Assembly (NCBI GenBank): GCA_963771355.1
Contig: CAVYTA010000007.1
Span: 608,001 to 672,000, forward strand
From: an uncultured Candidatus Rokubacteria bacterium
Lineage (GTDB): Bacteria > Methylomirabilota > Methylomirabilia > Rokubacteriales > CSP1-6
Length of the DNA stretch: 64,000 nucleotides
Direction: 5' to 3'
Notes under the pieces: generated by a model
Told to the model about the DNA's origin: nothing
What the model saw: only the letters and a program-made list of their open reading frames with translations
Database searches by the model: none
Shown: positions 1 to 64,000 of the stretch, one piece after another
How positions within the stretch are numbered: position 1 is the stretch's first letter
How the letters are laid out: every line of letters begins with the position of its first letter
Program-made: the position numbers and the translations under genes

Positions 1-3000
1 CGGTCTGGTCATGCGGACGCCCGCCGGGAGCCTGCTCGACCAGACGAGCCGCCTGGTGGTGCAGCGGCAGAAGGCGTATGCCCTGGCCCACGCGGTCCCG
101 TGGGGCATCTCGGAGTCCGCCTACAACGTGCGGGACCTCGACCTGACCTATCAGTACTCGAGCTTCGGCGTGCCCGGCCTCGGCCTCGAGCGGGGGCTCG
201 GCGAGGATCTCGTCATCGCGCCCTACGCGACGGCCTTGGCGGCGATGGTCGACCCGCCCGCCGCCGCGCGGAACTTCACCGAGCTGGCGCGCGTGGGGGG
301 GCTGGGGGCGTATGGGTTCTACGAGGCGCTGGACTACACGCGCTCGCGCGTGCCCGAGGGCACCCGCGTGGCGGTGATCCGCGCCTACATGGCCCATCAC
401 CAGGGCATGACGGTGGTCGCGCTCGCCAACGTCCTCCTGGACGGGCGCATGCGTGAGCGCTTCCACGCCGAGCCCATCGTCCAGGCCACCGAGCTTCTGC
501 TCCAGGAGCGTCCGCCCCACGACGTCCCCGTCATGCGGCCCCGCAGCGAGGAGGTGAGCGCGCCGGGCCACCTCCGCGAGTCGGTGGCGCCCGTCGCGCG
601 CCGCTTCACCTCGGCCTCCGATCCGCTGCCCCGCACCCATCTCCTGTCCAATGGGCGATACGTGGTGATGCTGACCGCCGCGGGCGGGGGCTATAGTCAC
701 TGCGGCCCGCTCGCCGTCACGCGCTGGCGGGAAGACGTGACTCGCGACGCCTGGGGCAGCTTCGTGTTTCTTCGTGACGTCCTCACCGGGCAGGTCTGGT
801 CGACGGGCTATCAGCCGAGCGGCGTGGAGCCCCAGGCCTACGCGGCGACCTTCCTCGAGGACCGCGCGGAGATCCAGCGGCGGGACGGCAATCTCTTCAC
901 GACCCTCGAGGTGCTGGTGTCGCCCGAGGACGACGCCGAGATCCGCCGGGTGTCGCTCACCAATGTCGGGAAGCGACGTCCGGGAGATCGAGCTGACGTC
1001 CTACGCCGAGCTGGTGCTGGCGCCCCCGCGGGCGGACCTGGCGCATCCCGCCTTCTCCAACCTGTTCGTGCACACCGAGGCCGTCGCCGAGCTGGACACG
1101 CTCCTGGCCACGCGCCTGAGCCGCGTCCCCGAGGAGCCGCGCGTCTGGGCCGCCCACGTGGTGACGGTGGAGGGCGCGACCGCGGGAGGCTCCCAGCACG
1201 AGACGGACCGCGCCCGCTTCCTCGGCCGGGGGCGCGGCATCCGGACGCCGATGTCGATGATCGAGGGCCGGCCGCTCTCGAACACCACCGGCGCGGTGCT
1301 CGACCCCATCTTCAGCCTCCGCCGGCGCGTGCGGCTGGCGCCGGGCGCGAGCGCGCGCATCGTGTTCACGACCCTGCTCGCCCCCTCGCGGGCGGCGGCG
1401 CTGGCCCTGGCCGACAAGTACCGCGACCCCGCGACGTTCGAGCGCACGGCCACGCTGGCGTGGACGCAGGCGCAGGTCCAGCTCCATCACCTCGGCATCG
1501 CGCCCGACGAGGCCCACCTCTTCCAGCACGTGGCCAATCGCATCCTGTACTCCGATCCGCGTCTGCGGGCCCCGGCGCGCACGCTGGCACGGAACTCGGT
1601 CGGTCCCTCCGCGCTCTGGGCGCATCGGATCTCCGGCGACCTGCCCATCGTCCTGGTCCGGATCGACGAGGTGGAGGACCGCGGCATCGTGCGGCAGATC
1701 CTGCGCGCCCACGAATACTGGCGCATGAAGGGGCTGGCGGTGGATCTCGTCATCCTCAACGAGAAGCCGCCGTCGTATCTCCAGGATCTCCAGGGCACGC
1801 TCGAGGGCCTGGTGCGGGCAGGGAGGCCCACGCTCACCGCGACCCCCGAGGGCGGCGTGTACGTCCTCCGGACCGACCTCCTCTCCCCGGTGGAGCGTGA
1901 CTGCCTCCAGGCGGCGGCCCGCGTGGTGCTGCTGAGCCGCCAGGGCACCCTCGCCGAGCAGGTCGCGCGCGCCGACCATGTCCCGCCCGCCGAGCGCGTG
2001 ACGTCCGCGCGGCGTCGCGAGGCGCTGCCGGACGCCCGGCGCGACCCTGCTCCCGAGACGATCGTCCCGCGGCCCGATCTGGAGTTCGGCAACGCGCTGG
2101 GCGGCTTCGTGGAGGACGGGCGCGAGTACATGACCGTGCTCGGCGAGGGGCAGTGGACGCCGGCCCCGTGGATCAACGTGGTGGCCAACGCGCGTCTCGG
2201 CTTCCAGGTGTCGGAATCCGGCGCGGGGTATGTCTGGGCGGAGAACAGCCGGGAGAACCAGATCACCCCCTGGTCGAACGATCCCGTGTCCGACCCGCCG
2301 GGCGAGATCCTCTACGTGCGGGACGAGGAGTCGGGCCAGCTCTGGGGTCCGACGCTCCTGCCCATCCGCGAGGACGCCTGGCCCTATGTGTGCCATCACG
2401 GGCAGGGCTATAGTCGCTTCGCGCACACCTCGCATGGGATCGCGCTCGAGCTCACCCAGTTCGTCCCGCTCGACGACCCGGTGAAGATCTCGCGCCTCCG
2501 CATCGAGAACCGCTCCAAGCGCGCGCGCCGGCTGAGCGTCACCGCCTACGTGGAGTGGGTGCTCGGCGCCTCGCGGGGGATGACGGCGCCCCACATCGTG
2601 ACCGAGGTGGACGAGCGCACCGGAGCGCTCCTGGCGCGCAATGCCTGGACGCAGGACTTCCCCGGGCGCGTCGCGTTCCTCGACCTGCGGGGAGCCCAGA
2701 CGTCATGGACGGGCGACCGCGCCGAGGTGCTCGGGCGCAACGGGACGCTCGACCATCCGGAGGCGCTCGAGCGCGGCGCGCGCCTGTCCGGCACGGTGGG
2801 AGCGGGCCTCGATCCCTGCGGCGCGCTCCAGGTGTCGCTGCTCATCCCGCCGGGCGGCGAGGCCGAGCTGGCGGTGCTGCTCGGCCAGGGGACGTCGGCG
2901 GACGAGGCGCGCGCGCTGGTGGAGCGCTACCGCGCTGCGGATCTCGACGCGGTGCTCGATGCGGTGATCGTGCGCTGGGACGACCTGGTCGCCGCGGTGC

Positions 3001-4487
3001 AGGTGAAGACCCCGGACCGGTCGCTCGACCTCATGCTCAATCGCTGGCTCCTCTACCAGACGCTCTCCTGCCGCATCCTCGGACGCTCGGGCTTCTACCA
3101 GGCGGGCGGGGCCTATGGGTTCCGCGACCAGCTCCAGGACGTGATGGCGCTGGCGGTGGCCGCGCCCGACGTCACCCGGGCCCAGATCTGCCGGGCCGCC
3201 GCCCACCAGTTCGTCGAGGGCGACGTGCAGCATTGGTGGCATCCCCCGTCCGGCCGCGGGGTGCGCACGCGCATCTCCGACGACCTGCTCTGGCTGCCCT
3301 ATACGGCGGCGCACTACATGGCGGTGACCGGGGACCGCGGGCTCCTCGACGAGGACATCTCCTTTCTCGAGGGCCCTCCGCTGCCTCCGGGCGAAGCGGA
3401 GGCCTACTTCGAGCCCACCGTCTCGCGGCAGCGCGCCTCGTTGTTCGAGCACTGCGCCCGGGCGCTGGACCAGCGCCTCGCGGTGGGGGCGCACGGGCTG
3501 CCGCTGATGGGGTCGGGCGACTGGAACGACGGTATGAACCGGGTCGGCCATCAGGGGCGCGGGGAAAGCGTCTGGCTCGGCTGGTTCCTCCACGCCACCC
3601 TCACCGAATGGGCGCCCATCGCGGATGCGCGCGGCGAGCGTGCGCGCGGCGAGGCGTGGCGCGCGCACGCCGCCGCGCTGCGCTCCGCGCTCGAGACTGC
3701 GGGCTGGGACGGGGACTGGTACCGTCGCGCGTACTTCGACGACGGCACGCCGCTAGGCTCGGCCGAGAACGCCGAATGCCGGATCGACTCCATCGCCCAG
3801 TCCTGGGCCGTGCTCTCGGGCGCCGCCGATCCGCGGCGCGCCGCCCGGGCCATGGCCGCGGTGGAGGAGTATCTCGTGCGGCGCGAGCAGGCGCTCGTCC
3901 TCCTCTTCACGCCGCCGTTTTCCCGGACCGCGCGCGATCCCGGCTACATCAAGGGCTACCCCCCCGGCGTCCGCGAGAACGGCGGTCAGTACACGCATGC
4001 CGCGATCTGGGCCATCATGGCCTGGGCCACGCTCGGGGACGGTGACCGCGCCGGCGAGCTCCTCTCCATCCTCAATCCCATCAACCACACCGCCACGCGC
4101 GCCGGCGTCTACCGCTATCGAGGCGAGCCGTACGTGGTGGCGGCCGACGTCTATGCGGAGCCGCCCCATGCGGGGCGGGGGGGCTGGACCTGGTACACGG
4201 GCTCGGCGGGCTGGATGTACCGCGCGGGCATCGAGTGGCTGCTGGGCTTCCGGCTACGCGGGGCGGCGCTCTTCATCGACCCCTGTATCCCGCGTGCGTG
4301 GAGCGGATTCACGCTGACGTTTCGCTACCACTCCGCGAACTACGTCATCCAGGTGGAGAACCCACACGGCGTCACCCGCGGCGTCGCGCGGGTGGAGCTC
4401 GACGGCCTTCCCATCACCCCGGGGCCCGAAGGACTCGGCCTGGTCAGCGACGGGCGCACCCACCGGGTCCGCGTCCTGCTGGGCTAG
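1..4487 (+). CDS. ndvB: Cyclic beta-1,2-glucan synthase/phosphorylase (NdvB/Cgs-like, GH94 C-terminal region); 5'-truncated by window edge, +1 frameshift near 971
   Basis: ORF 11.. (PWGISES, YQYSSFGVPGLGL, YMAHHQGM) joins ORF 774..4487 (TPAPWINV, GAYGFRDQLQD, GDWNDGMN, ENGGQYTH, GGWTWYTGSAGW). Removing one A at 971-972 restores NVG-SDVREIELTSY. Confidence 0.9.
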
Positions 4488-4617
4488 ACCGGGTCGCTCC
4501 GCCTTACCGGGTCGCTCTTGCCCGGTGGCGGCCGCGTGACGGCGCCATACTCGTCCCCGCGCGGCGAATACGGGGTGATTTCGGCACCTTGAGCCCCGCC
4601 GGTCGTACCACCTCTTC

Positions 4618-4632
4618 CGGCACGCTCCTTGC
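4618..4632 (+). promoter_or_regulatory. sigma54 -24/-12 promoter
   Basis: CGGCACGCTCCTTGC (GG-N10-GC) upstream of SD AAGGAGG and ATG 4665. Confidence 0.75.
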
Positions 4633-4664
4633 CCCTGAGTGGAGCAAGGAAAGGAGGCCGACCC

Positions 4665-4991
4665 ATGTTGAAGAGCATGAAGGAGTGTCTCGGCTACACG
4701 ATCCTCGCCACCGACGGCGAGATCGGGGAAGTGAGCGACTTCCTTCTCGACGACGAGCTCAAGCTCCGCTACCTCGTCATCGACACCGGGCGCTGGCTGC
4801 CCGGCAAGAAGGTGATGCTTTCCACCGCCTGGATCAGCTCGGTGGATCCTCAGAAACAAACGGTGGTCATGAACATCGACAAGAAGCGCATCGAGGAAGG
4901 CCCCCTCTACGAGAACGAGCACGTGCTCGACCGCGAGTACGAGACGCGGCTGCACGAACACTATCGGTACCCGCCGTACTGGCTGATCTGA
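4665..4991 (+). CDS. PRC-barrel domain protein
   Basis: GYTILATDGEIGEVSDFLLDD..RYLVIDTGRWLPGKKV pattern; strong SD. Confidence 0.85.
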   Translation: MLKSMKECLGYTILATDGEIGEVSDFLLDDELKLRYLVIDTGRWLPGKKVMLSTAWISSVDPQKQTVVMNIDKKRIEEGPLYENEHVLDREYETRLHEHYRYPPYWLI

Positions 4992-5004
4992 GCGGGAGGA
5001 CACC

Positions 5005-5238
5005 ATGGGACGTTGTGAGGTTTGCGGGAACGAGTACCGGAAGACGCTGGAGATCAAGTACGAGGGCCGCGTGGCCACCTTCGACTCCTTCGAATGCGCG
5101 ATTCACGCGATGGCCCCCACCTGCGAGCACTGTGGATGCCGTGTGATCGGGCATGGCGTCGAGGTGGGCGAGCGCATCTTCTGCTGCGCCAACTGCGCCC
5201 AGATGGTCGGGATCAGTGAGAAGGCCGTCAATGCCTGA
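5005..5238 (+). CDS. Small Cys-rich metal-binding protein (prokaryotic metallothionein-like)
   Basis: CEVCGN..FDSFECAIH..CEHCGC..FCCANCA; SD GGGAGG. Confidence 0.8.
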   Translation: MGRCEVCGNEYRKTLEIKYEGRVATFDSFECAIHAMAPTCEHCGCRVIGHGVEVGERIFCCANCAQMVGISEKAVNA

Positions 5239-5719
5239 GCGCGGGGCCCGCTTCGGGGGGCACCCGGTCCATCCGGCCCTGGTGAGCCTCCCCATCGGGC
5301 TCTGGATCTTCTCCCTGGCCGCCGACGTCGTGCGAGGGCTGGGGGGCGGCCCCGTCTGGCGAGACCTGGCGCTGTACACCCTCGGCGCCGGGATCGTGGG
5401 CGCGCTGATCGCCGCCGTGCCGGGCTTCATCGACTACTTGTCGATCACCGACGCTCGGGTGCGTGACATCGCGGTCGCCCACATGGTGACCATGCTCGTC
5501 GTGCTCGGCGTCTTCGCGTCCAGCTTCTGGCTCCGCTGGATCGGCACCCTGAGCGCCCTGCCGGTGGCCTTGTCGGTCCTCGGCGTGGCCCTCCTCGGCG
5601 TCGGCGCCTGGTTGGGGGGCGAGATGGTCTTTGTCCACGGTCAGGGGATGGCCGCCCATCCCCGCCGGAAAATCGACTCACGTGAAGAGACGGGCCCCCC
5701 GCGAAGCCGGGCCGCCTGA
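5231..5719 (+). CDS. DUF2231-type membrane protein
   Basis: GHPVHPALVSLPIGLW, four hydrophobic segments, GAWLGGEMVF; overlaps upstream stop. Confidence 0.8.
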   Translation: MPERGARFGGHPVHPALVSLPIGLWIFSLAADVVRGLGGGPVWRDLALYTLGAGIVGALIAAVPGFIDYLSITDARVRDIAVAHMVTMLVVLGVFASSFWLRWIGTLSALPVALSVLGVALLGVGAWLGGEMVFVHGQGMAAHPRRKIDSREETGPPRSRAA

Positions 5720-5730
5720 GAGGAGACCGC

Positions 5731-6475
5731 ATGCAGGCCGAAATCGCAGCGCAGAACGACCGGGGCCGAGAGGTGAACATCGGGCAGATCGAGCGTGTGG
5801 CTTCCGTCGGCCTGGGAGCGGCGCTGGTGGTGGTGGGGCTGGCGCTGCGGTCGCGCCGGGGCCTGGGTCTCGCGCTCACCGGTGCCGGCATGGCCTATCG
5901 AGGCCTCGGCGGGCGGTGCCTCGTGTACCGGGCGCTGGGGATCCACGGCGCCAGCGGCAAGCCCACGGCGACCGGCAATCTCGGCGTGAAGGTGGAGCGC
6001 TCGGCCCCCATCGACGCGCCCCCGGAGAAGCTCTACGCCTTCTGGCGTGACTTCCGGAACCTGCCCATCGTCATGCCCAATCTCGAGCGCGTGGAGGTGC
6101 AGTCGGACACACGCTCCCACTGGGTGGTGAAGGGGCCCCCTCGGCACCGCGTTCGAGTGGGACGCCGAGATCATCAACGACGTGCCCAACGAGCGCATCG
6201 CCTGGCGGACGACGGAGGGCGCGCGCGTGGAGCACGCCGGCTCGGTGCGCTTCGAGCCGCGCCCGGATGGCGGCACCATGGTGTGGGTCGCCCTGCAATA
6301 CAACGCCCCGGGCGGCGAGTTCACCCACATGGTGTCCAAGCTCTTCGGGGAGGATCCGGGGAAGCGGCTGGAAGAGGATCTCGAGCGGCTGCGAGAGGCG
6401 TTCGGACGGGCTCACGAGGACCGTGACGGGCTGCAGCCGAAGACCGCCGACGCCCTGGGGTATCGATCGTCCTGA
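5731..6475 (+). CDS. DUF2892/YgaP-like membrane region + SRPBCC (cyclase/dehydrase) protein; +1 frameshift in C-run 6136-6140
   Basis: NIGQIERVAS..GRCLVYRALGI; LYAFWRDFRNLP..SHWVVKGP then, after removing one C, LGTAFEWDAEIINDVPNERIAW..GSVRF. Confidence 0.8.
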
Positions 6476-6566
6476 CCTATTGACGGTCGCGCATCGGGGG
6501 CGGCCGGCCGGGTAAAAATAGATCTAGACACGGGGGCTAGAGTAAAGACAGGTGCCCCCGTTGACG

Positions 6567-7658
6567 ATGCCACCGGCCCGCCGCTCCCGCCCCCGCGTCC
6601 TTGCGATCGTGCTGGCATTGACGCTCGGGCTGGGCCTGGTAGGGGCCGCGGGCTCGCTCCATGCCGAGCGCGAGCCGCTGCGGGGCGTGGTCGAGTCCCG
6701 TCCCGCCGACGCCCCCCGCACCCGCACGGTTTTCCGCAACCAGGATCCGCACTTCACGCGCGGACCGTTCTTCACCCGGCTTCAGACCTTCGCCACCGGC
6801 ATGACCTGGCTCATCGCCGAGACTCGGGTGGCGGCGCTGCCCTCCGCGCGTCCGGACCTGGAGCGCCTCCGGTCCGCGGGAGGGGCACCCAGCGTCACCT
6901 GGGTCGGGCACGCCACGGTGCTCGTCCAGCTCGACGGCGTGACCTTTCTCACCGATCCCACCTGGAGCGACGTCTCGGGGCCCTTCGGGGTCATCGGCGT
7001 GAGCCGCTACACGCCGCCCGGCGTCCGCTTCGAGGACCTGCCGCGGATCGATTTCGTCCTCATCTCGCATGACCACTACGACCACCTCGACGAGGCCACC
7101 GTGAAGCGGCTGGCCCAGACCTTCAACTCGCGCTTCATCGTGCCGCGGGGGATCGGGGCGTGGCTGCGCGACCGGGGCATCACCAATGTCGAGGAGATGG
7201 ACTGGGGCGAGCGCACGCGCATCAAGGGGCTCACCGTGGTGTGCACGCCCGCCCAGCACGGCTCGGGCCGCACGCTCGTCGATCAGGGCCGGCGTCTCTG
7301 GTCCTCCTGGGCGGTGCTCGGGTCCAAGCGCTTCTACTTCGGGGGCGACACCGGCTACTTCGCACATTTCCGCGAGACCGGCGATGCGCTGGGGCCCTTC
7401 GACCTGGCGGCGCTCCCCATCGGCTCCTACACGCCGCGCTCGACTTCGCGCGCCGTGCACTTGAATCCCGAAGAGGCGCTCCAGGCCTGGGAAGATCTTC
7501 GCGCCCGCGAGTTCCTGGGCATCCACTGGGGGACGTTCACGCTCGCCCGCGAGCCGTATGACGAGCCCCCGGCCCGCATCGCTGCCGAAGTGGCACGGCG
7601 AGGCCTTCCCGCCGAGCGTATCTGGGTGCCCAAGCCCGGTCTCACCCTCGACTGGTAG
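6567..7658 (+). CDS. MBL-fold metallo-hydrolase (NAPE-PLD/RomA-like), signal peptide
   Basis: TWVGHAT, ISHDHYDHLD, PAQH, FGGDTGY, LPIGSY, IHWGTF. Confidence 0.88.
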   Translation: MPPARRSRPRVLAIVLALTLGLGLVGAAGSLHAEREPLRGVVESRPADAPRTRTVFRNQDPHFTRGPFFTRLQTFATGMTWLIAETRVAALPSARPDLERLRSAGGAPSVTWVGHATVLVQLDGVTFLTDPTWSDVSGPFGVIGVSRYTPPGVRFEDLPRIDFVLISHDHYDHLDEATVKRLAQTFNSRFIVPRGIGAWLRDRGITNVEEMDWGERTRIKGLTVVCTPAQHGSGRTLVDQGRRLWSSWAVLGSKRFYFGGDTGYFAHFRETGDALGPFDLAALPIGSYTPRSTSRAVHLNPEEALQAWEDLRAREFLGIHWGTFTLAREPYDEPPARIAAEVARRGLPAERIWVPKPGLTLDW

Positions 7659-7668
7659 TCGAAGTCTC

Positions 7669-7684
7669 TGGCAGCCCCCTTGCA
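7669..7684 (+). promoter_or_regulatory. sigma54 -24/-12 promoter
   Basis: TGGCAGCCCCCTTGCA (GG-N10-GC), intergenic, upstream of SD GGGGAGGT and ATG 7744. Confidence 0.7.
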
Positions 7685-7743
7685 GTGCTCTCTCTGATGG
7701 TCGGAATCTGCCTTTCATTTCTGATCAATAGGGGAGGTGCATT

Positions 7744-8097
7744 ATGGCGAAGGAAAAGCAGCCTGAACGCGCCGATCTTGGCCCCGACGATGGGAGCGTA
7801 GGCTTCGCACCCGACCGGGATGGCTTCGGAGGAACTGAGCCGCCCAGACCGGACGCCGCCATCCTCCGCGACATCGTCGAGCGGATCGGCCGGCACCCCG
7901 AGCTCGATTCCGGCGGCTGCGAGATCGTGGTGAAGAAGGGCGAGGTGCGGCTGGCGGGCGTGGTGCCGAGCGGGGATGCTCGGCGGCAGATCGAGGATCT
8001 CTGCCTGTCCGTGTCCGGGGTCTGGGAATGCGAGAACGGACTGCGAGTGCGCCGGGGCGCTACGTCAGGCGGCCGAGTGGACCCAGATCGAGGTTGA
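7744..8097 (+). CDS. BON domain protein (no signal peptide)
   Basis: PDAAILRDIVERI..EIVVKKGEVRLAGVV..SVSGVWECENGLRV. Confidence 0.75.
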   Translation: MAKEKQPERADLGPDDGSVGFAPDRDGFGGTEPPRPDAAILRDIVERIGRHPELDSGGCEIVVKKGEVRLAGVVPSGDARRQIEDLCLSVSGVWECENGLRVRRGATSGGRVDPDRG

Positions 8098-8152
8098 GCT
8101 CCTCGGGGGCGCGGCGACCTGCCTCCGCAGCGCGAAGGCCCCTGTTATCGGG

Positions 8153-8551
8153 TCAACGAGTGGAGGCATCCACGATCCGGGTGAGGGCCGAGACGCTCCG
8201 ATCGAGCACGTCGGCGGCCTGATGGACCGTGGCGGGGTTCTCGGCATGCTCGCGGAGCACGCCGATCCACCCGGCGATGGCGTTGAGCGGCGTGCGGAGG
8301 GCGTGCGCGAGGAGCTCGCGATCGTCTTCCGCCGAGCGAATCAGGATGTCGAGATCGGCCTGGAGCGCACGGAGGCGGTGGGCGATCGGGTCCGTCTCGT
8401 GACCGCCCGGTGCCCTGTCTTCGAACTCGGCGGCCAGGTGCTGCAGCCCGGACCGGACATCATCAAGGATGGCCTGCCGAGCCGAACGCGGCCCATCGGC
8501 CGCGCTGGGAACGGGCTCGGCTTCTCGAGGAATCACGTGAGGGCGTGCCAT
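8153..8551 (-). CDS. Stand-alone HisKA (DHp) domain protein, no HATPase domain
   Basis: LAHALRTPLNAIAGW H-box followed by a second helix (QAADVLDRSVSALTRIVD); ends 55 bp from a convergent gene; has its own sigma54 promoter motif. Confidence 0.72.
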   Translation of the reverse strand: MARPHVIPREAEPVPSAADGPRSARQAILDDVRSGLQHLAAEFEDRAPGGHETDPIAHRLRALQADLDILIRSAEDDRELLAHALRTPLNAIAGWIGVLREHAENPATVHQAADVLDRSVSALTRIVDASTR

Positions 8552-8566
8552 GCGTCCCGCGCCAGG

Positions 8567-8582
8567 TGCAACTGACGTGCCC
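8567..8582 (-). promoter_or_regulatory. sigma54 -24/-12 promoter for the DHp-only gene
   Basis: Minus strand GGGCACGTCAGTTGCA. Confidence 0.75.
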
Positions 8583-8609
8583 GCCTCGTTCTGAATTATT
8601 AGTAAGAAC

Positions 8610-8622
8610 AGTCAAGCAGTTA
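8610..8622. promoter_or_regulatory. Putative IHF site
   Basis: AGTCAAGCAGTTA, one mismatch to WATCAANNNNTTR, next to an AT-rich tract (8591-8609) and just upstream of the sigma54 promoter. Confidence 0.5.
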
Positions 8623-8725
8623 CGTGAAGGGGCCAGGGAAGAAATCACCCGGCACCCCTATTTGGGGTGTGTAAGAACTTCCCCGGAGCCTTGCGCTAAG
8701 CCACGGGGTTCGGCAAAATTGGGTC

Positions 8726-10081
8726 ATGACCCGTGTGCTCGTCGCAGACGACGACCAAGACTCATGTCAGGCGCTGTCGGCCCTTCTCTCCGGATGGGGC
8801 TACGAGGTGGCAGAGGCGGCGGATGGGAACGAAGCGCTGGACCGGGCCATTGTGTTCCGCCCGTCGCTGATCGTCACCGACCTCGTGATGCCCGGGATGG
8901 ACGGGCTCGCCTTGCTCAAGGCCCTTCGCGTCGAACTACCCGCCTCCACCGTGATCGTCCTCACCGGCCATGCCACCATCGAGACCGCGGTGGCGGCCAT
9001 GCGGGATGGCGCCTACGACTACCTCCCCAAGCCGGTGGACCTTCGGCGGCTCCGCGCCCTGGTGGACAAAGCACTCGAGCAGTCCCAGGTGCTCCGCGAG
9101 GTGACGCTCCTCCGCCGCCAGCTCGGCGGCACCCAGGCCATGGGGACCCTGATCGGGGCGAGCGAGCCCATGCAGGAGATCTATAAGACCATCGAGCAGG
9201 CGGCCTCGACCTCCGCCCCGGTCCTGATCTCGGGAGAGAGCGGCACCGGCAAGGAGCTGGCTGCGCGCACCATTCACTCGCTTTCCGTCCGGGGCAAGGG
9301 GCCGTTCGTGGCCATCAACTGCGGGGCCGTCCCGGAGACCCTGCTCGAGAGCGAGCTCTTCGGCCACGAGCGGGGCGCCTTCACCGGTGCGGTGGAGCGG
9401 CGCGCGGGCTATTTCGAGCTCGCGGACGGGGGCACGCTGTTCCTGGACGAGATCGCCGAGATGAGCGGGGCGCTGCAGGCCAAGTACCTGCGCGTGCTCC
9501 AGGACGGCGTGGTGCGCCGCCTCGGCGGGCGGGCGGAGCTGAAAGTCGACGTGCGCATCATCGCCGCCACGAACCGGGACCCGCGGGAGTCCATCAAGCA
9601 GGGGGCGTTCCGGGAGGATCTCTACTACCGGCTCAACGTGTTCAGCTTCACGATGCCGCCCCTCCGCGTGCGCAAGGGGGACATCCCGCTCCTCGCCGAG
9701 GCCTTCGTGACGGAGTTCGTCGGCAAGTACGACCGCGCGGCCAAGGGACTCAGCGCGGAGGCGCTGGATAGGCTGGGCCGGCACCGCTGGCCCGGCAACG
9801 TGCGCGAGCTGCGGAACTGCATCGAGCGCGCGGTGGTGGGCTGCACCAGTGCCGAGCTCACGGCCGACCTGCTGCCGCTTGATCTCCCGCTGCTCCCCGA
9901 GCCGGCCGGGGCGACGGCGCCTTCGCCTCCGCCCCTGAGCCTCGACGAAGCCGAGCGTCTCCACATCTTGCGCACGCTCGCGGCACTGGGGAGCAACAAG
10001 ACGCGGACAGCGGAGAGCCTGGGCATCAGCCTCAAGACCCTCCACAACAAGCTACGCCGGTATCGCGAATCGCCGGGCTGA
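8726..10081 (+). CDS. sigma54-dependent response regulator (NtrC/AtoC family: REC-AAA+-Fis HTH)
   Basis: VLVADDD..TDLVMPGMDG; GESGTGKE; ESELFGHERGAFTGA; LFLDEI; WPGNVREL; NKTRTAESLGISLKTLHNKL. Confidence 0.95.
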   Translation: MTRVLVADDDQDSCQALSALLSGWGYEVAEAADGNEALDRAIVFRPSLIVTDLVMPGMDGLALLKALRVELPASTVIVLTGHATIETAVAAMRDGAYDYLPKPVDLRRLRALVDKALEQSQVLREVTLLRRQLGGTQAMGTLIGASEPMQEIYKTIEQAASTSAPVLISGESGTGKELAARTIHSLSVRGKGPFVAINCGAVPETLLESELFGHERGAFTGAVERRAGYFELADGGTLFLDEIAEMSGALQAKYLRVLQDGVVRRLGGRAELKVDVRIIAATNRDPRESIKQGAFREDLYYRLNVFSFTMPPLRVRKGDIPLLAEAFVTEFVGKYDRAAKGLSAEALDRLGRHRWPGNVRELRNCIERAVVGCTSAELTADLLPLDLPLLPEPAGATAPSPPPLSLDEAERLHILRTLAALGSNKTRTAESLGISLKTLHNKLRRYRESPG

Positions 10082-10101
10082 GACGCCCGGGCCGTCCGCC
10101 G

Positions 10102-12087
10102 CTACCGGAATATCCCGCGGAACCACTGGAAGATGTCCTTCACCACCGGGGCATCCGCGAAGAGCTCGCGCTCACAGGGCGGCGGCTCGCTGCCCTGTCG
10201 GAAGGCCTCGTTGATCGCCCCGTCGCTCCCGCACGCGCGGCGACCGGTGCCCGACTCCACCGACGCCATGACGATACCGGGCGGCGTGGTGAATGGGCGG
10301 GGTGGGGCCCGGCGCACGGCGGCCTGCATCACGGTGGCCCAGATGGGAAGCGCGATGTCCGAGCCCGTCATCCCGATGGATCGGCCGTCGTCGGCGCCCA
10401 CCCAGACGCCCACCACCAGGTCCGGCGTGTACCCGATGAACCAGGCATCGCGCAACCCGTCCGTGGTTCCGGTCTTGCCCGCCGTCACTTCCTGAAGCCC
10501 CCAGCGTGCGCTCGATCCGCCCGTGCCACGCCGCATCACTCCGCGGAGCATATGGGTCACGATGAACGCCGATTCCGCGGACACCGCGCGATCGGGGCGC
10601 GGCTGTTCGCGCAGCGTCGCCTGCGGACCCGCGTCATCGAGTGTGGTCGGCCGCACCCGGAGGCCACCGTTGGCCAGGGTCGCGAAGGCGGTGGTCATCT
10701 CCAGAAGGGTGACCTCGGACGTCCCCAGCGCCAGAGAGGGCACCGCGGCGAGCCGGCTCTCGATGCCCATGGCCCCCGCCACCTGCACGACCTGCCGCAT
10801 GCCGACCGCTTGCCCGACCAGCGCCGCCGGCACGTTGAGCGAGTCCTCGAGGGCGCGGCGTATGGTCACCGGGCCGCGGAACTGTCCGTCGATGTTGTGG
10901 GGCGACCAATCGCCCCCGACGGCGGGAATGACGATGGGCTCATCGGAGACCACGCTGGCGGCCGTGAGGCGGTCGCCCCGTGACTCGAAGGCGGCCAGAT
11001 AGACGAGGGGCTTGAACAGCGAGCCCGGCTGGCGCCGCGCCTTCACCGCGTGGTTGAACTCGCTCGTCGTGTAGTGCCGCCCGCCCACCAGGGTGCGGAC
11101 CCGGCCGGTGCCCGGCTCCATCGCGATCACCGCCGCCTGGAGCGTCCCCGAGCGCAGACCCTTCCGGGAGCGCTCGGCCCTCGCCAGCTGATCGCGGACC
11201 GCCGCCTCCGCGATCTCCTGGAGCGAGCGATCGAGGCTGGTGGTGAGGCGCCCGCCCGGCACGCCGCCGACCAGCCGGCGGGCGGTCTCCTCGCGCGCCA
11301 GCTCGATGAACCAGGGCGCGCGCGACGGCGGCGCGGTGGGCGGGCGGAGCGGGCGCGCCATCGCGAGCTTTGCGTCAGGCTCCGTGGCAACGCCCTGCGC
11401 CACCATGGCGTCGAGCACGCGGTCGCGGCGGACGCGAACGAGGGTGGGTTCGTCCGAGTACACCCGATTCGGGGCCCGAATGGCCGCGGCCAGCAGCGCA
11501 GCCTCGTCGAGCCGGAGGGCGGAGATGTCCTTGCCCAGGAGGTGGCGTGCGCCCGCCGCCACGCCCAGCACGGCGGCGTCGCGCTCCTGCCCCAGATAGA
11601 CGGTATTGAGGTACGTCTCGAGGATGCGCTCCTTGCTATAGCGCATCTCCAGCAGCAGGGCGATCGCGACTTCCCGCACCTTTCGGGTCCAGGTGCGCTC
11701 CCGGGTCAGGAAGAGACCACGGGCGAGCTGCTGGGTGATGGTGCTCGCTCCCCGGACCACCTCCCCGCCGCGCGCATTGTGAACGGCGGCCCGCGAGACA
11801 GCGAGGAGATCCACGCCGAGGTGGTTCATGAAGCGGCGGTCCTCCGCCGCGATCACCGCGCCGACCACGACGGGCGGCATCTGGTCGAGCGGGAGCCAGA
11901 TCTGATAGCGGCCGTTCAACCCATGAAAGGTGGCGATCTCACGGCCCTGCGCGTCCAGGTACACGACGGGCAGGCTCGCTTCGCTCCCGTCGGGGAGGGG
12001 GTAGGACCACCAGCCCCACGCCAGGACGAACACCGCGACACTGGCCACGACCGCGAGAGAGAGAAGCGCGACGTATCGAATTCGCAC
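10102..12087 (-). CDS. Class A penicillin-binding protein (transglycosylase/transpeptidase)
   Basis: EDRRF, GASTITQQL, RKVRE, YLNTVYLG; SLFK (SxxK), SLN, KTGT. Confidence 0.93.
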   Translation of the reverse strand: MRIRYVALLSLAVVASVAVFVLAWGWWSYPLPDGSEASLPVVYLDAQGREIATFHGLNGRYQIWLPLDQMPPVVVGAVIAAEDRRFMNHLGVDLLAVSRAAVHNARGGEVVRGASTITQQLARGLFLTRERTWTRKVREVAIALLLEMRYSKERILETYLNTVYLGQERDAAVLGVAAGARHLLGKDISALRLDEAALLAAAIRAPNRVYSDEPTLVRVRRDRVLDAMVAQGVATEPDAKLAMARPLRPPTAPPSRAPWFIELAREETARRLVGGVPGGRLTTSLDRSLQEIAEAAVRDQLARAERSRKGLRSGTLQAAVIAMEPGTGRVRTLVGGRHYTTSEFNHAVKARRQPGSLFKPLVYLAAFESRGDRLTAASVVSDEPIVIPAVGGDWSPHNIDGQFRGPVTIRRALEDSLNVPAALVGQAVGMRQVVQVAGAMGIESRLAAVPSLALGTSEVTLLEMTTAFATLANGGLRVRPTTLDDAGPQATLREQPRPDRAVSAESAFIVTHMLRGVMRRGTGGSSARWGLQEVTAGKTGTTDGLRDAWFIGYTPDLVVGVWVGADDGRSIGMTGSDIALPIWATVMQAAVRRAPPRPFTTPPGIVMASVESGTGRRACGSDGAINEAFRQGSEPPPCERELFADAPVVKDIFQWFRGIFR

Positions 12088-12100
12088 GAGCTAGGACAGG

Positions 12101-12115
12101 GCAAGACTGGTGCCG
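12101..12115 (-). promoter_or_regulatory. sigma54 -24/-12 promoter for the PBP gene
   Basis: Minus strand CGGCACCAGTCTTGC, 13 nt before GTG start. Confidence 0.72.
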
Positions 12116-12199
12116 AGAGTCGCGTGACGCCAAGTATGGGAAAGATCAAGCCTCGGCATCGTAACCGGCGCAGTGGCCCTCACGAGAGAGTAAGAGATT

Positions 12200-12217
12200 C
12201 CCGGTAGCCCTTACCAG
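12200..12217. promoter_or_regulatory. Candidate enhancer (UAS) GGTA-N5-TACC
   Basis: CCCGGTAGCCCTTACCAG, 14/18 identical to the 16379/20385 element, between divergent sigma54 motifs. Confidence 0.55.
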
Positions 12218-12288
12218 GCTTCCCTGGCCCTCACGCGTGCGGAGGCATGTTTCGCCAGCACGACGCGAGCTTGCGGCCGGCCGCCGAT

Positions 12289-12304
12289 GGGCGTGCCTCT
12301 TGCA
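12289..12304 (+). promoter_or_regulatory. sigma54 -24/-12 promoter-like motif
   Basis: GGGCGTGCCTCTTGCA (GG-N10-GC, perfect TTGCA). Confidence 0.55.
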
Positions 12305-12317
12305 GACATCTGGGGGC

Positions 12318-12470
12318 ATGAGCGCCTTAGAGCGTCGACCGCCACCGCCTCCACAGCCGCCGCCGCCCCCGGGACCCCCCGAGCCGCCGCCACCTCCGTC
12401 GCCTCCCCCGCCGCCGGTGGTCGAATACTTCAGCCCCGCCGGGATCTGCGTGGCCAGTACCTGGCGGTGA
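12318..12470 (+). CDS. Putative 50-aa proline-rich small protein
   Basis: MSALERRPPPPPQPPPPPGPPEPPPPPSPPPPPVVEYFSPAGICVASTWR; ATG about 3 nt after the predicted sigma54 TSS. Confidence 0.4.
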   Translation: MSALERRPPPPPQPPPPPGPPEPPPPPSPPPPPVVEYFSPAGICVASTWR

Positions 12471-12699
12471 GTCGCGGCGCCAGAATCCACGCCGCGCCCG
12501 CCAGCAGCAGCGCGAGCGCGAATCCCCCCGTCTGACGAGCGGGAAGCCAGGTCCAGCCCGCGAGGGCGTGCCGGCGACGATCGAGCTCGGCCACCAGATC
12601 GTCGAGCCGCTCCCGGACCCCCGAGATCTCCTCTCCGAGTGCGCTGACGCGGTCCCCGGCGCCGTTGGCTTCCACTACGCGAGTCGTTCCTTCGCCCAT
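12430..12699 (-). CDS. Small coiled-coil/TM protein (DUF3618-like partner of holin-family genes)
   Basis: EEISGVRERLDDLVAELDRRRH + TM segment; overlaps upstream holin-like gene end. Confidence 0.6.
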   Translation of the reverse strand: MGEGTTRVVEANGAGDRVSALGEEISGVRERLDDLVAELDRRRHALAGWTWLPARQTGGFALALLLAGAAWILAPRLTARYWPRRSRRG

Positions 12700-14141
12700 T
12701 GCAGGTCCTCCTTGACGGTCTTGCGCGTGAGATCCAGCGGTGCCTGCACGCGGCGGCTCCAGGCCACCGCCCCCAGGACGGCGGCCACGACCAGCAGCAG
12801 CCCGCCCAGGGCCAGCGCGGCGACCCAGGCCGGCAGCCAGGCGGCCAGCGCGAGGACGGCGGCCATCAGCAGCAGATTGAGCGCGAGCAGGGCCAGAAGC
12901 GCCGCGGCGCCGAACAGCTTGACCATGCCGAGCGCGGCGTGGAAATCCTCGTCGAGCTCGGCGCGCGCCAGCTCTACCTCTTTATGGATGAGGACGGAGC
13001 TGAGGCCGACGATGCGGCGCATGAGCGCCACCGTGGAGAGCGCCCGCGGATTGTCCGCCGGCGCCGTGGTCACCGGGGTGGGGGCCATCGAAGGTGCCAT
13101 GATGTTGTCCTTTCCGAGTAGACGCGCCTCCAGCAGCTGCGGCCGGCCGGCCAGCGCCCGGTCGAGCTGCAGTATCTGCCGATAGACGACCTGCCACTCA
13201 TCGAACGGGAGCGGCCGCTCTGCCATCTCGGCCGTGATCGCATCGAGCCGTGAGCGGAGCGCCCAGGCATTGCGGTGCGCCTCCGGATCTCGCCGGTAGG
13301 CCGCCCACACTCGCTGGATCTGGCGCTCGATGTCCTGCGCCTCCGCGGTGACGGACTGGAACATGTCGGGCCGCCCGCTGAGCGCCTCCACCACCAGCAC
13401 GTGGACGCGCGCGGATGCCTCGACGGGGCCCCGCAGCAGCAGCGCGTTCGGATACAGCGCCAGCTCGAGCTCGCCGGCACGGAAATAGGCGGACTCGGCG
13501 GTGAGGAGGCCGGAGAGCGCGCTGCCCCCGATGCGCGTGAGGATGCGCGTGGGCAGCGCGCTCCACCAGGGCGGGCTCAGGGCCACCACGGAGATGCCAT
13601 GGCGGCGCAGCGTCTCGGCGACCAGCGCCGCCGCGGCGGGGTACGACTCGGACGTGGTCACCAGCGGCACGTGGACGTCCCGGTGTCCACGGAGCGCCGA
13701 GGCCACGCGCAGGACGGGGACGGTGACCAGGAGGACGAGAAAGGCCAGGGCCAGCCCTGCGGTGATGGGGAATCCGCGCAGGATGCTTTGGAAGAGACCC
13801 GGGCGCATTGCCCCTTTCTCCGCGGGCGGCGGTCGCAGCCCGACGCCAATCGAGATCGGGACGGCTAGCGCCAGCGCGATCCAGCCCAGGCGGACGAGCC
13901 ACGCGGGTAGAGCGTCCGGCAGCGGCACGAAGGCGAGGAAGAAGGCCGCGGCCTTGGGCGCCGCCACGCCGATCAAGAGCAGCGGCCAGGCGGCGGCCGA
14001 CGCCACCAGTCCCGACAGGAGCATCCGGCGTCGTCCGCTCACGCGGCCGAAGAGCGCCACCACCGCCCAGTCGAACAGAGCGGTGAGGATCTTCCCCACC
14101 GACCGGCTGATGAGGCTGAGGATGGCCTGGATCAGCGCCAT
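12675..14141 (-). CDS. Membrane protein with C-terminal phage-holin-family (YqjE-like) domain
   Basis: MALIQAILSLIS.. multi-TM N-terminus; C-terminus LIHKEVELARAEL..AWVAALALG..TVKEDLQWAKERLA; internal SD+ATG at 13100. Confidence 0.72.
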   Translation of the reverse strand: MALIQAILSLISRSVGKILTALFDWAVVALFGRVSGRRRMLLSGLVASAAAWPLLLIGVAAPKAAAFFLAFVPLPDALPAWLVRLGWIALALAVPISIGVGLRPPPAEKGAMRPGLFQSILRGFPITAGLALAFLVLLVTVPVLRVASALRGHRDVHVPLVTTSESYPAAAALVAETLRRHGISVVALSPPWWSALPTRILTRIGGSALSGLLTAESAYFRAGELELALYPNALLLRGPVEASARVHVLVVEALSGRPDMFQSVTAEAQDIERQIQRVWAAYRRDPEAHRNAWALRSRLDAITAEMAERPLPFDEWQVVYRQILQLDRALAGRPQLLEARLLGKDNIMAPSMAPTPVTTAPADNPRALSTVALMRRIVGLSSVLIHKEVELARAELDEDFHAALGMVKLFGAAALLALLALNLLLMAAVLALAAWLPAWVAALALGGLLLVVAAVLGAVAWSRRVQAPLDLTRKTVKEDLQWAKERLA

Positions 14142-14151
14142 GCGGGGCCCG

Positions 14152-15168
14152 TCAGGACTTCTTGCGCCGTCGCCGCGCCTCCCCGCGCCGCTTGCCGCGC
14201 GGGGCGCGGAGCGTCCGGAGCTGGGGGAGAATCTCCTCGGCGTAGAACTCGAAGAAGGCCTTCTGCTCCCGGCCGACCTGATGTACGCAGATGTGGTCGT
14301 AGCCCGCGTCGGCGTACTTGCGAATGGCGGCCAGATGCCGCGCGGGATCCGGTCCGCAGGTGATGGACTCCGCCACCTGCTCCTCGGTGACGAGCTCCGC
14401 CACCGACTCGAAGTGGGCGGGCAGCGGAAGCTCCCACGAGAGGTTACTTTCCATGGCGGAGGTGGGCCACTGCTCACGCGCGGTCCGGCGAGCGGTGGCC
14501 TCGTCCTTGGCATAGCAGACGGTCAGCTCCGCGTACCTTGGCTTGCCGGCCCCGCCCGCCTCGTCGAAGGCGGTCAGGAGCGAGGGATCCGGATCGGTGC
14601 CGATGACCCCGTCACCCAGACGGCCGGCCTGCTCGGCGCTGCGCGGGCCGCCCGCCGCCACGAAGAGTGGTGGCAGTACGTCGGGCAGCGTGTAGAGACG
14701 CGCGTTTTCCACCGTGAAGTAACGTCCGTGATGGCTCTGATTGCCCCCCTCCCAGAGCTGGCGGATCACTCCGATGGCTTCCTCCAGCCGCTCCTGCCGT
14801 ACCTCGGTCTCCGGCCATCCCTGCCCCACCACGTGCTCGTTCAGGTTCTCGCCCGTTCCCACGCCGAGGAAGAATCTCCCCGGCATGAGGGCCGCCGCGG
14901 TCGCGGCGGCCTGCGCGACGATGGCCGGATGCAGGCGCGTGGTGGGACAGGTAACCGCGGTACCGAGGGTCAGGCGCTGGGTCGCGTGGGCGATGGCGCC
15001 GATGACGCCCCACACGAAGGGACTCTGACCCTGCTTGTCGATCCAGGGGTGATAGTGGTCGGAGATGAGCGCGAAGCCGAAGCCCGAGTCCTGCGCCATC
15101 TGCGCATAGCGGACCAGGTCCAGCGGCGACTGCTCCTCGCTCGAGAGCTTGTAGCCGAGACTCAGCAT
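14152..15168 (-). CDS. F420-dependent LLM-class oxidoreductase (G6PDH-like family)
   Basis: GYKLSSEE, ISDHYHPW, GTAVTCP, GVGTGENLNEH. Confidence 0.88.
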   Translation of the reverse strand: MLSLGYKLSSEEQSPLDLVRYAQMAQDSGFGFALISDHYHPWIDKQGQSPFVWGVIGAIAHATQRLTLGTAVTCPTTRLHPAIVAQAAATAAALMPGRFFLGVGTGENLNEHVVGQGWPETEVRQERLEEAIGVIRQLWEGGNQSHHGRYFTVENARLYTLPDVLPPLFVAAGGPRSAEQAGRLGDGVIGTDPDPSLLTAFDEAGGAGKPRYAELTVCYAKDEATARRTAREQWPTSAMESNLSWELPLPAHFESVAELVTEEQVAESITCGPDPARHLAAIRKYADAGYDHICVHQVGREQKAFFEFYAEEILPQLRTLRAPRGKRRGEARRRRKKS

Positions 15169-15172
15169 GCTG

Positions 15173-15862
15173 CTAGCCGCCATTGCGCCGAAGGGCTGCG
15201 ATGCGATCGTCGGTGGCGGGATGGGTCGAGAAGAAGCCGCCCTCGCTTCCGCCCTCGGTCTGGAGCAGCCAGGTCAGCGTCTCTTCCATCACCTTCGGGG
15301 AATGCCCGGCGCGCTTGAGGAGCTCCGCCCCGTGCGCGTCGGCCTGGTACTCCTCCTGGCGGCCGTACGCCCGGGAGATGAGGGTGCCCGCCACCGGGGC
15401 GAGCTGACCGCTGCCCGGAATGATCTGATCGAGAATCACCATGCCGATGGCGACGCCCGTCTGCACGCGCTGCTGCTTGGCCACGTGGCGCAGGTCGTCA
15501 TGGGCCACCTCGTGGGCGAGGACGCCGGCCAGGTGCTGGTCATTGGCCTTGCGCAGGAGGCCGGTGGTGACGAGGAACTGCCCGTCGCCGGCGCTGCCCG
15601 CGTTGACGCGATCGTCGTCTACGATGGCGACCTTCACTTGATTCAGGGGCCGCTTGTTGTCGGCAGCCTGAAGGAGAGGCAGCATCACCCGCTTCAGCCG
15701 CTCGGCCTGGGCGGGATCGATGCGCGCGGTGGAGGACCGCGGCGCGCTCGCGGTGGGATTCCCGCCGCTCGACGACGACGGCGGGGCGGGGCTGGACACT
15801 GGCGCCGCGCAGGCGGCGGCGAGGGAGAACGCGGCGAGGAGCGCAGTGAGGGTGGTTTTCAT
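15173..15862 (-). CDS. M48-family Zn metalloprotease, probable lipoprotein
   Basis: LAAAC lipobox-like; VLAHEVAH; EYQAD; FSTHP. Confidence 0.85.
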   Translation of the reverse strand: MKTTLTALLAAFSLAAACAAPVSSPAPPSSSSGGNPTASAPRSSTARIDPAQAERLKRVMLPLLQAADNKRPLNQVKVAIVDDDRVNAGSAGDGQFLVTTGLLRKANDQHLAGVLAHEVAHDDLRHVAKQQRVQTGVAIGMVILDQIIPGSGQLAPVAGTLISRAYGRQEEYQADAHGAELLKRAGHSPKVMEETLTWLLQTEGGSEGGFFSTHPATDDRIAALRRNGG

Positions 15863-15867
15863 GGCGG

Positions 15868-16194
15868 CTACCCGCTCGTCTTCACGGAGAGATTGTTGAC
15901 CACCGCATTCACACCCTTCACGCTCCAGGCGATGTTCGAGGCGCGCTGCTTCATCTCCTGGCTGTCGACGAGCCCGTTGAGATAGACGGTCCGATGATTC
16001 GTGTCGACATCTACCTTGGTGAGGGTCGACACCTTCTCGGCGGCAAGCTTGGCCTTGACCTGGGTGGTGATGGTGGCGTCGTCGACGCTCTCCCCGGCGG
16101 TCTTGGCCACGCCGGAGGAGCAAGCGGCCAGGACCAGCATCGCCAGCAAAGCGACGGACAGCAGTCTCAGATCTCTCAGACGTAGCATGGCCAT
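15868..16194 (-). CDS. BON domain lipoprotein (OsmY-like)
   Basis: LAAC lipobox; DDATITTQVKAKL..VKGVNAVVNNL; SD AGGAG. Confidence 0.88.
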   Translation of the reverse strand: MAMLRLRDLRLLSVALLAMLVLAACSSGVAKTAGESVDDATITTQVKAKLAAEKVSTLTKVDVDTNHRTVYLNGLVDSQEMKQRASNIAWSVKGVNAVVNNLSVKTSG

Positions 16195-16257
16195 TTTCTC
16201 CTTTTCTTCGTCTCGTTCTTCTGGAGCGTGACTTGAGGCGCTATGGCCACTCTCCGG

Positions 16258-16272
16258 GCAAGTGATGTGCCA
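16258..16272 (-). promoter_or_regulatory. sigma54 -24/-12 promoter
   Basis: Minus strand TGGCACATCACTTGC (consensus). Confidence 0.85.
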
Positions 16273-16378
16273 GACCGGCCCGCGAGCGAGGGACCGGCGA
16301 AGCGAGCGGAATCGTTGCCGCCGCGCAGTCGGATGGAGGCGAACTTCGTTACATAGCAGCGGGGAAAAGCGTTCTTCG

Positions 16379-16396
16379 GCCGGTAGTCCTGACCCG
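16379..16396. promoter_or_regulatory. Candidate enhancer (UAS), copy 1
   Basis: GCCGGTAGTCCTGACCCG, identical to 20385-20402, about 105 bp from each of two divergent sigma54 promoters. Confidence 0.65.
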
Positions 16397-16498
16397 GCTT
16401 CCTTTGGCAGTGCGCTCCGCTGGACCAGCAACTGCACATCGCCCGCCTTATCCGGGCGCTCCGGGCGACACCCCAGACCAATAGGGAGGGCAACTCGC

Positions 16499-16513
16499 TG
16501 GCACTGTGATTGC
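16499..16513 (+). promoter_or_regulatory. sigma54 -24/-12 promoter
   Basis: TGGCACTGTGATTGC (consensus). Confidence 0.85.
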
Positions 16514-16561
16514 GTGCTCCGGAACCCGTGCGCACCGCTTAGAAAAAGGGAGATCAAGGTC

Positions 16562-16884
16562 ATGGACAGGAAGAAGAGGGAGTCGAAGCAGACAGACGAC
16601 GACCAGTCGCGCGAACCTGGCCGTCATCCCCAGGCGCCAGAGCCCGAGCACCGGCACCCGGATTCGAATCGTCCTGACACGCTCCGACCGGGCCCCGGTC
16701 AGCGAGAGTCGGCCGCTGAGCGAGAGTCGAAGCAAGGGGCGCGTCAGGGCGACGAGAGCCAGGTGGCGAGCGCGGAGCTGGACGACGAAGACGACGAGGA
16801 CGATAGACGACGAGAGACGACGATGACGATGACGACAGCGACGACGTGGACACCGACGACGAGGTAAGGGCGGCTCGGCCGTGA
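16562..16884 (+). CDS. Highly charged, acidic disordered protein (hydrophilin-like); apparent frameshift at about 16805-16815
   Basis: MDRKKRESKQTDDDQ..DDEDDEDD; the GAC/GAT run continues in another frame as DDDDDDDSDDVDTDDEVRAARP*. Confidence 0.6.
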
Positions 16885-16895
16885 GGAGGAAAGTC

Positions 16896-17261
16896 ATGAA
16901 GACCTGGCCGAGTCGAGCATTTCGCGCGATGGGACTGGGAGTCGTCCTTGGGGCGGCGGCGTTCATGGGGCTGGGACCCCTGGCGCCGCCGCCGGCCTGG
17001 GCCGAGCCGGAAGTGGCGATCATCGAAACCCGCGCTGCTCTCGAGGATGAGTCCAGCGACGGCGTCAATGCGGCACTCAGAAAGGCGCTGGAGAAGGCGA
17101 TCCGGGGTGCCGCCGCCATGGGGCTTGGCCAGGTGCGGATCAACAGCGCCTATCGGGGGCCGAGCTTCGTCGTGATCCAGATCCTCGCGACCACCGAGAC
17201 GGAGGGCGAGACGAGCGCGGGGCCCCGGGTCGGCGAGGCCACGCCGGGCAACCGGTTCTAG
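16896..17261 (+). CDS. Hypothetical secreted protein
   Basis: SD GAGGAGG; signal peptide ending AWA-E. Confidence 0.7.
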   Translation: MKTWPSRAFRAMGLGVVLGAAAFMGLGPLAPPPAWAEPEVAIIETRAALEDESSDGVNAALRKALEKAIRGAAAMGLGQVRINSAYRGPSFVVIQILATTETEGETSAGPRVGEATPGNRF

Positions 17262-17296
17262 CAAGTATCGCGAACGGTATCACCGGGGCTGAGGGA

Positions 17297-19168
17297 TCAG
17301 CGTGCCTCCTCCGGTACGGAGGACAGCTCGGGCCAGGAGGAGCGAGACTCCGCCGCGGCGGGGTCCTCCGGGCGGGCGGCGAGCCGCAGGGCCGCCGCAC
17401 GGGCCTTGATGAGCGACGTGACGAACGCGTCGGCTCCCGCGGCGCGGAGCGCGCGACGCCTCGCGGCAGTTCGCGCGACGCCGCACTGATAGACGAGGAT
17501 GGGTGTGTCCGGCGCCGCCTCGCGCAGCCGCTTCACGAGGTGGCGCAGGCGGCGGCCGCCGCCAGGACCGACGGCGCCGACGCAGACGAGGGCGGCGCCC
17601 GCTGCCTGGAGCGCGCCGACTGTCTCCACCGAAGGCGGACCCGGGGGAACGACGTGCACGAGGAAGCCGGCGGGGGTGAGCAGTCGTCCCAGCATGGCCA
17701 GCGCCGTCTCGTCCACCGCGTCACGAAGCGGCACCGCGGCCACCACCGTGGCGGCCGTCATCGAATCCGGCGCGCCCGCGGGCGCGGCCGGCGCATCGGC
17801 GGGCTCATACTCCACCAGCTTCCGGGTGACCTCCACGATACGCGCGTACTCCGCGCGCGAGAGCTGGCGCGCGAGCCGGTCGCGACGGGCGCGCGCGAGG
17901 GCGGGCAAGACCAGAGTGTCGAAGGCCGTCTCCAGGGAGGATGCCTTCACCGCCTCTGTCATCAGATCCGCCGCCTCGTTCTCGTCCCCGGCCAGCAGCC
18001 GCTGATAGAGGGTGACCGACGGCTTCACGCCTGAGTCGTCGCTCAGCAGGATCCCGATGAACTCGAGCCCGTCGACCGTCCGCGCGAAGACGACGAGGAG
18101 CACGGTCAAGGGCGTGGAGAGAACCAACCCAATTGGTCCCCACAGCCAGGTCCAGAAGGCGGCGCCGACCAGGAGCGCGAGCGCGGACACCCCGGCGCTC
18201 CAGCTGAAGAGCAGTGGCTCGAGCACGAAGGCCACGGTCACCTCGGTGACGATGAAGAGCCCCATGATGAGCAGCGGCCTGGTCCAGCCGTCGAAGACGG
18301 CCAGGCTCAGCATGATGGGAAGGAGCGCGGCCACCCACGCGCCGACGTAGGGGATGAAGCGCAGCATGCCCGCGAAGAAGCCGAGGGCAAGCGCGAAGGG
18401 CACGCCGAGGAGGTAGAGGCCCACGCCGATAGCGAGGCCGAAGCTTCCGTTGATGAGGGATTGCATGAGGAGGTAGCGGCTGATCCGATTGCCCGCCTCG
18501 TCGAGGAGCCGCGTGGTCGTCGCCAGATGGTGATGGCCGAAGAGTCGCACCACGCGCGCCCGGAGCTCTCGCTGCTGGATGAGGACGAAGAAGAGGAGAA
18601 CGATGACCAGGGTCGCCGAGCCGAGCGCCTCGAGCAGGTTCGGGATCGACCACAGCGCAGGCGAGGAGACCACCACCGGCACCGGCTTCTCGGCGCCGGG
18701 ATCGGGGGGGGTGCTTTTCTCGATTTGCTTCATGACGTCCTTGGCGGTGGCTTCCATCTTCTCCAGCGTCCCGCCGCGCCGCGCCTGCTGGATGTCCGAG
18801 ATCTTGCGGGTGATGGTCACCCGGTACTTCGGCAGCTCATTGGCGAGCGTGGCGATCTGAGCGGTGAGGGCCCAGCCCAGCGCGGCCGCGACGAGGAGGG
18901 CGAACAGGCCGACGGTCACCGCCGCCGGCACCCGCGGTAGGCCCCAACGCCGCAGGAGGTTCACCAGCGGAGTGAGGAGAAAGGCGAGCAGCAGCGCCAG
19001 CGCGACGGGGATCGCGACCACGCGCGCCCAGTAGAGACAGGCCACCGTCAGGACCATCCCGGCCAGGACGACGAAGCGCCGGCTGACGGCGGGGGTGGAG
19101 CGCGGGTGCCGCGGTGGCCGTCCGGCGCGCGGGCGCGCCGGCCCCCCCGCGGCACCCGCCCGGCTCAC
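17297..19168 (-). CDS. AI-2E family transporter with C-terminal cytoplasmic extension
   Basis: IPVALALLLAFLLTP, ISRYLLMQSLIN, LRFIPYVG, WTWLWGPIGLVLSTPLT, YQRLLAGD. Confidence 0.88.
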   Translation of the reverse strand: MSRAGAAGGPARPRAGRPPRHPRSTPAVSRRFVVLAGMVLTVACLYWARVVAIPVALALLLAFLLTPLVNLLRRWGLPRVPAAVTVGLFALLVAAALGWALTAQIATLANELPKYRVTITRKISDIQQARRGGTLEKMEATAKDVMKQIEKSTPPDPGAEKPVPVVVSSPALWSIPNLLEALGSATLVIVLLFFVLIQQRELRARVVRLFGHHHLATTTRLLDEAGNRISRYLLMQSLINGSFGLAIGVGLYLLGVPFALALGFFAGMLRFIPYVGAWVAALLPIMLSLAVFDGWTRPLLIMGLFIVTEVTVAFVLEPLLFSWSAGVSALALLVGAAFWTWLWGPIGLVLSTPLTVLLVVFARTVDGLEFIGILLSDDSGVKPSVTLYQRLLAGDENEAADLMTEAVKASSLETAFDTLVLPALARARRDRLARQLSRAEYARIVEVTRKLVEYEPADAPAAPAGAPDSMTAATVVAAVPLRDAVDETALAMLGRLLTPAGFLVHVVPPGPPSVETVGALQAAGAALVCVGAVGPGGGRRLRHLVKRLREAAPDTPILVYQCGVARTAARRRALRAAGADAFVTSLIKARAAALRLAARPEDPAAAESRSSWPELSSVPEEAR

Positions 19169-19266
19169 GGCCAGTTACCGGGAAGAAAGTCGAGCAGGAA
19201 CGCGATGGCCGCCAGGACAAGGACGAGGAAGACGTGGACGCCGGGTGGCTGCCGAAGGGTCAGCAT
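19165..19266 (-). CDS. 33-aa single-TM small protein (not in ORF track)
   Basis: MLTLRQPPGVHVFLVLVLAAIAFLLDFLPGNWP; SD GAGGGA; TGA overlaps GTG start of the AI-2E gene (GTGA). Confidence 0.6.
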   Translation of the reverse strand: MLTLRQPPGVHVFLVLVLAAIAFLLDFLPGNWP

Positions 19267-19274
19267 GGTGTCCC

Positions 19275-19607
19275 TCACCCTTTCTTCTGGACGATGAGAT
19301 GGTTGACGACGCCGTTCACGTGAGTGACGCTCCAGGCGATCTCGGCCGCGCGCTGGCGCGTCTCCTCGCTGTCCACCACGCCGGTCAAGTACACGGTGCG
19401 CAGGTTGGTCTCCACCCCCACGCGGGTGAGGGTGGCGAGCTTCTCGGCGGCGAGCCGGCTCTTCACCGCCGCGGTGATCTGCGCGTCATCCGCGTTCTCG
19501 CCGGCAGTCTGGCCGGTCAGGGACGAGCAGGCCGCCAGCAGGGTCACCAGCGCCAGCAGGGTGAGCGTCGCGAACGGGGACCGAGATCGCCGGGACCGCG
19601 GGCGCAT
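19275..19607 (-). CDS. BON domain lipoprotein (paralog of 15868-16194)
   Basis: LAAC lipobox; DDAQITAAVKSRLAAEK..VNGVVNHL. Confidence 0.88.
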   Translation of the reverse strand: MRPRSRRSRSPFATLTLLALVTLLAACSSLTGQTAGENADDAQITAAVKSRLAAEKLATLTRVGVETNLRTVYLTGVVDSEETRQRAAEIAWSVTHVNGVVNHLIVQKKG

Positions 19608-19609
19608 CG

Positions 19610-20200
19610 TTATTTCCTCGGTTCCCCGAGCTGCTCGAGGAGGGTCTTGAGCTCGTCGGCGTGCTCCTCCTCGTTGCCGAGCACACCCTCGAGCATGCGC
19701 CGGGTGGTCGGATCGCCCTCGCCCACGAACCGGATCATCTCCAGGTACGACTCGATGGCAATGCGCTCTGCCACCAGGTTCTCTCGAATCATGTCCACGA
19801 GGTCTCCGCCCTCCACGTACTCGCTGTGGCTGCGCGTGGCCAGGCCCTCGGGGGAGAAGTCGGGCTCCCCGCCGAGCTGCACGATGCGCTTGGCGATCTT
19901 GTCCGCGTGGCCCTGCTCCTCGGTGGCGTGCTTCATGAATTCCTCGGCGACCGCCTGGGCGTGGATTCCCGCCGCCATGAAGTGATGCCGGCGGTAGCGG
20001 AGCACGCAGATGAGCTCGGTGGCGAGCGCGGTATTGAGGAGGCGGATGACCGCCTCACGATCCACCTGGTGGCTCTCGGTCACGGCGCCGTCATCCATGT
20101 GCTCGCGGGCCCGCCGACGCAGCTCCTTCACGTCGGACAGGAAGTCCCCGCCGCCTCCCTCCTGCCCCTTCCCCTTGTCGCGCATGTCCCCAGTTTTCAC
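19610..20200 (-). CDS. Ferritin-like / bacterioferritin-family protein
   Basis: ALATELICVLRY, EEQGHAD, ENLVAERIAI, EEEHAD; SD AAGGAG before GTG. Confidence 0.88.
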   Translation of the reverse strand: MKTGDMRDKGKGQEGGGGDFLSDVKELRRRAREHMDDGAVTESHQVDREAVIRLLNTALATELICVLRYRRHHFMAAGIHAQAVAEEFMKHATEEQGHADKIAKRIVQLGGEPDFSPEGLATRSHSEYVEGGDLVDMIRENLVAERIAIESYLEMIRFVGEGDPTTRRMLEGVLGNEEEHADELKTLLEQLGEPRK

Positions 20201-20260
20201 GTCGCGCTCCTTTTGGGTGTTCGAGCTCCGGCCGTTCGCGTCCAGACAGACGATCGAACG

Positions 20261-20275
20261 GCAAACCCCGTGCCA
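20261..20275 (-). promoter_or_regulatory. sigma54 -24/-12 promoter
   Basis: Minus strand TGGCACGGGGTTTGC (consensus). Confidence 0.85.
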
Positions 20276-20368
20276 GCGAGGGACGGGTGGGGGCGGTCGA
20301 ACTGAAGCCTGCGGAATCTCAGGAAGCCGGGACAGACGATCCCGCGGCGACGACGCCGGCGCCAAGCA

Positions 20369-20402
20369 TGTCAAACTTACCGAAGCCGGTAGTCCTGACC
20401 CG
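20369..20402. promoter_or_regulatory. Candidate enhancer (UAS), copy 2 plus tandem half-matching site
   Basis: TGTCAAACTTACC (20369-81) + GCCGGTAGTCCTGACCCG (20385-402). Confidence 0.65.
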
Positions 20403-20502
20403 ATGCCGCTCCGAGTGGGTGGTGGCGCATCCGGGGGGTCGCCTCCGCGAGAGCGTGTGAAAAATCAGCGCGGAGCCCGCGGAGTGGCAGGTGATGGCGG
20501 GC

Positions 20503-20517
20503 TGGCACGGAAGATGC
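20503..20517 (+). promoter_or_regulatory. sigma54 -24/-12 promoter for cls
   Basis: TGGCACGGAAGATGC. Confidence 0.75.
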
Positions 20518-20531
20518 CAGATAGTCCGTTC

Positions 20532-21792
20532 ATGAGACTTCGCCGGTCCATCATTGGTGCCACTCCGCTCTTCGTCGCAGTGTTTCTCCTCACCGCGTCC
20601 TGCGCGAAGGTGCAGCCGCACTTCACCGTGCCGAAGATGACGGTTTCCGATCCGTCCTTCATCCCGACCATGGAGGCGTATACGGCCTCCACGGTGAGCC
20701 GGGGAAACCGGGTGGACTTCCTGCTGAACGGCCAGAAGATCTTCCCCGCCCAGCTCGCCGCCATTCGCTCCGCGCAGCGCACCATCACCTATGCGCAGTA
20801 TTTCTACGAGGACGGGAAGCCGGCGGTCCTCCTGGTGGAGGCCATCAGCGAGCGCTGCCGAGCGGGAGTTCGCGGCCACGTGCTCCTGGACGCTTTCGGC
20901 AGCCTCAAGATGCCGCCCGAGCTCCGGCAGCAGCTGCAGGACGCGGGCTGCGAGGTCGCCACCTTCCGGCCGCTGCGGCCGTGGGCGCTGGACGAGGCCA
21001 ATAACCGGAATCACCGCCGCATCCTGGTGGTGGACGGCAAGGTGGGCTTCACCGGCGGATCGGGGGCCAGCTCCAAGTGGATGGGCAATGGGCGGCGCGA
21101 GGGTCACTGGCGGGAGACCGACGCGCGCATGGAGGGCCCGGCGGTGAATGATCTGCAGGGTGCCTTCGCGGAGAACTGGCTGGAGGCGACCGGCCACGTG
21201 CTGGGCGGCGACGGCTACTTCGCGCCCCAGCCCGCCCGCGGCACGGTACGGGCCCAGGTGGTGCGGAGCTCGCCCACCAACGGCAGCTTCGCGGTGTACA
21301 CCATGTATCTCCTCGCCATGTCGTCGGCCCGGCGAAACATCTACATGACCAATCCCTATTTCCTGCCCGACGAGCAGATGCGCAAGGCCCTGGTCGAGGC
21401 GAGGCGTCGAGGGGTGCGGGTGGTCCTGCTGCTGCCCGGCGCCATCGACAACAACATCGTCCGCCAGGCCAGCCGCGGCGGGATTCGGAGAGCTGCTGGA
21501 CGCGGGTATCGAGATCCACGAGTACCGCTCGGGACTGCTCCACGCGAAGACCATGGCGGTGGACGGCCTCTGGGCGACGGTCGGGAGCACCAATGTGGAC
21601 AACCGGTCCTTCGCGCTGAACGACGAGCTGAACCTTGCCCTCTACGACGCGGAGACGGCGGCGGGCCTCGAGAAGATCTTCATCGACGACCTGCAGCACT
21701 CGCGGCCGGTGGACCCGGCCGTCTGGCGGGCGCGCGGTCCGATGACCCGGATGCTCGAGCTGATCTCCATGCCCTTCAAGCCCCAGCTCTGA
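20532..21792 (+). CDS. cls: Cardiolipin synthase / PLD family; +1 frameshift at about 21481
   Basis: NHRRILVVDGKVGFTGG, WRETD, TNPYFLP; after removing one G: GFGELLDAGIEIHEY..LHAKTMAVDG..GSTNVDNRSF. Confidence 0.85.
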
Positions 21793-21805
21793 GGGCGGCG
21801 CGTCC

Positions 21806-22432
21806 ATGCTGAACTCGATCCGGCTGGCCGCCCTGACGCTGAGCGCGCTGACCCTGGGCCTGAGCTTTGCCCACGTGCTCGAGATGCCGGCGAAGCTCGC
21901 CTATGCCCCTGCTGTCTACGTGGCCCTGCAGAACTCGCTGTACGTGTCCTTCGGACCGCCGCGGGTCGGGGCCTTCGTGGAGCCGGGGGCCATTCTCGCC
22001 ACCGGGCTCCTCGCGTATCTGGTCCGCCGCCGCCGGCCCGCGTTCTGGCTGACGGTGGGGGCGGAGATCTGCCTGCTGCTGGCCTTTCCGGTGGTGTTCT
22101 TCCTCTTCACCGACCCGGCCAATGCCGTGTTCCAGGGGGCGGCTTCCGTGCCCCCGGACTTCGAGCGCTACCGCATCCAGTGGGAGTATTCCCACGCGGC
22201 GCGGTTCGTCCTCCAACTGGCCGCCTTCGTGCTCCTCGCGCGGTCGGTGCTGCACCGGCCGCGCGTGCCGCGAAGCGAGCTCTCGCCCTACACCATGAGC
22301 GCGATCCAGACGGAGGGCCCCCCGAGCTACTCGCCCTCGTCGCCGCTGTTTGGAGACGGGCCGCCGTCGATGACCATGGTGGCCCCGTTCATGAAGCCGG
22401 ACGCGTCGGAGGCGAGAAAGACGCAAGGGTAG
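21806..22432 (+). CDS. DUF1772-like membrane protein
   Basis: LSFAHVLEMPAKL..RIQWEYSHAARF; 3' end overlaps the convergent SDR gene. Confidence 0.7.
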   Translation: MLNSIRLAALTLSALTLGLSFAHVLEMPAKLAYAPAVYVALQNSLYVSFGPPRVGAFVEPGAILATGLLAYLVRRRRPAFWLTVGAEICLLLAFPVVFFLFTDPANAVFQGAASVPPDFERYRIQWEYSHAARFVLQLAAFVLLARSVLHRPRVPRSELSPYTMSAIQTEGPPSYSPSSPLFGDGPPSMTMVAPFMKPDASEARKTQG

Positions 22433-23124
22433 GCGATCTCCTCCACCTTGCCCCAGCGGCCGAGGCCGACGCGGTTGGCCACGCCGTCATAGACCTTCTT
22501 GGCGTCCGGATTGGTCTTGTGGAGCACGTCCAGGTACCCCTCCGTCTCCACCGGGCCCGGCGCGATGCAGTTGACGCGGATGCCCTTGCGCCCCCACGCC
22601 ATGCCCAGGGTGCGCGTGAAATTGATGACCGCGGCCTTCGAGGCGCCGTAGTGCGACATCATGGTCGAGCCATAGACACCCGCGACGGATGAGATGTTGA
22701 TGATGACGCCGCCGCCCTGGGCCATCATCTGGCGGCCCGCCCACTTGCAGCCGAAGAAGACGCCGTTGAGGTTGATCCCCACCACGGTGTTCCAGCCGTT
22801 CATCGAGATGTCCTCGACCTTGGCGCGGAACGAGGCCCCGGCGTTGTTCACCATGACGTCGAGCTTGCCCAGGTCCTTCACCGTCTTCTCGACGAGGCCC
22901 TTGACCTGGTCTTCCTGGCGCACGTCCACCGCGAGGGCGAAGGAGCGGCGGCCCAGCTTCTTGATCTCCGCGGTGACGGGCTCGAGGTGCTCGATCTTGC
23001 GGCTCGCGATGGCCACGTCCGCGCCGGCGCGCGCGTACTCGATGGCGATGGACTTGCCGATGCCGACGCCGCCTCCGGTGACGATGGCGACCTTGCCTTC
23101 CAGCGAGAACGGCGACGCTGCCAT
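22327..23124 (-). CDS. SDR family oxidoreductase
   Basis: TGGGVGIG, VNNAG, YGASK, IRVNCIAPG; TATAAT at 23162-67 (minus strand). Confidence 0.92.
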   Translation of the reverse strand: MAASPFSLEGKVAIVTGGGVGIGKSIAIEYARAGADVAIASRKIEHLEPVTAEIKKLGRRSFALAVDVRQEDQVKGLVEKTVKDLGKLDVMVNNAGASFRAKVEDISMNGWNTVVGINLNGVFFGCKWAGRQMMAQGGGVIINISSVAGVYGSTMMSHYGASKAAVINFTRTLGMAWGRKGIRVNCIAPGPVETEGYLDVLHKTNPDAKKVYDGVANRVGLGRWGKVEEIAYPCVFLASDASGFMNGATMVIDGGPSPNSGDEGE

Positions 23125-23162
23125 GACGGGGGCCTCCTGGGTTGGGGATGTGAGGGAGCGGA

Positions 23163-24053
23163 TTATACTCCGCGCGCGAGCTGGGCGAAGGCCGGCGGCG
23201 CGGGGCTGTCGAAGCGGATGGGCGCGCGGGTGCCGGGGTGGATGAAGCCGAGGCGCGTGGCGTGCAGGCACAGGCGCTTGAGCGGGTCGCGGGGACTGCC
23301 ATGCTCCGCGTCGCCGATCACCGGATGGCCGAGGGCGGCGAGCTGCACCCGTATCTGATGGCGGCGGCCGGTGCCGAGCGCGATCTCGAGCAGCGTCGCA
23401 TCGCGCCGCCGCTCGAGCACGCGGTAGTGGGTGATGGCCTCCCGCCCCACCGCGCTCCGCGGGGGGTGCCCGGCGCCCCGCCCGGTCCCGCGCGACCACG
23501 CGATGCGCACGCGGTGCGCGGGGTCCTCCACCAAGCGGTTGCTCAGGGTGCCCGAGTCCAGCCGCACCGCGCCTTCCACCACCGCCACGTAGCCGCGGTC
23601 CACGTCGCGGGCGGCGAACTGCGCCTGGAGCGCCTCCTTGGCCGACGGCGTCTTGGCGAACACGAGCAACCCCGAGGTCTCGCGGTCGAGCCGGTGGACG
23701 ATGTACGGCCGCCCGTCCTTGCGCTGGGCCGCGAGGTGATCCCAGAGGATGCGATAGGCCGTCCGCGTGCGCTCGCGCTCGGTGCCGATGGTCAGGAGCC
23801 CCGGCGGCTTGTCCACCACCAGGAGCGTCTCGTCCTCGTGGACGATGCGCAGCCCGAGCGGGAGCCGCGCCGCCCGCGGAGGCGCCACCGTGGGCGGCCC
23901 CAGCGTGATCTTGTCGCCGCGCGCCAGATCGGTGCGCGCGTCCCGCGCCACCGTGCCGTTGACGCGCACGCGCCCCGCGGCCAGCCATTGCTTCATGCTG
24001 CGCCCGGAGGCCTCGGGGAATTGCGCGCGCAAGCGCTCCGACAGGGTGCTCAC
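23163..24053 (-). CDS. RluA-family pseudouridine synthase
   Basis: VDKPPGLL, HRLDRETSG, TGRRHQIR, LCLHA. Confidence 0.9.
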   Translation of the reverse strand: MSTLSERLRAQFPEASGRSMKQWLAAGRVRVNGTVARDARTDLARGDKITLGPPTVAPPRAARLPLGLRIVHEDETLLVVDKPPGLLTIGTERERTRTAYRILWDHLAAQRKDGRPYIVHRLDRETSGLLVFAKTPSAKEALQAQFAARDVDRGYVAVVEGAVRLDSGTLSNRLVEDPAHRVRIAWSRGTGRGAGHPPRSAVGREAITHYRVLERRRDATLLEIALGTGRRHQIRVQLAALGHPVIGDAEHGSPRDPLKRLCLHATRLGFIHPGTRAPIRFDSPAPPAFAQLARGV

Positions 24054-24055
24054 CC

Positions 24056-26605
24056 TCACTCGCTCCGCAAGACGCCGAGCGGCTTCTGGCCGAGGAGCCG
24101 GAAGCTGCCGAGGAAGCCCACCGCGAGGGCGAGGAGCGTGGCGCCGGTCACGCCGGCGGCGAGGATGGCGGGCTGCCAGTGCCACGGGACCTCGATCAGC
24201 CAGCGCTGCACGCCCCAGGCCAGCGCGACGGCCAGCCCGGTGCCGGCCACGCCCGCCGCCACGCCGAGGAGTGCGTACTCCACCGCGAAGCCGCGCGCCA
24301 CCACGCCGCGCGTGGCGCCGAGCGCCTTGAGGATGACCGAGTGATAGAGCCGCTCGTGCCGCGTGACGGACAGCGCGCCCGCCAGCACCACGATTCCCGC
24401 GAGCACGCTCACTCCCGCCACCAGGCGCACCGCCTGCGCGATCTGGTTCACGATGCCCGACGCGCGCTCCAGCACCTCGCGGACCGGCACCGCGGTGATG
24501 TTGGGGAAGGCGCCCACCACCGCCGACTGCAGGCGCTCCTCGTCCGCGCGCGGCGCCTCGGCGGTGGCGAGATAGGTGGCGGGCGCGCCCTCGAGCGCGC
24601 CGGGCGAGAAGATCACGAAGAAGTTGGCGCCGAAGGTCCGCCACTCCACCCGTCTCAGGCTGGTGACGCGGGCGCTGACCGGCACTCCCTGGATGTCGAA
24701 GGTGAGCGTGTCGCCAAGCCCCACGCCGAGGTTCCGCGCCAGCTCCTCCTCCACGGAGATCTGCGGCTCGCGGGCGGCGTCGGCCGCTGTCCACCAGCGC
24801 CCGGCCACCACGGTGTTCCGGCCGGGCGGCGACGCCGCCCAGGTCAGCACGTACTCGCGCGAGAGATACCAGGCTTCCTCGCGGCGCCGCGCGTCCCGCG
24901 CGATGGGCGCGCCATCCACGGCGGAGAGCCGGGCCCGCACGGTGGGAATGAGAGTGGGCGGCGTGCCGGTCTCGCGCGCGATCAGCCGCGCGAAGCCGTC
25001 CGCCTGATCCGGCTGGATATCGATGAAGAAGAAGGCCGGCGCGCGCTCGGCGGCCGGCCCCGCCAGCTCGCGGCGGAGGTTGCCCTCCAGCACCGCCACC
25101 GAGACGATCAGCATCACCGCGAGGCCGAGCGTCACGAGCACCGAGCCCGCCTGGCCTCCGGGCCGGTGAAGCGCCGCCACGCCCTGGCGCCAGGCCAACC
25201 AGCGCGCGCGCGGAAGCCGCCGCGCCCCCGCGAGGGTCAGCCGCGCGATGAGGAAGAGCAGCGCCAGCCCGCCCGCGAAGCCGCCGATGAAGAGGGCGCC
25301 CACCTTCCATGCACCCGCCTGCCACAGGGCGAGCGCGGAGAGCCCGACCGCCACCGGCAGCGCGGCCAGCAGCTGCCGGCGGTTCGAGCGCCGGGTCTCG
25401 ACTTCGTAGCGGAGGACCAGGGAGGGCGGGATATCGCGGATCGCCAGCAGCGGCGGCAGCGCGCAGAGCAGGGTGACGCCGAGCCCCATGGCGACGCCGC
25501 GCAGGATGGCCAGGGGCGAGACGCCGATGGCGAGCGGGAAGGGGAGGAGCGGGGCCAGCCACGGCGCGAGGAGTGGCGGCACCGCGCTTCCGATGGCCGC
25601 GCCCACGAGGCTGCCCGCCAGTCCCAGCGCGCCGGTCTGGAGGAGATAGGCGGCGAGGAGACGGCGCCACGGCGTGCCCAGGCTCTTGAGGATGGCGAGG
25701 GTGGCGCGGCGGCGGCGCAGGAACGCCTGCACGCTCACGCCCACGCCGATGCCGCCCACGAGCAGCGCGACGAGGCCGGTGAGGCCGAGATACATGGTGA
25801 GCTGATCCCAGAAGCGGCGCAGCCCCGGCTGAGCCTGGCGGTAGGTGCTGACGCGAAGGCCGGGATCGTCGAGCCGCGAGACGAGTGCCGTCCGGACCGT
25901 CTCCGGGTCGGCGCCGTCGGGAAGCCGGACCAGCGTGCGGTGGCGCACGCGGCTGCCGGGCCGCACGAGGCCGGTGGCCTCGAGGTCGGCGGCGGCGATG
26001 AGCACGCGCGGTCCCAGGGAGAAGACGCCGACCGCGCGATCGGGCTCACTCTCCACGAGGCCGGCGATGCGAAAGGCGATCTCGCCGATGCGCAGGGTGT
26101 CGCCCACCGCGAGGCCGAGCCGGGTGAGCAGCGCCGACTGGACCAGCGCGCGGCGCTCCCCGATGAGCGTCTCCAGCGGCGCGGCCGGCGACGTCACCAG
26201 GCGACCGTAGAACGGATAGCCGGCCTCCACCGCCTTGATCTCGACGAGCTGCACGCGCGACGGCGCGGCGGGATGAGGGGACACCTGACCGTCGGCGGCG
26301 GCGGGCACCTCAGCCTGCGCCATCGCCGCGAGCTCGAGGACGCGCGTCGAGCGGGCGCCGGAGCGCGCGAGCCCGTCCACCGCCGTGGCCGAGTCCGGCC
26401 CGAGCGGCTGCGACGCGCGAATCTCGAGGTCCGCGCCCATGAGGGTCTTGCCGGATTCCGCCACCGTCCGCTCGAGGCTGCGCCCGAGCGTGCCGACGGC
26501 CACCAGCGCGGCCACGCCGAGGGTGACGCAGGCCACGAGGTAGCTGAAGTGCCGGCCCGCGCCGCGCAGCTCGCGGGCGGCCTGCCGGACGGCCCAGTTA
26601 GACAT
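24056..26605 (-). CDS. ybbP: ABC transporter permease (YbbP/FtsX-like)
   Basis: ARELRG, LALLVGGIGV, PAFFFIDIQPDQ, ILKALGA. Confidence 0.85.
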   Translation of the reverse strand: MSNWAVRQAARELRGAGRHFSYLVACVTLGVAALVAVGTLGRSLERTVAESGKTLMGADLEIRASQPLGPDSATAVDGLARSGARSTRVLELAAMAQAEVPAAADGQVSPHPAAPSRVQLVEIKAVEAGYPFYGRLVTSPAAPLETLIGERRALVQSALLTRLGLAVGDTLRIGEIAFRIAGLVESEPDRAVGVFSLGPRVLIAAADLEATGLVRPGSRVRHRTLVRLPDGADPETVRTALVSRLDDPGLRVSTYRQAQPGLRRFWDQLTMYLGLTGLVALLVGGIGVGVSVQAFLRRRRATLAILKSLGTPWRRLLAAYLLQTGALGLAGSLVGAAIGSAVPPLLAPWLAPLLPFPLAIGVSPLAILRGVAMGLGVTLLCALPPLLAIRDIPPSLVLRYEVETRRSNRRQLLAALPVAVGLSALALWQAGAWKVGALFIGGFAGGLALLFLIARLTLAGARRLPRARWLAWRQGVAALHRPGGQAGSVLVTLGLAVMLIVSVAVLEGNLRRELAGPAAERAPAFFFIDIQPDQADGFARLIARETGTPPTLIPTVRARLSAVDGAPIARDARRREEAWYLSREYVLTWAASPPGRNTVVAGRWWTAADAAREPQISVEEELARNLGVGLGDTLTFDIQGVPVSARVTSLRRVEWRTFGANFFVIFSPGALEGAPATYLATAEAPRADEERLQSAVVGAFPNITAVPVREVLERASGIVNQIAQAVRLVAGVSVLAGIVVLAGALSVTRHERLYHSVILKALGATRGVVARGFAVEYALLGVAAGVAGTGLAVALAWGVQRWLIEVPWHWQPAILAAGVTGATLLALAVGFLGSFRLLGQKPLGVLRSE

Positions 26606-27284
26606 GCGGGCCGAGGCTCGCCTCGTCCGCCACCACCCGCCCGTCACGGAGCGTGATGAGCCGGTCGGCGTGTGCGGCCAGCGCGGGATCGTGAGTGACG
26701 AGGACGAGGGTGCTGCCCAGGGTGCGGTTGAGGCCGAGGATCAGCTCGATGATCTGCTTGCCGGTGGCGGAGTCGAGATTGCCGGTGGGCTCGTCGGCGA
26801 GGAGCACCGGCGGCCGGCGCGCCACCGCGCGCGCGACGGCCACGCGCTGCTGCTCGCCGCCCGACAGCTGCACCGGATAGTGCTCGGCGCGATCGGCGAG
26901 CCCGACCTCGCCCAGGAGCGCGCGGGCGCGCGGGAGCGCGTCCAGCTCGCCCGCCAGCTCCAGCGGCACCGCGACGTTCTCCAGCGCGGTGAGGGTGGGA
27001 ATGAGGTGAAAGGACTGGAAGATGTAGCCGATGGTGTCGAGGCGGAAGCGCGCGAGGGCGTCCTCGCCGAGCGCGGTGACCTCCGCGTCCGCCACGCGGA
27101 TGCGGCCGGACGAGGGCCGATCGAGCCCGGCGATGAGGCCGAGCAGCGTGGACTTGCCGCTGCCCGACGGCCCCGCGATGGCCACGAACTGGCGCGCGGG
27201 GATCGTGAGAGTCACGTCCGCGAGCACGTCGACGGAGCGGTCGCCGCTGGTGAAGCGCATGCCGACGCCCGCGATCTCGATCAT
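26598..27284 (-). CDS. ybbA: ABC transporter ATP-binding protein (YbbA-like)
   Basis: GPSGSGKST, LSGGEQQR, ADEPTGNLD. Confidence 0.88.
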   Translation of the reverse strand: MIEIAGVGMRFTSGDRSVDVLADVTLTIPARQFVAIAGPSGSGKSTLLGLIAGLDRPSSGRIRVADAEVTALGEDALARFRLDTIGYIFQSFHLIPTLTALENVAVPLELAGELDALPRARALLGEVGLADRAEHYPVQLSGGEQQRVAVARAVARRPPVLLADEPTGNLDSATGKQIIELILGLNRTLGSTLVLVTHDPALAAHADRLITLRDGRVVADEASLGPHV

Positions 27285-27334
27285 GATTGCGTCTCATACT
27301 ACACTGGAGACACGGAGGAGGCGGGGACGCGGAC

Positions 27335-27970
27335 ATGCTGGGCACGCACGATCTCTGGGCATTCCTCCTGGCCAGCGTTCTCCTCTGGATCACGCCCGGC
27401 CCCGACAACATGTACATCCTCGCGCGCAGCATCGCGCAGGGCCGGCGCGCGGGCCTGGTGTCGGCGCTCGGCATCGGCTCCGGCGTGCTCGTGCACACGC
27501 TCGCCGCGTCGCTGGGCCTCTCCGCCATCCTCGCCACGTCGGCGTGGGCCTTCCTGGCGGTGAAGGTGGCGGGCGCGGCCTATCTGATCTACCTGGGGAT
27601 CGCCGCGCTCCGTCGTCCCGTCGCGCCGCTCGCCGCGCCCACGCTCGATCCGGCCTCCCCGTGGGTCGTGTACCGGCAGGGCGTGCTCTCGAATATCCTG
27701 AATCCGAAGGTCGCGGTGTTCTTCCTCGCCTTCCTGCCGCAGTTCGTGGATCCGGCCGGCGGCTGGGGCCCGCTGCCCTTCCTCGTGCTGGGCGGGCTCT
27801 TCGTGACCGGCGGCACGCTCTGGTGCGTGCTCTTCGCGCTCGGCGCCAGCACCGCCACCTCGACGCTGCGGCGGTCGCCGCGGCTGCTGGTCGGGCTCGA
27901 GCGGCTGTCGGGCTGCGTCTACATCGCGCTGGGGCTGAACCTCCTCCGCTCCCGGCCCCAGTCCGCGTGA
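27335..27970 (+). CDS. LysE/RhtB family translocator
   Basis: ITPGPDN, GAAYLIYLG, NILNPKVAVFFLAFLPQF. Confidence 0.9.
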   Translation: MLGTHDLWAFLLASVLLWITPGPDNMYILARSIAQGRRAGLVSALGIGSGVLVHTLAASLGLSAILATSAWAFLAVKVAGAAYLIYLGIAALRRPVAPLAAPTLDPASPWVVYRQGVLSNILNPKVAVFFLAFLPQFVDPAGGWGPLPFLVLGGLFVTGGTLWCVLFALGASTATSTLRRSPRLLVGLERLSGCVYIALGLNLLRSRPQSA

Positions 27971-28599
27971 CGCGCCGCCGATTCGCCGTTGTTCTGGCTC
28001 TGGCTGTCCTGTGGAGCGCGCTGGGCTCCGCAACGGCCCCTGCCCAGCCTGATCGCGTCATCGTGGCATTCGGCGACAGCCTCACCGCGGGACAGGGGGT
28101 CGCCCCCGATGAGAGCTATCCCGCGCTCCTCGCCGCCAAGCTCCGCACCGAGGGCTACTCGTACCGCGTGGTCAACGCCGGCGTGTCCGGCGACACCACC
28201 GCGGGCGGCCTGCGCCGCGTGGACTGGGCGCTGAAAAACAAGCCCGACATCGTGCTGCTCGAGCTGGGCGCCAACGACGCCTTCCGCGGCCAGGATCTCG
28301 ACCGCGTGCGCGCCAACCTCGACGCGATGGTGACCCGCTTCGAAGCCGGCGGCGCGCGGGTGCTCCTCCTGGGCATGCGGCTGCCGCCGAACTACGGCGC
28401 GGGCTACGCCGGGCGCTTCGAGAAGGTCTACGCGGAGGTGGCGGAGCGCCGCAAGGTCGCCTTCATGCCGTTCTTTCTCGACGGGGTCGGCGCCGTCGCG
28501 CGGCTCAACCAGCCGGACGGCATTCATCCCACCGCGGCCGGCTACCGCATCATCGTCGAGCGGCTCTGGCCGTACCTGGAGCCCTTGCTGCGGCGCTAA
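27967..28599 (+). CDS. tesA: Arylesterase / acyl-CoA thioesterase I (GDSL/SGNH)
   Basis: FGDSLTAG, NAGVSGDT, ELGAND, DGIHP. Confidence 0.88.
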   Translation: MTRRRFAVVLALAVLWSALGSATAPAQPDRVIVAFGDSLTAGQGVAPDESYPALLAAKLRTEGYSYRVVNAGVSGDTTAGGLRRVDWALKNKPDIVLLELGANDAFRGQDLDRVRANLDAMVTRFEAGGARVLLLGMRLPPNYGAGYAGRFEKVYAEVAERRKVAFMPFFLDGVGAVARLNQPDGIHPTAAGYRIIVERLWPYLEPLLRR

Positions 28600-28601
28600 C
28601 G

Positions 28602-28630
28602 TTGATTTGCTGCGGCTTTCGGCCTAGGAT
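28602..28630 (+). promoter_or_regulatory. sigma70-type promoter
   Basis: TTGATT-N17-TAGGAT. Confidence 0.55.
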
Positions 28631-28688
28631 GTGGCCGGCAGCGTAGCCCGCATTTGACCCGAACGCCGACCCTCAGTCAGGGGGATCC

Positions 28689-31600
28689 ATGACCACGAAG
28701 CACGACGCGTTCTCGCTGGACGCCAAGTACACCCAGGAAGACGGCACCGTCTTCCTTTCCGGTATCCAGGCGCTGGTTCGCCTGCCCCTCGATCAGCACC
28801 GAGGCGACCGCCGCCGCGGCCTCCGCACCGCCACCTTCATCTCCGGCTATCGCGGCTCGCCCCTGGGCGGGCTGGACCAGACGCTGGAGCGCTACGCGAA
28901 GCTCTTGACCGAGCACCACGTGGTGTTCTCCTCCGGGCTCAACGAGGATCTGGGCGCCACCGCCGTGTTCGGCAGCCAGATGGTCAATTCCTTCCCGCGG
29001 CCCAAGTACGACGGCGTGCTCGGCATGTGGTACGGCAAGGCCCCTGGGGTGGACCGGACCGGCGACGTGTTCAAGCATGCGAACTACGCGGGGGTGGGGA
29101 AGAACGGCGGCGTGCTGGCCCTGGCCGGCGACGATCCCATCTCCAAGTCGTCCACCTTGCCCAGCCACTCCGAGTGGGCGCTGGCGGACGCCTTCATGCC
29201 CACGCTCTACCCGGGCAACGTGCAGGAGATCCTGGACCTGGGCCTGCACGGCTTCATGCTCTCGCGCGTCTCCGGGCTCTGGGCGGCCCTGAAGATCGTG
29301 ACCAACGTGGCCGACGAGACGGGCACCATCGAGGTCGGGCTCGACCGCGTCCAGCCCGTGATCCCCACCGTGGAGCTGGACGGCAAGCCCTTCCAGCACC
29401 AGATCAACCTGAACATCATCCCGCCCTATGGGCTGGACATGGAGCGCACGCTCCACCTGGCCCGGCTCGAGCTGGCCCGCCGCTACGCGTGGGAGAACAA
29501 GCTCAACCGCATCACGGTGCCCACGCCGGACGCGTGGCTCGGGATCCTCACCACCGGCAAGACCTACTACGACGTGCGCCAGGCTTTCGAGGAGCTGGGC
29601 CTGGACGAGGCCGCCCTCCGCCGCTACGGCGTCCGCATCCTCCAGATGGGGCTCATGTACCCGATGGAGCCGCGCATCATCCGCGAGTTCGCCCGCGGTC
29701 TCGAGGAGATCCTCGTGGTCGAGGAGAAGCGGCCCTTCCTCGAGATGGCGGCCAAGGACGTGCTCTACGGCTGGCCGGATCGGCCGCGGGTGGTGGGCAA
29801 GCAGGACGAGGAGGAGCGCGCGCTCATTCCCTCCACCGGCGAGCTGGATTCCGACACCATCGCGCGCGCGCTGGCCCGGCGGCTGGGGCGGAAGGCGCGC
29901 ATCGAGTCCGTGGAGGCGCGCATCCAGCACCTGGACGAGCTGAAGCGCCGGCCGCGCACGCTCACGCTGGCGCGCACCGCCTTCTTCTGCTCGGGCTGCC
30001 CGCACAACCGCTCCACCGTGGTGCCGGCGGGCGCGGTGGCGGCGGCGGGCATCGGCTGCCACGGCATGGCCATGGGCATGGACCGCGGCATCATCGGCGT
30101 CACCCACATGGGCGGCGAGGGCGCGCAGTGGGTGGGCATCGCGCCCTTCACCGAGACGCCGCACATGTTCCAGAACATCGGCGACGGCACGCTCTTCCAC
30201 TCGGGCAAGCTCGCCATCGACTACGCGGTGGCGGCCGGCGTCAACATCACCTACAAGATTCTCTACAACGCGGCGGTGGCGATGACGGGGGGGCAGACCG
30301 CCGCGGGCGCCATCGGCATCCCCGCCCTCACCCGTCAGCTGCAGGCGGAAGGGGTCAAGAAGATCCTCATCACCACCGACGACCCCGGCAAGTACAAGGG
30401 CGTGCCGGTGGCGGCGGAGGTGTGGCACCGCGACCGGCTCATCGAGGCGCAGTCCCTCCTGGCCGCCACCCCGGGCGTCACCGTGCTCATCCACGACCAG
30501 CAATGCGCGGCGGAGAAGCGGCGGCTGCGGAAGCGCGGGCGTCAGGCCGATCCCGAGCAGCGCGTGTTCATCAACGAGCGAGTCTGCGAGGGCTGCGGCG
30601 ACTGCGGCAAGAAGTCGAACTGCCTCTCGGTGCAGCCGGTGGAGACCGAGTTCGGCCGCAAGACCCAGATCCACCAGTCCTCCTGCAACAAGGACTACTC
30701 CTGCCTGCTCGGCGACTGCCCGTCGTTCCTCACCGTAGAGCACGTGGGCGAGCCGATGAAGAAGGAGAAGCGGCTGCCCGCGCTGGACGCGGAGCTGCCC
30801 GAGCCTACCGTCAAGGTGCGCACCGACGGCTTCGCCGTCCACATGATGGGCATCGGCGGCACCGGGGTGGTGACGGTGAGCCAGATCCTCGGTACCGCGG
30901 CGCTGCTCGACGGGCGGCACGTGCGCGGGCTCGATCAGACGGGACTCAGCCAGAAGGGCGGCCCCGTCGTCTCCGACCTCAAGATCTCGTCGCAGCCCCT
31001 GGTGACCGCCAACAAGGTGTCGGCGGGCGGCTCCGACCTCTACCTGGGCTTCGACCTGCTGGTGGCCACCGATCCCAACAACCTCGACAAGGCGGAGTCG
31101 GGACGCACCGTGGCCGTCGTCTCCACCAGCCAGATCCCCACCGGGCAGATGGTGGTGGACACCGCCGTGCACTTCCCCGAGCTGGCCAGCACCTTGCTCA
31201 ATATCGACCGCGTCACCCGCAAGGACGACAACGTCTACCTGGACGCCCAGGCGATGGCGGAAGGTCTCTTCAACGACCACATGGCGACCAACCCCCTCAT
31301 GCTCGGCGCGGCCTATCAGACGGGGGCGCTCCCGATCTCGGCGGAAAGCATCGAGCGCGCCATCCGCCTCAACGGCGTCTCGGTGGAGATGAACCTCCTC
31401 GCCTTCCGCTGGGGGCGCATGGCGGTGGTCGACGCCAAGCGCGTGGAGGCGGCGGTGCGCACCGCCACCGGCCGCGAGGTGACGCCGATCGCGCTGGACC
31501 CCGACGCCCTCGCCCTGGTCGACTCGATCAAGGCGGCGGCGGCCGGCACCGAGCTGCGGCGCCTGCTCGAGCGGCGCGTGCCCGAGCTGATCGCGTACCA

Positions 31601-32180
31601 GGATCTGCCCTACGCGCGGCGGTACGTGGAGATGGTGGAGAAGGTGGCGCAGGCGGAGATCCAGAAGGTACCGGACCGATCTGGGCTGGCGGAGGCGGTG
31701 GCGCGGAACCTGTTCAAGCTCATGGCCTACAAGGACGAGTACGAGGTGGCCCGGCTGCATCTCGAGGCCACCCTCGAGGCCGAGCTCCGCGCCCGCTTCG
31801 GCGAGCGCATCCGCTACGCGTGGCACCTGCACCCGCCGCTGTTCCGCGCGCTGGGGCTCAAGAAGAAGCTCAAGCTCGGCCCCTGGTTCCGGCCCGTCTT
31901 CCGCGCCCTCTACGCCTTCCGCCGGCTGCGCGGCAGCCCGCTCGACCCCTTCGGCTACGCGGAGGTGCGGCGGGTGGAGCGGGCGCTCGTGGACGAATAC
32001 ACCCGGCTCGTGGAGTCGGCGCTGCGCCGGCTTGGCCCCGCCACCCACGACGCGGCGGTGGCGCTGGCGGAGCTCCCCGACATGATCCGCGGCTACGAGC
32101 ACATCAAGCTCGACAACGTGAAGCGGTTCCGCGAGGCGGCCCAACCGCTCGTCGCGAAGGTCACACAACAACCTGCATGA
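28689..32180 (+). CDS. Indolepyruvate ferredoxin oxidoreductase family, fused alpha/beta
   Basis: SGYRGSPLGG, FCSGCPHN, GDGT, CEGCGDC, GIGGTGVVT, AYKDEYEVARL. Confidence 0.93.
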   Translation: MTTKHDAFSLDAKYTQEDGTVFLSGIQALVRLPLDQHRGDRRRGLRTATFISGYRGSPLGGLDQTLERYAKLLTEHHVVFSSGLNEDLGATAVFGSQMVNSFPRPKYDGVLGMWYGKAPGVDRTGDVFKHANYAGVGKNGGVLALAGDDPISKSSTLPSHSEWALADAFMPTLYPGNVQEILDLGLHGFMLSRVSGLWAALKIVTNVADETGTIEVGLDRVQPVIPTVELDGKPFQHQINLNIIPPYGLDMERTLHLARLELARRYAWENKLNRITVPTPDAWLGILTTGKTYYDVRQAFEELGLDEAALRRYGVRILQMGLMYPMEPRIIREFARGLEEILVVEEKRPFLEMAAKDVLYGWPDRPRVVGKQDEEERALIPSTGELDSDTIARALARRLGRKARIESVEARIQHLDELKRRPRTLTLARTAFFCSGCPHNRSTVVPAGAVAAAGIGCHGMAMGMDRGIIGVTHMGGEGAQWVGIAPFTETPHMFQNIGDGTLFHSGKLAIDYAVAAGVNITYKILYNAAVAMTGGQTAAGAIGIPALTRQLQAEGVKKILITTDDPGKYKGVPVAAEVWHRDRLIEAQSLLAATPGVTVLIHDQQCAAEKRRLRKRGRQADPEQRVFINERVCEGCGDCGKKSNCLSVQPVETEFGRKTQIHQSSCNKDYSCLLGDCPSFLTVEHVGEPMKKEKRLPALDAELPEPTVKVRTDGFAVHMMGIGGTGVVTVSQILGTAALLDGRHVRGLDQTGLSQKGGPVVSDLKISSQPLVTANKVSAGGSDLYLGFDLLVATDPNNLDKAESGRTVAVVSTSQIPTGQMVVDTAVHFPELASTLLNIDRVTRKDDNVYLDAQAMAEGLFNDHMATNPLMLGAAYQTGALPISAESIERAIRLNGVSVEMNLLAFRWGRMAVVDAKRVEAAVRTATGREVTPIALDPDALALVDSIKAAAAGTELRRLLERRVPELIAYQDLPYARRYVEMVEKVAQAEIQKVPDRSGLAEAVARNLFKLMAYKDEYEVARLHLEATLEAELRARFGERIRYAWHLHPPLFRALGLKKKLKLGPWFRPVFRALYAFRRLRGSPLDPFGYAEVRRVERALVDEYTRLVESALRRLGPATHDAAVALAELPDMIRGYEHIKLDNVKRFREAAQPLVAKVTQQPA

Positions 32181-32199
32181 CCGGGGAGGGCTCTCAACG

Positions 32200-32730
32200 G
32201 TGAGACGGCTGCTGGTGGTCGGCTTGGCGGTGACGCTGGCGGGGTGCGCGGCGATGAGGGCGGAGAAGGAACCGCCCGCGTCGTTGTCGGCGGAGGCGAC
32301 GCTCAAGGACAAGGACGGCAAGCAGGTGGGGGTGGCGACCCTGATCCAGCAGCCGGACGGCGTGCGGATCGCGTTGACGGGCTATCGCCTCCCGCCCGGG
32401 GACAAGGGCCTGCACATCCACGCGGTGGGCGTGTGCCAGCCGCCCGAGTTCACGTCCTCGATGGCGCACTTCAACCCGGGCGGGAAGAAGCACGGCATGG
32501 AGAGCCCGGAGGGTCCGCACGCGGGTGACCTGCCGAATCTCAAAGTTGCGGCCAATGGCGAGGGCGGGATCGACTACGTCAACAAGCTGGTCACGCTCGG
32601 ACCCGGGCCCAACTCGCTCCTGGGCGAGAACGGCACCGCCATCATCGTGCACGCGGCGGCCGACGACATGAAGACCGACCCCACCGGCAATAGCGGCGGG
32701 CGCATCGCCTGCGGCGTCATCGTCAAGTAG
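32200..32730 (+). CDS. sodC: Cu/Zn superoxide dismutase, lipoprotein
   Basis: LAGC; GLHIH, HFNP, KHG, HAGDL, IVH, GGRIACG. Confidence 0.92.
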   Translation: MRRLLVVGLAVTLAGCAAMRAEKEPPASLSAEATLKDKDGKQVGVATLIQQPDGVRIALTGYRLPPGDKGLHIHAVGVCQPPEFTSSMAHFNPGGKKHGMESPEGPHAGDLPNLKVAANGEGGIDYVNKLVTLGPGPNSLLGENGTAIIVHAAADDMKTDPTGNSGGRIACGVIVK

Positions 32731-32742
32731 ACGCGCGCCGAT

Positions 32743-32789
32743 CGCCGGCGACCTCGTCCCGACGCCGATCCAGGACGGGGTCGCCGGCG
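32743..32789. terminator. GC-rich inverted repeat after sodC
   Basis: CGCCGGCGACCTCGTCC / GGACGGGGTCGCCGGCG 17-bp stem; no U-tract. Confidence 0.5.
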
Positions 32790-32935
32790 CCCGCGTAGGC
32801 CCCCGCCGGCGGCAAGGCTAAGAGCGGTCGCCCGCGCAGATGGCCATCCCGCCCTCAGGCTGAGCGTGAGTCCTTCGAGCTACGCGCAGGGCTCGCGGTT
32901 GAGTGCGGGTCAGGCCACAGAATAGGGAGCGCACC

Positions 32936-33349
32936 TTGGCCGCAACCATTCTCATGGTTCTCAGTGCGAGCATCATGTGTACGCTCGGAGTCCTTCACCT
33001 CGTCTATACGTTCTGGGGGCCAAAGCTCACACCGCGTGACCACGCGCTGCAAGTCAGCATGAGCCGGATTTCACCTGTCATCACGAAGGAAACAACCATG
33101 TGGCGGGCCTGGGTGGGCTTCAATGTCAGCCACAGCATGGGGGCGATCTTGTTCGGCTTGGTGTTCGGCTTTCTGGCGTTGGCTCACGGCCCCCTCCTCT
33201 TCCAGTCACCGTTCCTGCTCATTGTCGGGCTGGCAATGCTTGGCGGCTTTGTCGTGCTCGGCAAGGTGTATTGGTTCAGTGCGCCGTTCCGGGGCATCAG
33301 CATGTCGCTGGCCTGCTATGTCGCCAGCATCGCGCTATCGCGGGCCTGA
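32936..33349 (+). CDS. Conserved hypothetical membrane protein
   Basis: HLVYTFWG, MWRAWVGFNVSHSMG; SD AGGGAG before TTG. Confidence 0.7.
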   Translation: MAATILMVLSASIMCTLGVLHLVYTFWGPKLTPRDHALQVSMSRISPVITKETTMWRAWVGFNVSHSMGAILFGLVFGFLALAHGPLLFQSPFLLIVGLAMLGGFVVLGKVYWFSAPFRGISMSLACYVASIALSRA

Positions 33350-33353
33350 CACA

Positions 33354-34286
33354 GTGTCGAGCGAGCGAAAGGCGGGGAAGGTCCTGAAGGGCAAAGTGGC
33401 GCTGGTGGCCGGGGCAACGCGCGGCGCGGGCCGCGGCATCGCGGTGGAGCTGGGCGCGGCGGGGGCCACGGTGTACGTCACCGGACGCACCACGCGCACG
33501 CGACCGTCCGAGCTGAACCGTCCCGAAACGATCGAAGAGACGGCCGAGCTGGTGCAGCAGGCGGGCGGCCAGGGTATTGCCGTGCCCGTCGATCATCTGG
33601 AGCCGGCCCAGGTGCAAGCGCTGGTGGCGCGGATCGAGCGGGAGCAGGGTCGCCTGGATATCCTGGTCAACGATGCGTGGGGAGCGGACTTCTTGATCGA
33701 GTGGAACGTGCCCGTGTGGAAGCACTCCCTGGACGGGGGGCTGCGCATGCTGCGCCTCGCCATCGACACGCATCTCATCACCAGCCACTTCGCACTCCCG
33801 CTCTTGATCAAGAATCCGGGCGGACTGGTCGTCGAGATGACGGACGGCACCGCCGAATACAACAATGCCAACTACCGGCTGTCGCTGTTCTATGACCTCG
33901 CCAAGACCTCGGTCATTCGCATGGCGTGGGCGCAGGCGCACGAGCTTCGGCCCCATCAGTGCACCGCCGTTGCCCTGAGTCCGGGCTGGCTGCGCTCGGA
34001 GCAAATGCTGGAGAACTACGGGGTCAGTGAAGCGAACTGGCGTGATGCCACCGCGAAGCAACCGCACTTCGTCATCACCGAGACGCCACGGTACGTCGGG
34101 CGTGCCGTGGCCGCCCTCGCCGCCGATCCCGAGGTGGCGCGCTGGAGTGGTCAGTCGCTTTCCAGTGGGCAGCTGGCCAAGGTCTATGGCTTCACCGATC
34201 TGGATGGGTCTCAGCCCGATGCGTGGCGCTACGTTCGTGAGGTCCAGGATGCCGGTAAACCCGCCGATGCGACCGGGTACCGGTAG
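33354..34286 (+). CDS. SDR oxidoreductase (DHRS1-like)
   Basis: AGATRGAGRG, LVND, YDLAK, PGWLRSE. Confidence 0.88.
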   Translation: MSSERKAGKVLKGKVALVAGATRGAGRGIAVELGAAGATVYVTGRTTRTRPSELNRPETIEETAELVQQAGGQGIAVPVDHLEPAQVQALVARIEREQGRLDILVNDAWGADFLIEWNVPVWKHSLDGGLRMLRLAIDTHLITSHFALPLLIKNPGGLVVEMTDGTAEYNNANYRLSLFYDLAKTSVIRMAWAQAHELRPHQCTAVALSPGWLRSEQMLENYGVSEANWRDATAKQPHFVITETPRYVGRAVAALAADPEVARWSGQSLSSGQLAKVYGFTDLDGSQPDAWRYVREVQDAGKPADATGYR

Positions 34287-34303
34287 TCGCGCCGCGTGAG
34301 CTG

Positions 34304-34636
34304 ATGGCACCATGGACGTCTGCTCGACGACTGTTCGGGGTGGCCGTGATCGCGTATGGCCTGGGATTCCTCGGTTGGTTGTTTTGGCCCACGTTTCACA
34401 AGTCCTTCCTCGGGAGTGTGGTGGGGATTCCGCCGTTCTCGATTTACGTCTTCGAGCACTTCGGAGTGCCGGGGCTTACCGATCGCAGCCGTTGCGACTG
34501 GATGTGGTGCAAGCCAACGATATTCGGCATTGTCTTCACCACGGTAGTCTGGCTCGGCGTGGTGTGGCTCGTCTCACTCGGCATTGCGCACCTCAGCCGT
34601 TCGACGCGTTCACAGGGGCGTGGCGCCGATCGATGA
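34304..34636 (+). CDS. Hypothetical membrane protein
   Basis: Two to three hydrophobic segments; fills the gap in a co-oriented gene run. Confidence 0.55.
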   Translation: MAPWTSARRLFGVAVIAYGLGFLGWLFWPTFHKSFLGSVVGIPPFSIYVFEHFGVPGLTDRSRCDWMWCKPTIFGIVFTTVVWLGVVWLVSLGIAHLSRSTRSQGRGADR

Positions 34637-34665
34637 ACTCGCCGGATTGAGAGAGGAGCGCCAGG

Positions 34666-35004
34666 ATGCGGGAGCCGGTGGTGGCACGGATGTGGCAAGG
34701 GCGGACGCGAGAAGCGATCGCCGAGACCTACGCCGGATACCTCTATGAAGAAGGCGTGAAGAAGCTCAGGAGCACGCCCGGCAACTTGGGCGTCCAGGTG
34801 TTTCGAGAAGTACGCGACGGCATCGCGAGCTTCATCACGATCTCCTACTGGGGCTCGCGCGACGAGATCAGGGCCTATGCCGGCGCGGACATCGAGAGGA
34901 CGCACCACCTTCCGAAGGACGCCGAGTACCTTCTCGAGCTTCCCCCGACGGTCCGCCACTTCGATATCCTCGTCAACGAGTGGAGCGCAGAAGGGCCCGC
35001 GTGA
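34666..35004 (+). CDS. ABM/dimeric alpha-beta barrel protein
   Basis: ARMWQGRT, PGNLGV, YW..IRAYAGADIE; SD GAGGAG. Confidence 0.78.
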   Translation: MREPVVARMWQGRTREAIAETYAGYLYEEGVKKLRSTPGNLGVQVFREVRDGIASFITISYWGSRDEIRAYAGADIERTHHLPKDAEYLLELPPTVRHFDILVNEWSAEGPA

Positions 35005-35483
35005 CCGGAGCGGCCAAGCGGCGCGTCGGCCTCATCTCGGACACGCATGGTCTGCTCCGGCCGGAGGCGGTCGCGTTCCTGCGCGGCAGCGATCGGATCG
35101 TTCACGGAGGCGACATCGGGAGCGAGGGCGTTCTCCACGAGCTCGCCGCCCTCGCTCCGGTCACCGCCGTCCGCGGGAACAACGATACGGGCCCCTGGGC
35201 CGGAGCGGTGCCGCCGACCGGGGTGCTCCAGGTCGGCGAGGTATTCATCTATGTCGTGCACGATCTCGGCGATCTGGACCTGGATCCCGTGGCCGCCGGG
35301 TTCCAGGTGGTGGTCTCAGGGCATTCGCATCGGCCGTCCGTGATGGAGCGCGATGGGGTGCTCTACGTCAATCCCGGCAGCTCGGGCCCGCGGCGCTTCA
35401 AGCTCCCGATCACGGTGGGCGAGCTCACGGTGGTCGACAACGCGGTCAGCGCGCGAGTGGTGGAGCTCGACGTGGGGAGGTGA
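35001..35483 (+). CDS. YfcE-family metallophosphoesterase
   Basis: ISDTHG, HGGDIG, RGNND, GHSH, NPGS. Confidence 0.9.
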   Translation: MTGAAKRRVGLISDTHGLLRPEAVAFLRGSDRIVHGGDIGSEGVLHELAALAPVTAVRGNNDTGPWAGAVPPTGVLQVGEVFIYVVHDLGDLDLDPVAAGFQVVVSGHSHRPSVMERDGVLYVNPGSSGPRRFKLPITVGELTVVDNAVSARVVELDVGR

Positions 35484-36260
35484 TGGCGCGCATGAGGTCG
35501 GAGCCTCCCGCGTCTGTCGTCGAGTTCTACGACGCCCTCGCCCCCTGGTATCACCTGGTCTATCGGGATTGGGAGGCCGGCATCGCGCGGCAGGGGGACG
35601 CGCTGGCCGCGCTCCTGGCCGCCGAGTGGGGAGACGGCGTCCGCCGGCTCCTCGACGTGACCATGGGGGTGGGGACCCAGGCGCTGGGTCTCGCCGCCCG
35701 GGGCTATCAGGTGATCGGGTCCGACCTTTCGTCCTCGTCGGTTCGGCGTGCCGGTGCGGAGGCCACCCGGCGTGGGCTCACGCTGCGGGGCTACGTGGCC
35801 GACGTCCGCGCCCTGGCCGCACGGCACGGGCTCGGCCGATGCGGTGCTCGCATGCGACAACGCGCTGCCGCACCTCCTGTCCGAGGACGAGATCCGGGTC
35901 GCGCTCGGCGAGTGCCTCCGGTGCCTGCGCCCCGGCGGCGGGTGCGTGATCTCGCTGCGCGACTACGGGCCGGCCCCGGCGCCCGGCACCGAGGAGATCA
36001 AGGACTATGGGAACCGCGTCTGGGAGGGCCGCGCCTGCCGCTTCCGCCAGATCTGGCGCTGGCGCGGCCCGATCTACGACCTGGTTTTCGAGCTCGTGGC
36101 GACGGGCGACTCGCCCGAGGTGATCATGCGCACGCCGCCCACGACCTACTTCGCGGTGCCGGTCGCTCGCGTGGCGGCCCTCATGGAGGCGGTGGGGTTC
36201 TTGCGCGTTCGCCGGGTGGACGGCTGCCTCTTCCAGCCCGTCCTGGTCGGCACCCGATGA
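35483..36260 (+). CDS. Class I SAM-dependent methyltransferase; frameshift at about 35826
   Basis: FYDALAPWYHLVY, LLDVTMGVGTQ; second frame DAVLACDNALPHL, LRPGG. Confidence 0.78.
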
Positions 36261-36281
36261 CTCGCGGCAAGGCGACGTGAG

Positions 36282-36600
36282 TCAGCGCCGCGCGGGGTCG
36301 CCGCCCGTGCTCGGAATCTGGATCATGGGCACCGCGCCGCCGCCGAAGGTGTACTGGGGCAGGCGGCCGGGATGAACGAGCAGCGCGAGCGCCCGGATGG
36401 AAGGGGTGAAGAAGTACCGCCCGCGGTGACGGTGACGAAGCGATCCAGTCCGATCACCACGTGGCCGTGCTCCGTGGGCAGCTTCACCTCGTGCCGCCCC
36501 GCGGGTTGGCCCACCAAGGGATCCGCGCCGGGCTCGGGCCGCACCCCGGGGGAAGTCGGGTCGATTGCCGGCGAAGACGAGAAAGCTTCGGTGCCGCGTC
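36282..36600 (-). pseudogene. Possible remnant of a DyP-type peroxidase C-terminus
   Basis: Across frameshifts: NRPDFP / PGADPLVGQ..LDRFVTVT.GG / YFFTPSIRAL. Confidence 0.4.
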
Positions 36601-36853
36601 CCGCCCTCCTCGTCCGGATATCCAGGACGAACGCGCCGACGCGCGCGTCCGCGCCGGGGGCCCCCGCTCGCCACGCTCGACGGCGCCGCGAATCCTGCCT
36701 GACGCGATGCAGCATCCGCCGGCCCGCGGCCCGGCCGCGTTCGGCATGGTGAACAGTTGTCGCCCCCGCGGCCATCGCGTATATTTGCCGCCACCATAGG
36801 GAAATGCGCGCGTCCGGTCGCTGCCGCCCGACGCGTCTCCAGGAGGAGACCGC

Positions 36854-38467
36854 ATGCGTCACACCACACTCGTCACCGCCATCGCGGGGCTGGCGCTCGC
36901 CGCCGTCACCGCGCTCCCACCCACTCCCGCCATCGGCCAGACGCCGAAGTCCGGCGGCACCCTCAACATCATGGCGCGCGAGGACCTCGCGCAGGGCTTC
37001 GCCACCCACGAGACGTCCACGGTGGCGACGAGCACGCCGTCGCTTCCCTGCTTCAGCAACCTCGTCTTCTTCGACCCCAGCAAGAAGACCGACAGCATGG
37101 ACACCATCGTCGGCGAGCTGGCCGAGAAGTGGTCCTGGCAGGACAACTACAAAAATCTCGTGTTCTTCCTGCGAAAAGACGTCAAGTGGCACGACGGCAA
37201 GCCCTTCACCTCGAAGGACGTGAAGCACACCTTCGACATGGTCCGGGAGGCGCCCGACGCCGCCGCGAAGCTACGGATCAGTCCCAGAAAAGACTGGTAT
37301 GCCAACGTCGAGCACATCGAGGCCCCTGATCCCCACACGGTGGTCTTCCGCCTGAAGCGCCCGCAGCCCTCGCTGCTCCTCATGCTCGCTTCCGGCTATT
37401 CGCCGATCTACGCCGCCCACGTGCCGCCCGCCGCGTACCGGACCGGTTGCGTGGGGACGGGCCCCTTCAAGGTGAAGGAGTGGCGGAAAGGCGAGTTCAT
37501 CGAGTACGTGAAGAACCCCGACTTCTACGTCAAGGGCCGGCCCTACCTCGACGGGATCAAGTACCTGGTCATCGTGGAGCGCGGGACCCGCACCGCCGCG
37601 CTCCAGTCCGGGCAGCTCGACGTCGCCTTCCCCGGCGAAACCGGACGCATCACCATGGAGCAGCTCAAGAAGGCCGTGCCCAGCATGGTGTTTCAGCCGG
37701 TGGCGCAGAACGTCAGCGACAACATCATCATGAACACCAAGAAGCCGCCCTTCGACAATCCCAAGGTGCGGCTGGCGGTGAGCTACGCCATCGACCGCCG
37801 CGGGCTGATCCAGGCCGCGCATCAGGGCGGCGCCGTGCTCGGGACCGCCATGGCGCCCAAGCCCTACGGTGTGTGGGGTCTGCTCGAGAAAGACCTCCTC
37901 GCCCTGCCCGGCTACGGCAAGGCCGAGGACATGAAGGCTCAGGCGAAGAAGCTCCTCGGCGAGGCCGGCATCACCGCGCAGAACCCGCTGAAGGTCGAGA
38001 TGAGCGTCCGCGCCATCGCGATCTATCTCGACATGGCCTCGTACGTGATCAACGAGCTGAAGCAGGTGGGCATCGAGGCGACGCTGAAGCAGATCGAGAC
38101 GGCGCAGTGGCATGCGACGGCGACGCGGGGCGAGTACCAGATCGGCGCCAATCTCACCGGGCTGGGCACCGACGATCCCGACGCCAACTTCTACGAGAAC
38201 TACGGCTGCGGCTCGCCGCGCAACTACAGCCAGTACTGCAGCGAGGAGATGATGAAGGCCTTCGAGCGCCAGAGCCAGGAGCTGGACCCCAAGAAGCGCG
38301 CGGCCATGGTGGTCGAGATCCAGAAGCGCCTCGAGCAGGACGCGCCGCGGCCCATCCTCGCCCAGCGGCTCGACTACTACGCGCACTGGGCGCACGTGAA
38401 GGGGCTGGTGGCGCACAACAACGTGTACAACTTCAGCCGATTCCAGGACGTGTGGCGGGACAAGTAA
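36854..38467 (+). CDS. ABC transporter substrate-binding protein, family 5 (peptide/nickel)
   Basis: Signal peptide; PKSGGTL, LRKDVKWHDGKPFTSKDV, GTGPF, PPFDNPKVR. Confidence 0.92.
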   Translation: MRHTTLVTAIAGLALAAVTALPPTPAIGQTPKSGGTLNIMAREDLAQGFATHETSTVATSTPSLPCFSNLVFFDPSKKTDSMDTIVGELAEKWSWQDNYKNLVFFLRKDVKWHDGKPFTSKDVKHTFDMVREAPDAAAKLRISPRKDWYANVEHIEAPDPHTVVFRLKRPQPSLLLMLASGYSPIYAAHVPPAAYRTGCVGTGPFKVKEWRKGEFIEYVKNPDFYVKGRPYLDGIKYLVIVERGTRTAALQSGQLDVAFPGETGRITMEQLKKAVPSMVFQPVAQNVSDNIIMNTKKPPFDNPKVRLAVSYAIDRRGLIQAAHQGGAVLGTAMAPKPYGVWGLLEKDLLALPGYGKAEDMKAQAKKLLGEAGITAQNPLKVEMSVRAIAIYLDMASYVINELKQVGIEATLKQIETAQWHATATRGEYQIGANLTGLGTDDPDANFYENYGCGSPRNYSQYCSEEMMKAFERQSQELDPKKRAAMVVEIQKRLEQDAPRPILAQRLDYYAHWAHVKGLVAHNNVYNFSRFQDVWRDK

Positions 38468-38486
38468 GGGAGCCGGGCCCGATCGC

Positions 38487-39440
38487 GTGAAGAACTACGT
38501 CGCGCAGCGCCTGGGCATCGCCGTCCTCACCCTGCTGGGGATGTCGATGGTCATCTTTGTCCTGCTTCGTCTCGCCCCCGGCGACATCGTGGACATCCTC
38601 TTCTCCACCGGGGGCTACGTGAACGCCGACGAGCGCAAGGCGATCATGAAGGAGCTGGGGATCGACAAGCCGCTCGTCACCCAGTACCTCGAGTGGCTGC
38701 GCAACTTCATGGTCGGCGACCTCGGCAAGTCCTATCGGTACGACCAGCCGGCCTGGGACATCATCCGGCCGCTCATTCCCGTGACCCTGGAGCTGGCGGC
38801 CTTATCCATCCTGGTGGCGGTCTGTCTGGGCGTGCCCACCGGGGTCATCAGCGCGGTGCGCCAGGATACCGGGCTCGACTACGCGCTCCGCGTATTCTCG
38901 CTGGCGGGGCTCAGCATGCCCGCCTTCTGGCTGGGCATGGTCATCATCCTGGCGCTCGTCTCCTGGTTGCAGTGGATCCCACCCGTCACCTACGTCGGCC
39001 CCCGGGAGAACTTCTGGCTCCACGCGGTGCAGTTCGGGCTGCCCGCCCTCGCGGTCGGCTACCGCTCGTCCGCCCTCATCATGCGCATCACCCGCTCCGC
39101 CCTCCTCGAGGTGATGCGCGAGGACTACATCCGCACCGCGTGGGCCAAGGGGCAGAGCGAATCCGTGGTGATCTGGCGCCACGCGCTGAAGAACGCGATC
39201 CTCCCCGTGGTCACCGTCATCGGCATCGAGTTCGCCTTCCTCATCGGCGGCCTGGTGGTGACCGAGAACGTGTTCAACCTGCCCGGGGTGGCGCGGTTCC
39301 TCGTGCAGGCCATCCTCTGGCGCGACTACCCGATCGTGCAGAACCTGGTCATGCTCATCGCGGTGGTGGTGATCCTCTCCAACCTCTTCGTGGACATGCT
39401 CTACGGCTTCCTCGACCCGCGGGTGCGCTATGGCAGCTAG
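38487..39440 (+). CDS. ABC permease (DppB-like)
   Basis: GDLGKS, EDYIRTAWAKG, RDYPIVQ, LDPRVR. Confidence 0.92.
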   Translation: MKNYVAQRLGIAVLTLLGMSMVIFVLLRLAPGDIVDILFSTGGYVNADERKAIMKELGIDKPLVTQYLEWLRNFMVGDLGKSYRYDQPAWDIIRPLIPVTLELAALSILVAVCLGVPTGVISAVRQDTGLDYALRVFSLAGLSMPAFWLGMVIILALVSWLQWIPPVTYVGPRENFWLHAVQFGLPALAVGYRSSALIMRITRSALLEVMREDYIRTAWAKGQSESVVIWRHALKNAILPVVTVIGIEFAFLIGGLVVTENVFNLPGVARFLVQAILWRDYPIVQNLVMLIAVVVILSNLFVDMLYGFLDPRVRYGS

Positions 39441-40335
39441 CCCAGCCACCGTCGAGCTGCCCGCGACCGCCCGGGTGGCGCCCGCGCGGCCGGGCGCACT
39501 TACCGTGCTCGGACGCTTCGTCCGGAAGAAGCCCCTGGGCGCGGCGGGCGGATTCATCATGCTCGTGATCACGGTGATCGCGATCTTCGCAAACCTGGCG
39601 GAGACCCACGATCCCATCGCCACCGACGCGGCCGGCACCCTCGGGCGTCCCTCCGCGGAGCACTGGCTCGGTGCCGACCATCTCGGCCGTGACGTCTACT
39701 CCCGGATCGTCCACGGCGCGCGGGTCTCTCTCATCGTGGGTCTCGCCTCGTCCGTGCTGGGTTCCTTCTTCGGCGGCATCATCGGGCTCTGGTCCGGCTA
39801 CATCGGCGGCAAGACGGATCTCATCACCCAGCGCGTGCTGGACATCCTCCAGGGGCTCCCCCTGCTCGTCTTGGCCATGGTGATGTCGGCGGCGCTGGGC
39901 GCGTCCCTCCACAACGTGGTCATCGCCATCTCCGTCCCGATCATCCCGCGCGCCGCGCGCGTGATCCGCTCGAGCGTGCTGTCGATCCGCGAGATGCAGT
40001 ACGTGGAGGCGGCCCGCGCGGTGGGCGTGCGCCACCTCCGCATCGCCTTCCGCCACATCCTGCCCAATACCATGGGCCCCTTCATCGTGCTCATGACCGC
40101 CCAGCTCGGCAGCGCCATCCTGGTGGAGGCCACGCTCTCGTTCCTCGGCCTGGGCGTGCCGGAGCCGTATCCCTCCTGGGGACGCATGCTCTCGGTGTCG
40201 GCGGCGGAGTACGCGCAGAAGGCCCCGCACCTCGTGATCTTCCCCGGCCTCGCCATCAGCCTCGCGGTGTTCGGCTCGAACCTGCTGGGCGACGCGCTGC
40301 GGGACACGCTCGATCCGCGCCTCCGCGGCGCGTGA
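39430..40335 (+). CDS. ABC permease (DppC-like)
   Basis: HWLGADHLGRD, YVEAARAVG, LSFLGLG, GDALRD. Confidence 0.92.
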   Translation: MAASPATVELPATARVAPARPGALTVLGRFVRKKPLGAAGGFIMLVITVIAIFANLAETHDPIATDAAGTLGRPSAEHWLGADHLGRDVYSRIVHGARVSLIVGLASSVLGSFFGGIIGLWSGYIGGKTDLITQRVLDILQGLPLLVLAMVMSAALGASLHNVVIAISVPIIPRAARVIRSSVLSIREMQYVEAARAVGVRHLRIAFRHILPNTMGPFIVLMTAQLGSAILVEATLSFLGLGVPEPYPSWGRMLSVSAAEYAQKAPHLVIFPGLAISLAVFGSNLLGDALRDTLDPRLRGA

Positions 40336-40358
40336 GCGACAACACAGAAAGGACGCCC

Positions 40359-41774
40359 ATGCCCCTCGACGAGCTGTGCTGGATGTCCGCCGCCCGCCTG
40401 GTGGCGGCGATCAAGCGAAAGAAGGTGTCCCCGGTCGAGGTGATGCGCGCGGTGCTCGACCGCATCGAGCGCGTCAACCCGCGTCTCAACGCGTTCGTGA
40501 CCCTCACCGCGGACCAGGCGCTGCGGGACGCGCGCGCGGCGGAGCGGGCGGTGGGGAAGCGGGGCGCGAAGCTCGGGACGCTCCACGGGGTGCCGTTCTC
40601 CACCAAGGACCTCGTGATCACCAAGGGAATCCGCACCACCTTCGGGACCCGACTCTACGCCGACAACGTGCCTACCGAGGACGCGCCCATGGTGGCGCGG
40701 ATGAAGGCGGCGGGCGCCATCCAGCTCGGCAAGACGAACACGCCGACCTTCGGCTGGATCGGGGCCACCCACAACCTCGTCTTCGGGATCACGCGGAACC
40801 CGTGGCATCCGGACCGCACGCCGGGCGGGTCCAGCGGGGGCGCCAGCGCGGCGGTGGCGGCGGGGCTCGGGCCCGTCGCCATCGGGACCGACGGCGGCGG
40901 CTCCATCCGCATCCCCGCCGCCTTCACCGGCATCTTCGGCCACAAGCCGTCCTACGGGCGCATCCCGCTCTATCCGCAGAGCGGGGCGTGGAGCCTCTCG
41001 CACATCGGGCCCATGACGCGCACGGTGGAGGACGCCGCCCTCATGCTGAACGCGTGCGCGGGCCCCGACGAGCGCGACCAGTTCTCGCTGCCCGCCACCG
41101 GCACCGACTACGTCAAGGCCTTGCGCGGGACCCTCAAGGGCCTGCGGGTGGCGTGGACCGCCGATCTCGGCAACGCGCGGGTGGTGGACCCGGAGGTGGA
41201 AGTGGCCTGTGCGAAGGCGGCCAAGCGCTTCCGCGAGCTCGGCGCGCGCGTGGACGAGGTGCGCCCCGGCTGGCCCTCGCCCAAGGAGGCGTGGGAGGCC
41301 ATCTTCTGCGGCGGCATCGCCACGCGGATGGCGCCCTACCTGGCCGAGCGGCGCGCCGACATCGATCCGGGCCTCCTGCCCATCATCGAGCGCACGCTCA
41401 AGTGGCCGCCCACCCGCTACGTGCAGGCGTGGTTCGACCGGCTCGCGTGGTACGACCACGTGCGGAAGCTCTTCGAGACCTACGACCTCCTGCTCACCCC
41501 CACCACCGCCACGCCGCCGTTCAAGGTGGGGCTGGACAATCCCCCCGACATCGCGGGACGGCCGGTGGAGCCCTACGACTGGATCCCGTACACCTATCCC
41601 TTCAACCTGACCGGCCACCCCGCCGCCTCGGTGCCGTGCGGCTTCACCAAGGACGGGCTGCCCGTCGGCTTGCAGATCGTGGGCCGGCGTTACGACGACG
41701 TCAGCGTGCTCCGCGCCGCCGCCGGCTACGAGAGGATCGCCCCCTGGGCCGACCAGAAGCCGCCGCTGGACTGA
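40359..41774 (+). CDS. Amidase-signature family enzyme
   Basis: KD, GGSSGG, GTDGGGSIRIPA. Confidence 0.92.
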   Translation: MPLDELCWMSAARLVAAIKRKKVSPVEVMRAVLDRIERVNPRLNAFVTLTADQALRDARAAERAVGKRGAKLGTLHGVPFSTKDLVITKGIRTTFGTRLYADNVPTEDAPMVARMKAAGAIQLGKTNTPTFGWIGATHNLVFGITRNPWHPDRTPGGSSGGASAAVAAGLGPVAIGTDGGGSIRIPAAFTGIFGHKPSYGRIPLYPQSGAWSLSHIGPMTRTVEDAALMLNACAGPDERDQFSLPATGTDYVKALRGTLKGLRVAWTADLGNARVVDPEVEVACAKAAKRFRELGARVDEVRPGWPSPKEAWEAIFCGGIATRMAPYLAERRADIDPGLLPIIERTLKWPPTRYVQAWFDRLAWYDHVRKLFETYDLLLTPTTATPPFKVGLDNPPDIAGRPVEPYDWIPYTYPFNLTGHPAASVPCGFTKDGLPVGLQIVGRRYDDVSVLRAAAGYERIAPWADQKPPLD

Positions 41775-41790
41775 GGCGGAGGGAGACGGC

Positions 41791-42684
41791 ATGAAGATCG
41801 ACGACGTGAAGCGAATCCTCGTGGTGGGTGCGGGGCAGATGGGCGCGCAGATCGCCATGCAGTCCGCGCTGCACGGCTACGCCATCACGCTGAACGACTT
41901 GACCATGGACGTGCTCCAGAAGGGCATGGGGGGCAACCGGAAGCAGCTCGAGCGGCGCGTGCAGAAAGGCCAGATGACGAAGGACCAGATGGAAGAGGCC
42001 CTCGCCCGGGTGCGGCTGGAGGCGGACCTCGAGAAGGCCGCCCGCGACGCCGACTTCGTCATCGAGGCCATCGTGGAGCGGCTCGAGCCGAAGAAGGAAT
42101 GCTTCGCCAAGCTGGACCGCTTCTGTCCCCCGCACGCCATCCTGGCCACGAACTCGTCCACGCTGATGAACTCGCAGATCGCGCCCTCCACCAAGCGCCC
42201 CGACAAGTGCGTCAACATGCACTACTTCTTCCCGCCGCTGGTGATGAAGCTGGTGGAGGTGGTGAAGGGGCAGGCCACCAGCGAGGAGACGGTGGAGATC
42301 ACCGCGGAGGTGGCCCGCCGCAGCGGTCGGGAGCCCGTGATTCTCCGCAAAGAGCTGCCGGGCTTTCTCGTGAACCGCATCCTGCGCGCGCTGGTGCGCG
42401 AAGCCTATTACTGCCTCGAGCAGGGCGTGGCCAGTCACGCCGACATCGACAAGGCGGTGGAGCTGGGGCTCAACCACCCCCTGGGTCCATTCCGTCTGGG
42501 CGATCTTTCCGGGCTCGACATCGGCTACAACGCGCGCCTCGAGACCTTCGAGGTCACCAAGGATCCCAACGATCGCCCGCCCCGCGAGCTGGAGAAGCGC
42601 GTGAAGCGCGGCGATCTCGGCCGCAAGACCGGGCGCGGCTTCTACGACTACTCGACGGATCCGCCCAAGCCGATCCTGGACTGA
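41791..42684 (+). CDS. 3-hydroxyacyl-CoA dehydrogenase family
   Basis: GAGQMG, ATNSS, PGFLVNR, GRKTGRGFY. Confidence 0.92.
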   Translation: MKIDDVKRILVVGAGQMGAQIAMQSALHGYAITLNDLTMDVLQKGMGGNRKQLERRVQKGQMTKDQMEEALARVRLEADLEKAARDADFVIEAIVERLEPKKECFAKLDRFCPPHAILATNSSTLMNSQIAPSTKRPDKCVNMHYFFPPLVMKLVEVVKGQATSEETVEITAEVARRSGREPVILRKELPGFLVNRILRALVREAYYCLEQGVASHADIDKAVELGLNHPLGPFRLGDLSGLDIGYNARLETFEVTKDPNDRPPRELEKRVKRGDLGRKTGRGFYDYSTDPPKPILD

Positions 42685-42759
42685 TACGCGTATCGGTTCC
42701 GGCGCGTCTCCCGCGCGGGACATTGACGCACCCGTCCCCGGCCGCCGACGCTCGGGGCC

Positions 42760-43335
42760 ATGGTGGGCCCGGTTTCCGGCGAGGGCGGCACTTCCCTGAT
42801 CGAGCTGCTGGTAGCCATGGCCATGGCCGGCCTCGTCATGGCCGCTACGGTGACGCTTCTCCTCGCCGGCCAGGCCGCCTACACCGTGGGCACCGCGCGC
42901 GCCGAGGCCACGCAGTCCGCCCGGGTGGCGCTGGAGCGCATGGGCAGCGAGCTGCGCCAGGCGGGCTACGATCCCCAGGGCACGCGCTTCGAGCCCATCC
43001 TGGTGGCCGAGCCCGCGCGCATCACGCTGCAGCGTGACCTCAACGAGAACGGCGTCATCGACCTCACCCGGGAGCGGATCACCTATCTCCTGCGCGGGAC
43101 CGTGCTCCGGCGGGAGGCGGGCGGGGGAGCCCAGCCCCTCGCCGAGGGCGTGTCGGGACTCTGGCTGACCTACTACGATCGCGCCGACGTGCCCACGACG
43201 GACCCCGCCCGCGTGGCCTCGGTGGGCATTCGCGTCGAGGTGTCACGCGGGATCGCGTTTCCCCTGGCCCCGACCGTGATGGAGACGCGGGTGCGCTTCC
43301 GTAACGAAAAGCGCCCGGCGCCGCCGCCCTCCTGA
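42760..43335 (+). CDS. Prepilin-type (PilW/PulJ-like) protein
   Basis: G|TSLIELLVAMAMAGLV class III signal. Confidence 0.75.
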   Translation: MVGPVSGEGGTSLIELLVAMAMAGLVMAATVTLLLAGQAAYTVGTARAEATQSARVALERMGSELRQAGYDPQGTRFEPILVAEPARITLQRDLNENGVIDLTRERITYLLRGTVLRREAGGGAQPLAEGVSGLWLTYYDRADVPTTDPARVASVGIRVEVSRGIAFPLAPTVMETRVRFRNEKRPAPPPS

Positions 43336-43385
43336 GCGGCCGTCGTATTGACTGCCGCCGGTGGCTTGGCTACGGTTGAGGTGTC

Positions 43386-44351
43386 TTGGGTCCCACCGTC
43401 CGAACCTGTTTGTCGTGGCTCGTCTTCCTGCTGCTCGTCGCGGGCTGCGCCGGCCCCACCACCACCGCCAAGGAGCCCGTGCCCCCCGCGGCCCCGCCCG
43501 CCGCCCCGCCGACGGCGCCGAAAGAGGGCGCGAAGGCACGGCTCTCGGTCCTCCGCATGGACGTGACGGCCACCACGGCACCCGCCGCCATGGGCACCGG
43601 GCTCGCCGACATGCTGGCGGCCGCGCTGGCCCAGTCCAATCGCTTCGCGATCACGTCGCGCGACGCGGACCTGATCGTCGTCGGCGTCGTCACCGAGTTC
43701 GCTCCGGCCGGTCGGGCGCCGGGCCAGCCGGCCCAGGTCACCATCGAGATGGGCTTGCTCGACGCGAAGACCTCCCAGGTCTTCGCCTCGGGCACGGTAC
43801 GCGGGAGCGCCGGTGACACCGCGGGCCTCGACCCTGGACGCCAGCCCCCCCTCGGCGCCGCGCTTGCCCCACATGCGGGGACCCCGCTGGAGAAGGCCAT
43901 CCGTGCCGCCATCCAGAATGCCGCGCAGCTCGTCATGACCGGCACTCCGGTCGCGTACTACCGTCACGCGGAGACGGCCGCCCGGCCTGCGTCGCCGGCG
44001 GAGCCCGCCGGGCCGCGGCCACCCACCGCCGCTCCGCCGGCCGAGCCCGCGCGCCCGTCGCCGGCCCCGCGCCCCGCGCCGGCGCCTGCACCCGGCTCGG
44101 CGGCCACGCCGCCACCCGCGTCGGCGGCTACGCCGCCAGTGGTTGCCCGCGTACTGGGAACCCGGTATGCGAAGGCGCCAACGGCCAACCTGCGTGACGC
44201 CGCCGGCACCATGGGCAGGGTGCTGGTGGTCATTCGTCAGGGCACCAAGCTCGAAGTGCTCGAGACCAAGGCCGGCTGGCATCGCGTGCGGCTGCCCGAC
44301 GGCAAGGAAGGCTGGATCGCCGACTCGGTGACCTCCGCGACGCCACCCTGA
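43386..44351 (+). CDS. Lipoprotein: CsgG-like domain, Pro-rich linker, C-terminal SH3b-like domain
   Basis: VAGC lipobox; GLADMLAAALAQSNRF; TPLEKAIR; ANLR..GWHRVRLPDGKEGWI. Confidence 0.68.
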   Translation: MGPTVRTCLSWLVFLLLVAGCAGPTTTAKEPVPPAAPPAAPPTAPKEGAKARLSVLRMDVTATTAPAAMGTGLADMLAAALAQSNRFAITSRDADLIVVGVVTEFAPAGRAPGQPAQVTIEMGLLDAKTSQVFASGTVRGSAGDTAGLDPGRQPPLGAALAPHAGTPLEKAIRAAIQNAAQLVMTGTPVAYYRHAETAARPASPAEPAGPRPPTAAPPAEPARPSPAPRPAPAPAPGSAATPPPASAATPPVVARVLGTRYAKAPTANLRDAAGTMGRVLVVIRQGTKLEVLETKAGWHRVRLPDGKEGWIADSVTSATPP

Positions 44352-44379
44352 CGCACATCCGGTCTGCTAGAATCCGCCC

Positions 44380-45159
44380 ATGCGCGCCCGAGGTGCCCTT
44401 CATTCTCGGTGGCTGACGGTGTTTCTCCTCGTGGGCCTCGTGGCCGCCTGCGAGACGGTGCCCATCACGGGGCGCTCCCAGCTGAATCTCCTGTCCGAGC
44501 CGGACGAGGTGCAGCTAGGGGTCCAGGCCTTCAAGGAGGTCACGGACAAGGCCAAGATCTCCTCGAATCCCGTCCAGAACGCCCAGGTGACCCGGGTCGC
44601 CCAGCGCATCATCGCCGCCGTGGAAAAGCCGAGCCTGCCCTGGGAAGTGAAGGTGATCGAGGACAACCAGGCCAACGCCTTCGCGCTGCCGGGGGGAAAG
44701 ATCGCCGTCTACACCGGCATTCTCCCCATCACCCGGGACGACGCCGGGCTCGCGGCGGTGATCGGCCACGAGGTGGGGCACGTGATCGCGCGGCACAGCG
44801 CGGAGCGGGTGAGCCAGCAGATGGTGGCGCAGGGTCTCGGGGGCGCCCTCGTGAGCGGCGTGCTCGGGACGGATCCGCAGACCAGCGCGCAGGTGGCCGG
44901 CCTCTTCGCGCAGGGCATCCTCCTTCCCTGGGGCCGCAAGCAGGAGTCCGAGGCGGATCACATCGGCCTCATCCTGATGGCCAAGGCGGGCTATGACCCG
45001 CGGGCCGCGCGCGACCTCTGGGTGCGCATGGGCGAGGCCTCGAAAGGACGATCCCGCCCTCCGGAATTCCTCTCCACTCACCCCTCCGAGGAGACCCGGA
45101 TCACGCAGATCGAGGGGTGGCTGCCCGAAGCCCTCAAGTACTACCGGCCCACCAATTAA
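44380..45159 (+). CDS. M48-family metallopeptidase lipoprotein
   Basis: VAAC; NAFALPGG, GHEVGH, ESEAD, FLSTHP; extended -10 TGCTAGAAT at 44365-73. Confidence 0.9.
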   Translation: MRARGALHSRWLTVFLLVGLVAACETVPITGRSQLNLLSEPDEVQLGVQAFKEVTDKAKISSNPVQNAQVTRVAQRIIAAVEKPSLPWEVKVIEDNQANAFALPGGKIAVYTGILPITRDDAGLAAVIGHEVGHVIARHSAERVSQQMVAQGLGGALVSGVLGTDPQTSAQVAGLFAQGILLPWGRKQESEADHIGLILMAKAGYDPRAARDLWVRMGEASKGRSRPPEFLSTHPSEETRITQIEGWLPEALKYYRPTN

Positions 45160-45449
45160 ACGCGGGCGGTGCGAGCCGAGCGGCTTACCGACGGCCGATG
45201 AGGCCATCCGAAGCCCGGCGCTGACGCGCTCCGCCCAGGCTATCGTATCGACCGCGCATCCTCCAAAGTTTATCGGGGGCGGCGGGCGCGCCCCGGCTCC
45301 GCCGGTGGTGGGTCGAGCTCCGGCCACCCCCGCTCGGGAGCCGCCTTCGGTGCCTAATTACCCTATCGGCGGGGTTACCCAAATTCGTGGAACCCAACCT
45401 GTCGCCCTGATGACACAGACAATTTCTCTTTTAAATCCTTAGTTTTTCC

Positions 45450-45514
45450 TTGACACCCTCCCGGCCAAACCGTAGGATGCCCCCTCAAGTGGGGCAAATT
45501 CCCATGAAGTGGAG
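45450..45514 (+). promoter_or_regulatory. dcw promoter with MraZ-type boxes
   Basis: TTGACA-N17-TAGGAT (45450-78); AAGTGG repeats at 45487 and 45507 (20-bp spacing). Confidence 0.75.
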
Positions 45515-45559
45515 TCAGTGCCCAATTGGAAGGCGTTGGGGCCTTGGCCGGGAGAACGA

Positions 45560-45997
45560 GTGTTTCGCGGACATTTCAGGCACACGATCGACCCGAAAGG
45601 GCGTCTCAGCATCCCCGCGAAGTTTCGCGAGGCGCTGGACGGCGATCTCGGGGACAAGCTCGTGATCGTGCCCATCGAACATTCCCTCGAGGTGCATCCC
45701 CTTTCCGCGTGGCGCGAGATCGAGGAGAAGGTCGCCGCGCTCCCGAAGTTCGACGAGGACGCGCGCAAGCTGAAGTACGCCTATACCTCGCGCGCCCACG
45801 ACGTGATGCTCGACGCGCAGGGTCGCATCCAGCTCTCGCCCGACTACCGCGAGCGCGCGGGCCTCGACAAGGACGTGCTCGTGATCGGAATGCTCGAGCA
45901 CTTCGAGGTGTGGAACCCCGAGCGCTGGAAGCTTTTCGGCGAGCAGCGCGAGGCGCTCGGCGACCTCTTCACGCGCGTGGCGCAGAAGGGCGTGTGA
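45560..45997 (+). CDS. mraZ: Division/cell wall cluster repressor MraZ
   Basis: FRGHFRHTIDPKGRLSIPAKFR, DAQGRI. Confidence 0.93.
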   Translation: MFRGHFRHTIDPKGRLSIPAKFREALDGDLGDKLVIVPIEHSLEVHPLSAWREIEEKVAALPKFDEDARKLKYAYTSRAHDVMLDAQGRIQLSPDYRERAGLDKDVLVIGMLEHFEVWNPERWKLFGEQREALGDLFTRVAQKGV

Positions 45998-46002
45998 GCG
46001 CG

Positions 46003-46905
46003 ATGGAGCCCACCACTGTCCACGTGCCGGTTCTCGTCGACGAGGTGACCCATCTCCTGCGCGCGCGCCGAGCGGGCTGGATGGTGGACGGCACCGTGGG
46101 GCTGGGCGGGCACGCGGAGCGGCTGCTGGACGCGAGCGCGCCGGGCGCGCGCCTCCTCGGCCTCGACGGCGACGCGGACGCGGTCGCCCAGGCGGGCACA
46201 CGGCTCGCGCGCTTCGGCGAGCGCGCAGTGCTGCGCCATGGCAGCTTCCGCCGTCTCGCCTCGCACGCCGCCGGCGCCGGGATAACGGAGGCGGAGTCCG
46301 TGCTGCTCGATCTCGGGTTGTCCTCGTATCAGCTGGAGGCGTCGCGGCGCGGCTTCACCTTCCAGGGTGACGAGCCGCTCGACATGCGCTTCGACGCCAC
46401 CCAGGGCCCGACGGCAGCGGAGCTGGTGAATACGCTGCCGGAGGCGGAGCTGGCGCGCATCCTGTTCGAGCACGGCGAGGAGCCGCACGCGCGGCGCATC
46501 GCCCGGCGCATCGTGGAGGCGCGGGCCTCCGCCCCGCTCCGCACCACCGGCGAGCTCGTGGCCGCGGTGAAGCGCGGGGTGCCGCGCGCGGCGTGGTCGC
46601 GTCGCACCCATGTCGCCACCCGCACCTTTCAGGCCCTGCGCATGGCCGTCAACGACGAGGTCGAGGCCCTGCGGGATGCGCTCCCGCAGGCCGCCGCTCT
46701 GCTCGGCCGGGGAGGCCGTCTGGGCGTGATCTCATTCCACTCGGGGGAAGACCGCATCGTGAAGCGAACGTTCCGCACGCTCGAGACGGACGGCTTCGGC
46801 GAGTTGCAGCCGTCGCCGGTAGTGCCGCTGCGCGAGGAGACGGTGATGAACCCGCGGGCCCGCAGCGCGAAGCTGCGCGTGCTCCAGCGGCTGGAGGCGG
46901 CATGA
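46003..46905 (+). CDS. rsmH: 16S rRNA m4C1402 methyltransferase
   Basis: HVPVL, DGTVGLGGH, DLGLSS, ISFHSGED, NPRARSAKLR. Confidence 0.95.
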   Translation: MEPTTVHVPVLVDEVTHLLRARRAGWMVDGTVGLGGHAERLLDASAPGARLLGLDGDADAVAQAGTRLARFGERAVLRHGSFRRLASHAAGAGITEAESVLLDLGLSSYQLEASRRGFTFQGDEPLDMRFDATQGPTAAELVNTLPEAELARILFEHGEEPHARRIARRIVEARASAPLRTTGELVAAVKRGVPRAAWSRRTHVATRTFQALRMAVNDEVEALRDALPQAAALLGRGGRLGVISFHSGEDRIVKRTFRTLETDGFGELQPSPVVPLREETVMNPRARSAKLRVLQRLEAA

Positions 46906-47381
46906 GCACGGTGGCGGCGCGCGCGGCGACGACGCGGCCGGGCCGGCTCCTGGCTACCTCGCTCGGCCGCGCGGGCCAGGAGGGGGCGGCGCGGTTCCAT
47001 CGCGAGCGCGACCGCGGGCGCCTGCGCGCGATGGGCGTGGCGGTGGCGCTGGGGGCGGTGCTGATGACGGGGTTTCTCGGCGTGGTGGGGCTCCGGGCGC
47101 AACAGGTGCGCCTGTCTTACAAGATGGATGGTCTACGCACGGCGCGCGCGGAGGCGGAGGAGCTGAACCGGCGGATGAAGGTGGAGCTGGCCACCCTCCG
47201 CTCGCTCGCCCGCATCGAGGACAAGGCGCGGCACGAGCTCGGCATGGTGGCGCCGGGGCGGGACCAGGTGCAGCTCGCGCGCGAGTTCGTGGCCGGCGGC
47301 GGCAGCGTGAGCCGCGCGGTGCCTCCGCGCACCGCGGCGGCCGACCGTGGAAGCACGGGAGAGCGGACGCTGCGGCGATGA
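46902..47381 (+). CDS. ftsL: Cell division protein FtsL
   Basis: TM + coiled coil, RIEDKARHELGM; synteny. Confidence 0.8.
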   Translation: MSTVAARAATTRPGRLLATSLGRAGQEGAARFHRERDRGRLRAMGVAVALGAVLMTGFLGVVGLRAQQVRLSYKMDGLRTARAEAEELNRRMKVELATLRSLARIEDKARHELGMVAPGRDQVQLAREFVAGGGSVSRAVPPRTAAADRGSTGERTLRR

Positions 47382-47415
47382 TCCCCTCGCATCCCGACCG
47401 ACCCCTCCCGCGGCC

Positions 47416-49433
47416 ATGAGATCGGCCCGGACGGGCAGCCTGAGGACCCGGACTCTCATCGTCGCCGGCATCTTCGCCGTCGGCTTCCTCGGGCTGCTCG
47501 GTCGGCTCGGCTACCTTCAGGTGCTCAAGCACGACGAGTACCTCCGTCTCGCGGAGAGCCAGCACGGCAAGGCGGTCGCCCTCCGCCCCAAGCGCGGTCC
47601 CATCCTCGACCGTCACGGGCAGGTGCTGGCGGTGTCGTCCGGCGCGGAGACTCTCTACGCCCTGCCCCATCGGATCGACGACGCGGGGCGGCTGGCCCGC
47701 CGCCTGGCGCCGCTCCTCGGCGAGCCCAGCGCGGAGGTTGCCCGGCGCTTGGACTCCGCCAAGCGCGTCGTGTTCGTGAAGCGCCGCCTGCCGCCCCCGA
47801 CGGCGCAGGCGGTGCGCGATCTCAAGGAGCCCGCGCTCGGTTTCCTGGAAGAGAGCCTGCGGCTCTACCCGAATCGCGAGCTCGCCGCCCACGTGGTGGG
47901 CTTCGAGGGCGCGGAGGGCAAGGGGCTGGGCGGCATCGAGCAGGCGTGGGACGCCCACCTGGCGGGGCAGGAGGGCCGCGCCCTCGTGGAGCGCGACGCG
48001 CTGGGCCGCGAGGTCACCGGCGCCCCGGTGGTGCTCAAGGTGCCCCATCCCGGGCAGGGCGTCATGCTCACGCTGGACGCCACCCTCCAGTACATCGCGG
48101 AGAAAGAGATCGACGCCGCGTGGCGCCGCACGCGCGCCCGCGCCGCCATGGCGGTGGCACTGGATCCGCGCACCGGCGACGTGCTCGCGATCGCCATCCG
48201 GCCCACCTTCAATCCCAACGCCTTCAGCCTGGCCAGCGACGACGAGCGGCGCAACCGCGCGGTGACCGATCCGTTCGAGCCGGGCTCGACGTTCAAGGTG
48301 ATCCTCGCCGCCGCCGCCCTCGAGGAGGGCGTGGTGCGTCCCGGCGATCGCCTCTACGGCGAGAACGGCGCCATCACCATCGCCCGCACCACCATCCACG
48401 ACTGGAAGAAGTATGGCTGGCTCACCTTCTCCGAGGTACTCCAGAACTCCTCCAACGTGGGGTCCATCAAGGTGGGCCTCTTGCTGGGCAAGGAGCGCTA
48501 CTACAAGCACATGACCGGCTTCGGCTTCGGCACCCCCACCGGGCTGGGGCTGCCCGGCGAGAGCCGCGGCCAGCTCCGCGCGCCGGACCGCTGGTCCGGC
48601 CTCTCGCTCGCCACCATGTCCATCGGGCAGGAGATCTCGGTGACCGCGCTGCAGATCGTGTCCGCCTTCGGGGCGGTGGCCCATGGCGGGCGGCTCATGC
48701 AGCCGCGGATCGTTCGCGCGCTGCTGGACGGAAACGGGCGCGAGGTGCAGCGCTTCGAGCCCAAGGTGGTCCGTCAGGTGATCTCGCCCGAGACCGCGCG
48801 CACGCTCACCGGCATGATGACCCGCGTGGTGTCGGACGGTACCGGCCACAACGCCGCCATCGCGGGCTTCGAGGTGGCGGGCAAGACGGGCACCGCGCAG
48901 AAGCTCGACCCCGTCACGCGGCGCTACTCGCGCGCGCCCGGCGTGCTGTCCTTCGTGGGCTTCGCGCCCGCCGACGATCCGCGCATCGCAATGCTGGTCA
49001 TGCTCGACGAGCCGAAGAACGAGCAGTGGGGCAGCGAGGCCGCCGCGCCCATTTTCGCCGCCATCGGCCGCGAGGCGCTCCGGTACCTGCACGCGCCGCC
49101 GAAGGACACCGCGCCCGTCCAGATCGTGCGCCCCGAGCCCGGTCCCGCGCCCGCCGAGGCGACCGCGGGGGTGCGCGAGCGCGTGCGCACGGTCATCGCG
49201 ACGGTGACGCCCGGCGTGGCGGAGGCGGGGGAGCGCGAACCGGGCCCGGCCGTGATGCCCGCCATGGTGGGGCTCTCGCTACGCGAGGCGATGGAGACGC
49301 TCGCGCCGCTCGAGGTGCGCCTGGAAGTGGCCGGGCGCGGCGTGGTGACCGGCCAGGCCCCCGCCGCGGGCGCGCCGCTCCCCCCGGCGCGCTCGCGCGC
49401 CTCACCCTCCATCCGCCCAGCGCGAGGCGATGA
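47416..49433 (+). CDS. ftsI: Class B PBP FtsI with PASTA domain; -1 frameshift at about 49385
   Basis: RGPILDR, EPGSTFK, SSNVG, KTGT; tail PPGALARLTLHP in the next frame. Confidence 0.9.
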
Positions 49434-50941
49434 GTACTCCCGTGGCCACTGCGACCCTTCTCGACGCGCTGCCGGACAAGACGGTGCTGGGCATTCCGCC
49501 GGCCACCGTGACCGGCGTGGCCTACGACTCCCGGAAAGTCGTCCCCGGCGAGTGCTTCGTGGCGGTGGCGGGCTTCAAGCAGGACGGCCGCCGCTTCATC
49601 ACCGACGCTCTCGCGCGCGGCGCGGCCCTGGTGGTGGCAGAGGGCGCCGACCCGCTGGCGGGCCAGCCCACCCCGCGCGTGCTCGTGCCCGTCGCGCGCG
49701 AGGCCCTGGCGCGACTGGCCGACGCCTACTGGGGACACCCCTCGCGTGCGCTGACCCTGGTCGGGGTCACGGGCACCAACGGCAAGACCACCACCTCCTT
49801 CCTGGTGGAGGCCCTCCTGCGCGCGGCCGGGCACCGCACCGGTCTCATCGGCACCATCCAGTACCGCGTGGGCGATCAGGCGGTGGAGGCGAGCCAGACG
49901 ACGCCGGAGGCGGTGGAGCTCCAGTCGCTGCTGGCGCGCATGCGCGACGGCGGCATCACCGGCGCGGCCATGGAAGTGTCCTCGCACGCGCTGGCTCTGT
50001 CTCGCGTGGCCGGCACCGAGTTCGACGTGGCGGTGTTCACCAACCTCACCCAGGACCACCTGGACTTCCACGGTACGCTGGAGGAGTACGCACGCGCCAA
50101 GCGGAGCCTGTTCGAGGCGCTGGCGGCGGGGACCAAGCCCCGGCGCGCGGCGGTGGTGAACGCCGACGATCCCGCGGGCGCGGGCATGGTGAGGGACCTG
50201 CGGCTGTCCACCTTGCGCTTTGGCCTGCGCTTCGGCCGCAGCGGCGCCTCGGAGATCTGGCCGCGCGCGTACACGTCCGGCATCGACGGGACGCACATGG
50301 AGGTGGAGACGCCGCGTGGCCCGCTCACCATCACGTCGCCACTGGTGGGTGACCACAACGTGATGAACCTGCTGGCCGCGGTGGGGGTGGGGATAGCCCT
50401 CGAGATCCCCCTGTCCACCATCGGGGCCGCGCTGGCCGCAGTGACCGCCGTCCCCGGGCGCTTCGAGCGGGTGGAGGCGGGGCAGCCCTTCCTGGTGGTG
50501 GTGGACTATGCGCATACCCCCGACGCCCTCGAGCGCGTGCTGACCACGGCGCGTAAGCTCGTTCCCAGCGGCGGGCGGCTGGGCGCGCTGTTCGGCTGCG
50601 GAGGGGACCGGGACCGGGGCAAGCGCCCCATCATGGGCGAGATCGCGGCGCGGCTCGCAGACCGCGTGTGGGTGACCTCGGACAATCCGCGCACCGAATC
50701 GCCGGAGGCCATCGTCGAGGAGGTGCTGGTCGGCGTGGTGCGGGTGAGCGGGGGCGCCGGCCGCCACGTGGCGATGCCCGATCGGCAGGAAGCCATCCAC
50801 GACGCGCTGGGCTGGGCGCGCGGGGGCGACGTGGTGGTGATCGCGGGGAAGGGACACGAGACGTATCAGGTCGTCGGCTCCACGGTGCTGCCGTTCGACG
50901 ATCGGGCGGTGGCGCGCGCGTTCCTGGAGCGGGCGCCATAG
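49430..50941 (+). CDS. murE: UDP-MurNAc-tripeptide synthetase (meso-DAP type)
   Basis: GTNGKTT, DYAHTPD, DNPR. Confidence 0.95.
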   Translation: MSTPVATATLLDALPDKTVLGIPPATVTGVAYDSRKVVPGECFVAVAGFKQDGRRFITDALARGAALVVAEGADPLAGQPTPRVLVPVAREALARLADAYWGHPSRALTLVGVTGTNGKTTTSFLVEALLRAAGHRTGLIGTIQYRVGDQAVEASQTTPEAVELQSLLARMRDGGITGAAMEVSSHALALSRVAGTEFDVAVFTNLTQDHLDFHGTLEEYARAKRSLFEALAAGTKPRRAAVVNADDPAGAGMVRDLRLSTLRFGLRFGRSGASEIWPRAYTSGIDGTHMEVETPRGPLTITSPLVGDHNVMNLLAAVGVGIALEIPLSTIGAALAAVTAVPGRFERVEAGQPFLVVVDYAHTPDALERVLTTARKLVPSGGRLGALFGCGGDRDRGKRPIMGEIAARLADRVWVTSDNPRTESPEAIVEEVLVGVVRVSGGAGRHVAMPDRQEAIHDALGWARGGDVVVIAGKGHETYQVVGSTVLPFDDRAVARAFLERAP

Positions 50942-50955
50942 GGAGACGCGGACGG

Positions 50956-52338
50956 ATGTTCACGGTGGAGGATGTGGTCCGGGGTACAAAGGGCGCCCTC
51001 GTCGGGGGTGATCTCGGCGTGCCCGTGAGCGAGGTGTCCATCGACACCCGTACCCTGCCCGTGGGTGCCGCCTTCTTCGCCATCCAGGGACAGACCGACG
51101 GCCACCGCCATCTGAAGGACGCGATGGCGCGCGGCGCCGCCTGCCTGGTGGTGCACGCCCTGCCCGACGATCTCCCCGCCACCGTGGCGGTGGTGCTGGT
51201 GGACGAGACGACCAAGGCGCTGGGCCGGCTGGCGGCCTATCACCGGGCGCGTTTCACGCTGCCCGTCGCCGCGGTGACCGGGTCCAACGGCAAGACCACG
51301 ACCAAGGAGATGATGGCGGGGGTGCTGGGCGGGCTGGGTCCGGTGCTCAAGCCGGAGGCGTCGTTCAACAACCAGTGGGGCCTGCCGCTCACCGTGCTCC
51401 AGCTCACCGCCGCCCACCGCGCGGTGGCGCTCGAGATCGGCACCAACCGGCCCGGCGAGATCGCGGCGCTGGCGGACATCGCGCGACCCACGGTCGCGGC
51501 GGTGACGGTGGTGTCCACCGCGCACACCGAGTTCCTGGGCTCGCTCGACGAGGTGGCCACGGAGAAGGGCGCGTTGGTGGCGGCGGTGCCGCCGGAGGGG
51601 GCGGTGGTGCTGAACGCGGACGACGCCCGCGTGCTCGGCATGCGCGCCCGCAGCCGCGCCCGCGTGCTCACGGTGAGCGCGCGTGAGCCCGCGGACGTGC
51701 GGGCGGTGGACGCGGTCGAGGAGGCCGGCGGCGGCCTCGCGGTCGCCCTGGAGATCGCGGGCGCCCGCGCCACCGCGCGGCTCGCCTTCGCGGGACGGCA
51801 CAACGTGGTCAACGCGCTCTGCGCGGCGGGCGTGGGACACGCGCTGGGTCTGCCGCTGGCCGCCATCGTGGCGGGGCTGGAGACGGCGCGCCCGGTGAAG
51901 GGGCGCTGCGTGTGGCGGCAGGCGGGCGGCGTCCGCATTCTCGACGACACCTACAACGCCAACCCGGCGTCGGTGCGCGCGGCGCTGGAGACCCTGCGGG
52001 GCGCGCGCGATGCGCGGCGGCTGGTGGTGGTGCTGGGCGACATGCTCGAGCTGGGCGACCTCTCGCCCGCCGCGCACCGGGAGGCCGGCCTCGCGGTGGC
52101 GGCGACGGGCGTCGCCGAGTTCGTGGGCGTGGGCCGCCAGGCTCGCCTCGCGGTGGAGGCGGCGCGCGGCCTCGGCCTCGCCGAGGCCCAGCACGCCTTG
52201 ACGTTCGAGGACACGGTGGCGGTGCTCCTCAAGCGGCTGGCGCCCGGCGACGCGGTGCTGGTGAAGGGCTCACGCGGGATGCGGATGGAGCGAGTGGTGG
52301 ACGCGCTCATGGCACGGCTCGGAGGGGAGGATGGCTGA
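50956..52338 (+). CDS. murF: UDP-MurNAc-pentapeptide synthetase
   Basis: GSNGKTTTKE, DDTYNANP, KGSRG. Confidence 0.95.
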   Translation: MFTVEDVVRGTKGALVGGDLGVPVSEVSIDTRTLPVGAAFFAIQGQTDGHRHLKDAMARGAACLVVHALPDDLPATVAVVLVDETTKALGRLAAYHRARFTLPVAAVTGSNGKTTTKEMMAGVLGGLGPVLKPEASFNNQWGLPLTVLQLTAAHRAVALEIGTNRPGEIAALADIARPTVAAVTVVSTAHTEFLGSLDEVATEKGALVAAVPPEGAVVLNADDARVLGMRARSRARVLTVSAREPADVRAVDAVEEAGGGLAVALEIAGARATARLAFAGRHNVVNALCAAGVGHALGLPLAAIVAGLETARPVKGRCVWRQAGGVRILDDTYNANPASVRAALETLRGARDARRLVVVLGDMLELGDLSPAAHREAGLAVAATGVAEFVGVGRQARLAVEAARGLGLAEAQHALTFEDTVAVLLKRLAPGDAVLVKGSRGMRMERVVDALMARLGGEDG

Positions 52339-53417
52339 TGCTGTACCTACTCCTCGTGCCGCTCGCCAAGGATCACATCGCCTTCAACGTCTTCCGGTAC
52401 ATCACGTTCCGGGCGGCGATGGCGACGGTGTCCGCGCTGGTGATCTGCTTCGTGGTGGGCCCCTGGCTGATTCAACGGCTGCGCGAGCTGCAGCACGGCG
52501 GGGACACCATCCGGGAGGACACCCCGGCGCGGCATCGCGCGAAGGCGGGGACGCCCACCATGGGGGGGCTCGTGATCCTGGCCGCCGTCCTCGTCTCGAC
52601 CCTCCTGTGGGCGAACCTCGCCAACCGCTACGTGTGGACGGTGATCCTCGCCACCGCCGGCCTGGGTGCCATCGGGTTCCTCGACGACTGGAAAAAGCTC
52701 CGGACGCGCAAGGGCATCTCGGCCAAGCAGAAGTTCGGCGCGCAGATCCTCTGGGTGGGCCTCCTCACCACCTCGCTCTACGTCTGGCCGCCGGACGGCT
52801 TCACCACCGGGCTCGCCATCCCTTTCTTCAAGGGCTGGCTGCTGACCCTGGGCACCCTCTGGGTGCCCTTCGCCCTGCTGGTGATCGTGGGCGCGTCGAA
52901 CGCGGTGAACCTCACCGACGGGCTGGACGGGCTGGCCATCGGGCCCATCGTGATGGCGGGGGGCGCCTTCGCGCTCATCGCCTATCTCACCGGCAACTTC
53001 CGCGCCGCCGAGTACCTCCGCATCCTGAACGTCAAGGGAACCGGCGAGCTGACGGTGTTCTGCGGGGCCCTGGTGGGAGCGGCCCTGGGCTTCCTCTGGT
53101 TCAACACCTATCCCGCCCAGGTCTTCATGGGCGACGTGGGCTCGCTCGCGCTGGGGGGCGCCATCGGCACGCTGGCGGTGCTCACCAAGTCCGAGCTGCT
53201 GCTGCCGCTCATCGGCGGCATCTACGTGGTGGAGGCGGGCTCGGTGATCATCCAGGTCGCGTCCTTCAAGCTCACCGGCCGGCGCGTGTTCAAGATGGCA
53301 CCGCTCCACCATCACTACGAGCTGCAGGGTTGGGCCGAGCCCAAGATCATCGTCCGTTTCTGGATCGTCTCATTCATGCTGGCGCTCCTCGCGCTCACTA
53401 CGCTGAAGCTCAGGTGA
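52338..53417 (+). CDS. mraY: Phospho-MurNAc-pentapeptide transferase
   Basis: GTPTMGG, NAVNLTDGLDG, FMGDVG, APLHHH. Confidence 0.96.
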   Translation: MLYLLLVPLAKDHIAFNVFRYITFRAAMATVSALVICFVVGPWLIQRLRELQHGGDTIREDTPARHRAKAGTPTMGGLVILAAVLVSTLLWANLANRYVWTVILATAGLGAIGFLDDWKKLRTRKGISAKQKFGAQILWVGLLTTSLYVWPPDGFTTGLAIPFFKGWLLTLGTLWVPFALLVIVGASNAVNLTDGLDGLAIGPIVMAGGAFALIAYLTGNFRAAEYLRILNVKGTGELTVFCGALVGAALGFLWFNTYPAQVFMGDVGSLALGGAIGTLAVLTKSELLLPLIGGIYVVEAGSVIIQVASFKLTGRRVFKMAPLHHHYELQGWAEPKIIVRFWIVSFMLALLALTTLKLR

Positions 53418-53426
53418 GGGGCGGCA

Positions 53427-54839
53427 ATGCTGGAGACTGAGATCGCGGCCATGGACAGAGGGGCGGCATACCGGCGCTGGCTCGATGGGAAGACGGTCGC
53501 CGTGGTCGGCCTCGCCAAGAGCGGGGTGGCGGCGGCGCGGCTGGTCGCACGACTGGGCGGCCACGTGCTCGCCTCGGACGCGGCGCCCCGCGAGGCCTGG
53601 TCGCCGGTGGCGCGGGGGCTCGAGTCGCCCCAGATCAAGACGTGGTCCGGCCATCCCGACGAGGCCTTCCGGGGCGCCGAGCTCGTGGTGGTGAGCCCCG
53701 GCGTGCCGCTGGAGACCCCATCACTGGTGGCGCTCCAGGCGCGCGGCGTGCCGGTGATCAGCGAGCTGGAGCTGGCCTTCCGCGTGCTGGAGGCGGAGGT
53801 CATCGCCATCACCGGGACCAATGGCAAGACCACCACCACCGCGCTGACCGGCGAGATCCTCCGGGGCCAGGTGCGCCCGGTGCTGGTGGGCGGCAATATC
53901 GGCACCCCGCTGTCCGAGGGGGCGCTGGATTTCCCCGCCGCCGGCCTCGTGGTGGCGGAGACCTCCTCCTTCCAGCTGGAAGCGACGGAGACCTTCCGCC
54001 CGCGGGTGGCCATCGTGCTCAACCTTGCCCCCGACCATCTCGACCGCCACCGCACCTACGCGCGCTACGTGGACGCCAAGGCGCGCATCTTCGCCAACCA
54101 GACGGAGGCGGACTGCGCGGTGCTCAACGCCGACGATCCCGACACGGTGGCCCTGGCCGGCCGCACCCGGGCGCGCGTGCTGTGGTTCAGCCGCCAGCGG
54201 TCGCTGGATCACGGTGTCTTCGTGCGCGACGGCTGGATCGTGGCCAAGCTCAACGGCCACGTGGAGCCGGTGGCCCCGGTGGCCGAGGTCTCGCTCCGCG
54301 GGGCCCACAACGTGGAGAACGTGCTCGCCGCCACCGCGGGGGCGCTGTGGACCGGCATGGAGCCGGCCACCATCCGGAAAGGGATCGCGATGTTTCGGGG
54401 GGTGGCGCACCGCATCGAGCGCGTGCACGACGCGCGCGGAGTCACCTTCTACAACGACTCGAAGGGGACCAACGTCGCCTCCACCATCAAGGCGCTCGAG
54501 AGCTTCCCGGAGCCGGTGGTCCTCATCGCGGGCGGCAAGGGCAAGGGCCAGGATTTCGCCCCCCTCGCCGCCGCCGCCCGGGGCCGGGTGCGCAACGCGG
54601 TGCTGATCGGGGTCGACCGCGACCAGATCCGCCGGGAGCTCGCCGCCGCCGGCATTCCCACCGAGGACGCCGAGACCATGGAGGCGGCGGTGCGGCAGGC
54701 CTCGCGGCGCGCCCGCATCGGCGACGTGGTGCTGCTGTCGCCCGCCTGCGCGTCCTTCGACATGTTCCAGAACTACGAGCATCGCGGCGAAGTGTTCAAG
54801 GACGCCGTCCGCCGCCTGGTGCCGGGGGGAGCGTCCTGA
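53427..54839 (+). CDS. murD: UDP-MurNAc-L-Ala:D-Glu ligase
   Basis: SSFQL, DHLDRH, NDSKGTN, SPACASFD. Confidence 0.95.
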   Translation: MLETEIAAMDRGAAYRRWLDGKTVAVVGLAKSGVAAARLVARLGGHVLASDAAPREAWSPVARGLESPQIKTWSGHPDEAFRGAELVVVSPGVPLETPSLVALQARGVPVISELELAFRVLEAEVIAITGTNGKTTTTALTGEILRGQVRPVLVGGNIGTPLSEGALDFPAAGLVVAETSSFQLEATETFRPRVAIVLNLAPDHLDRHRTYARYVDAKARIFANQTEADCAVLNADDPDTVALAGRTRARVLWFSRQRSLDHGVFVRDGWIVAKLNGHVEPVAPVAEVSLRGAHNVENVLAATAGALWTGMEPATIRKGIAMFRGVAHRIERVHDARGVTFYNDSKGTNVASTIKALESFPEPVVLIAGGKGKGQDFAPLAAAARGRVRNAVLIGVDRDQIRRELAAAGIPTEDAETMEAAVRQASRRARIGDVVLLSPACASFDMFQNYEHRGEVFKDAVRRLVPGGAS

Positions 54840-55962
54840 TGCCGCGCAAGCTCTCACCCGACATCTGGCTGTTCGGCGTGGTGCTGGCTCTGGTCTTGTT
54901 CGGGGTGGTGATGGTGTACTCGGCGAGCGCCATCATTGCCGCCGACCGCTTCGGGGACCCCTTCTTCTTCCTGAAGAAGCAGCTGTTCTGGGCGCTCCTG
55001 GGCGGCGGTCTCCTGTGGGCCGCGCTCCGGCTGGACTACCGCCGGCTCGAGCGCCTGGTGGTGCCTCTTGCTGGTGGTGTCCATTGCGCTGCTGGTGCTG
55101 GTCCTGGTGCCGCCCTTCGGACAGGCCATCAACGGTACCCGCCGGTGGTTCCGGATCGGGCCGCTCTCGTTCCAGCCGGTGGAGCTGGCGAAGTTCGCGC
55201 TGGTGCTCTACCTCGCCTCCTTCCTCACGCGCCGCGTGGAGGCGATCCGGAGCTTCTGGCAGGGGCTCTTCCCCATTCTCCTGGTGGCGGGGACCATGGC
55301 GCTGCTCACCCTCGTCCAGCCGGACCTGGGCAATAGCCTCGCGCTGGTGGTGCTGACCCTCGTCCTCGCCTATCTCGCGGGCGCCCGCGTGAAGCACATG
55401 GCGTGGGTGGCGGCGGCGGCGCTGCCGCTGGTGGCGCTCGCGGTCGCGCTGAAGCCGTATCGGTGGCGGCGCATGGTGGCCTTCGTCAACCCCTGGGACG
55501 ATCCGCAGGGGAGCGGATTCCAGATCATCCAGTCCTTCCTCGCGCTCGGCTCGGGTGGCCTCACCGGCCGCGGCCTGGGGGGCTCGAAGCAGAAGCTCTT
55601 CTACCTGCCGGAGCCCTACACCGATTTCATCTTCGCCATCGTGGGCGAGGAGCTGGGGCTGATCGGCGCCGTCGGCGTCATCGCGCTCTTCGCGGTGCTC
55701 ATCTGGCGGGGGCTGCGCGTCGGCCTGCGCGCTCCGGATCCCTTCGGCAGCTATCTCGCGCTCGGGCTCACCGTGATGCTGGCCACCCAGACGCTCGTGA
55801 ACCTCGGCGTGGTGCTGGGCGCGCTGCCTACCAAGGGGCTGCCGCTGCCCTTCGTCTCCTTCGGCGGCTCCGCGCTCCTCATGACCATGTTCTCGGCGGG
55901 CGTGCTGCTGAACATCTCGCAGCACGCCACCGGCGGCGCGGCGTGGGAGGAGTCCCCCGCCC

Positions 55963-55970
<8 letters not shown>
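54839..55970 (+). CDS. ftsW: SEDS peptidoglycan polymerase FtsW; frameshift at about 55067
   Basis: [39 protein letters not shown]. Confidence 0.92.
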
Positions 55971-57360
<1,390 letters not shown>

Positions 57361-57363
57361 CGC

Positions 57364-58245
57364 ATGCTCGGAGAGATCCGCGGCGAGGTGCGTTTCAAGG
57401 AGCCCCTGAGCTTCCACACGTCCTTGCGCATCGGCGGGCCGGCCGACTTCTTCATCGTGCCGCAGGACGTGGAAGACATCCGCCTGGCGCTGGCCTTCGC
57501 GGACAAGGAGGGCCTGCCCGTGGAAGTGGTGGGCGGCGGCAACAACCTCCTCGTCCGCGATCGCGGCATCCGCGGCGTGGTGCTGAAGCTCGAGGGCTGC
57601 CTGGGACGCGCCGAGTTCCACGGCGAGGAGGCGGTGGCGGGCGCGGGGGTGAGCCTGTCCGCCCTCATCCGCGAGGCGGCCGCGCTGAACCTGGGAGGGC
57701 TCGAGTGCCTGGTCGGCATCCCCGCCACCATCGGCGGCGCGGTGGCGATGAACGCGGGCACGCTGGACGGCGGCATCGGCGACTTCGTCTCGGCCGTCTA
57801 CTTCCTCCACCCCGACGGCGCCCTCGGCGAGTACAAGCCCGGGGCGGGAGCCTACGGGTACCGTTCCTTCGCCGCGCCGCCCGGCGCGGTGCTCATCGGC
57901 GCGCGGCTGCGCCTGCAGCGGCGGCCCTACGCCGAGATCCAGCGCGACATCAAGCTGCGGCTCAAGCAGAAGAAGTCCACCCAGCCGCTGGCGCTGGCCT
58001 CGGTGGGCTGTGTATGGAAGAACCCGTCCGGCGAGACCGCCTCGAGGATGATCGAGAAGGTCGGGCTCAAGGGCAAGCGGCTCAACGGGGCCGAGATCTC
58101 GGCCAAGCACGCCAACTTCATCGTCAACCGAGGGGGCGCCATGGGCGCGGACATCATGGCCCTCATGGAGCTCACCCGCGAACGGGTGCGGAACCACTTC
58201 GGGATCCGGCTCGAGCCCGAGATCCGCGTGCTCGGCGAGGGGTAG
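57364..58245 (+). CDS. murB: UDP-GlcNAc-enolpyruvate reductase
   Basis: IGGPAD, MNAG, YRS, HANFIVN. Confidence 0.93.
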   Translation: MLGEIRGEVRFKEPLSFHTSLRIGGPADFFIVPQDVEDIRLALAFADKEGLPVEVVGGGNNLLVRDRGIRGVVLKLEGCLGRAEFHGEEAVAGAGVSLSALIREAAALNLGGLECLVGIPATIGGAVAMNAGTLDGGIGDFVSAVYFLHPDGALGEYKPGAGAYGYRSFAAPPGAVLIGARLRLQRRPYAEIQRDIKLRLKQKKSTQPLALASVGCVWKNPSGETASRMIEKVGLKGKRLNGAEISAKHANFIVNRGGAMGADIMALMELTRERVRNHFGIRLEPEIRVLGEG

Positions 58246-58256
58246 GAGCGCACGCC

Positions 58257-59111
58257 ATGGGCCGTCTCTCCGTGCTGTCGCCGCGCCGTCTCGACCGCGA
58301 GCTCGAGGACTGGGGCGAGCGCCGCGCGCTGGTCGGGCATCAGCGCGTCGACCGCCGCCGGCGCGTGGCCCGGCGCGCGCGCCGCCTGGCCCCGGTGGCG
58401 CTGGCCGCCCTGGTCGTGCTCGCGCTGTCCGGGGCGGGCGCCCTGGGCGCGCGCTGGCTCCTCACCTCGCCGCGCTTCGCGGTGGCCGAGGTGGAGGTGC
58501 GCGGCGCGAGCCGGCTCGCCGCCGAGGAGATCATCGCCGCCTCCGGCATCCGGCGCGGGGTGAACCTCTGGCGGCTCGATCCTGCGGAGGTGGTGGCGGG
58601 GGTGGAGGCGCTGAGCGCGGTGCGGCGCGCGGAAGTGATCCGCGCCTTCCCGAACCGGGTCACCGTGGTGGTGGAAGAGCGCCGGCCCTTCACGCTCGTC
58701 CACGCGGGCCGCCTGCACTGGATCGACGAGAACGGGATGCCGATCGCGCGCGAGTCCAATGCGGTCGCTCCGTCCCTGCCCGTGATCAGCGGGCTCAGCT
58801 CGGAGGAGATCGCCTCCGCCACCCGGGCGCCCTCCGACCGCCTGCTCACCGGCGTCCAGCTCATCCGCACGCTCCTGCGCGCGGGGAGCCCGCTGGTCGG
58901 ACAGATCTCCGAGGTGGACGTGAGCCGGAGCGACGGCCCGGTGCTCTACACGGTGGAGGGGATCGAGGTACGCCTGGGCTCGGAGGAGTGGGACTCCCGC
59001 ATCCCGCGCCTCGCCGGCGTGCTCGCTCAGGTCGCCTCCTCGGGTCAGCCGGTAAGCACCATCGATCTACGGTTTCGCGATCAGGTCGTACTCAAACCCT
59101 TGGTCCGCTGA
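58257..59111 (+). CDS. ftsQ: Cell division protein FtsQ
   Basis: TM + POTRA, IDLRF; synteny. Confidence 0.88.
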   Translation: MGRLSVLSPRRLDRELEDWGERRALVGHQRVDRRRRVARRARRLAPVALAALVVLALSGAGALGARWLLTSPRFAVAEVEVRGASRLAAEEIIAASGIRRGVNLWRLDPAEVVAGVEALSAVRRAEVIRAFPNRVTVVVEERRPFTLVHAGRLHWIDENGMPIARESNAVAPSLPVISGLSSEEIASATRAPSDRLLTGVQLIRTLLRAGSPLVGQISEVDVSRSDGPVLYTVEGIEVRLGSEEWDSRIPRLAGVLAQVASSGQPVSTIDLRFRDQVVLKPLVR

Positions 59112-59119
59112 GGAGGCGC

Positions 59120-60352
59120 ATGGGCAGAGCGAAGGGGCGCGCGGTCATCGCGGGGCTCGACGTCGGCACCACCAAGATCTGCTGCGTGATCGCGGAGCCG
59201 ACGCCCTCGGGCGGACTGGACATCGTGGGGGTGGGCGTCAGCCCCTCGCGGGGCTTGCGCAAGGGTGTGGTGGTCAACATCGACTCCACGGTGGAGTCGA
59301 TCAAGCAGGCGGTGGCCGAGGCGGAGCAGGTGGCGGGCGTGGAGATCGCCTCGGTGGTGGCGGGGATCGCGGGCGGACACATCCGCGGCATCAACAGCCG
59401 CGGGGTGGTGGCGGTGTCCGGCAAGCTCCGCGAGGTGAGCCAGGCCGACGTGGATCGGGCCCTGGAAGCGGCCAAGGCCGTCAACCTGCCTCCGGACCGC
59501 GAGATCATCCACGTGCTTCCGCAGACCTTCGTGGTGGACGACCAGGACGGGATCAAGGAGCCGGTCGGCATGTCGGGCGTGCGGCTCGAGGTGGAGGTGC
59601 ACCTGGTCACCGGCGCCGTCACCTCGGTGCAGAACGTGATCCGCAGCGTGAATCGCGCCGGGCTGGCGGTGCAGGACATCGTGCTGGAGCCCCTGGCCTC
59701 CTCGGAAGCGGTGGTCTCTCCGGAGGAGAAGGAGCTGGGCATTCTCCTGGTGGACCTGGGCGGGGGCACCACCGACGCCGCCCTCTTCCGCGACGGCGCC
59801 CTCTGGTATACGGGCATTCTCCCGCTGGGCGGCGACCACATCTCCAATGACATCGCGGTCGGCCTGCGCACGCCCACGTCCGACGCGGAAGAGCTGAAGA
59901 AGCGCTATGGGTGTGCGCTGACCGCGCTGGTGCGCGAGGACGAGACCATCGACGTGCCGAGCGTGGGCGGGCGCAAGCCGCGCCAGCTCTCGCGCCAGAT
60001 CCTGTCCGAGATCGTCCAGCCGCGGGTGGAGGAGATCTTCACCCTGGTTGCCCGGGATCTGACCCGGGCCGGCCTGCAGGACGTGGCGGCGGGGGGCGTG
60101 GTGGTGACGGGCGGGACGTCCATCATGCACGGGGTCCCGGAGCTCGCCGAGCAGATCTTCGATCTTCCCGTGCGCCGGGGCGTCCCCGGCGACATCGGAG
60201 GACTGGCGGACGTGGTGCGGAGTCCGATATATTCGACGGCGGTGGGCCTGGCGCGGTACGGCGCCCGGGGGCAGCGGTCCGGTGCGCCCATCGATGGCGC
60301 CGACGGCTCACTCGGGAATCGTCTCCGCGAATGGCTCGCGAAGCTTTTCTAA
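59120..60352 (+). CDS. ftsA: Cell division protein FtsA
   Basis: [25 protein letters not shown]. Confidence 0.96.
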
Positions 60353-60380
60353 CCGCGTGGCCAAGGCAAAGGAGGCGAGG

Positions 60381-61544
60381 ATGGAGCAGGGACGGGGACG
60401 GCGCCCGATGTTCGAGATCGACGAGGAGCGTGAAGTCGCCAAGATCAAGGTGATCGGCCTCGGCGGCGGCGGCTCGAATGCCGTGAACCGGATGATGGCG
60501 GCCCGCTTCACCGGCGTGGAGTTCATCGTCGCCAACACCGATCTGCAGGCGCTCCGCTCCTCGCCCGCGCCCTACAAGATCCAGCTCGGAGCCAAGCTCA
60601 CCAGCGGGCTCGGCGCCGGCTCCAATCCCGAGGTCGGGAGGAGCGCCGCCCAGGAAGACCGCGACGAGATCCGCCAGGTGCTGGAAGGCGCCGACATGGT
60701 CTTCGTCACCGCGGGGCTCGGGGGCGGGACCGGCACCGGCGCGGCGCCGGTGGTGGCGGCGGTGGCGAAGGATCTGGGCATCCTCACCGTGGCGGTGGTC
60801 ACCAAGCCCTTCCACTTCGAGGGGCGCCGGCGGCAGCAGCAGGCCGAGACGGGTCTGGCCGAGCTGCGCGCGGTGGTGGATACCCTCATCTCCATCCCCA
60901 ATCAGCGTCTCCTCGCGGTGGTGGACCGCGGCACCCCGCTGGTGGAGGCGTTCAAGGTCGCCGACACCGTGCTGCTCCAGGCGGTGCAGGGCATCTCGGA
61001 TCTCATCCTCGTGCCCGGCCTCATCAACCTCGACTTCGCCGACGTGCGCACCATCATGTCCGGCATGGGCATGGCGCTGATGGGCGCAGGGACGGGCAAG
61101 GGCCAGAACCGCGCGCTCGACGCCGCGCAGAAGGCGGTCGCCAGCCCGCTGCTCGACGAGACCTCCATCGAGGGCGCCCGGGGCATCCTCATCAACTTCA
61201 CCGGCGGCAGCGATCTCTCCATCCACGAGGTGGAGGAGGCGGCCAAGATCGTCCAGGAGGCGGCGCACGAGGAGGCCAACATCATCTTCGGCGCGGTGAT
61301 CGACGAGACGCTCCAGGACGAGGTGCGCATCACCGTCATCGCCACCGGCTTCACCGAGCGCAAGGTGGAGATGGGCCCGTCTCCCACCAAGGTGGTGGAT
61401 CTGCCCTCGCGTCCCTCGCGGGCGCCCGCTCCGGGTGGGTCCTGGCGCCGCCGCGTGATGCCCGACGCGCGCGGGGAGGGCGGCGAGCAGGGCGTCGAGG
61501 AGGACCTGGACGTGCCGGCTTTCCTCCGCCGGCAGGCCGACTAG
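60381..61544 (+). CDS. ftsZ: Cell division protein FtsZ
   Basis: [30 protein letters not shown] (alternative start 60408). Confidence 0.97.
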
Positions 61545-61668
61545 GCCCGCTCCGGACGGCGGCGTCGCTCGCGGAGGACTGTCCCCGCTCCGCGACCACT
61601 CGATCACTCTCTTGCCCGACCGCAGGCGGAGATAGTGCCCGCAGGACGCGTGAGAGAATGGACGCGCG

Positions 61669-62115
61669 ATGATCGCCTTCCTGACCCGGCCCAGCACGCC
61701 GCCCGCGCAAGCGCTCCCGCGGCTGCGCGGCGCGCCCGCCGACCTTCGCCCGCGCGTGGTGGTGGCGCGGGTGGGGCAGGCGGGTGACGATGCGGCGCTG
61801 GCCGACCGTCTCGCGACCATGAAGATCGCGGCGCGCCCCACCGAGCGTGACGCCGCCGATCCCCTCGTCGCGGGCTGGCTCGGCGCGCCGTCGGATGATC
61901 CGGTCCGCGGCGCGGCGCTGCTCGATCTCTTTCTCCTGGGCGGCGGATGGCCGCTGCTCGACTCCGTGCTCGCGCGCCTGGAAGCGATGCCGGCCGGTGC
62001 CTCGCGGGCGTTCCGGCTGGAGGCGCTGGGAGGTCTCGCCGGCGTGCGCCCTGCGGCAGACGTGCTCCCGTCGCCGGCGGACTTTCTCCCCGGCGGCGCC
62101 CCCTTCGCGGCATGA
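61669..62115 (+). CDS. Hypothetical protein
   Basis: 148-aa ORF with ATGA overlap into pgeF. Confidence 0.5.
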   Translation: MIAFLTRPSTPPAQALPRLRGAPADLRPRVVVARVGQAGDDAALADRLATMKIAARPTERDAADPLVAGWLGAPSDDPVRGAALLDLFLLGGGWPLLDSVLARLEAMPAGASRAFRLEALGGLAGVRPAADVLPSPADFLPGGAPFAA

Positions 62116-62873
62116 GCGTGCCGATCGATCCGGTTGGGCCGCCGTATCTCACCTCCGCCCTGCTCGAGCGCGCGGGACTGCCGCATCTCTTCACCACGCG
62201 CCATTTCCCCGGCGTCGCGAGCACCGCCGATGGCGGCGAGCCCTTCACCCCGGAAGCCCGCCCGCTCCTGTCCGGGCGCGGCCTCGCGGGCGCCCCCGCC
62301 TATGCGCGCCAGATCCACGGGGCCGAGGTGCTCGTGGCGGAGCGCGAGGGCCGGCTGGGCGAGGCCGACGCCCTCCTCACCGAGCGCGTGGCCCTGCCCC
62401 TGGCCATCTTCACCGCCGATTGCCTCCCGCTGATCCTCTACGACCCCGCGGGACGACGCCTCGCCGCCGTCCACGCGGGCTGGCGCGGCACCGTGCAGTC
62501 GGTGGCCCGCGCCGCGGTGGACCGTCTCGTGGAGGCCGGCTCTCCCGCCGATGGGCTCGTGGTGGCCATCGGCCCCTCCATCGGCCCCTGCTGCTACGAG
62601 GTAGACGGCCCCGTGATCGAGCGGCTGAGCGCGGCCTTCCCCGGCGGCTGGGAGCGATGGACCATTCCCGCGGGGCCGGGGAAATGGATGCTCGACCTCT
62701 GGCAGGCCAACGAGGATCAGCTAGCGGCCGCCGACGTGGACCGCGCCATGATCGAGAACCTGCGCCTGTGCACCGCCTGCAATCCGGATCGCTTCTTCTC
62801 CTACCGTCGTGAGGGTTCGGTGCGCCTCGGCCGTACCGGCCGCCTGGTAGCCATGGCCGCCATCCCGGGCTGA
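62112..62873 (+). CDS. pgeF: Peptidoglycan editing factor PgeF/YfiH
   Basis: QIHG, TADCLP, HAGWRG, GPCCYEV, FFSYR. Confidence 0.92.
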   Translation: MSVPIDPVGPPYLTSALLERAGLPHLFTTRHFPGVASTADGGEPFTPEARPLLSGRGLAGAPAYARQIHGAEVLVAEREGRLGEADALLTERVALPLAIFTADCLPLILYDPAGRRLAAVHAGWRGTVQSVARAAVDRLVEAGSPADGLVVAIGPSIGPCCYEVDGPVIERLSAAFPGGWERWTIPAGPGKWMLDLWQANEDQLAAADVDRAMIENLRLCTACNPDRFFSYRREGSVRLGRTGRLVAMAAIPG

Positions 62874-62941
62874 GCCCACACTCCGGCTCCGTGCTAGAAT
62901 TGCCCAGCCGGACAGGGGTTTAGCCCCCTCCGGACTTCACG

Positions 62942-63646
62942 ATGAACATCGACGTCGACATCAAGGCCAATCTCGAAGCCGTCCAGGAGAGTATCGCGCG
63001 AGCATGCCGGAGCGCGGGCCGTGCTCCGGGCGAGGTGCTGCTCATCGCCGTGTCGAAGACGGTGGACGTCGAGCGCATCCGGGCCGCCGTCGCGGCCGGC
63101 GCGGCGGCGCTGGGCGAGAACCGAGTGCAGGAGGCCAAGGACAAGGTGGCCGCGCTGGGCCGGCCGGTGCCGTGGCATCTCATCGGGTCGCTCCAGACCA
63201 ACAAGGCGCGGGACGCGGCCATGCTCTTCGACTGGATCCACTCGGTGGATCGGCTCGAGCTGGCGCGGGAGCTGGACCGGCGCGCCCACGCGGTGGGGCG
63301 CAAAGTGCGGGGGCTCCTCCAGGTGAACCTCGGCGACGAGCCGCAGAAGGGCGGGGCGGCGCCGGGCGAGGTGAAGGCGCTGCTGGACGAGATGCGCGGT
63401 CTCACGCATCTCGAGATCCGCGGTCTCATGGCCATTCCGCCGCAGGTGGCGGACGCCGAGGCGGCGCGGCCCTACTTTCGACGGCTGCGCGAGCTGCGCG
63501 ACGCCGCCGGCCTCGAGCATCTCTCGATGGGCATGAGCGCGGACTTTGCGCAGGCCATCGAGGAGGGCGCGACCATGGTGCGGGTAGGGACCTCGATATT
63601 CGGTCCTCGGCAGGGGCCTGGGGTCGCACGGGAGAAGCGCGCGTGA
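62942..63646 (+). CDS. yggS: PLP homeostasis protein YggS
   Basis: AVSK, GENRVQE, WHLIGSLQTNK, SMGMS, RVGTSIFG. Confidence 0.95.
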   Translation: MNIDVDIKANLEAVQESIARACRSAGRAPGEVLLIAVSKTVDVERIRAAVAAGAAALGENRVQEAKDKVAALGRPVPWHLIGSLQTNKARDAAMLFDWIHSVDRLELARELDRRAHAVGRKVRGLLQVNLGDEPQKGGAAPGEVKALLDEMRGLTHLEIRGLMAIPPQVADAEAARPYFRRLRELRDAAGLEHLSMGMSADFAQAIEEGATMVRVGTSIFGPRQGPGVAREKRA

Positions 63647-64000
63647 GCATCAAGGGCAAGCGGGTGGGATTCCTCGGCTCCGGGAACATGGGCGAAGCCT
63701 TGATCCGCGGCATGCTCCAGGCCGGGCTCGTGCCCAAGGAGGACATCCTCGCCTCGGATGCCCAGCCGCAGCGTCTGGCCCACGTCACCGGGCAGTACGG
63801 CATTCGCGGCGTGGCCGGCAATCGCGAGCTCGTGCGCGAGGCCGACGTGATCGTGCTTGCGGTGAAGCCGCAGGTCATGGGCGCGGTGCTGGGGGAGGTC
63901 GCCTCAATCATCGAGGGCGGAAAGCTCTTCATCTCGCTGGCGGCGGGGGTGCCCACCGGCACCCTCCGTGCGCATCTGGGTCGGCCCGCGCGCCTCATTC
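63643..64000 (+). CDS. proC: Pyrroline-5-carboxylate reductase (3'-truncated)
   Basis: VSIKGKRVGFLGSGNMGEAL..LAVKPQ..ISLAAGV. Confidence 0.9.
   Translation, partial: MSIKGKRVGFLGSGNMGEALIRGMLQAGLVPKEDILASDAQPQRLAHVTGQYGIRGVAGNRELVREADVIVLAVKPQVMGAVLGEVASIIEGGKLFISLAAGVPTGTLRAHLGRPARLI

Follow-up and report, generated by a model that had tools for sequence, protein, structure and literature searches.

A conserved sigma-54 island of general-stress-type genes in a Rokubacteriales genome and its probable link to a clade of NtrC-type activators

Results

Genes and promoter-like features of the window

The window analyzed here is a 64,000-nucleotide stretch of contig CAVYTA010000007.1 (positions 608,001 to 672,000) from an uncultured Candidatus Rokubacteria bacterium. 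The features that concern us are listed below in order. Sigma-54 sites were scored with a consensus-derived matrix built without training on the island (maximum possible score 19.6), and palindromes with the held-out model described further on; matrix, thresholds, and gene calls were made for the present analysis.

4508-4524: upstream palindrome and likely activator enhancer, 102 bp from the 4618 promoter; held-out score 9.0 (1.9% of background as high)
4618-4633 (+): sigma-54 site of the PRC-barrel operon; score 13.8 (10.5-13.8 in 4/4 orthologs)
4665-6475 (+): PRC-barrel, 77-aa Cys-rich protein, DUF2231, and YgaP-SRPBCC genes (Pfam)
6609-7658 (+): metallo-beta-lactamase-fold gene (Pfam)
7669-7684 (+): sigma-54 site of BON gene 7744-8097; score 14.7 (palindrome 3.5 in held-out test)
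7744-8097 (+): BON-domain protein (PF04972)
8153-8551 (-): stand-alone HisKA (DHp) protein (PF00512); His kept, ATPase domain absent
8567-8582 (-): sigma-54 site of the HisKA-only gene; score 14.2 (14.2 in relative G003)
8635-8651: palindromic upstream site, located 61 bp from the 8582 site; score 12.2
8691-8719 (+): sigma-70-family-like promoter TTGCGC-N17-CAAAAT, just ahead of the activator ATG
8726-10081 (+): REC-AAA+-HTH sigma-54 activator; intact D52, Walker A/B, GAFTGA, and ISLKTLHNKL helix
10102-12048 (-): class A penicillin-binding protein (PBP; transglycosylase + transpeptidase; Pfam)
12100-12115 (-): sigma-54 site of the PBP gene; score 11.8 (9.1-11.8 in 6/6 orthologs)
12201-12217: palindromic upstream site common to the divergent 12115 and 12289 promoters; score 12.7
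12289-12304 (+): weak sigma-54 site; score 8.5, ATG 15 nt past GC
12318-12470 (+): conserved proline-rich small protein of 50 aa, likely leaderless; same peptide present in 5 relatives, no Pfam match
12430-16194 (-): operon of BON/OsmY-like, M48 peptidase, F420-type LLM oxidoreductase, YqjE-like holin-X fusion, and small ORF (Pfam, NCBIfam)
16258-16272 (-): sigma-54 site of the BON/OsmY operon; score 17.1 (15.5-17.1 in 4/4 orthologs)
16380-16396: palindromic upstream site CCGGTAGTCCTGACCCG, common to 16272 and 16499; score 14.2, identical to 20386-20402
16499-16514 (+): sigma-54 site of acidic small ORF 16560-16826; score 14.4 (equivalent site 13.5 in relative G003)
17297-20185 (-): operon of ferritin/Dps-like protein, BON, short ORF, and AI-2E family transporter (Pfam, NCBIfam)
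20261-20275 (-): sigma-54 site of the ferritin-like operon; score 17.0 (17.0 in relative G002)
20386-20402: palindromic upstream site common to 20275 and 20503; score 14.2
20503-20518 (+): sigma-54 site of cls; score 14.1 (12.5-14.1 in 4/4 orthologs)
20532-21791 (+): cardiolipin-synthase-like PLD gene (PF13091)

Pfam and NCBIfam bore out a sequence-only reading that had called the PRC-barrel, BON/OsmY, ferritin-like, cls, and YqjE-like genes general-stress cargo; the PBP and M48 peptidase fall outside the classical stress set. One-base differences split the YgaP-SRPBCC gene near 6129 (indel present in a public contig) and the cls-like gene near 21476 (indel present in public contigs), the latter being unbroken in relative G006 at about 410 aa. 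The metallo-beta-lactamase-fold gene has no sigma-54 site of its own above 1.1 in 5/5 orthologs. Starts lie close to several sites: the HisKA-only ATG is 17 nt past its site, the cls ATG is 15 nt past GC without a Shine-Dalgarno sequence, and the equivalents of 12289, the weakest of the nine, score 9.7-11.8 in 5/5 relatives with ATG at 14-15 nt. A scan for sigma-70 consensus promoters gave 1 match versus 0.6 expected, and an Rfam scan of the window gave none.

The sigma-54 sites are distinguishable from chance

All nine -24/-12 strings quoted in the sequence-only reading, which gave minus-strand sites by their lowest coordinate, were recovered by string search, each once and where it had been placed. 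They carry GG and GC at exact spacing in a TGGCAC-N5-TTGC-like context, judged against the consensus printed in the accessible text of PMC4371752. As that reading had held, the sites are intergenic and aimed at the heads of units: all lie upstream of likely starts, three of them inside longest-ORF extensions that offer no better start. In the intergenic DNA delimited around these sites (1,500 bp), 8 sites reached 11.5, whereas 1,000 dinucleotide shuffles averaged 0.13 and never exceeded 2. Its statement that such motifs are missing from 22-64 kb also held, with 0/15 transcription-unit heads reaching 11.5 (best 10.3), and the density is not that of intergenic DNA at large, since unit heads with a site number 11/20 in the extended island versus 103/2,239 elsewhere. 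Counting the bare GG-N10-GC pattern (395 in the island versus 441 per 16 kb genome-wide) was rejected as a test because it does not discriminate in a genome of ∼70% GC.

Most of the nine sites are kept within the genus. The ferritin-like operon site is missing in 3/4 orthologs, where the ferritin gene has moved to another operon; no sigma-54 site was found ahead of two distant HisKA-only homologs; and 7669 is the least supported of the nine, no ortholog of its BON gene having been found in the relatives' loci. Taken together, these data support the view that the window sites behave like genuine sigma-54 promoters.

We note that contigs from two public RNA studies cover island genes. Three RNA runs showed zero cover between both divergent promoter pairs, and two contigs end a little inside the start predicted near 20248, at 20237 and 20225. 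We did not count this cover as evidence, because bins inside genes were empty too, the comparison run type is unrecorded, and contigs cannot map starts.

The island and sigma-54 use across the genome

The cluster continues ∼23 kb upstream of 4618; the whole island measures 40 kb, half of it covered by the window, and also carries csbD, ligD, and two hybrid kinase genes, the kinases lying in its upstream half. It is the densest 40-kb stretch of the genome (19 sites versus 14 in the next). Neither its GC content (69% versus 71%) nor a search for tRNAs in loci L002 and L031, which found none, points clearly to recent acquisition of the element.

Genome-wide, about 205 intergenic sites score at least 11.5. 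In same-strand gaps, 68 of them aim at the following gene and 2 point away from it, and a coding ORF starts 14-16 nt past GC at 20/206 sites versus 4 at offsets 1-13, a peak that coincides with where transcription would start. The genome does contain rpoN, on which the sequence-only reading depended, in one copy. Envelope, pilus, PEP-CTERM, and nitrogen genes are likewise served by sigma-54 in this genome, which makes it a broad regulator. The general-stress markers identified were CsbD, BON/OsmY, Dps-like, KatE, Ku/LigD, and cls; most of these genes have sigma-54 sites, but several BON, ku, and ferritin copies do not (no site of at least 11.5 within 900 nt of one ku, 4 BON matches, and one ferritin).

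An upstream palindrome marks part of the sigma-54 promoters

A de novo search of 22 promoters from distant genomes of the genus returned a palindrome, GGTAA-N3-TTACC (likelihood 85 versus 28-31 for shuffles). The relatives were needed, as the 13 island regions of this genome, searched by themselves, rose only modestly above shuffles; a tandem second site 14 bp away, hinted at by the search of the relatives, was weak on average and was dropped. With a held-out model trained on 21 non-orthologous promoters and a threshold at the background 95th percentile, this candidate enhancer was found 60-120 bp upstream of 8/9 window promoters (5/6 distinct sites) and at 8/11 promoters in the upstream island, versus 36/175 other sigma-54 promoters and 0/11 promoters of a Usp-gene sigma-54 module. 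Low palindrome scores accompany strong sigma-54 sites at katE (-1.8), glsB (2.6), topIB (5.5), and one ku (5.8), and the islands of family f4 of the same order have many sigma-54 sites with palindrome scores of at most 6.6. Palindrome-bearing targets include cls twice, LPG synthase, the PBP, DUF748, glycine-zipper, and alpha-amylase family genes. These findings support the notion that the common upstream palindrome marks a distinct sub-regulon.

The resident activator is one of three paralogs

The genome encodes 23 full-length sigma-54 activators. The one at 8726-10081 retains the REC Asp, Walker A/B, GAFTGA, and Fis-type HTH and scores below cut-off for the NCBIfam equivalogs NtrC, AtoC, ZraR, FlbD, and PrsR (AtoC 438 of 714 bits). 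It is one of three paralogs, on a branch confined to the genus, and has exactly the same recognition helix as the third, order-wide paralog. In a tree from a quick search without bootstrap, the three join SLKTLYNRL-type activators of Betaproteobacteria and Acidobacteriota stress islands (SH-aLRT 98). No kinase gene adjoins the resident activator, whereas a Cache-HAMP kinase gene lies beside the order-wide paralog. A sigma-54 site precedes the second paralog but not the resident activator in any of 6/6 orthologs.

The proposal that stress genes are wired to sigma-54 through the resident activator therefore stands in part: sites, cargo, and palindrome favor the wiring, but the activator is one of three, and genus g30, which lacks its branch, keeps the site and palindrome both at csbD and near the paralogs that it has. 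Most probably the resident activator is a duplicate that is either redundant or specific to a signal. Pseudomonas PA1945, considered as a possible homolog, was dropped, as none of the papers listed contained the term.

Similar wiring in other lineages

The wiring had been assigned to this lineage; similar arrangements were found in Burkholderiaceae and Acidobacteriota. Among the order's top-scoring csbD loci, of which 11/30 come from one genus so that kin are not independent, 19/30 have a sigma-54 site, compared with 0/30 antisense and 0/30 for an EcfG-like box pattern. The site was present at 7/30 csbD loci in Burkholderiaceae and 4/12 in Acidobacteriota. In a sample of other Pseudomonadota, the counts were 1/27 for sigma-54 and 10/27 for EcfG-like boxes (leaving out L294, from unpublished genome G263, the weak partial matches L301 and L328, and L269 and L274, which figure in the Burkholderiaceae counts); csbD therefore reports general-stress wiring elsewhere. 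It worked better as a cross-phylum reporter than the ferritin-like gene, whose homologs from other phyla had direct sites at 2/80 loci, no more than the 2 of the antisense control.

In R. solanacearum PSI07, rpoN2 adjoins two SLKTLYNRL-type activators and a DUF1328 gene. By synteny and helix motif this pair, which lies outside our tree, appears to be Rsp1667/Rsp1668, listed without function in the accessible text of PMC4676750. The portion of PMC4371752 available describes Ralstonia solanacearum rpoN2 as sigma-54-dependent and induced in minimal medium and terms the Burkholderiales locus enigmatic. In Burkholderia pseudomallei, rpoN2 loss abolishes katE expression and an RpoN box is predicted before katE (PMC4745423, accessible text).

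Alternative readings

The sequence-only reading had sigma-54 standing in for RpoS, yet an RpoS-like factor is retained: its best NCBIfam match is RpoS, albeit below cut-off (309 versus 379 bits), its gene lies in pcm-acyP-nlpD-rpoS order, and it is kept in 64/95 sampled family genomes. Such a factor, or another of the sigma-70 family, might be the master switch that transcribes the activator, leaving the sigma-54 island as the lower tier of an RpoS-type response. The resident activator fits this scheme, as it lacks a sigma-54 site and is preceded by a conserved TTGCGC-N17-CA(G/A)A(C/A)T (seen by eye in 6/6 genomes, below the scan tool's consensus threshold), and RpoS/RpoN2 cross-talk at katE is discussed in the accessible text of PMC4745423. 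However, RpoD could read that element equally well, the second paralog is under its own sigma-54 site, and f4 islands keep sigma-54 sites while 13 f4 genomes gave no RpoS-like match at E<=1e-90, a cut-off that a more divergent RpoS could escape. We regard this cascade as unlikely. A Borrelia-type cascade was rejected, with no sigma-54 site above 5 in the 900 nt ahead of the rpoS-like, rpoN, or second rpoD-like gene. Other stress switches fared no better: the 99.8% complete genome has 0 matches each to SpoIIE phosphatase and HWE kinase, and its 16 sigma-70 matches comprise 3 of group 1/2, 11 other scanned ECF-like ones, and 2 outside the scan. The genome thus does not qualify for SigB partner switching, judged on a SpoIIE/RsbU phosphatase and a SigB-type sigma, or for EcfG/PhyR/NepR, judged on HWE kinases and EcfG boxes at csbD.

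That the resident activator alone drives the window promoters, as had been suggested, would agree with its intact gene, its location within the island at the loci examined in the genus, and its clade's recognition helix, but a genus-only branch, the two further paralogs in the genome, one of which has a cognate kinase and the very same helix, and the wiring of g30 make this improbable. We give still less credence to a narrower envelope/osmotic remodelling response or a dormancy programme: palindrome-bearing targets do lean to membrane, periplasm, and sugar functions, and katE and ku lack the palindrome, but CsbD, LigD, ferritin-like, and DUF3309 genes lie in the island with sigma-54 sites, and csbD stands under EcfG-like boxes at 10/27 Pseudomonadota loci. 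Chance matches, or the ordinary background of a genome so rich in sigma-54 sites and activators, are contradicted by the shuffle, orientation, density, and conservation tests and by the module-specific palindrome, and can practically be dismissed.

Discussion

General stress responses are usually described as sigma-factor switches (RpoS, SigB, EcfG). Here, a 40-kb block of survival genes stands behind conserved sigma-54 sequences, mostly with a palindrome, so that the programme is likely switched by a small family of ATP-driven activators and not only by a stress sigma such as RpoS. What the sequences show are conserved sites, a specific palindrome, the families of the cargo, and the activator clade, and from these we favor, with moderate confidence, an island of general-stress-type genes whose palindrome is likely bound by the three-member NtrC-type clade that switches it on after phosphorylation. 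Sigma-54 holoenzyme would wait at closed promoters until kinases, candidates being the Cache-HAMP kinase and the two hybrid kinases of the upstream half, phosphorylate the receiver domain; the activator would then bind the palindrome, often one site per two divergent promoters, and open them with ATP. The genes switched on would protect membrane and envelope (BON/OsmY, CsbD, YqjE-like, cls, PBP), sequester iron (ferritin-like), carry out end-joining repair (LigD), and supply enzymes for glucans or sugars. Feedback on the system's own regulators is likely, given that sigma-54 sites also precede the genes of the second paralog, of both hybrid kinases, and of the HisKA-only protein. Possible triggers are starvation, drying, and osmotic stress.

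On the sequence evidence, the clustered sites are real and would represent a variant of general-stress control; the main texts searched, with most subscription papers outside the search, describe no such regulon. More tentatively, at a little under even chances, sigma-54 and a single ancient clade of activators (helix SLKTL[HY]N[KR]L, enhancer GGTAA-N3-TTACC) may form a fourth general-stress architecture that runs the CsbD/BON/Dps/LigD programme in Methylomirabilota, in Burkholderiales, and in part of Acidobacteriota. If so, the orphan rpoN2 loci of Burkholderiales would be accounted for and given a possible function, and many mRNAs of the programme would be leaderless sigma-54 transcripts. 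The same cargo seemingly stands behind pre-loaded promoters fired by phosphorylation of an ATP-driven activator, wiring that would let soil bacteria exposed to drying and rewetting switch quickly and tightly. A specific candidate enhancer and a clade of activators are now supplied, and since the clade has instances in cultured soil Paraburkholderia-type genomes, the wiring is testable.

The regulons of RpoS (enterobacteria), SigB (Bacillota), and EcfG/PhyR/NepR (Alphaproteobacteria) have in common with this island the CsbD, BON/OsmY, YqjE-like, ferritin/Dps-like, cls, PRC-barrel, LigD/Ku, and KatE cargo, but here it lies behind -24/-12 promoters and a common upstream palindrome instead of sigma-70-family boxes. 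NtrC-family regulons (NtrC, ZraR, AtoC; Aquifex NtrC, PDB 4L4U and 1NY5) are alike in REC-AAA+-HTH architecture, GAFTGA, and a palindrome 60-120 bp upstream, whereas here three paralogs would serve a broad protective regulon and not a single metabolic operon. The Burkholderiales genomes with RpoN2 loci have a second RpoN dedicated to them, unlike this genome with its single RpoN, and the accessible RpoN2 texts do not describe a general-stress regulon. PexR of Myxococcus xanthus is a sigma-54 activator that takes the place of the usual regulator at the stress genes ahpC and katB; according to the available part of PMC12754779, it is GAF-sensing and peroxide-specific with two targets, whereas the clade described here has a receiver domain and many candidate targets.

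Sigma-54 sites in the window and genome

We examined the nine sites against the genome from which the window comes (5.5 Mb, 70% GC, 99.8% complete), for which a hexamer-based caller gave 5,309 gene calls; gene starts and the label "intergenic" depend on these calls. DNA near-identical to the window is contained in soil and rhizosphere runs. Sites were scored with a sigma-54 matrix built from the general consensus, which is also the one printed in PMC4371752. All nine GG-N10-GC motifs that the sequence-only reading had claimed at 4618..20517 were exact, eight of them scoring 11.8-17.1 and the one at 12289 scoring 8.5. Shuffles of the island intergenic DNA gave 0.13 matches vs 8 observed. Genome-wide, matches of at least 12 occurred at 256 per Mb outside called genes vs 19 per Mb within, and in same-strand gaps matches faced the next gene 68 times and the opposite way 2 times. 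This density and orientation bias argue for a large, real sigma-54 regulon in the genome, where about 205 intergenic sites score at least 11.5.

The densest 40 kb is C7:590-630 kb, on the contig of the window, with 19 sites (next-best, 14). There, 11 of 20 unit heads have a site vs 103 of 2,239 in the rest of the genome, and the reported lack of motifs at 22-64 kb of the window was borne out (0/15 unit heads). Judged from the sequence, the nine sites are almost certainly functional sigma-54 promoters.

Coding ORFs without a Shine-Dalgarno sequence begin 14-16 nt past the GC at 20 of 206 sigma-54 sites genome-wide, which suggests that leaderless sigma-54 mRNAs exist in this genome; ORF starts at 12318 and 20532 are window examples of a start close after the GC. 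Other sites (L113-L171) precede genes for T2SS/pilus ATPases, PEP-CTERM proteins, a sugar transferase and a bactofilin, mreB, lpxC, lptC, and an ANTAR regulator with an ABC binding protein. Two identical top-scoring sites (19.5) on contig C2 (L330:401-481 and 5240-5320) each lie directly 5′ of a c-di-GMP-I-GGC riboswitch.

Extent, cargo and conservation of the island

The island extends 5′ beyond the window with 11 more sigma-54 sites, and this part carries csbD, ligD, DUF6566, DUF3309 and a BON-peptidoglycan-binding protein together with genes for two hybrid kinases, a stand-alone receiver and a second activator. Outside the island, sites were found before katE, topoisomerase IB, glsB, one ku, a second csbD, a second cls and alpha-amylase-family genes, and none upstream of the other ku, 4 BON matches and one ferritin, which speaks against full coverage of the stress genes. 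The island would have a general-stress role.

A large GH94/glucoamylase-domain gene, presumably a cyclic-glucan synthase, spans C7 about 604300-608000 and window 1-4487, and is split in this genome by frameshifts; it encodes about 2,880 aa in two relatives (G001 and G004), and relatives' copies have a sigma-54 site and a strong palindrome in front. One-base differences from public contigs at window 6129, 16804-16814 and 21476 point to frameshifts, from the assembly or between strains, in the SRPBCC, acidic ORF and cls genes.

We also looked for sites before orthologs in genomes of the same genus, with island proteins sharing 55-95% identity. The sites were conserved in orthologous islands for PRC (4/4), the BON operon (4/4), cls (4/4) and 12289 (5/5), and the PBP site was kept, at weak scores (9.1-11.8), in 6/6. 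Orthologs of the activator (0/6) and the metallo-hydrolase (0/5) had no site, matching the absence in the window. The ferritin site was kept in 1/4 orthologs, its loss in the other three being due to movement of the gene into another operon. One equivalent of site 16499 was found among relatives, their loci yielded no ortholog of the BON gene behind site 7669, and the site of the HisKA-only gene was kept in one close relative, with none found before two distant homologs. This gene (window 8153-8551) encodes a stand-alone HisKA (DHp) protein, with its sigma-54 site in front, and is divergent from the resident activator; shorter homologs are present in relatives, and the protein may act as a sink or relay for phosphate.

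A palindrome upstream of the promoters

Transcription by sigma-54 needs an upstream-bound activator. Motif discovery on 22 promoters of three distant same-genus genomes yielded the palindrome GGTAA-N3-TTACC as a candidate enhancer. To avoid ancestry bias, the model was retrained on 21 promoters non-orthologous to the nine, with the 95th percentile of 857 non-sigma-54 upstream regions as the cut-off. Under this held-out model 8/9 window promoters passed, 7669 being the one that failed; as three divergent pairs share one palindrome each, these represent 5 of 6 distinct sites, and those at 16380 and 20386 have the same 17-bp sequence. The model also passed 8/11 upstream-island promoters, 36/175 other sigma-54 promoters, and 0/11 promoters of the Usp module, which has a different activator. 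With the first palindrome model, katE, glsB, topIB and ku scored -1.8 to 5.8; the palindrome is therefore not common to all stress genes.

The Usp module is a second sigma-54 module, with 11 sites at C1:108000-136000 (L003, L004) before genes for Usp, CBS, BON-CBS, release-factor-like and related proteins. Phosphoketolase lies nearby, as does the module's own activator (C1:112072), and we take the module to resemble a low-oxygen or dormancy set.

Which activator may act on the island

The genome encodes 23 full-length sigma-54 activators, three of which, including the resident activator (window 8726-10081), group together at 60-62% identity. Named close homologs of the resident activator were mostly labelled Candidatus Rokubacteria or Methylomirabilota; with the soil and rhizosphere matches, this led us to regard the source as a Rokubacteria-like soil bacterium. 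The reading that this single protein drives the promoters is unlikely: in a rapid tree of 81 rows, with SH-aLRT supports alone, its branch was seen solely in this genus, and four genomes of another genus (g30) that lack the branch keep the site and palindrome around their own paralogs and at csbD. The third paralog shares the identical helix ISLKTLHNKL with the resident activator, is paired with a Cache-HAMP kinase and recurs in synteny throughout the order. For the second paralog, a sigma-54 site lies 15 nt ahead of the ATG; the resident activator gene has none, and shows a conserved sigma-70-family-like element instead. Control would thus lie with the activator clade, with positive feedback, rather than with one resident protein.

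Distribution across phyla

With csbD as reporter gene for sigma-54 wiring, a site of at least 11.5 was found in 19, and of at least 9 in 26, of the 30 top loci of the order, 11 of which come from one genus; the same 30 loci had 0 antisense and 0 EcfG-like sites. Among them, the threshold was reached at 1/5 loci of f4, a family of this order. A site was found at 7/30 in the family of a Burkholderia genome (four with palindrome scores of 10.7-15.1) and at 4/12 in the phylum of an Acidobacteriota genome. In a Pseudomonadota sample, 1/27 had a sigma-54 site and 10/27 an EcfG-like one. The activator clade (support 98) takes in SLKTLYNRL-type proteins of Betaproteobacteria and Acidobacteriota, and islands around these carry CsbD, BON, DUF883, YqjE-like, DUF1328, otsA, Ku and LigD. 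A direct site preceded the ferritin-like gene at only 2/80 distant loci, several of which were nonetheless site-rich. Two f4 islands (L254, L255) had many sigma-54 sites and no palindrome match; f4 may have evolved a different enhancer.

An uncultured betaproteobacterium (L073:6036-7475 and L249) has rpoN within a stress island, alongside BON, ferritin-like and cls genes and an activator of the clade, and an Acidobacteriota island (L041) has 12 sigma-54 matches within a 20-kb stretch that includes ku, DUF1328, DUF3309 and a ferritin-like gene.

Competing stress systems and proposed mechanism

The chief rival explanation is the role of an RpoS-like sigma factor, encoded at C6:978504 (L008) in the order pcm-acyP-nlpD-rpoS. 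In its favor, the gene order here is the canonical one, and the factor is retained in 64/95 family genomes; it gave no match at the same threshold (E<=1e-90) in 13 f4 genomes, and its gene has no sigma-54 site upstream. A search of the genome for SpoIIE phosphatase and HWE kinase found neither, while control genomes gave matches. At C6:1333846 lies the gene for a second RpoD-like sigma factor (491 aa).

Taken together, we favor, as reasonably probable, a joint reading in which a palindrome-binding activator clade, once phosphorylated, turns on a sigma-54 stress island. The clade would bind the palindrome, kinases would give input to the activators, positive feedback would operate, and some transcripts would be translated leaderless.

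Comparison with known systems

No sigma-54 regulon for general stress was described in the literature searched, though supplements could contain targets of this kind. In term searches of the main text of PMC12316311, neither this lineage nor CsbD nor general stress came up, and nothing relevant was found in passages of PMC5979394. According to sections of the respective papers, katE expression is lost in a B. pseudomallei rpoN2 mutant, with an RpoN box predicted and RpoS cross-talk raised (PMC4745423); R. solanacearum rpoN2 needs rpoN1, is induced by minimal medium and has a role termed enigmatic (PMC4371752); the activators Rsp1667/1668 are listed with no function given in that part (PMC4676750); and PexR offers a peroxide-specific precedent (PMC12754779). 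In strain PSI07, rpoN2 adjoins two activators with the SLKTLYNRL helix, which by synteny would be Rsp1667/1668. Judged by the searches for SpoIIE phosphatase, HWE kinase and EcfG-like boxes, the island belongs to neither the SigB nor the EcfG system. It would work like an NtrC-type regulon, yet its cargo is of the RpoS/SigB/EcfG type.

Follow-up and report, generated by a model that had tools for sequence, protein, structure and literature searches.

A stand-alone DHp protein beside an NtrC-type activator in Rokubacteria: a candidate inducible brake with reciprocal H-box losses in two clades

What can the DHp domain of a histidine kinase do when it is encoded alone? The question is raised by a 64,000-nucleotide stretch of DNA from an uncultured Candidatus Rokubacteria bacterium (the window), where a short ORF carrying LAHALRTPLNAIAGW lies between the gene for an NtrC-type regulator and a convergent BON-domain gene. 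The genes concerned and the H-box are:

8153..8551, minus strand: DHp-only protein, 132 aa (ORF call, Pfam)
8291..8305, minus strand: H-box codons His83 (8303-8305), Ala84 (H+1), Leu85, Arg86 and Thr87 (H+4)
8726..10081, plus strand: NtrC-type activator with REC, sigma-54 AAA+ (GAFTGA) and Fis-type HTH domains; putative partner
7669..8097, plus strand: BON-domain gene (7744-8097), convergent with the DHp gene and preceded by a sigma-54 motif of its own (7669-7684)

The first-pass annotation had described a 132-aa ORF with neither sensor nor HATPase domain, and Pfam agrees: HisKA (PF00512) alone is above its cut-off, matching residues 81-128 with an E-value of 1.1e-7 and 32.3 bits (cut-off 26.9). 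No Pfam sensor or HATPase family matched the protein, and the Hpt profile (PF01627) matched neither the protein nor the locus. AlphaFold2 (mean pLDDT 84) predicts helices at residues 19-46, 55-101 (the long helix that holds His83) and 106-131, preceded by 18 variable residues. The chain stops with DHp helix 2, and HATPase_c is absent from it. The predicted hairpin superimposes on the DHp domain of HK853 at 1.2-1.3 Å over ~60 residues, with weak, non-significant E-values; Foldseek returned nothing at E 0.001 or better for the predicted model. The HisKA score, the invariance of the histidine (see below) and the HK853 overlay together identify a DHp domain with a His at the phospho-acceptor position. 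As modelled, the gene product consists of a DHp hairpin on its own, preceded by one more predicted helix, and we infer that the hairpin dimerises into a four-helix bundle.

The ORF is not the remainder of a longer kinase gene. A distance of 55 bp separates its stop codon from that of the BON gene, and beyond it all three minus-strand frames run into stops, within 30, 28 and 1 codons. No ATPase domain can therefore come after it, as had been argued from the gap at first sight. Searching with the single sequence found 21 proteins, 87-139 aa long, among 103 candidates, and a profile search gave 90 matches among 8000 candidates with a gap between E 8e-15 and 8e-12. The matches above this gap, the query and four genome-derived copies make up a 66-row family that includes some near-duplicates. 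All 66 proteins (87-139 aa) end 4-11 residues past the position of Asp128. A FastTree phylogeny of the DHp region places 37 family rows in a single clade (support 95), separate from 52 kinase rows; with 79 columns this is modest evidence. A search for longer relatives yielded one match among 3023 candidates, an ordinary kinase. The shared C-terminal end, the monophyly, the lack of a long relative and the closed frames rule out a truncated or frameshifted full kinase; relatives with a full-length kinase at this position, which the annotation had named as fatal to its proposal, did not turn up, all being short. Lack of conservation, another hazard it had stated, did not apply either to this 66-protein family. 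Compared with the same-genus genome G003, dN/dS is 0.27 for residues 21-132, 1.1 (neutral) for residues 1-20 and 0.13 for the neighbouring activator. The DHp-only ORF is a real gene under purifying selection. A 199-aa ORF antisense to it was rejected as a true gene (dN/dS 1.67 against G003, no Pfam match).

Databases label family members only as HisKA-domain protein, signal transduction histidine kinase or hypothetical protein. No account of a naturally occurring family of DHp-only proteins turned up in the literature searched, which contains few subscription journals. Twenty-seven sequences are members of the window-type cluster (P0002, 97% identical), and the records of two family loci (L105, L106) and of the top Atlas cluster are assigned to Rokubacteria/Methylomirabilota. 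A search of genome contigs gave three family members among 71 loci; the 79 loci from a metagenome search (E 1e-9 or weaker, 24-55% identity) were taken for ordinary kinases. One further locus (L104) has an archaeon in its record title, yet encodes a 74%-identical member of this bacterial family, and is likely mislabelled.

The DHp gene was found in 23 of the 251 genomes of the class: the window's own, four others of its genus (g1) and 18 of the 21 genomes of genus g46. A carrier was defined by a full-profile match of E 2e-30 or better, the next best (8e-19) being a long kinase. A wider profile again gave these 23 carrier genomes; it scored 18 candidates per genome, and distant members may escape. 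Searching for homologues next to activator genes, as the annotation had suggested, gave a uniform picture: in 23/23 carriers, which are kin rather than independent genomes and include only two of the window's clade, the gene stands beside a related NtrC-type activator, divergent from it in five and directly downstream in 18. The head-to-head regulator noted at the outset is such an activator, with REC-AAA-HTH architecture. In g1 the DHp gene diverges from the activator alone (window, G003) or from a hydrolase-activator operon (G005, G006, G007), and at all 18 g46 loci it follows the activator, with overlapping start and stop in 16. The g46 activators are ~57-59% identical to that of the window; those of g1 and g46 are different paralogues of one subfamily with a common receiver helix-1 pattern. 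Since the linkage holds in two gene orders across both genera, this activator subfamily is the constant neighbour. Three of the seven same-genus genomes (G001, G002, G004) retain the syntenic activator (74-89% identical) and lack the DHp gene there, with no strong match elsewhere in the genome. The DHp protein is therefore probably an accessory and not an obligate phosphate donor, which fits a brake. Three activators in the own genome are paralogues whose receivers and HTH motifs are similar, and the inducer and the target may therefore differ. None of the genome's 68 HATPase_c matches falls inside the window, so the statement that it contains no cognate histidine kinase holds; four kinases and one activator paralogue are encoded 9-26 kb to the left of it. 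In an alignment of the 16 full-length g46 activators (loci L205-L222), GAFTDA stands in place of GAFTGA, a variant compatible with activation (PMC4641369).

The H-box had been read as kinase-dead and phosphatase-competent, on the rule that an acidic H+1 residue serves the kinase and a Thr or Asn at H+4 the phosphatase activity. PMC3510030 gives the same rule: each residue is needed only for its own activity, and in CrdS the E372A mutant retains phosphatase activity and N375A loses it. The window protein has Ala84 at H+1, which is not acidic, and Thr87 at H+4. His, Arg(+3), Ala(+8), Gly(+11) and Trp(+12) are invariant in 66/66 rows. H+1 is Glu in 29, Ala in 22 and Asp in 15 of these (acidic in 44/66), and H+4 is Thr in 38, Ser in 13, Asn in 8 and Ala in 7. 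The Ala rows form one clade (100/98) that contains the window protein. Across its 49 distinct sequences H+4 is Asn (33), Thr (13) or Ser (3), and in a 45-row tree built without that column H+4 changes eight times, never to Ala or Val. The Asp clade (39 rows) keeps its H+1 residue, and its H+4 is Ala (15), Val (12), Thr (9) or Ser (3), crossing six times between polar and Ala/Val. Loss of both residues together occurred in none of the sequences examined. The proposed H-box reading thus stands for the Ala clade and fails as a family-wide statement, H+1 being acidic in most rows and H+4 being Ala or Val in 27/39 rows of the Asp clade. As H+4 is Ala or Val at 15 of the 18 g46 loci, phosphatase cannot be the function of the whole family, and the missing ATPase domain already makes the protein kinase-dead without any argument from H+1. 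The distinctive result is that, in a family linked throughout to one activator subfamily, one clade has lost the H+1 acid and another, reciprocally, has mostly lost H+4.

How the gene might be switched on is suggested by the DNA between it and the activator:

8567..8583, minus strand: predicted sigma-54 -24/-12 promoter, GGGCAC-N5-TTGCA at 8567-8582, near-leaderless, 15 nt ahead of the ATG
8610..8622, plus strand: IHF-like site in an AT-rich tract, one mismatch, at chance level
8636..8650, no strand: enhancer-like imperfect palindrome 1 of the GGGWAR-N3-YTWCCC type, predicted activator site
8669..8683, no strand: enhancer-like imperfect palindrome 2, also present in G002, which lacks the DHp gene

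The sigma-54 motif, already noted in the first-pass annotation, has one mismatch to the consensus; the window contains six such motifs (1.1 by chance). It is retained in G003, and all 17 g46 loci with upstream DNA have a motif before the activator-DHp operon (16 score 6/7, one 5/7); the form with G at minus 26 is common to the window, G003 and most g46 loci. No sigma-54 motif was found upstream of the DHp gene in G005, G006 and G007, which belong to the Glu clade and keep the palindrome. Sigma-54 dependence is predicted for 19 of the 22 loci that could be tested. At the sequence level the DHp gene has the marks of a sigma-54 regulon member, namely the GG-N10-GC motif and upstream enhancer-like sites, with rpoN present in the genome. 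The palindrome, defined from g1 sequences, recurs at 15/17 g46 loci; of the 187 other sigma-54 sites in the own genome, 12 have it nearby, compared with 3.5 in shuffles (maximum 8 in 100 shuffles). Downstream of the palindrome sites, 8/10 scanned proteins had Pfam matches, and the products include two single-domain receivers, a sensor-less hybrid kinase and lipid or envelope proteins. The window activator probably binds these palindromes. Matches of the IHF-like type occur at chance level (two observed, 2.16 expected), and this one is apparently not kept in G003. The genome encodes five HU/IHF-family proteins. An RNA search listed 24 runs, and contigs from four of these span the DHp gene; they also span intergenic DNA and the convergent junction and are therefore no proof of its transcription.

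Two further features of promoters were seen. The Glu-clade DHp genes (L022:9840-9875, L023, L024) have a conserved TTGACT-N18-TTTACT beside the palindrome instead of a sigma-54 motif. In the own genome, ATG is enriched 10-16 nt past sigma-54 motifs (6.3 per position, 2.8 elsewhere; 188 sites), with a peak count of 14 at offset 12, which suggests that many of its sigma-54 transcripts are leaderless; the g46 activator promoters have a similar spacing from motif to ATG.

Among known systems, the bifunctional kinases CrdS, HK853, EnvZ and NtrB share the H-box fold of their DHp domain (HisKA, PF00512) with the DHp-only protein. The H+1 Ala and H+4 Thr of the window correspond to the kinase-off, phosphatase-on signature engineered in the K-P+ mutants CrdS E372A and HK853 E261A. 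Unlike these mutants, the DHp-only protein is natural and stand-alone, has no sensor or ATP-binding domain, and is likely controlled by transcription. Isolated DHp fragments of EnvZ have phosphatase activity. Spo0B, ChpT, PhyT and PhyK resemble the DHp family in being kinase-derived proteins without autokinase activity that have a conserved His and act on receivers; the window clade differs from them in lacking the H+1 acid. Spo0B and ChpT keep an ATPase-like domain. PhyT and PhyK, which act in the general stress response, likewise keep a degenerate or intact one (PMC5898713, PMC5964349), whereas the DHp family has none. LovK-LovR is induced by the very response that it dampens as a feedback drain (PMC5964349), a role like that proposed here. 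LovKR, CheZ, CheX and RapH have different folds or are full-length kinases, and no sequence link to the DHp family was found. Spo0E is an auxiliary aspartyl phosphatase. In such phosphatases one residue with an amide or hydroxyl group can be enough for catalysis (PMC3510030). Sda and KipI are small negative regulators that act at the DHp surface (PMC8534201), but they bind a DHp domain and are not DHp proteins themselves. The DHp family belongs neither to the histidine kinases, nor to the Spo0B/ChpT/PhyT group, nor to the Hpt proteins. The opposite case, HATPase without HisKA, is described in bioRxiv 10.64898/2026.02.27.708494; further literature for comparison is found in PMC12471899.

We suggest that in the Ala clade the DHp protein acts as an inducible negative-feedback phosphatase, and give this reading a probability of roughly 45%. 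The activator would be phosphorylated by kinases encoded elsewhere, the pathway being fed by hybrid kinases with an N-A-x-x-G-W helix, and the phosphorylated activator would in turn drive the sigma-54 promoter of the DHp gene. The hairpin, probably as a dimer, would dock on the activator receiver through its invariant helix-1 face. Thr87 would then position the attacking water as in HisKA kinases and the aspartyl phosphate would be hydrolysed, its removal from the activator closing the feedback loop. We infer that the activator is the substrate. The input may come from the four hybrid kinases with N-A-x-x-(G/L)-W that are the best helix-1 matches in the own genome and are candidates also for the ancestor of the family; such comparisons, which covered 76/93 receivers and 59/62 kinases, are leads only. 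Three points call for caution. CrdS H371A retains much phosphatase activity (PMC3510030), and the invariance of His83 despite this favours chemistry at the histidine and counts against a phosphatase. In phosphatase activity the His has been assigned the role of general base, and the ATP-binding domain and ADP are stimulatory (PMC7005713); the DHp-only protein has neither of these two. Finally, PhyP/PhyT, at first put forward as a phosphatase, turned out to be a phosphotransferase (PMC5898713). Across the family the common function is likely His-centred docking on a receiver, with the Asp clade likely working as a phosphate sink or relay instead of a phosphatase. A history in which one ancient loss of the ATPase domain gave bare DHp proteins attached to the output of a sigma-54 activator, followed by specialisation of the Ala clade as a stand-alone HisKA phosphatase and of the Asp clade as a His sink or relay, is a tentative proposal, which we regard as rather unlikely in this complete form.

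Alternatively, His83 may itself accept phosphate and the protein would be a minimal Spo0B/ChpT-like phosphotransferase or sink between receivers, whether of hybrid kinases, single-domain receivers or the activator. The unbroken conservation of the histidine and the prevalence of acidic H+1 residues are what such a role would require, and the Asp clade, which retains H+1 and loses H+4, points the same way. The own genome is rich in hybrid kinases and all four of its Hpt matches lie in frames of at least 946 aa, none being stand-alone. PhyK and PhyT are precedents (PMC5964349, PMC5898713), and an operon of RsbR/S/T with two hybrid kinases converges on the DHp gene at 7/18 g46 loci. However, the H+1 acid that makes the His more nucleophilic (PMC7005713) has been lost from the window clade, typical HisKA kinases transfer phosphate one way, from His to Asp (PMC5231405), and an obligate relay is at odds with the three same-genus genomes that keep the activator alone. 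For the window protein we therefore consider a sink or relay unlikely, if still a serious competitor to the inducible phosphatase.

Doubtful to a greater degree is a non-catalytic block, by which the protein would occupy the kinase-docking face of the receiver or form dead heterodimers with kinases of like helix. Invariant Leu89, Ala91, Gly94 and Trp95 lie on the docking half of helix 1, whereas H+1, H+4 and H+5 each vary; the similarity of this helix to that of the four hybrid kinases is consistent with heterodimers, and PhyT binds unphosphorylated PhyR (PMC5898713). An H+4 strictly confined to Thr/Asn/Ser in the Ala clade, together with a His that never varies, suggests chemistry instead, and the extra N-terminal helix, predicted to pack on the stalk, may disfavour heterodimers.

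A different partner is suggested by the neighbourhood of the gene in g1. In four of the five carriers (G003, G005, G006, G007) it heads a gas-vesicle operon, and the kinase and receiver encoded there are therefore rival partners; the window copy would then be a recently orphaned member of the cassette. The DHp gene and the operon are both absent from G001, G002 and G004. The own genome has no gas-vesicle match, and the BON gene of the window sits where these relatives have the operon. Against this, gas-vesicle genes occur in 0/21 g46 genomes, yet 18 of these have the DHp gene in an activator operon, and ~50 other genomes of the taxonomic family have gas-vesicle genes without it. A recent orphan also fits poorly with the 27 sequences in the window-type cluster and with RNA-run contigs that join the DHp gene to the BON gene in near-identical strains. 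We regard this partnership as improbable. Least credible, and largely refuted, is the view that the ORF is what decay has left of a full kinase, or that it shadows the antisense ORF: the gene is less constrained than the activator, is neutral over its first 20 residues and has been lost in 3/7 same-genus genomes, but the common C-terminal end, monophyly, absence of a long relative and conserved promoter speak against decay, and the dN/dS of the antisense frame and its lack of a Pfam match against a shadow.

If the feedback reading is true, a DHp hairpin without any nucleotide-binding domain would be a natural, dedicated phosphatase or sink timed by transcription. If the two clades have indeed divided the chemistry as proposed, they would form a separation-of-function series found in nature, and two-component signalling would have a minimal off-switch timed by transcription. 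The natural variants at H+1 and H+4 (Ala with Thr or Asn, Glu with Thr, Asp with Val or Ala) share one scaffold. They open to direct test whether HisKA phosphatase activity requires the His, and what lets a DHp domain transfer phosphate backwards. The protein would also be a small part for tuning synthetic two-component circuits, and its regulation would give the outline of a probable sigma-54 stress network in a lineage of uncultured soil bacteria.

Several observations on the surroundings were made in passing. Behind the DHp gene, the gas-vesicle loci (L021:10256-18766, L022, L023, L024) encode gvpJ, gvpA, a PAS kinase, a receiver, gvpF/L, an ArsA-like ATPase and gvpK, and gas-vesicle genes are present in 54/159 genomes of the taxonomic family. 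The g46 loci at which the RsbR/RsbS/RsbT stressosome-like operon with its hybrid kinases converges on the activator-DHp operon are L205, L210, L211, L212, L214, L219 and L220; at the last of these (L220:7932-9032) the DHp gene is directly followed by a 366-aa ORF that appears, from its start, to be transposase-like. About 9 kb to the left of the window (G000 C7:597674-598906; L276:375-1604) a sensor-less hybrid kinase with HisKA-HATPase-REC architecture has Lys at H+1 and Asn at H+4 and is preceded by a sigma-54 motif and two palindromes of the same type, which makes it a further candidate for a phosphatase-biased feedback component. Within the window, positions 4600-20400 form a stress-type island with three BON genes, a ferritin-like gene, a PRC-barrel gene and an AI-2E transporter, and hold five of the window's six sigma-54 motifs. 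An SRPBCC/YgaP-type gene at 5731-6475 is split over two frames (5731-6426, 6182-6475) by a frameshift or an assembly error; it is likewise split in L234 and intact in L235 and L236.

Follow-up and report, generated by a model that had tools for sequence, protein, structure and literature searches.

Divergently arranged operons, such as hyc and hyp, are known among the targets of bEBPs. The accessible part of PMC4987338 lists FhlA for both of these, places bEBP sites usually 80-150 bp upstream, and describes the NtrC-type response regulator ZraR as controlling the divergent sigma-54 promoters of zraP and zraSR in E. coli and Salmonella; the available text of PMC8249747 adds that ZraR binds a single target in the zraP/zraSR spacer. 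Thus, one activator for divergent sigma-54 promoters is already known, and a bidirectional layout by itself is unsurprising to a specialist. According to those portions of the sources that were accessible, the NorR enhancer consists of multiple adjacent sites with a GT-(N7)-AC core (PMC2831303; PMC4987338, Table 1), OrpR uses two separate sites flanking its own gene (PMC8359166), and NmpR of Myxococcus xanthus, an NtrC-like protein, binds GCGCA-N5-TGCGC and controls genes of oxygen use, its regulon being derived from a motif search combined with EMSA (PMC11841059).

Here we analyse a window of 64,000 nucleotides, that is, the whole stretch of DNA under study, from an uncultured Candidatus Rokubacteria bacterium. 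The host genus of the palindrome described below consists of uncultured soil Rokubacteria, and the site lies between back-to-back sigma-54-type motifs of stress-type genes. Our literature search found neither the palindrome motif with its stress-gene regulon in print nor a described sigma-54 regulon for this uncultured soil phylum.

Tandem palindromes between divergent sigma-54 promoter motifs

The 18-mer GCCGGTAGTCCTGACCCG occurs at positions 16379-16396 and 20385-20402 of the window, exactly where the sequence-only reading had placed it, and the 5.53-Mb genome contains no further exact copy. A scan of the window at up to three mismatches yielded no other match, and shuffled windows contained 0.16 matches on average, two being reached in 1 of 100; genome-wide, there are no near-copies at one or two mismatches and 10 at three. 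The 18-mer is also the longest stretch common to the two spacers, compared to a mean of 8.1 and a maximum of 11 in 300 shuffles. Each copy lies between two divergent -24/-12 boxes (Table 1), with gaps of 106 and 102 bp in the first pair and 109 and 100 bp in the second, in agreement with the earlier estimates of about 107-110 bp leftward and 101-103 bp rightward, so that the 100-109 bp measured here fall within the approximately 80-150 bp expected of a sigma-54 enhancer. TGGCAC-N5-TTGC is matched exactly in three of these four boxes and with a single mismatch in the fourth.

Alignment of relatives replaces the proposed single 18-bp element with a shorter one: the predicted working unit is the 13-bp palindrome GGTMR-N3-YKACC, and a weaker copy 14-20 bp from the strong site forms a tandem pair with it. 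A dyad-symmetric site, of which sigma-54 enhancers usually have two or three copies, is present here in two. Genome-wide, a second site was found in 54 of 82 site-box pairs, a count made without a control. The related variant at 12200-12217 indeed matches 14 of 18 positions and contains a perfect GGTA-N5-TACC dyad; the third divergent pair around it is real because a box similar to its weak right-hand one is kept in 6/7 genus loci read and because the C-terminal motif of the proline-rich ORF, whose orthologues span 50-59 aa and which has no Pfam or Atlas match, is conserved in 7/7 loci.

Table 1 Coordinates of the predicted sites, promoter boxes and genes in the window
Feature	Position	Strand	Remarks
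NtrC-type activator, one of three paralogous candidate binders	8726..10081	+	Receiver, AAA+ with GAFTGA and Walker motifs, Fis-type HTH
Sigma-54 box before class A penicillin-binding protein gene	12101..12115	-	Similar box in relatives read
Third tandem pair	12189..12215		Weak site 12189-12201; perfect GGTA-N5-TACC at 12203-12215
Weak sigma-54-like box before Pro-rich small ORF	12289..12303	+	Similar box in 6/7 genus loci read, degenerate in the seventh
Proline-rich 50-aa ORF, right-hand target of third pair	12318..12470	+
BON-domain (OsmY-like) gene, left target of first pair	15868..16188	-
Sigma-54 -24/-12 box before BON(OsmY-like)-M48-LLM genes	16258..16272	-	Perfect match; invariant in alignment with 8 homologous regions
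Conserved GAA..GGAA element	16299..16313		27-41 bp upstream of leftward box; GAA invariant, GGAA in 8/9 alignment rows
Weak, degenerate second palindrome	16363..16375		19 bp before strong one; aligned to better-formed second sites of relatives
Strong palindrome GGTAG-N3-TGACC, core of first 18-mer, predicted activator site	16382..16394		16.3 bits on relatives-trained matrix; kept in G002, G003
Sigma-54 box before acidic small ORF	16499..16513	+	Perfect match; present in G003, absent in G002
Acidic low-complexity small ORF, right target of first pair	16562..16867	+
Second BON gene, marker of old duplication	19275..19607	-	60% identical to first
Ferritin-like gene, left target of second pair	19610..20185	-
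Sigma-54 box before ferritin-like gene and second BON gene	20261..20275	-	Kept in 8/8 genus genomes
Second copy of GAA..GGAA element	20304..20318		Alignment with relatives
Second palindrome TGTCA-N3-TTACC	20369..20381		19 bp before strong one; 11.6 bits; position kept in relatives at 19-20 bp
Strong 13-bp palindrome, core of second 18-mer, predicted activator site	20388..20400		GGTA and TGACC invariant in 8/8 genus genomes
Sigma-54 box before cardiolipin-synthase-like gene	20503..20517	+	Kept in 8/8 genus genomes
Cardiolipin-synthase-like (PLD) gene, right target of second pair	20532..21812	+

The core shares the GT-(N7)-AC geometry of the NorR site (accessible part of PMC2831303), and the plus strand of 20355-20415 folds better than shuffles (z -2.7), so that the palindrome could instead be bound by an unrelated regulator, be it a NorR-like protein, another bEBP or a repressor, or act as an RNA element. 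We consider this improbable: no protein of the genome reaches the NorR family cut-off, the matches cluster beside genes of the activator clade discussed below, and two neighbouring palindromes would be expected to fold in this way. A check for an RNA element or a mobile repeat yielded 0 Rfam matches, with the other copy of the palindrome region being unstructured (z +1.4 and +1.8) and with two exact 18-mer copies per genome.

Conservation and duplication history

In the aligned spacers of the cls pair, the strong site and both -24/-12 boxes are kept together in 8/8 genus genomes, while the spacer sequence between them diverges and its length varies. The ZraR-type layout, in which two divergent sigma-54 promoters share a single site cluster, is accordingly present at the cls pair in 8/8 genomes and at the 16.3-kb pair in 2/3, the right-hand box of the latter region being missing in one of the three genomes that have it (G002). 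Among the cls loci outside the genus, a tandem pair was found in 1 of the 10 upstream regions read (G021; 10 of 17 loci covered).

The centring of the element between the boxes, emphasized in the sequence-only reading, is not conserved, with left/right distances ranging from 120/110 to 139/77 bp. Across relatives, the left distance (113-139 bp) is steadier than the right one (54-112 bp), the GAA..GGAA element occurs on the left arm only, and, as indicated above, the first pair lacks its right-hand box in G002. These features would fit a genuine but one-sided enhancer, most likely of the BON/ferritin side, with the opposite promoter served by another activator or by an activator from solution; nevertheless, the cls box is invariant in 8/8 genomes, its spacer contains no other conserved site, and the same layout is seen in three separate divergent pairs of the window, which makes one-sided action unlikely. 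At a guess, the GAA..GGAA element is a putative bending-protein site.

Genomes G001 and G004-G007 have one BON/cls spacer, whereas G000, G002 and G003 have two BON paralogues and two spacers. On this comparison, both window copies derive from one ancestral BON/cls spacer through an old duplication and have been kept by selection; the two copies are not independent because they go back to this duplication of the BON-promoter unit. As originally noted, the flanking DNA differs between the copies: global alignment of the spacer arms gave z values of 1.1 and 0.7 against shuffles. A recent duplication with uniform similarity, the contrary case raised together with the original claim, was checked and rejected, the arms being unlike, and an old duplication was accepted. 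Sister genomes carry non-identical copies, and a match at 18/18 positions is confined to this genome. Given that the two regions are duplicates, the identity might be a neutral remnant without function, but this is very improbable: the core has been kept although the BON paralogues share no more than 60% identity and their spacer arms are unlike, and the motif is found again before unrelated genes and outside the genus. The enrichment at non-island boxes, given below, already disfavours a neutral remnant.

Distribution of the motif within and across genomes

The scoring matrix was trained on relatives, namely, the orthologues of the island sites, so that the island count is partly circular. 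Of the 83 genome-wide matches of at least 12 bits, 11 are located upstream of a sigma-54-like box at a distance of 40-200 bp, with 0.35 expected and 0 in the downstream control. Outside the island, 10 of 135 boxes score at least 10 bits, compared to a permuted mean of 1.8, and none of the 300 permutations reaches 10. The palindrome is thus both kept in 8/8 genus genomes and, over the genome as a whole, overrepresented before sigma-54 boxes. Of the genome's 149 sigma-54-like boxes, about 18 are preceded by the motif, many of these 18 standing before envelope/stress-type genes, so that the motif likely defines a regulon. The site-box distance has a median of 93.5 bp and a range of 44-139 bp (82 pairs, selected from a search range of 30-200 bp), which fits the 80-150 bp given in PMC4987338. 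At a period of 10.5 bp, helical phasing is absent from these 82 pairs (Rayleigh p 0.25).

The strict motif-plus-box pattern has 51 matches in 15/61 genomes, compared to 4 in 3/61 for the permuted motif, although such cross-genome counts overstate the signal because kin are not independent. A test across phyla gave no support: around about 75 loci from outside Methylomirabilota, for the most part from Acidobacteriota, that encode a similar helix, there was no enrichment (1/46 boxes had a match of at least 10 bits upstream vs 4 downstream), and de novo dyad counting gave nothing clear; five whole genomes of such bacteria contained 0 strict matches and 2 relaxed ones vs 4 in the control.

Candidate activators

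The host encodes one rpoN and an intact bEBP, which is regarded as cognate on co-occurrence only; the genome also contains five HU/IHF-family genes. The activator at 8726-10081, to which the palindrome had been assigned, has two paralogues, G000:C7:589186, upstream in the same island and approximately 19 kb outside the window, and G000:C7:421058, and the three form one clade. A homologue search at the protein level returned generic names only. The window activator reaches none of the NCBIfam equivalog cut-offs (AtoC, 438 of 714 bits; NtrC, 418 of 559; ZraR, 397 of 760); the best solved-structure match of the clade HTH is the ZraR HTH (1ojl, E 1.1e-08).

The clade is present in 29/61 genomes, and 50 of the 51 strict matches fall in those 29, 15 of which have no strict match. 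Relaxed matches number 158 vs 35 in the control for the clade-positive genomes and 26 vs 21 for the 32 clade-negative ones. Among the matches listed, 31/150 lie within 6 kb of a gene of the clade or its sister clade, vs 0/56 in the control. The motif thus tracks the clade, which upholds the original assignment at this level, but the two paralogues are equally possible binders, and others are conceivable given the 24 bEBP-type AAA+ domains encoded in the genome.

The chance that the window's own activator acts here, alone or shared, is about even, and we put slightly below even the chance that the active protein is one of the two paralogues instead. The far paralogue has an SLKTLHNKL helix identical to that of the window activator, in G001 and G006 a strong palindrome immediately precedes the upstream paralogue, and the paralogues are located near full kinases, whereas the only kinase-like gene found beside the window activator is a HisKA-only ORF. 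Conversely, the sites near the far paralogue are of the TGTA..TACA rather than the GGTA..TGACC type, a strong site precedes the window-type orthologue by 27 bp in G006, and this orthologue belongs to the same gene block as the targets in 7/7 relatives mapped.

Predicted mode of action and target genes

Taken together, we consider it probable that the conserved tandem palindrome between divergent sigma-54 promoter motifs is an enhancer for the NtrC-type activator of this clade, serving both genes. The original proposal of a bEBP site within reach of both promoters is supported by conservation with both boxes in 8/8 genomes, by enrichment and by linkage to the clade; its two-way use is weakened by the one genome of three in which the 16.3-kb region lacks a right-hand box. 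By analogy with known sigma-54 biology, a sensor kinase would phosphorylate the receiver domain, activator dimers on the two palindromes would seed the AAA+ ring, and through a DNA loop the ring would reach and open sigma-54 polymerase poised some 65-140 bp away. Because the site pair is palindromic and in range of both boxes, it could serve either side, and we infer use in both directions from conservation.

OsmY-like BON, ferritin-like and cls-like proteins and catalase are typical products of general-stress genes. Behind the sites are three BON genes, ferritin-like and cls-like genes, DUF3309, DUF5670 and several targets without a family, and a long catalase elsewhere in the genome overlaps the stress target types more weakly. 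The acidic ORF at 16562-16867 probably carries an assembly frameshift. In RNA-library contigs of two studies, pieces end at 16194, 16175, 16103, 20237 and 20225 and resume at 20553 and 20589, but these contigs are not counted as evidence because they are low-depth and unstranded. Contigs of the same quality leave both candidate enhancers uncovered in two RNA runs and in a third run that is probably DNA, and those from a run of unrecorded kind cover 20242-20417; one RNA-library contig begins at 16496, ahead of the predicted start, an observation against the main reading.

No sigma factor of the genome scores above the RpoS or SigB/F/G cut-offs, one reaching 309 vs 379 for RpoS. We tentatively suggest, with more doubt than confidence, that this Rokubacteria lineage runs its general stress response without RpoS/SigB, through three sigma-54 activators with different kinases and one palindrome at which paired promoters fire two protective operons. 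If the stress role is true, it would strengthen the view that certain soil lineages wire stress survival via sigma-54 and an energy-dependent activator instead of a dedicated stress sigma factor. The motif-activator pairing is concrete and testable and provides an initial map of a regulon in an uncultured soil phylum, and the three natural divergent pairs within 9 kb are a test bed for equal service of two sigma-54 promoters.

Comparison with known systems

As in NorR enhancers, the palindrome has the GT-(N7)-AC core geometry and adjacent sites, but the candidate activators have receiver domains instead of GAF, there are two sites per spacer vs three, and the annotated genes include no NO-reductase targets. 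A NorR regulon was rejected, with 0/24 matches in the genome over the NorR cut-off. Desulfovibrio DVUA0100 resembles the present case in that a single bEBP is assigned to a divergent pair of sigma-54 operons, but its motifs and targets, like those of OrpR and FhlA, are unlike those of the window. NmpR is comparable at the motif and regulon level only, through dyads that occur in pairs with N5 spacing and a sigma-54 regulon spanning several operons (accessible part of PMC11841059), whereas the window motif is GGTA-N5-TACC-like and precedes envelope/stress-type genes. The target types overlap with those of the RpoS and SigB general stress regulons, but in the window the stress-type genes sit behind sigma-54 boxes. 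With ZraR, the locus shares one NtrC-type regulator, divergent sigma-54 promoters and a common spacer, here predicted from sequence; it differs in its targets, which are BON, ferritin-like, cls-like and PBP genes rather than zraP, and in having three divergent pairs within 9 kb.

A conserved tandem palindrome between divergent sigma-54 promoter motifs

Two spacers between divergent sigma-54 -24/-12 boxes contain exact copies of an 18-mer, located 106/102 bp from the two boxes in the first spacer and 109/100 bp in the second, and no further copies with up to 2 mismatches were found in the whole 5.53-Mb genome. A third spacer carries a variant that matches at 14 of the 18 positions and retains a perfect GGTA-N5-TACC core. 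The positions, box distances and variant described in the sequence-only reading proved accurate on recomputation. An 18-nt stretch common to two such spacers is far beyond chance: the longest common stretch in 300 shuffles had a mean of 8.1 and a maximum of 11 nt.

Alignment of the spacer facing the cardiolipin-synthase-like gene (cls) across the genus (8/8 genomes) leaves five islands of conservation: the two boxes at the ends and, from left to right between them, a GAA..GGAA element and two palindromes, the first weak and the second, 19-20 bp farther on, strong. In the strong palindrome, GGTA and TGACC are invariant across these genomes, and 18 sites from relatives yield the consensus GGTMR-N3-YKACC. 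Because the genus alignment and this consensus define a 13-bp core, the 18-mer consists of that core and a few common flanking bases; thus, the identity of the copies stands as originally noted, but the conserved unit is the core rather than the whole 18-mer. The centre-to-box distances of the cls pair in the eight genomes are 120/110, 118/107, 121/110, 113/65, 131/89, 131/88, 136/75 and 139/77 bp. Given this variation, the centring of the element between the boxes is a trait of this genome, whereas location within range of both boxes is general. The GAA..GGAA element, which almost all of the 9 aligned regions retain, may be a DNA-bending site or a site for a second regulatory protein. One relative, G002, lacks the right-hand box of the first pair. 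The Pro-rich small protein beside the third spacer is conserved in 7/7 genus loci checked, has one copy in the host genome, and gave 0 matches in Pfam and Atlas searches.

In the stretches mapped, a single BON gene and a single cls-facing spacer are present in five genus relatives (G001, G004, G005, G006 and G007). The host, G002 and G003 instead carry two of each, the BON paralogues being 60% identical, so the two window regions are old duplicates. A recent, uniform duplication is contradicted by the alignment: in the host, the spacer arms are no longer similar (z 1.1 and 0.7), and the left arm in G002 gives z 3.2, compared with z 3.6-6.8 for orthologous cls spacers. Within G002 and within G003, the two element copies are non-identical; both host copies retain the form found in 4/5 single-copy genomes. 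Given the duplication, the two copies are non-independent evidence.

Features of the window and of related loci
Location	Feature	Details
11-4487	large GH94/glucoamylase-domain gene	apparently split across two frames; presumably cyclic glucan synthase-like
8568-8682 and 8153-8551 (-)	HisKA-only ORF divergent from activator	upstream region with a sigma-54-like box and a pair of weak palindromes (6.7 bits)
8726-10081	activator	helix SLKTLHNKL
12200-12217	18-mer variant, third spacer	class A PBP on one side, 50-aa Pro-rich ORF on the other
12318-12470 (+)	50-aa proline-rich small protein	C-terminal VVE.FSP.G.C motif; own sigma-54-like box
16299-16313; 20304-20318	GAA..GGAA element	~30-45 bp upstream of leftward -24 box
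16379-16396	18-mer, first spacer	BON (OsmY-like)-M48-LLM block on one side, acidic small ORF on the other
20385-20402	18-mer, second spacer	ferritin-like/BON pair on one side, cardiolipin-synthase-like gene on the other
16803-16813; 19607; near 21476	probable single-base assembly errors	acidic small ORF; BON/ferritin junction; cls; relatives and RNA-library contigs differ from the window by one base at each
G000:C7:586001-606000 (L045)	upstream extension of the gene island	LigD pieces, two hybrid kinases, DUF748, DUF3309
G000:C6:122001-138000 (L058)	second cluster	sigma-54 boxes before topoisomerase IB, DUF1344, long catalase
C7:589186	activator paralogue	63%, helix TPKTLRSKL
C7:421058	activator paralogue	60%, helix SLKTLHNKL
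C7:421058-425700 (L046)	far paralogue and Cache-HAMP kinase	sigma-54-like boxes with sites of the TGTA-N5-TACA type follow
G002:C16:60500-61840 (L004)	upstream paralogue in G002	broken over three frames; pseudogene or assembly errors

Motif enrichment at sigma-54-like boxes

A motif matrix trained solely on the relatives' sites gave 83 matches of at least 12 bits in the host genome, which contains 149 sigma-54-like boxes; 11 of these matches sit 40-200 bp upstream of a box, against 0.35 expected and 0 in the downstream control. At 10 bits or more, sites lie upstream of 8/14 island boxes (permuted mean 0.2), a partly circular count, and of 10/135 non-island boxes (permuted mean 1.8), a count that is not circular; in both cases, 0/300 permutations were as high. 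At 12 bits or more, 5 non-island boxes remain, a number that about 1% of permutations attain. In a set of 61 genomes, strict matches to the motif-plus-box pattern number 51, in 15 genomes, compared with 4 in 3 genomes for the permuted motif; for the relaxed core, the figures are 184 and 56. No helical phasing was detected in 82 site-box pairs. Outside the window, the genes behind sites include ones for DUF5670, DUF3309, BON, glycine-zipper and DUF748 proteins and for proteins with a receiver domain only; several others lack a family. The upstream extension of the island also encodes a BON-BON-peptidoglycan-binding protein and includes at least 7 further sigma-54-like boxes. In the second cluster, only one box has a scoring site (8 bits).

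A clade of candidate activators

The host genome encodes one rpoN, 24 bEBP-type AAA+ domains and five HU/IHF-family genes. The sequence-only reading assigned the element to the 8726-10081 protein, whose intact gene encodes receiver, AAA+ (GAFTGA, Walker A and B) and Fis-type HTH domains; it passed no named equivalog cut-off, and its homologues are named Rokubacteria or Methylomirabilota in source records. This protein and its two paralogues fall within one 21-row Methylomirabilota clade (SH-aLRT 100; quick tree of 130 rows, midpoint-drawn). Scores against an HTH profile separate the 61 genomes without overlap: 29 have the clade (at least 82 bits), and 32 lack it (at most 66). Clade-positive genomes hold 50/51 strict matches, and the relaxed excess is confined to them (158 versus 35 control, against 26 versus 21 elsewhere; 78 versus 25 without the host's own genus). 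Among the 150 of 184 relaxed matches that were listed, 31 have a clade or sister-clade gene no more than 6 kb away, compared with 0/56 in the control. Kin are not independent, so these cross-genome counts overstate the association.

Against the link stand the 15/29 clade-positive genomes that lack a strict match. Around similar-helix proteins in 75 mostly acidobacterial loci, there was no enrichment (at 10 bits or more, 1/46 boxes with a site upstream versus 4 downstream), and five genomes from those loci yielded 0 strict matches and 2 relaxed ones versus 4 in the control.

The co-occurrence counts support the clade as the probable source of the binder and do not single out any one paralogue. 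G014 and G021 each have one clade member, with helix SLKTLHNKL, and strict sites, so this helix is compatible with the motif. G002 keeps strong sites despite its three-frame upstream paralogue. The outer base, which differs between the TGTA-N5-TACA type and the island GGTA..ACC, may tell paralogue preferences apart. In three other genomes (L189-L191; G024, G016 and G017), GTA-N5-TAC sites adjoin the gene of a sister-clade protein with helix SLKTLYNKL.

Proposed mechanism

As described in PMC4987338, sigma-54 polymerase depends on a bEBP. Such proteins assemble into oligomers at enhancers that are mostly 80-150 bp upstream, and DNA looping brings them to the polymerase. Alongside the observed anatomy, conservation and enrichment of the sites, we envisage that phosphorylated dimers of a clade activator would occupy both palindromes, strong and weak, and could loop toward either box, so that each site pair would co-activate two operons. 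The kinases in the upstream island are hybrids, one of which has Cache and PAS domains; the HisKA-only ORF adjoining the activator is a possible feedback component. Gene content suggests a possible stress role. No host sigma factor exceeds the RpoS or SigB cut-offs, and one RpoS-like scorer has no assignment.

Comparison with known systems

According to PMC3162934, no class of these activators is larger or more widespread than the AtoC-like one. ZraR, whose HTH is the nearest solved structure to that of the activator, controls divergent sigma-54 promoters (PMC4987338) and is described as binding one target in their spacer (PMC8249747). Accounts of Desulfovibrio add more divergent cases and a precedent for one motif common to two activators (PMC4641369, PMC8359166). 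The NorR core geometry, GT-(N7)-AC (PMC2831303), is that of the window palindrome; NorR itself was rejected as the binder, since 0 of 24 matches in the host genome pass its cut-off. NmpR is the nearest regulon-type analogue, but its motif as given in PMC11841059 differs. Full-text searches of mostly open-access papers, read as listings and openings of abstracts, for Rokubacteria/Methylomirabilota sigma-54, sigma-54 general-stress genes, Nitrospira and the motif spelling found no description of the motif or regulon; a similar motif could appear in the motif figure or additional files of PMC4641369. The element is a real, conserved, predicted enhancer of a known kind, and its motif and regulon are apparently new to the literature.
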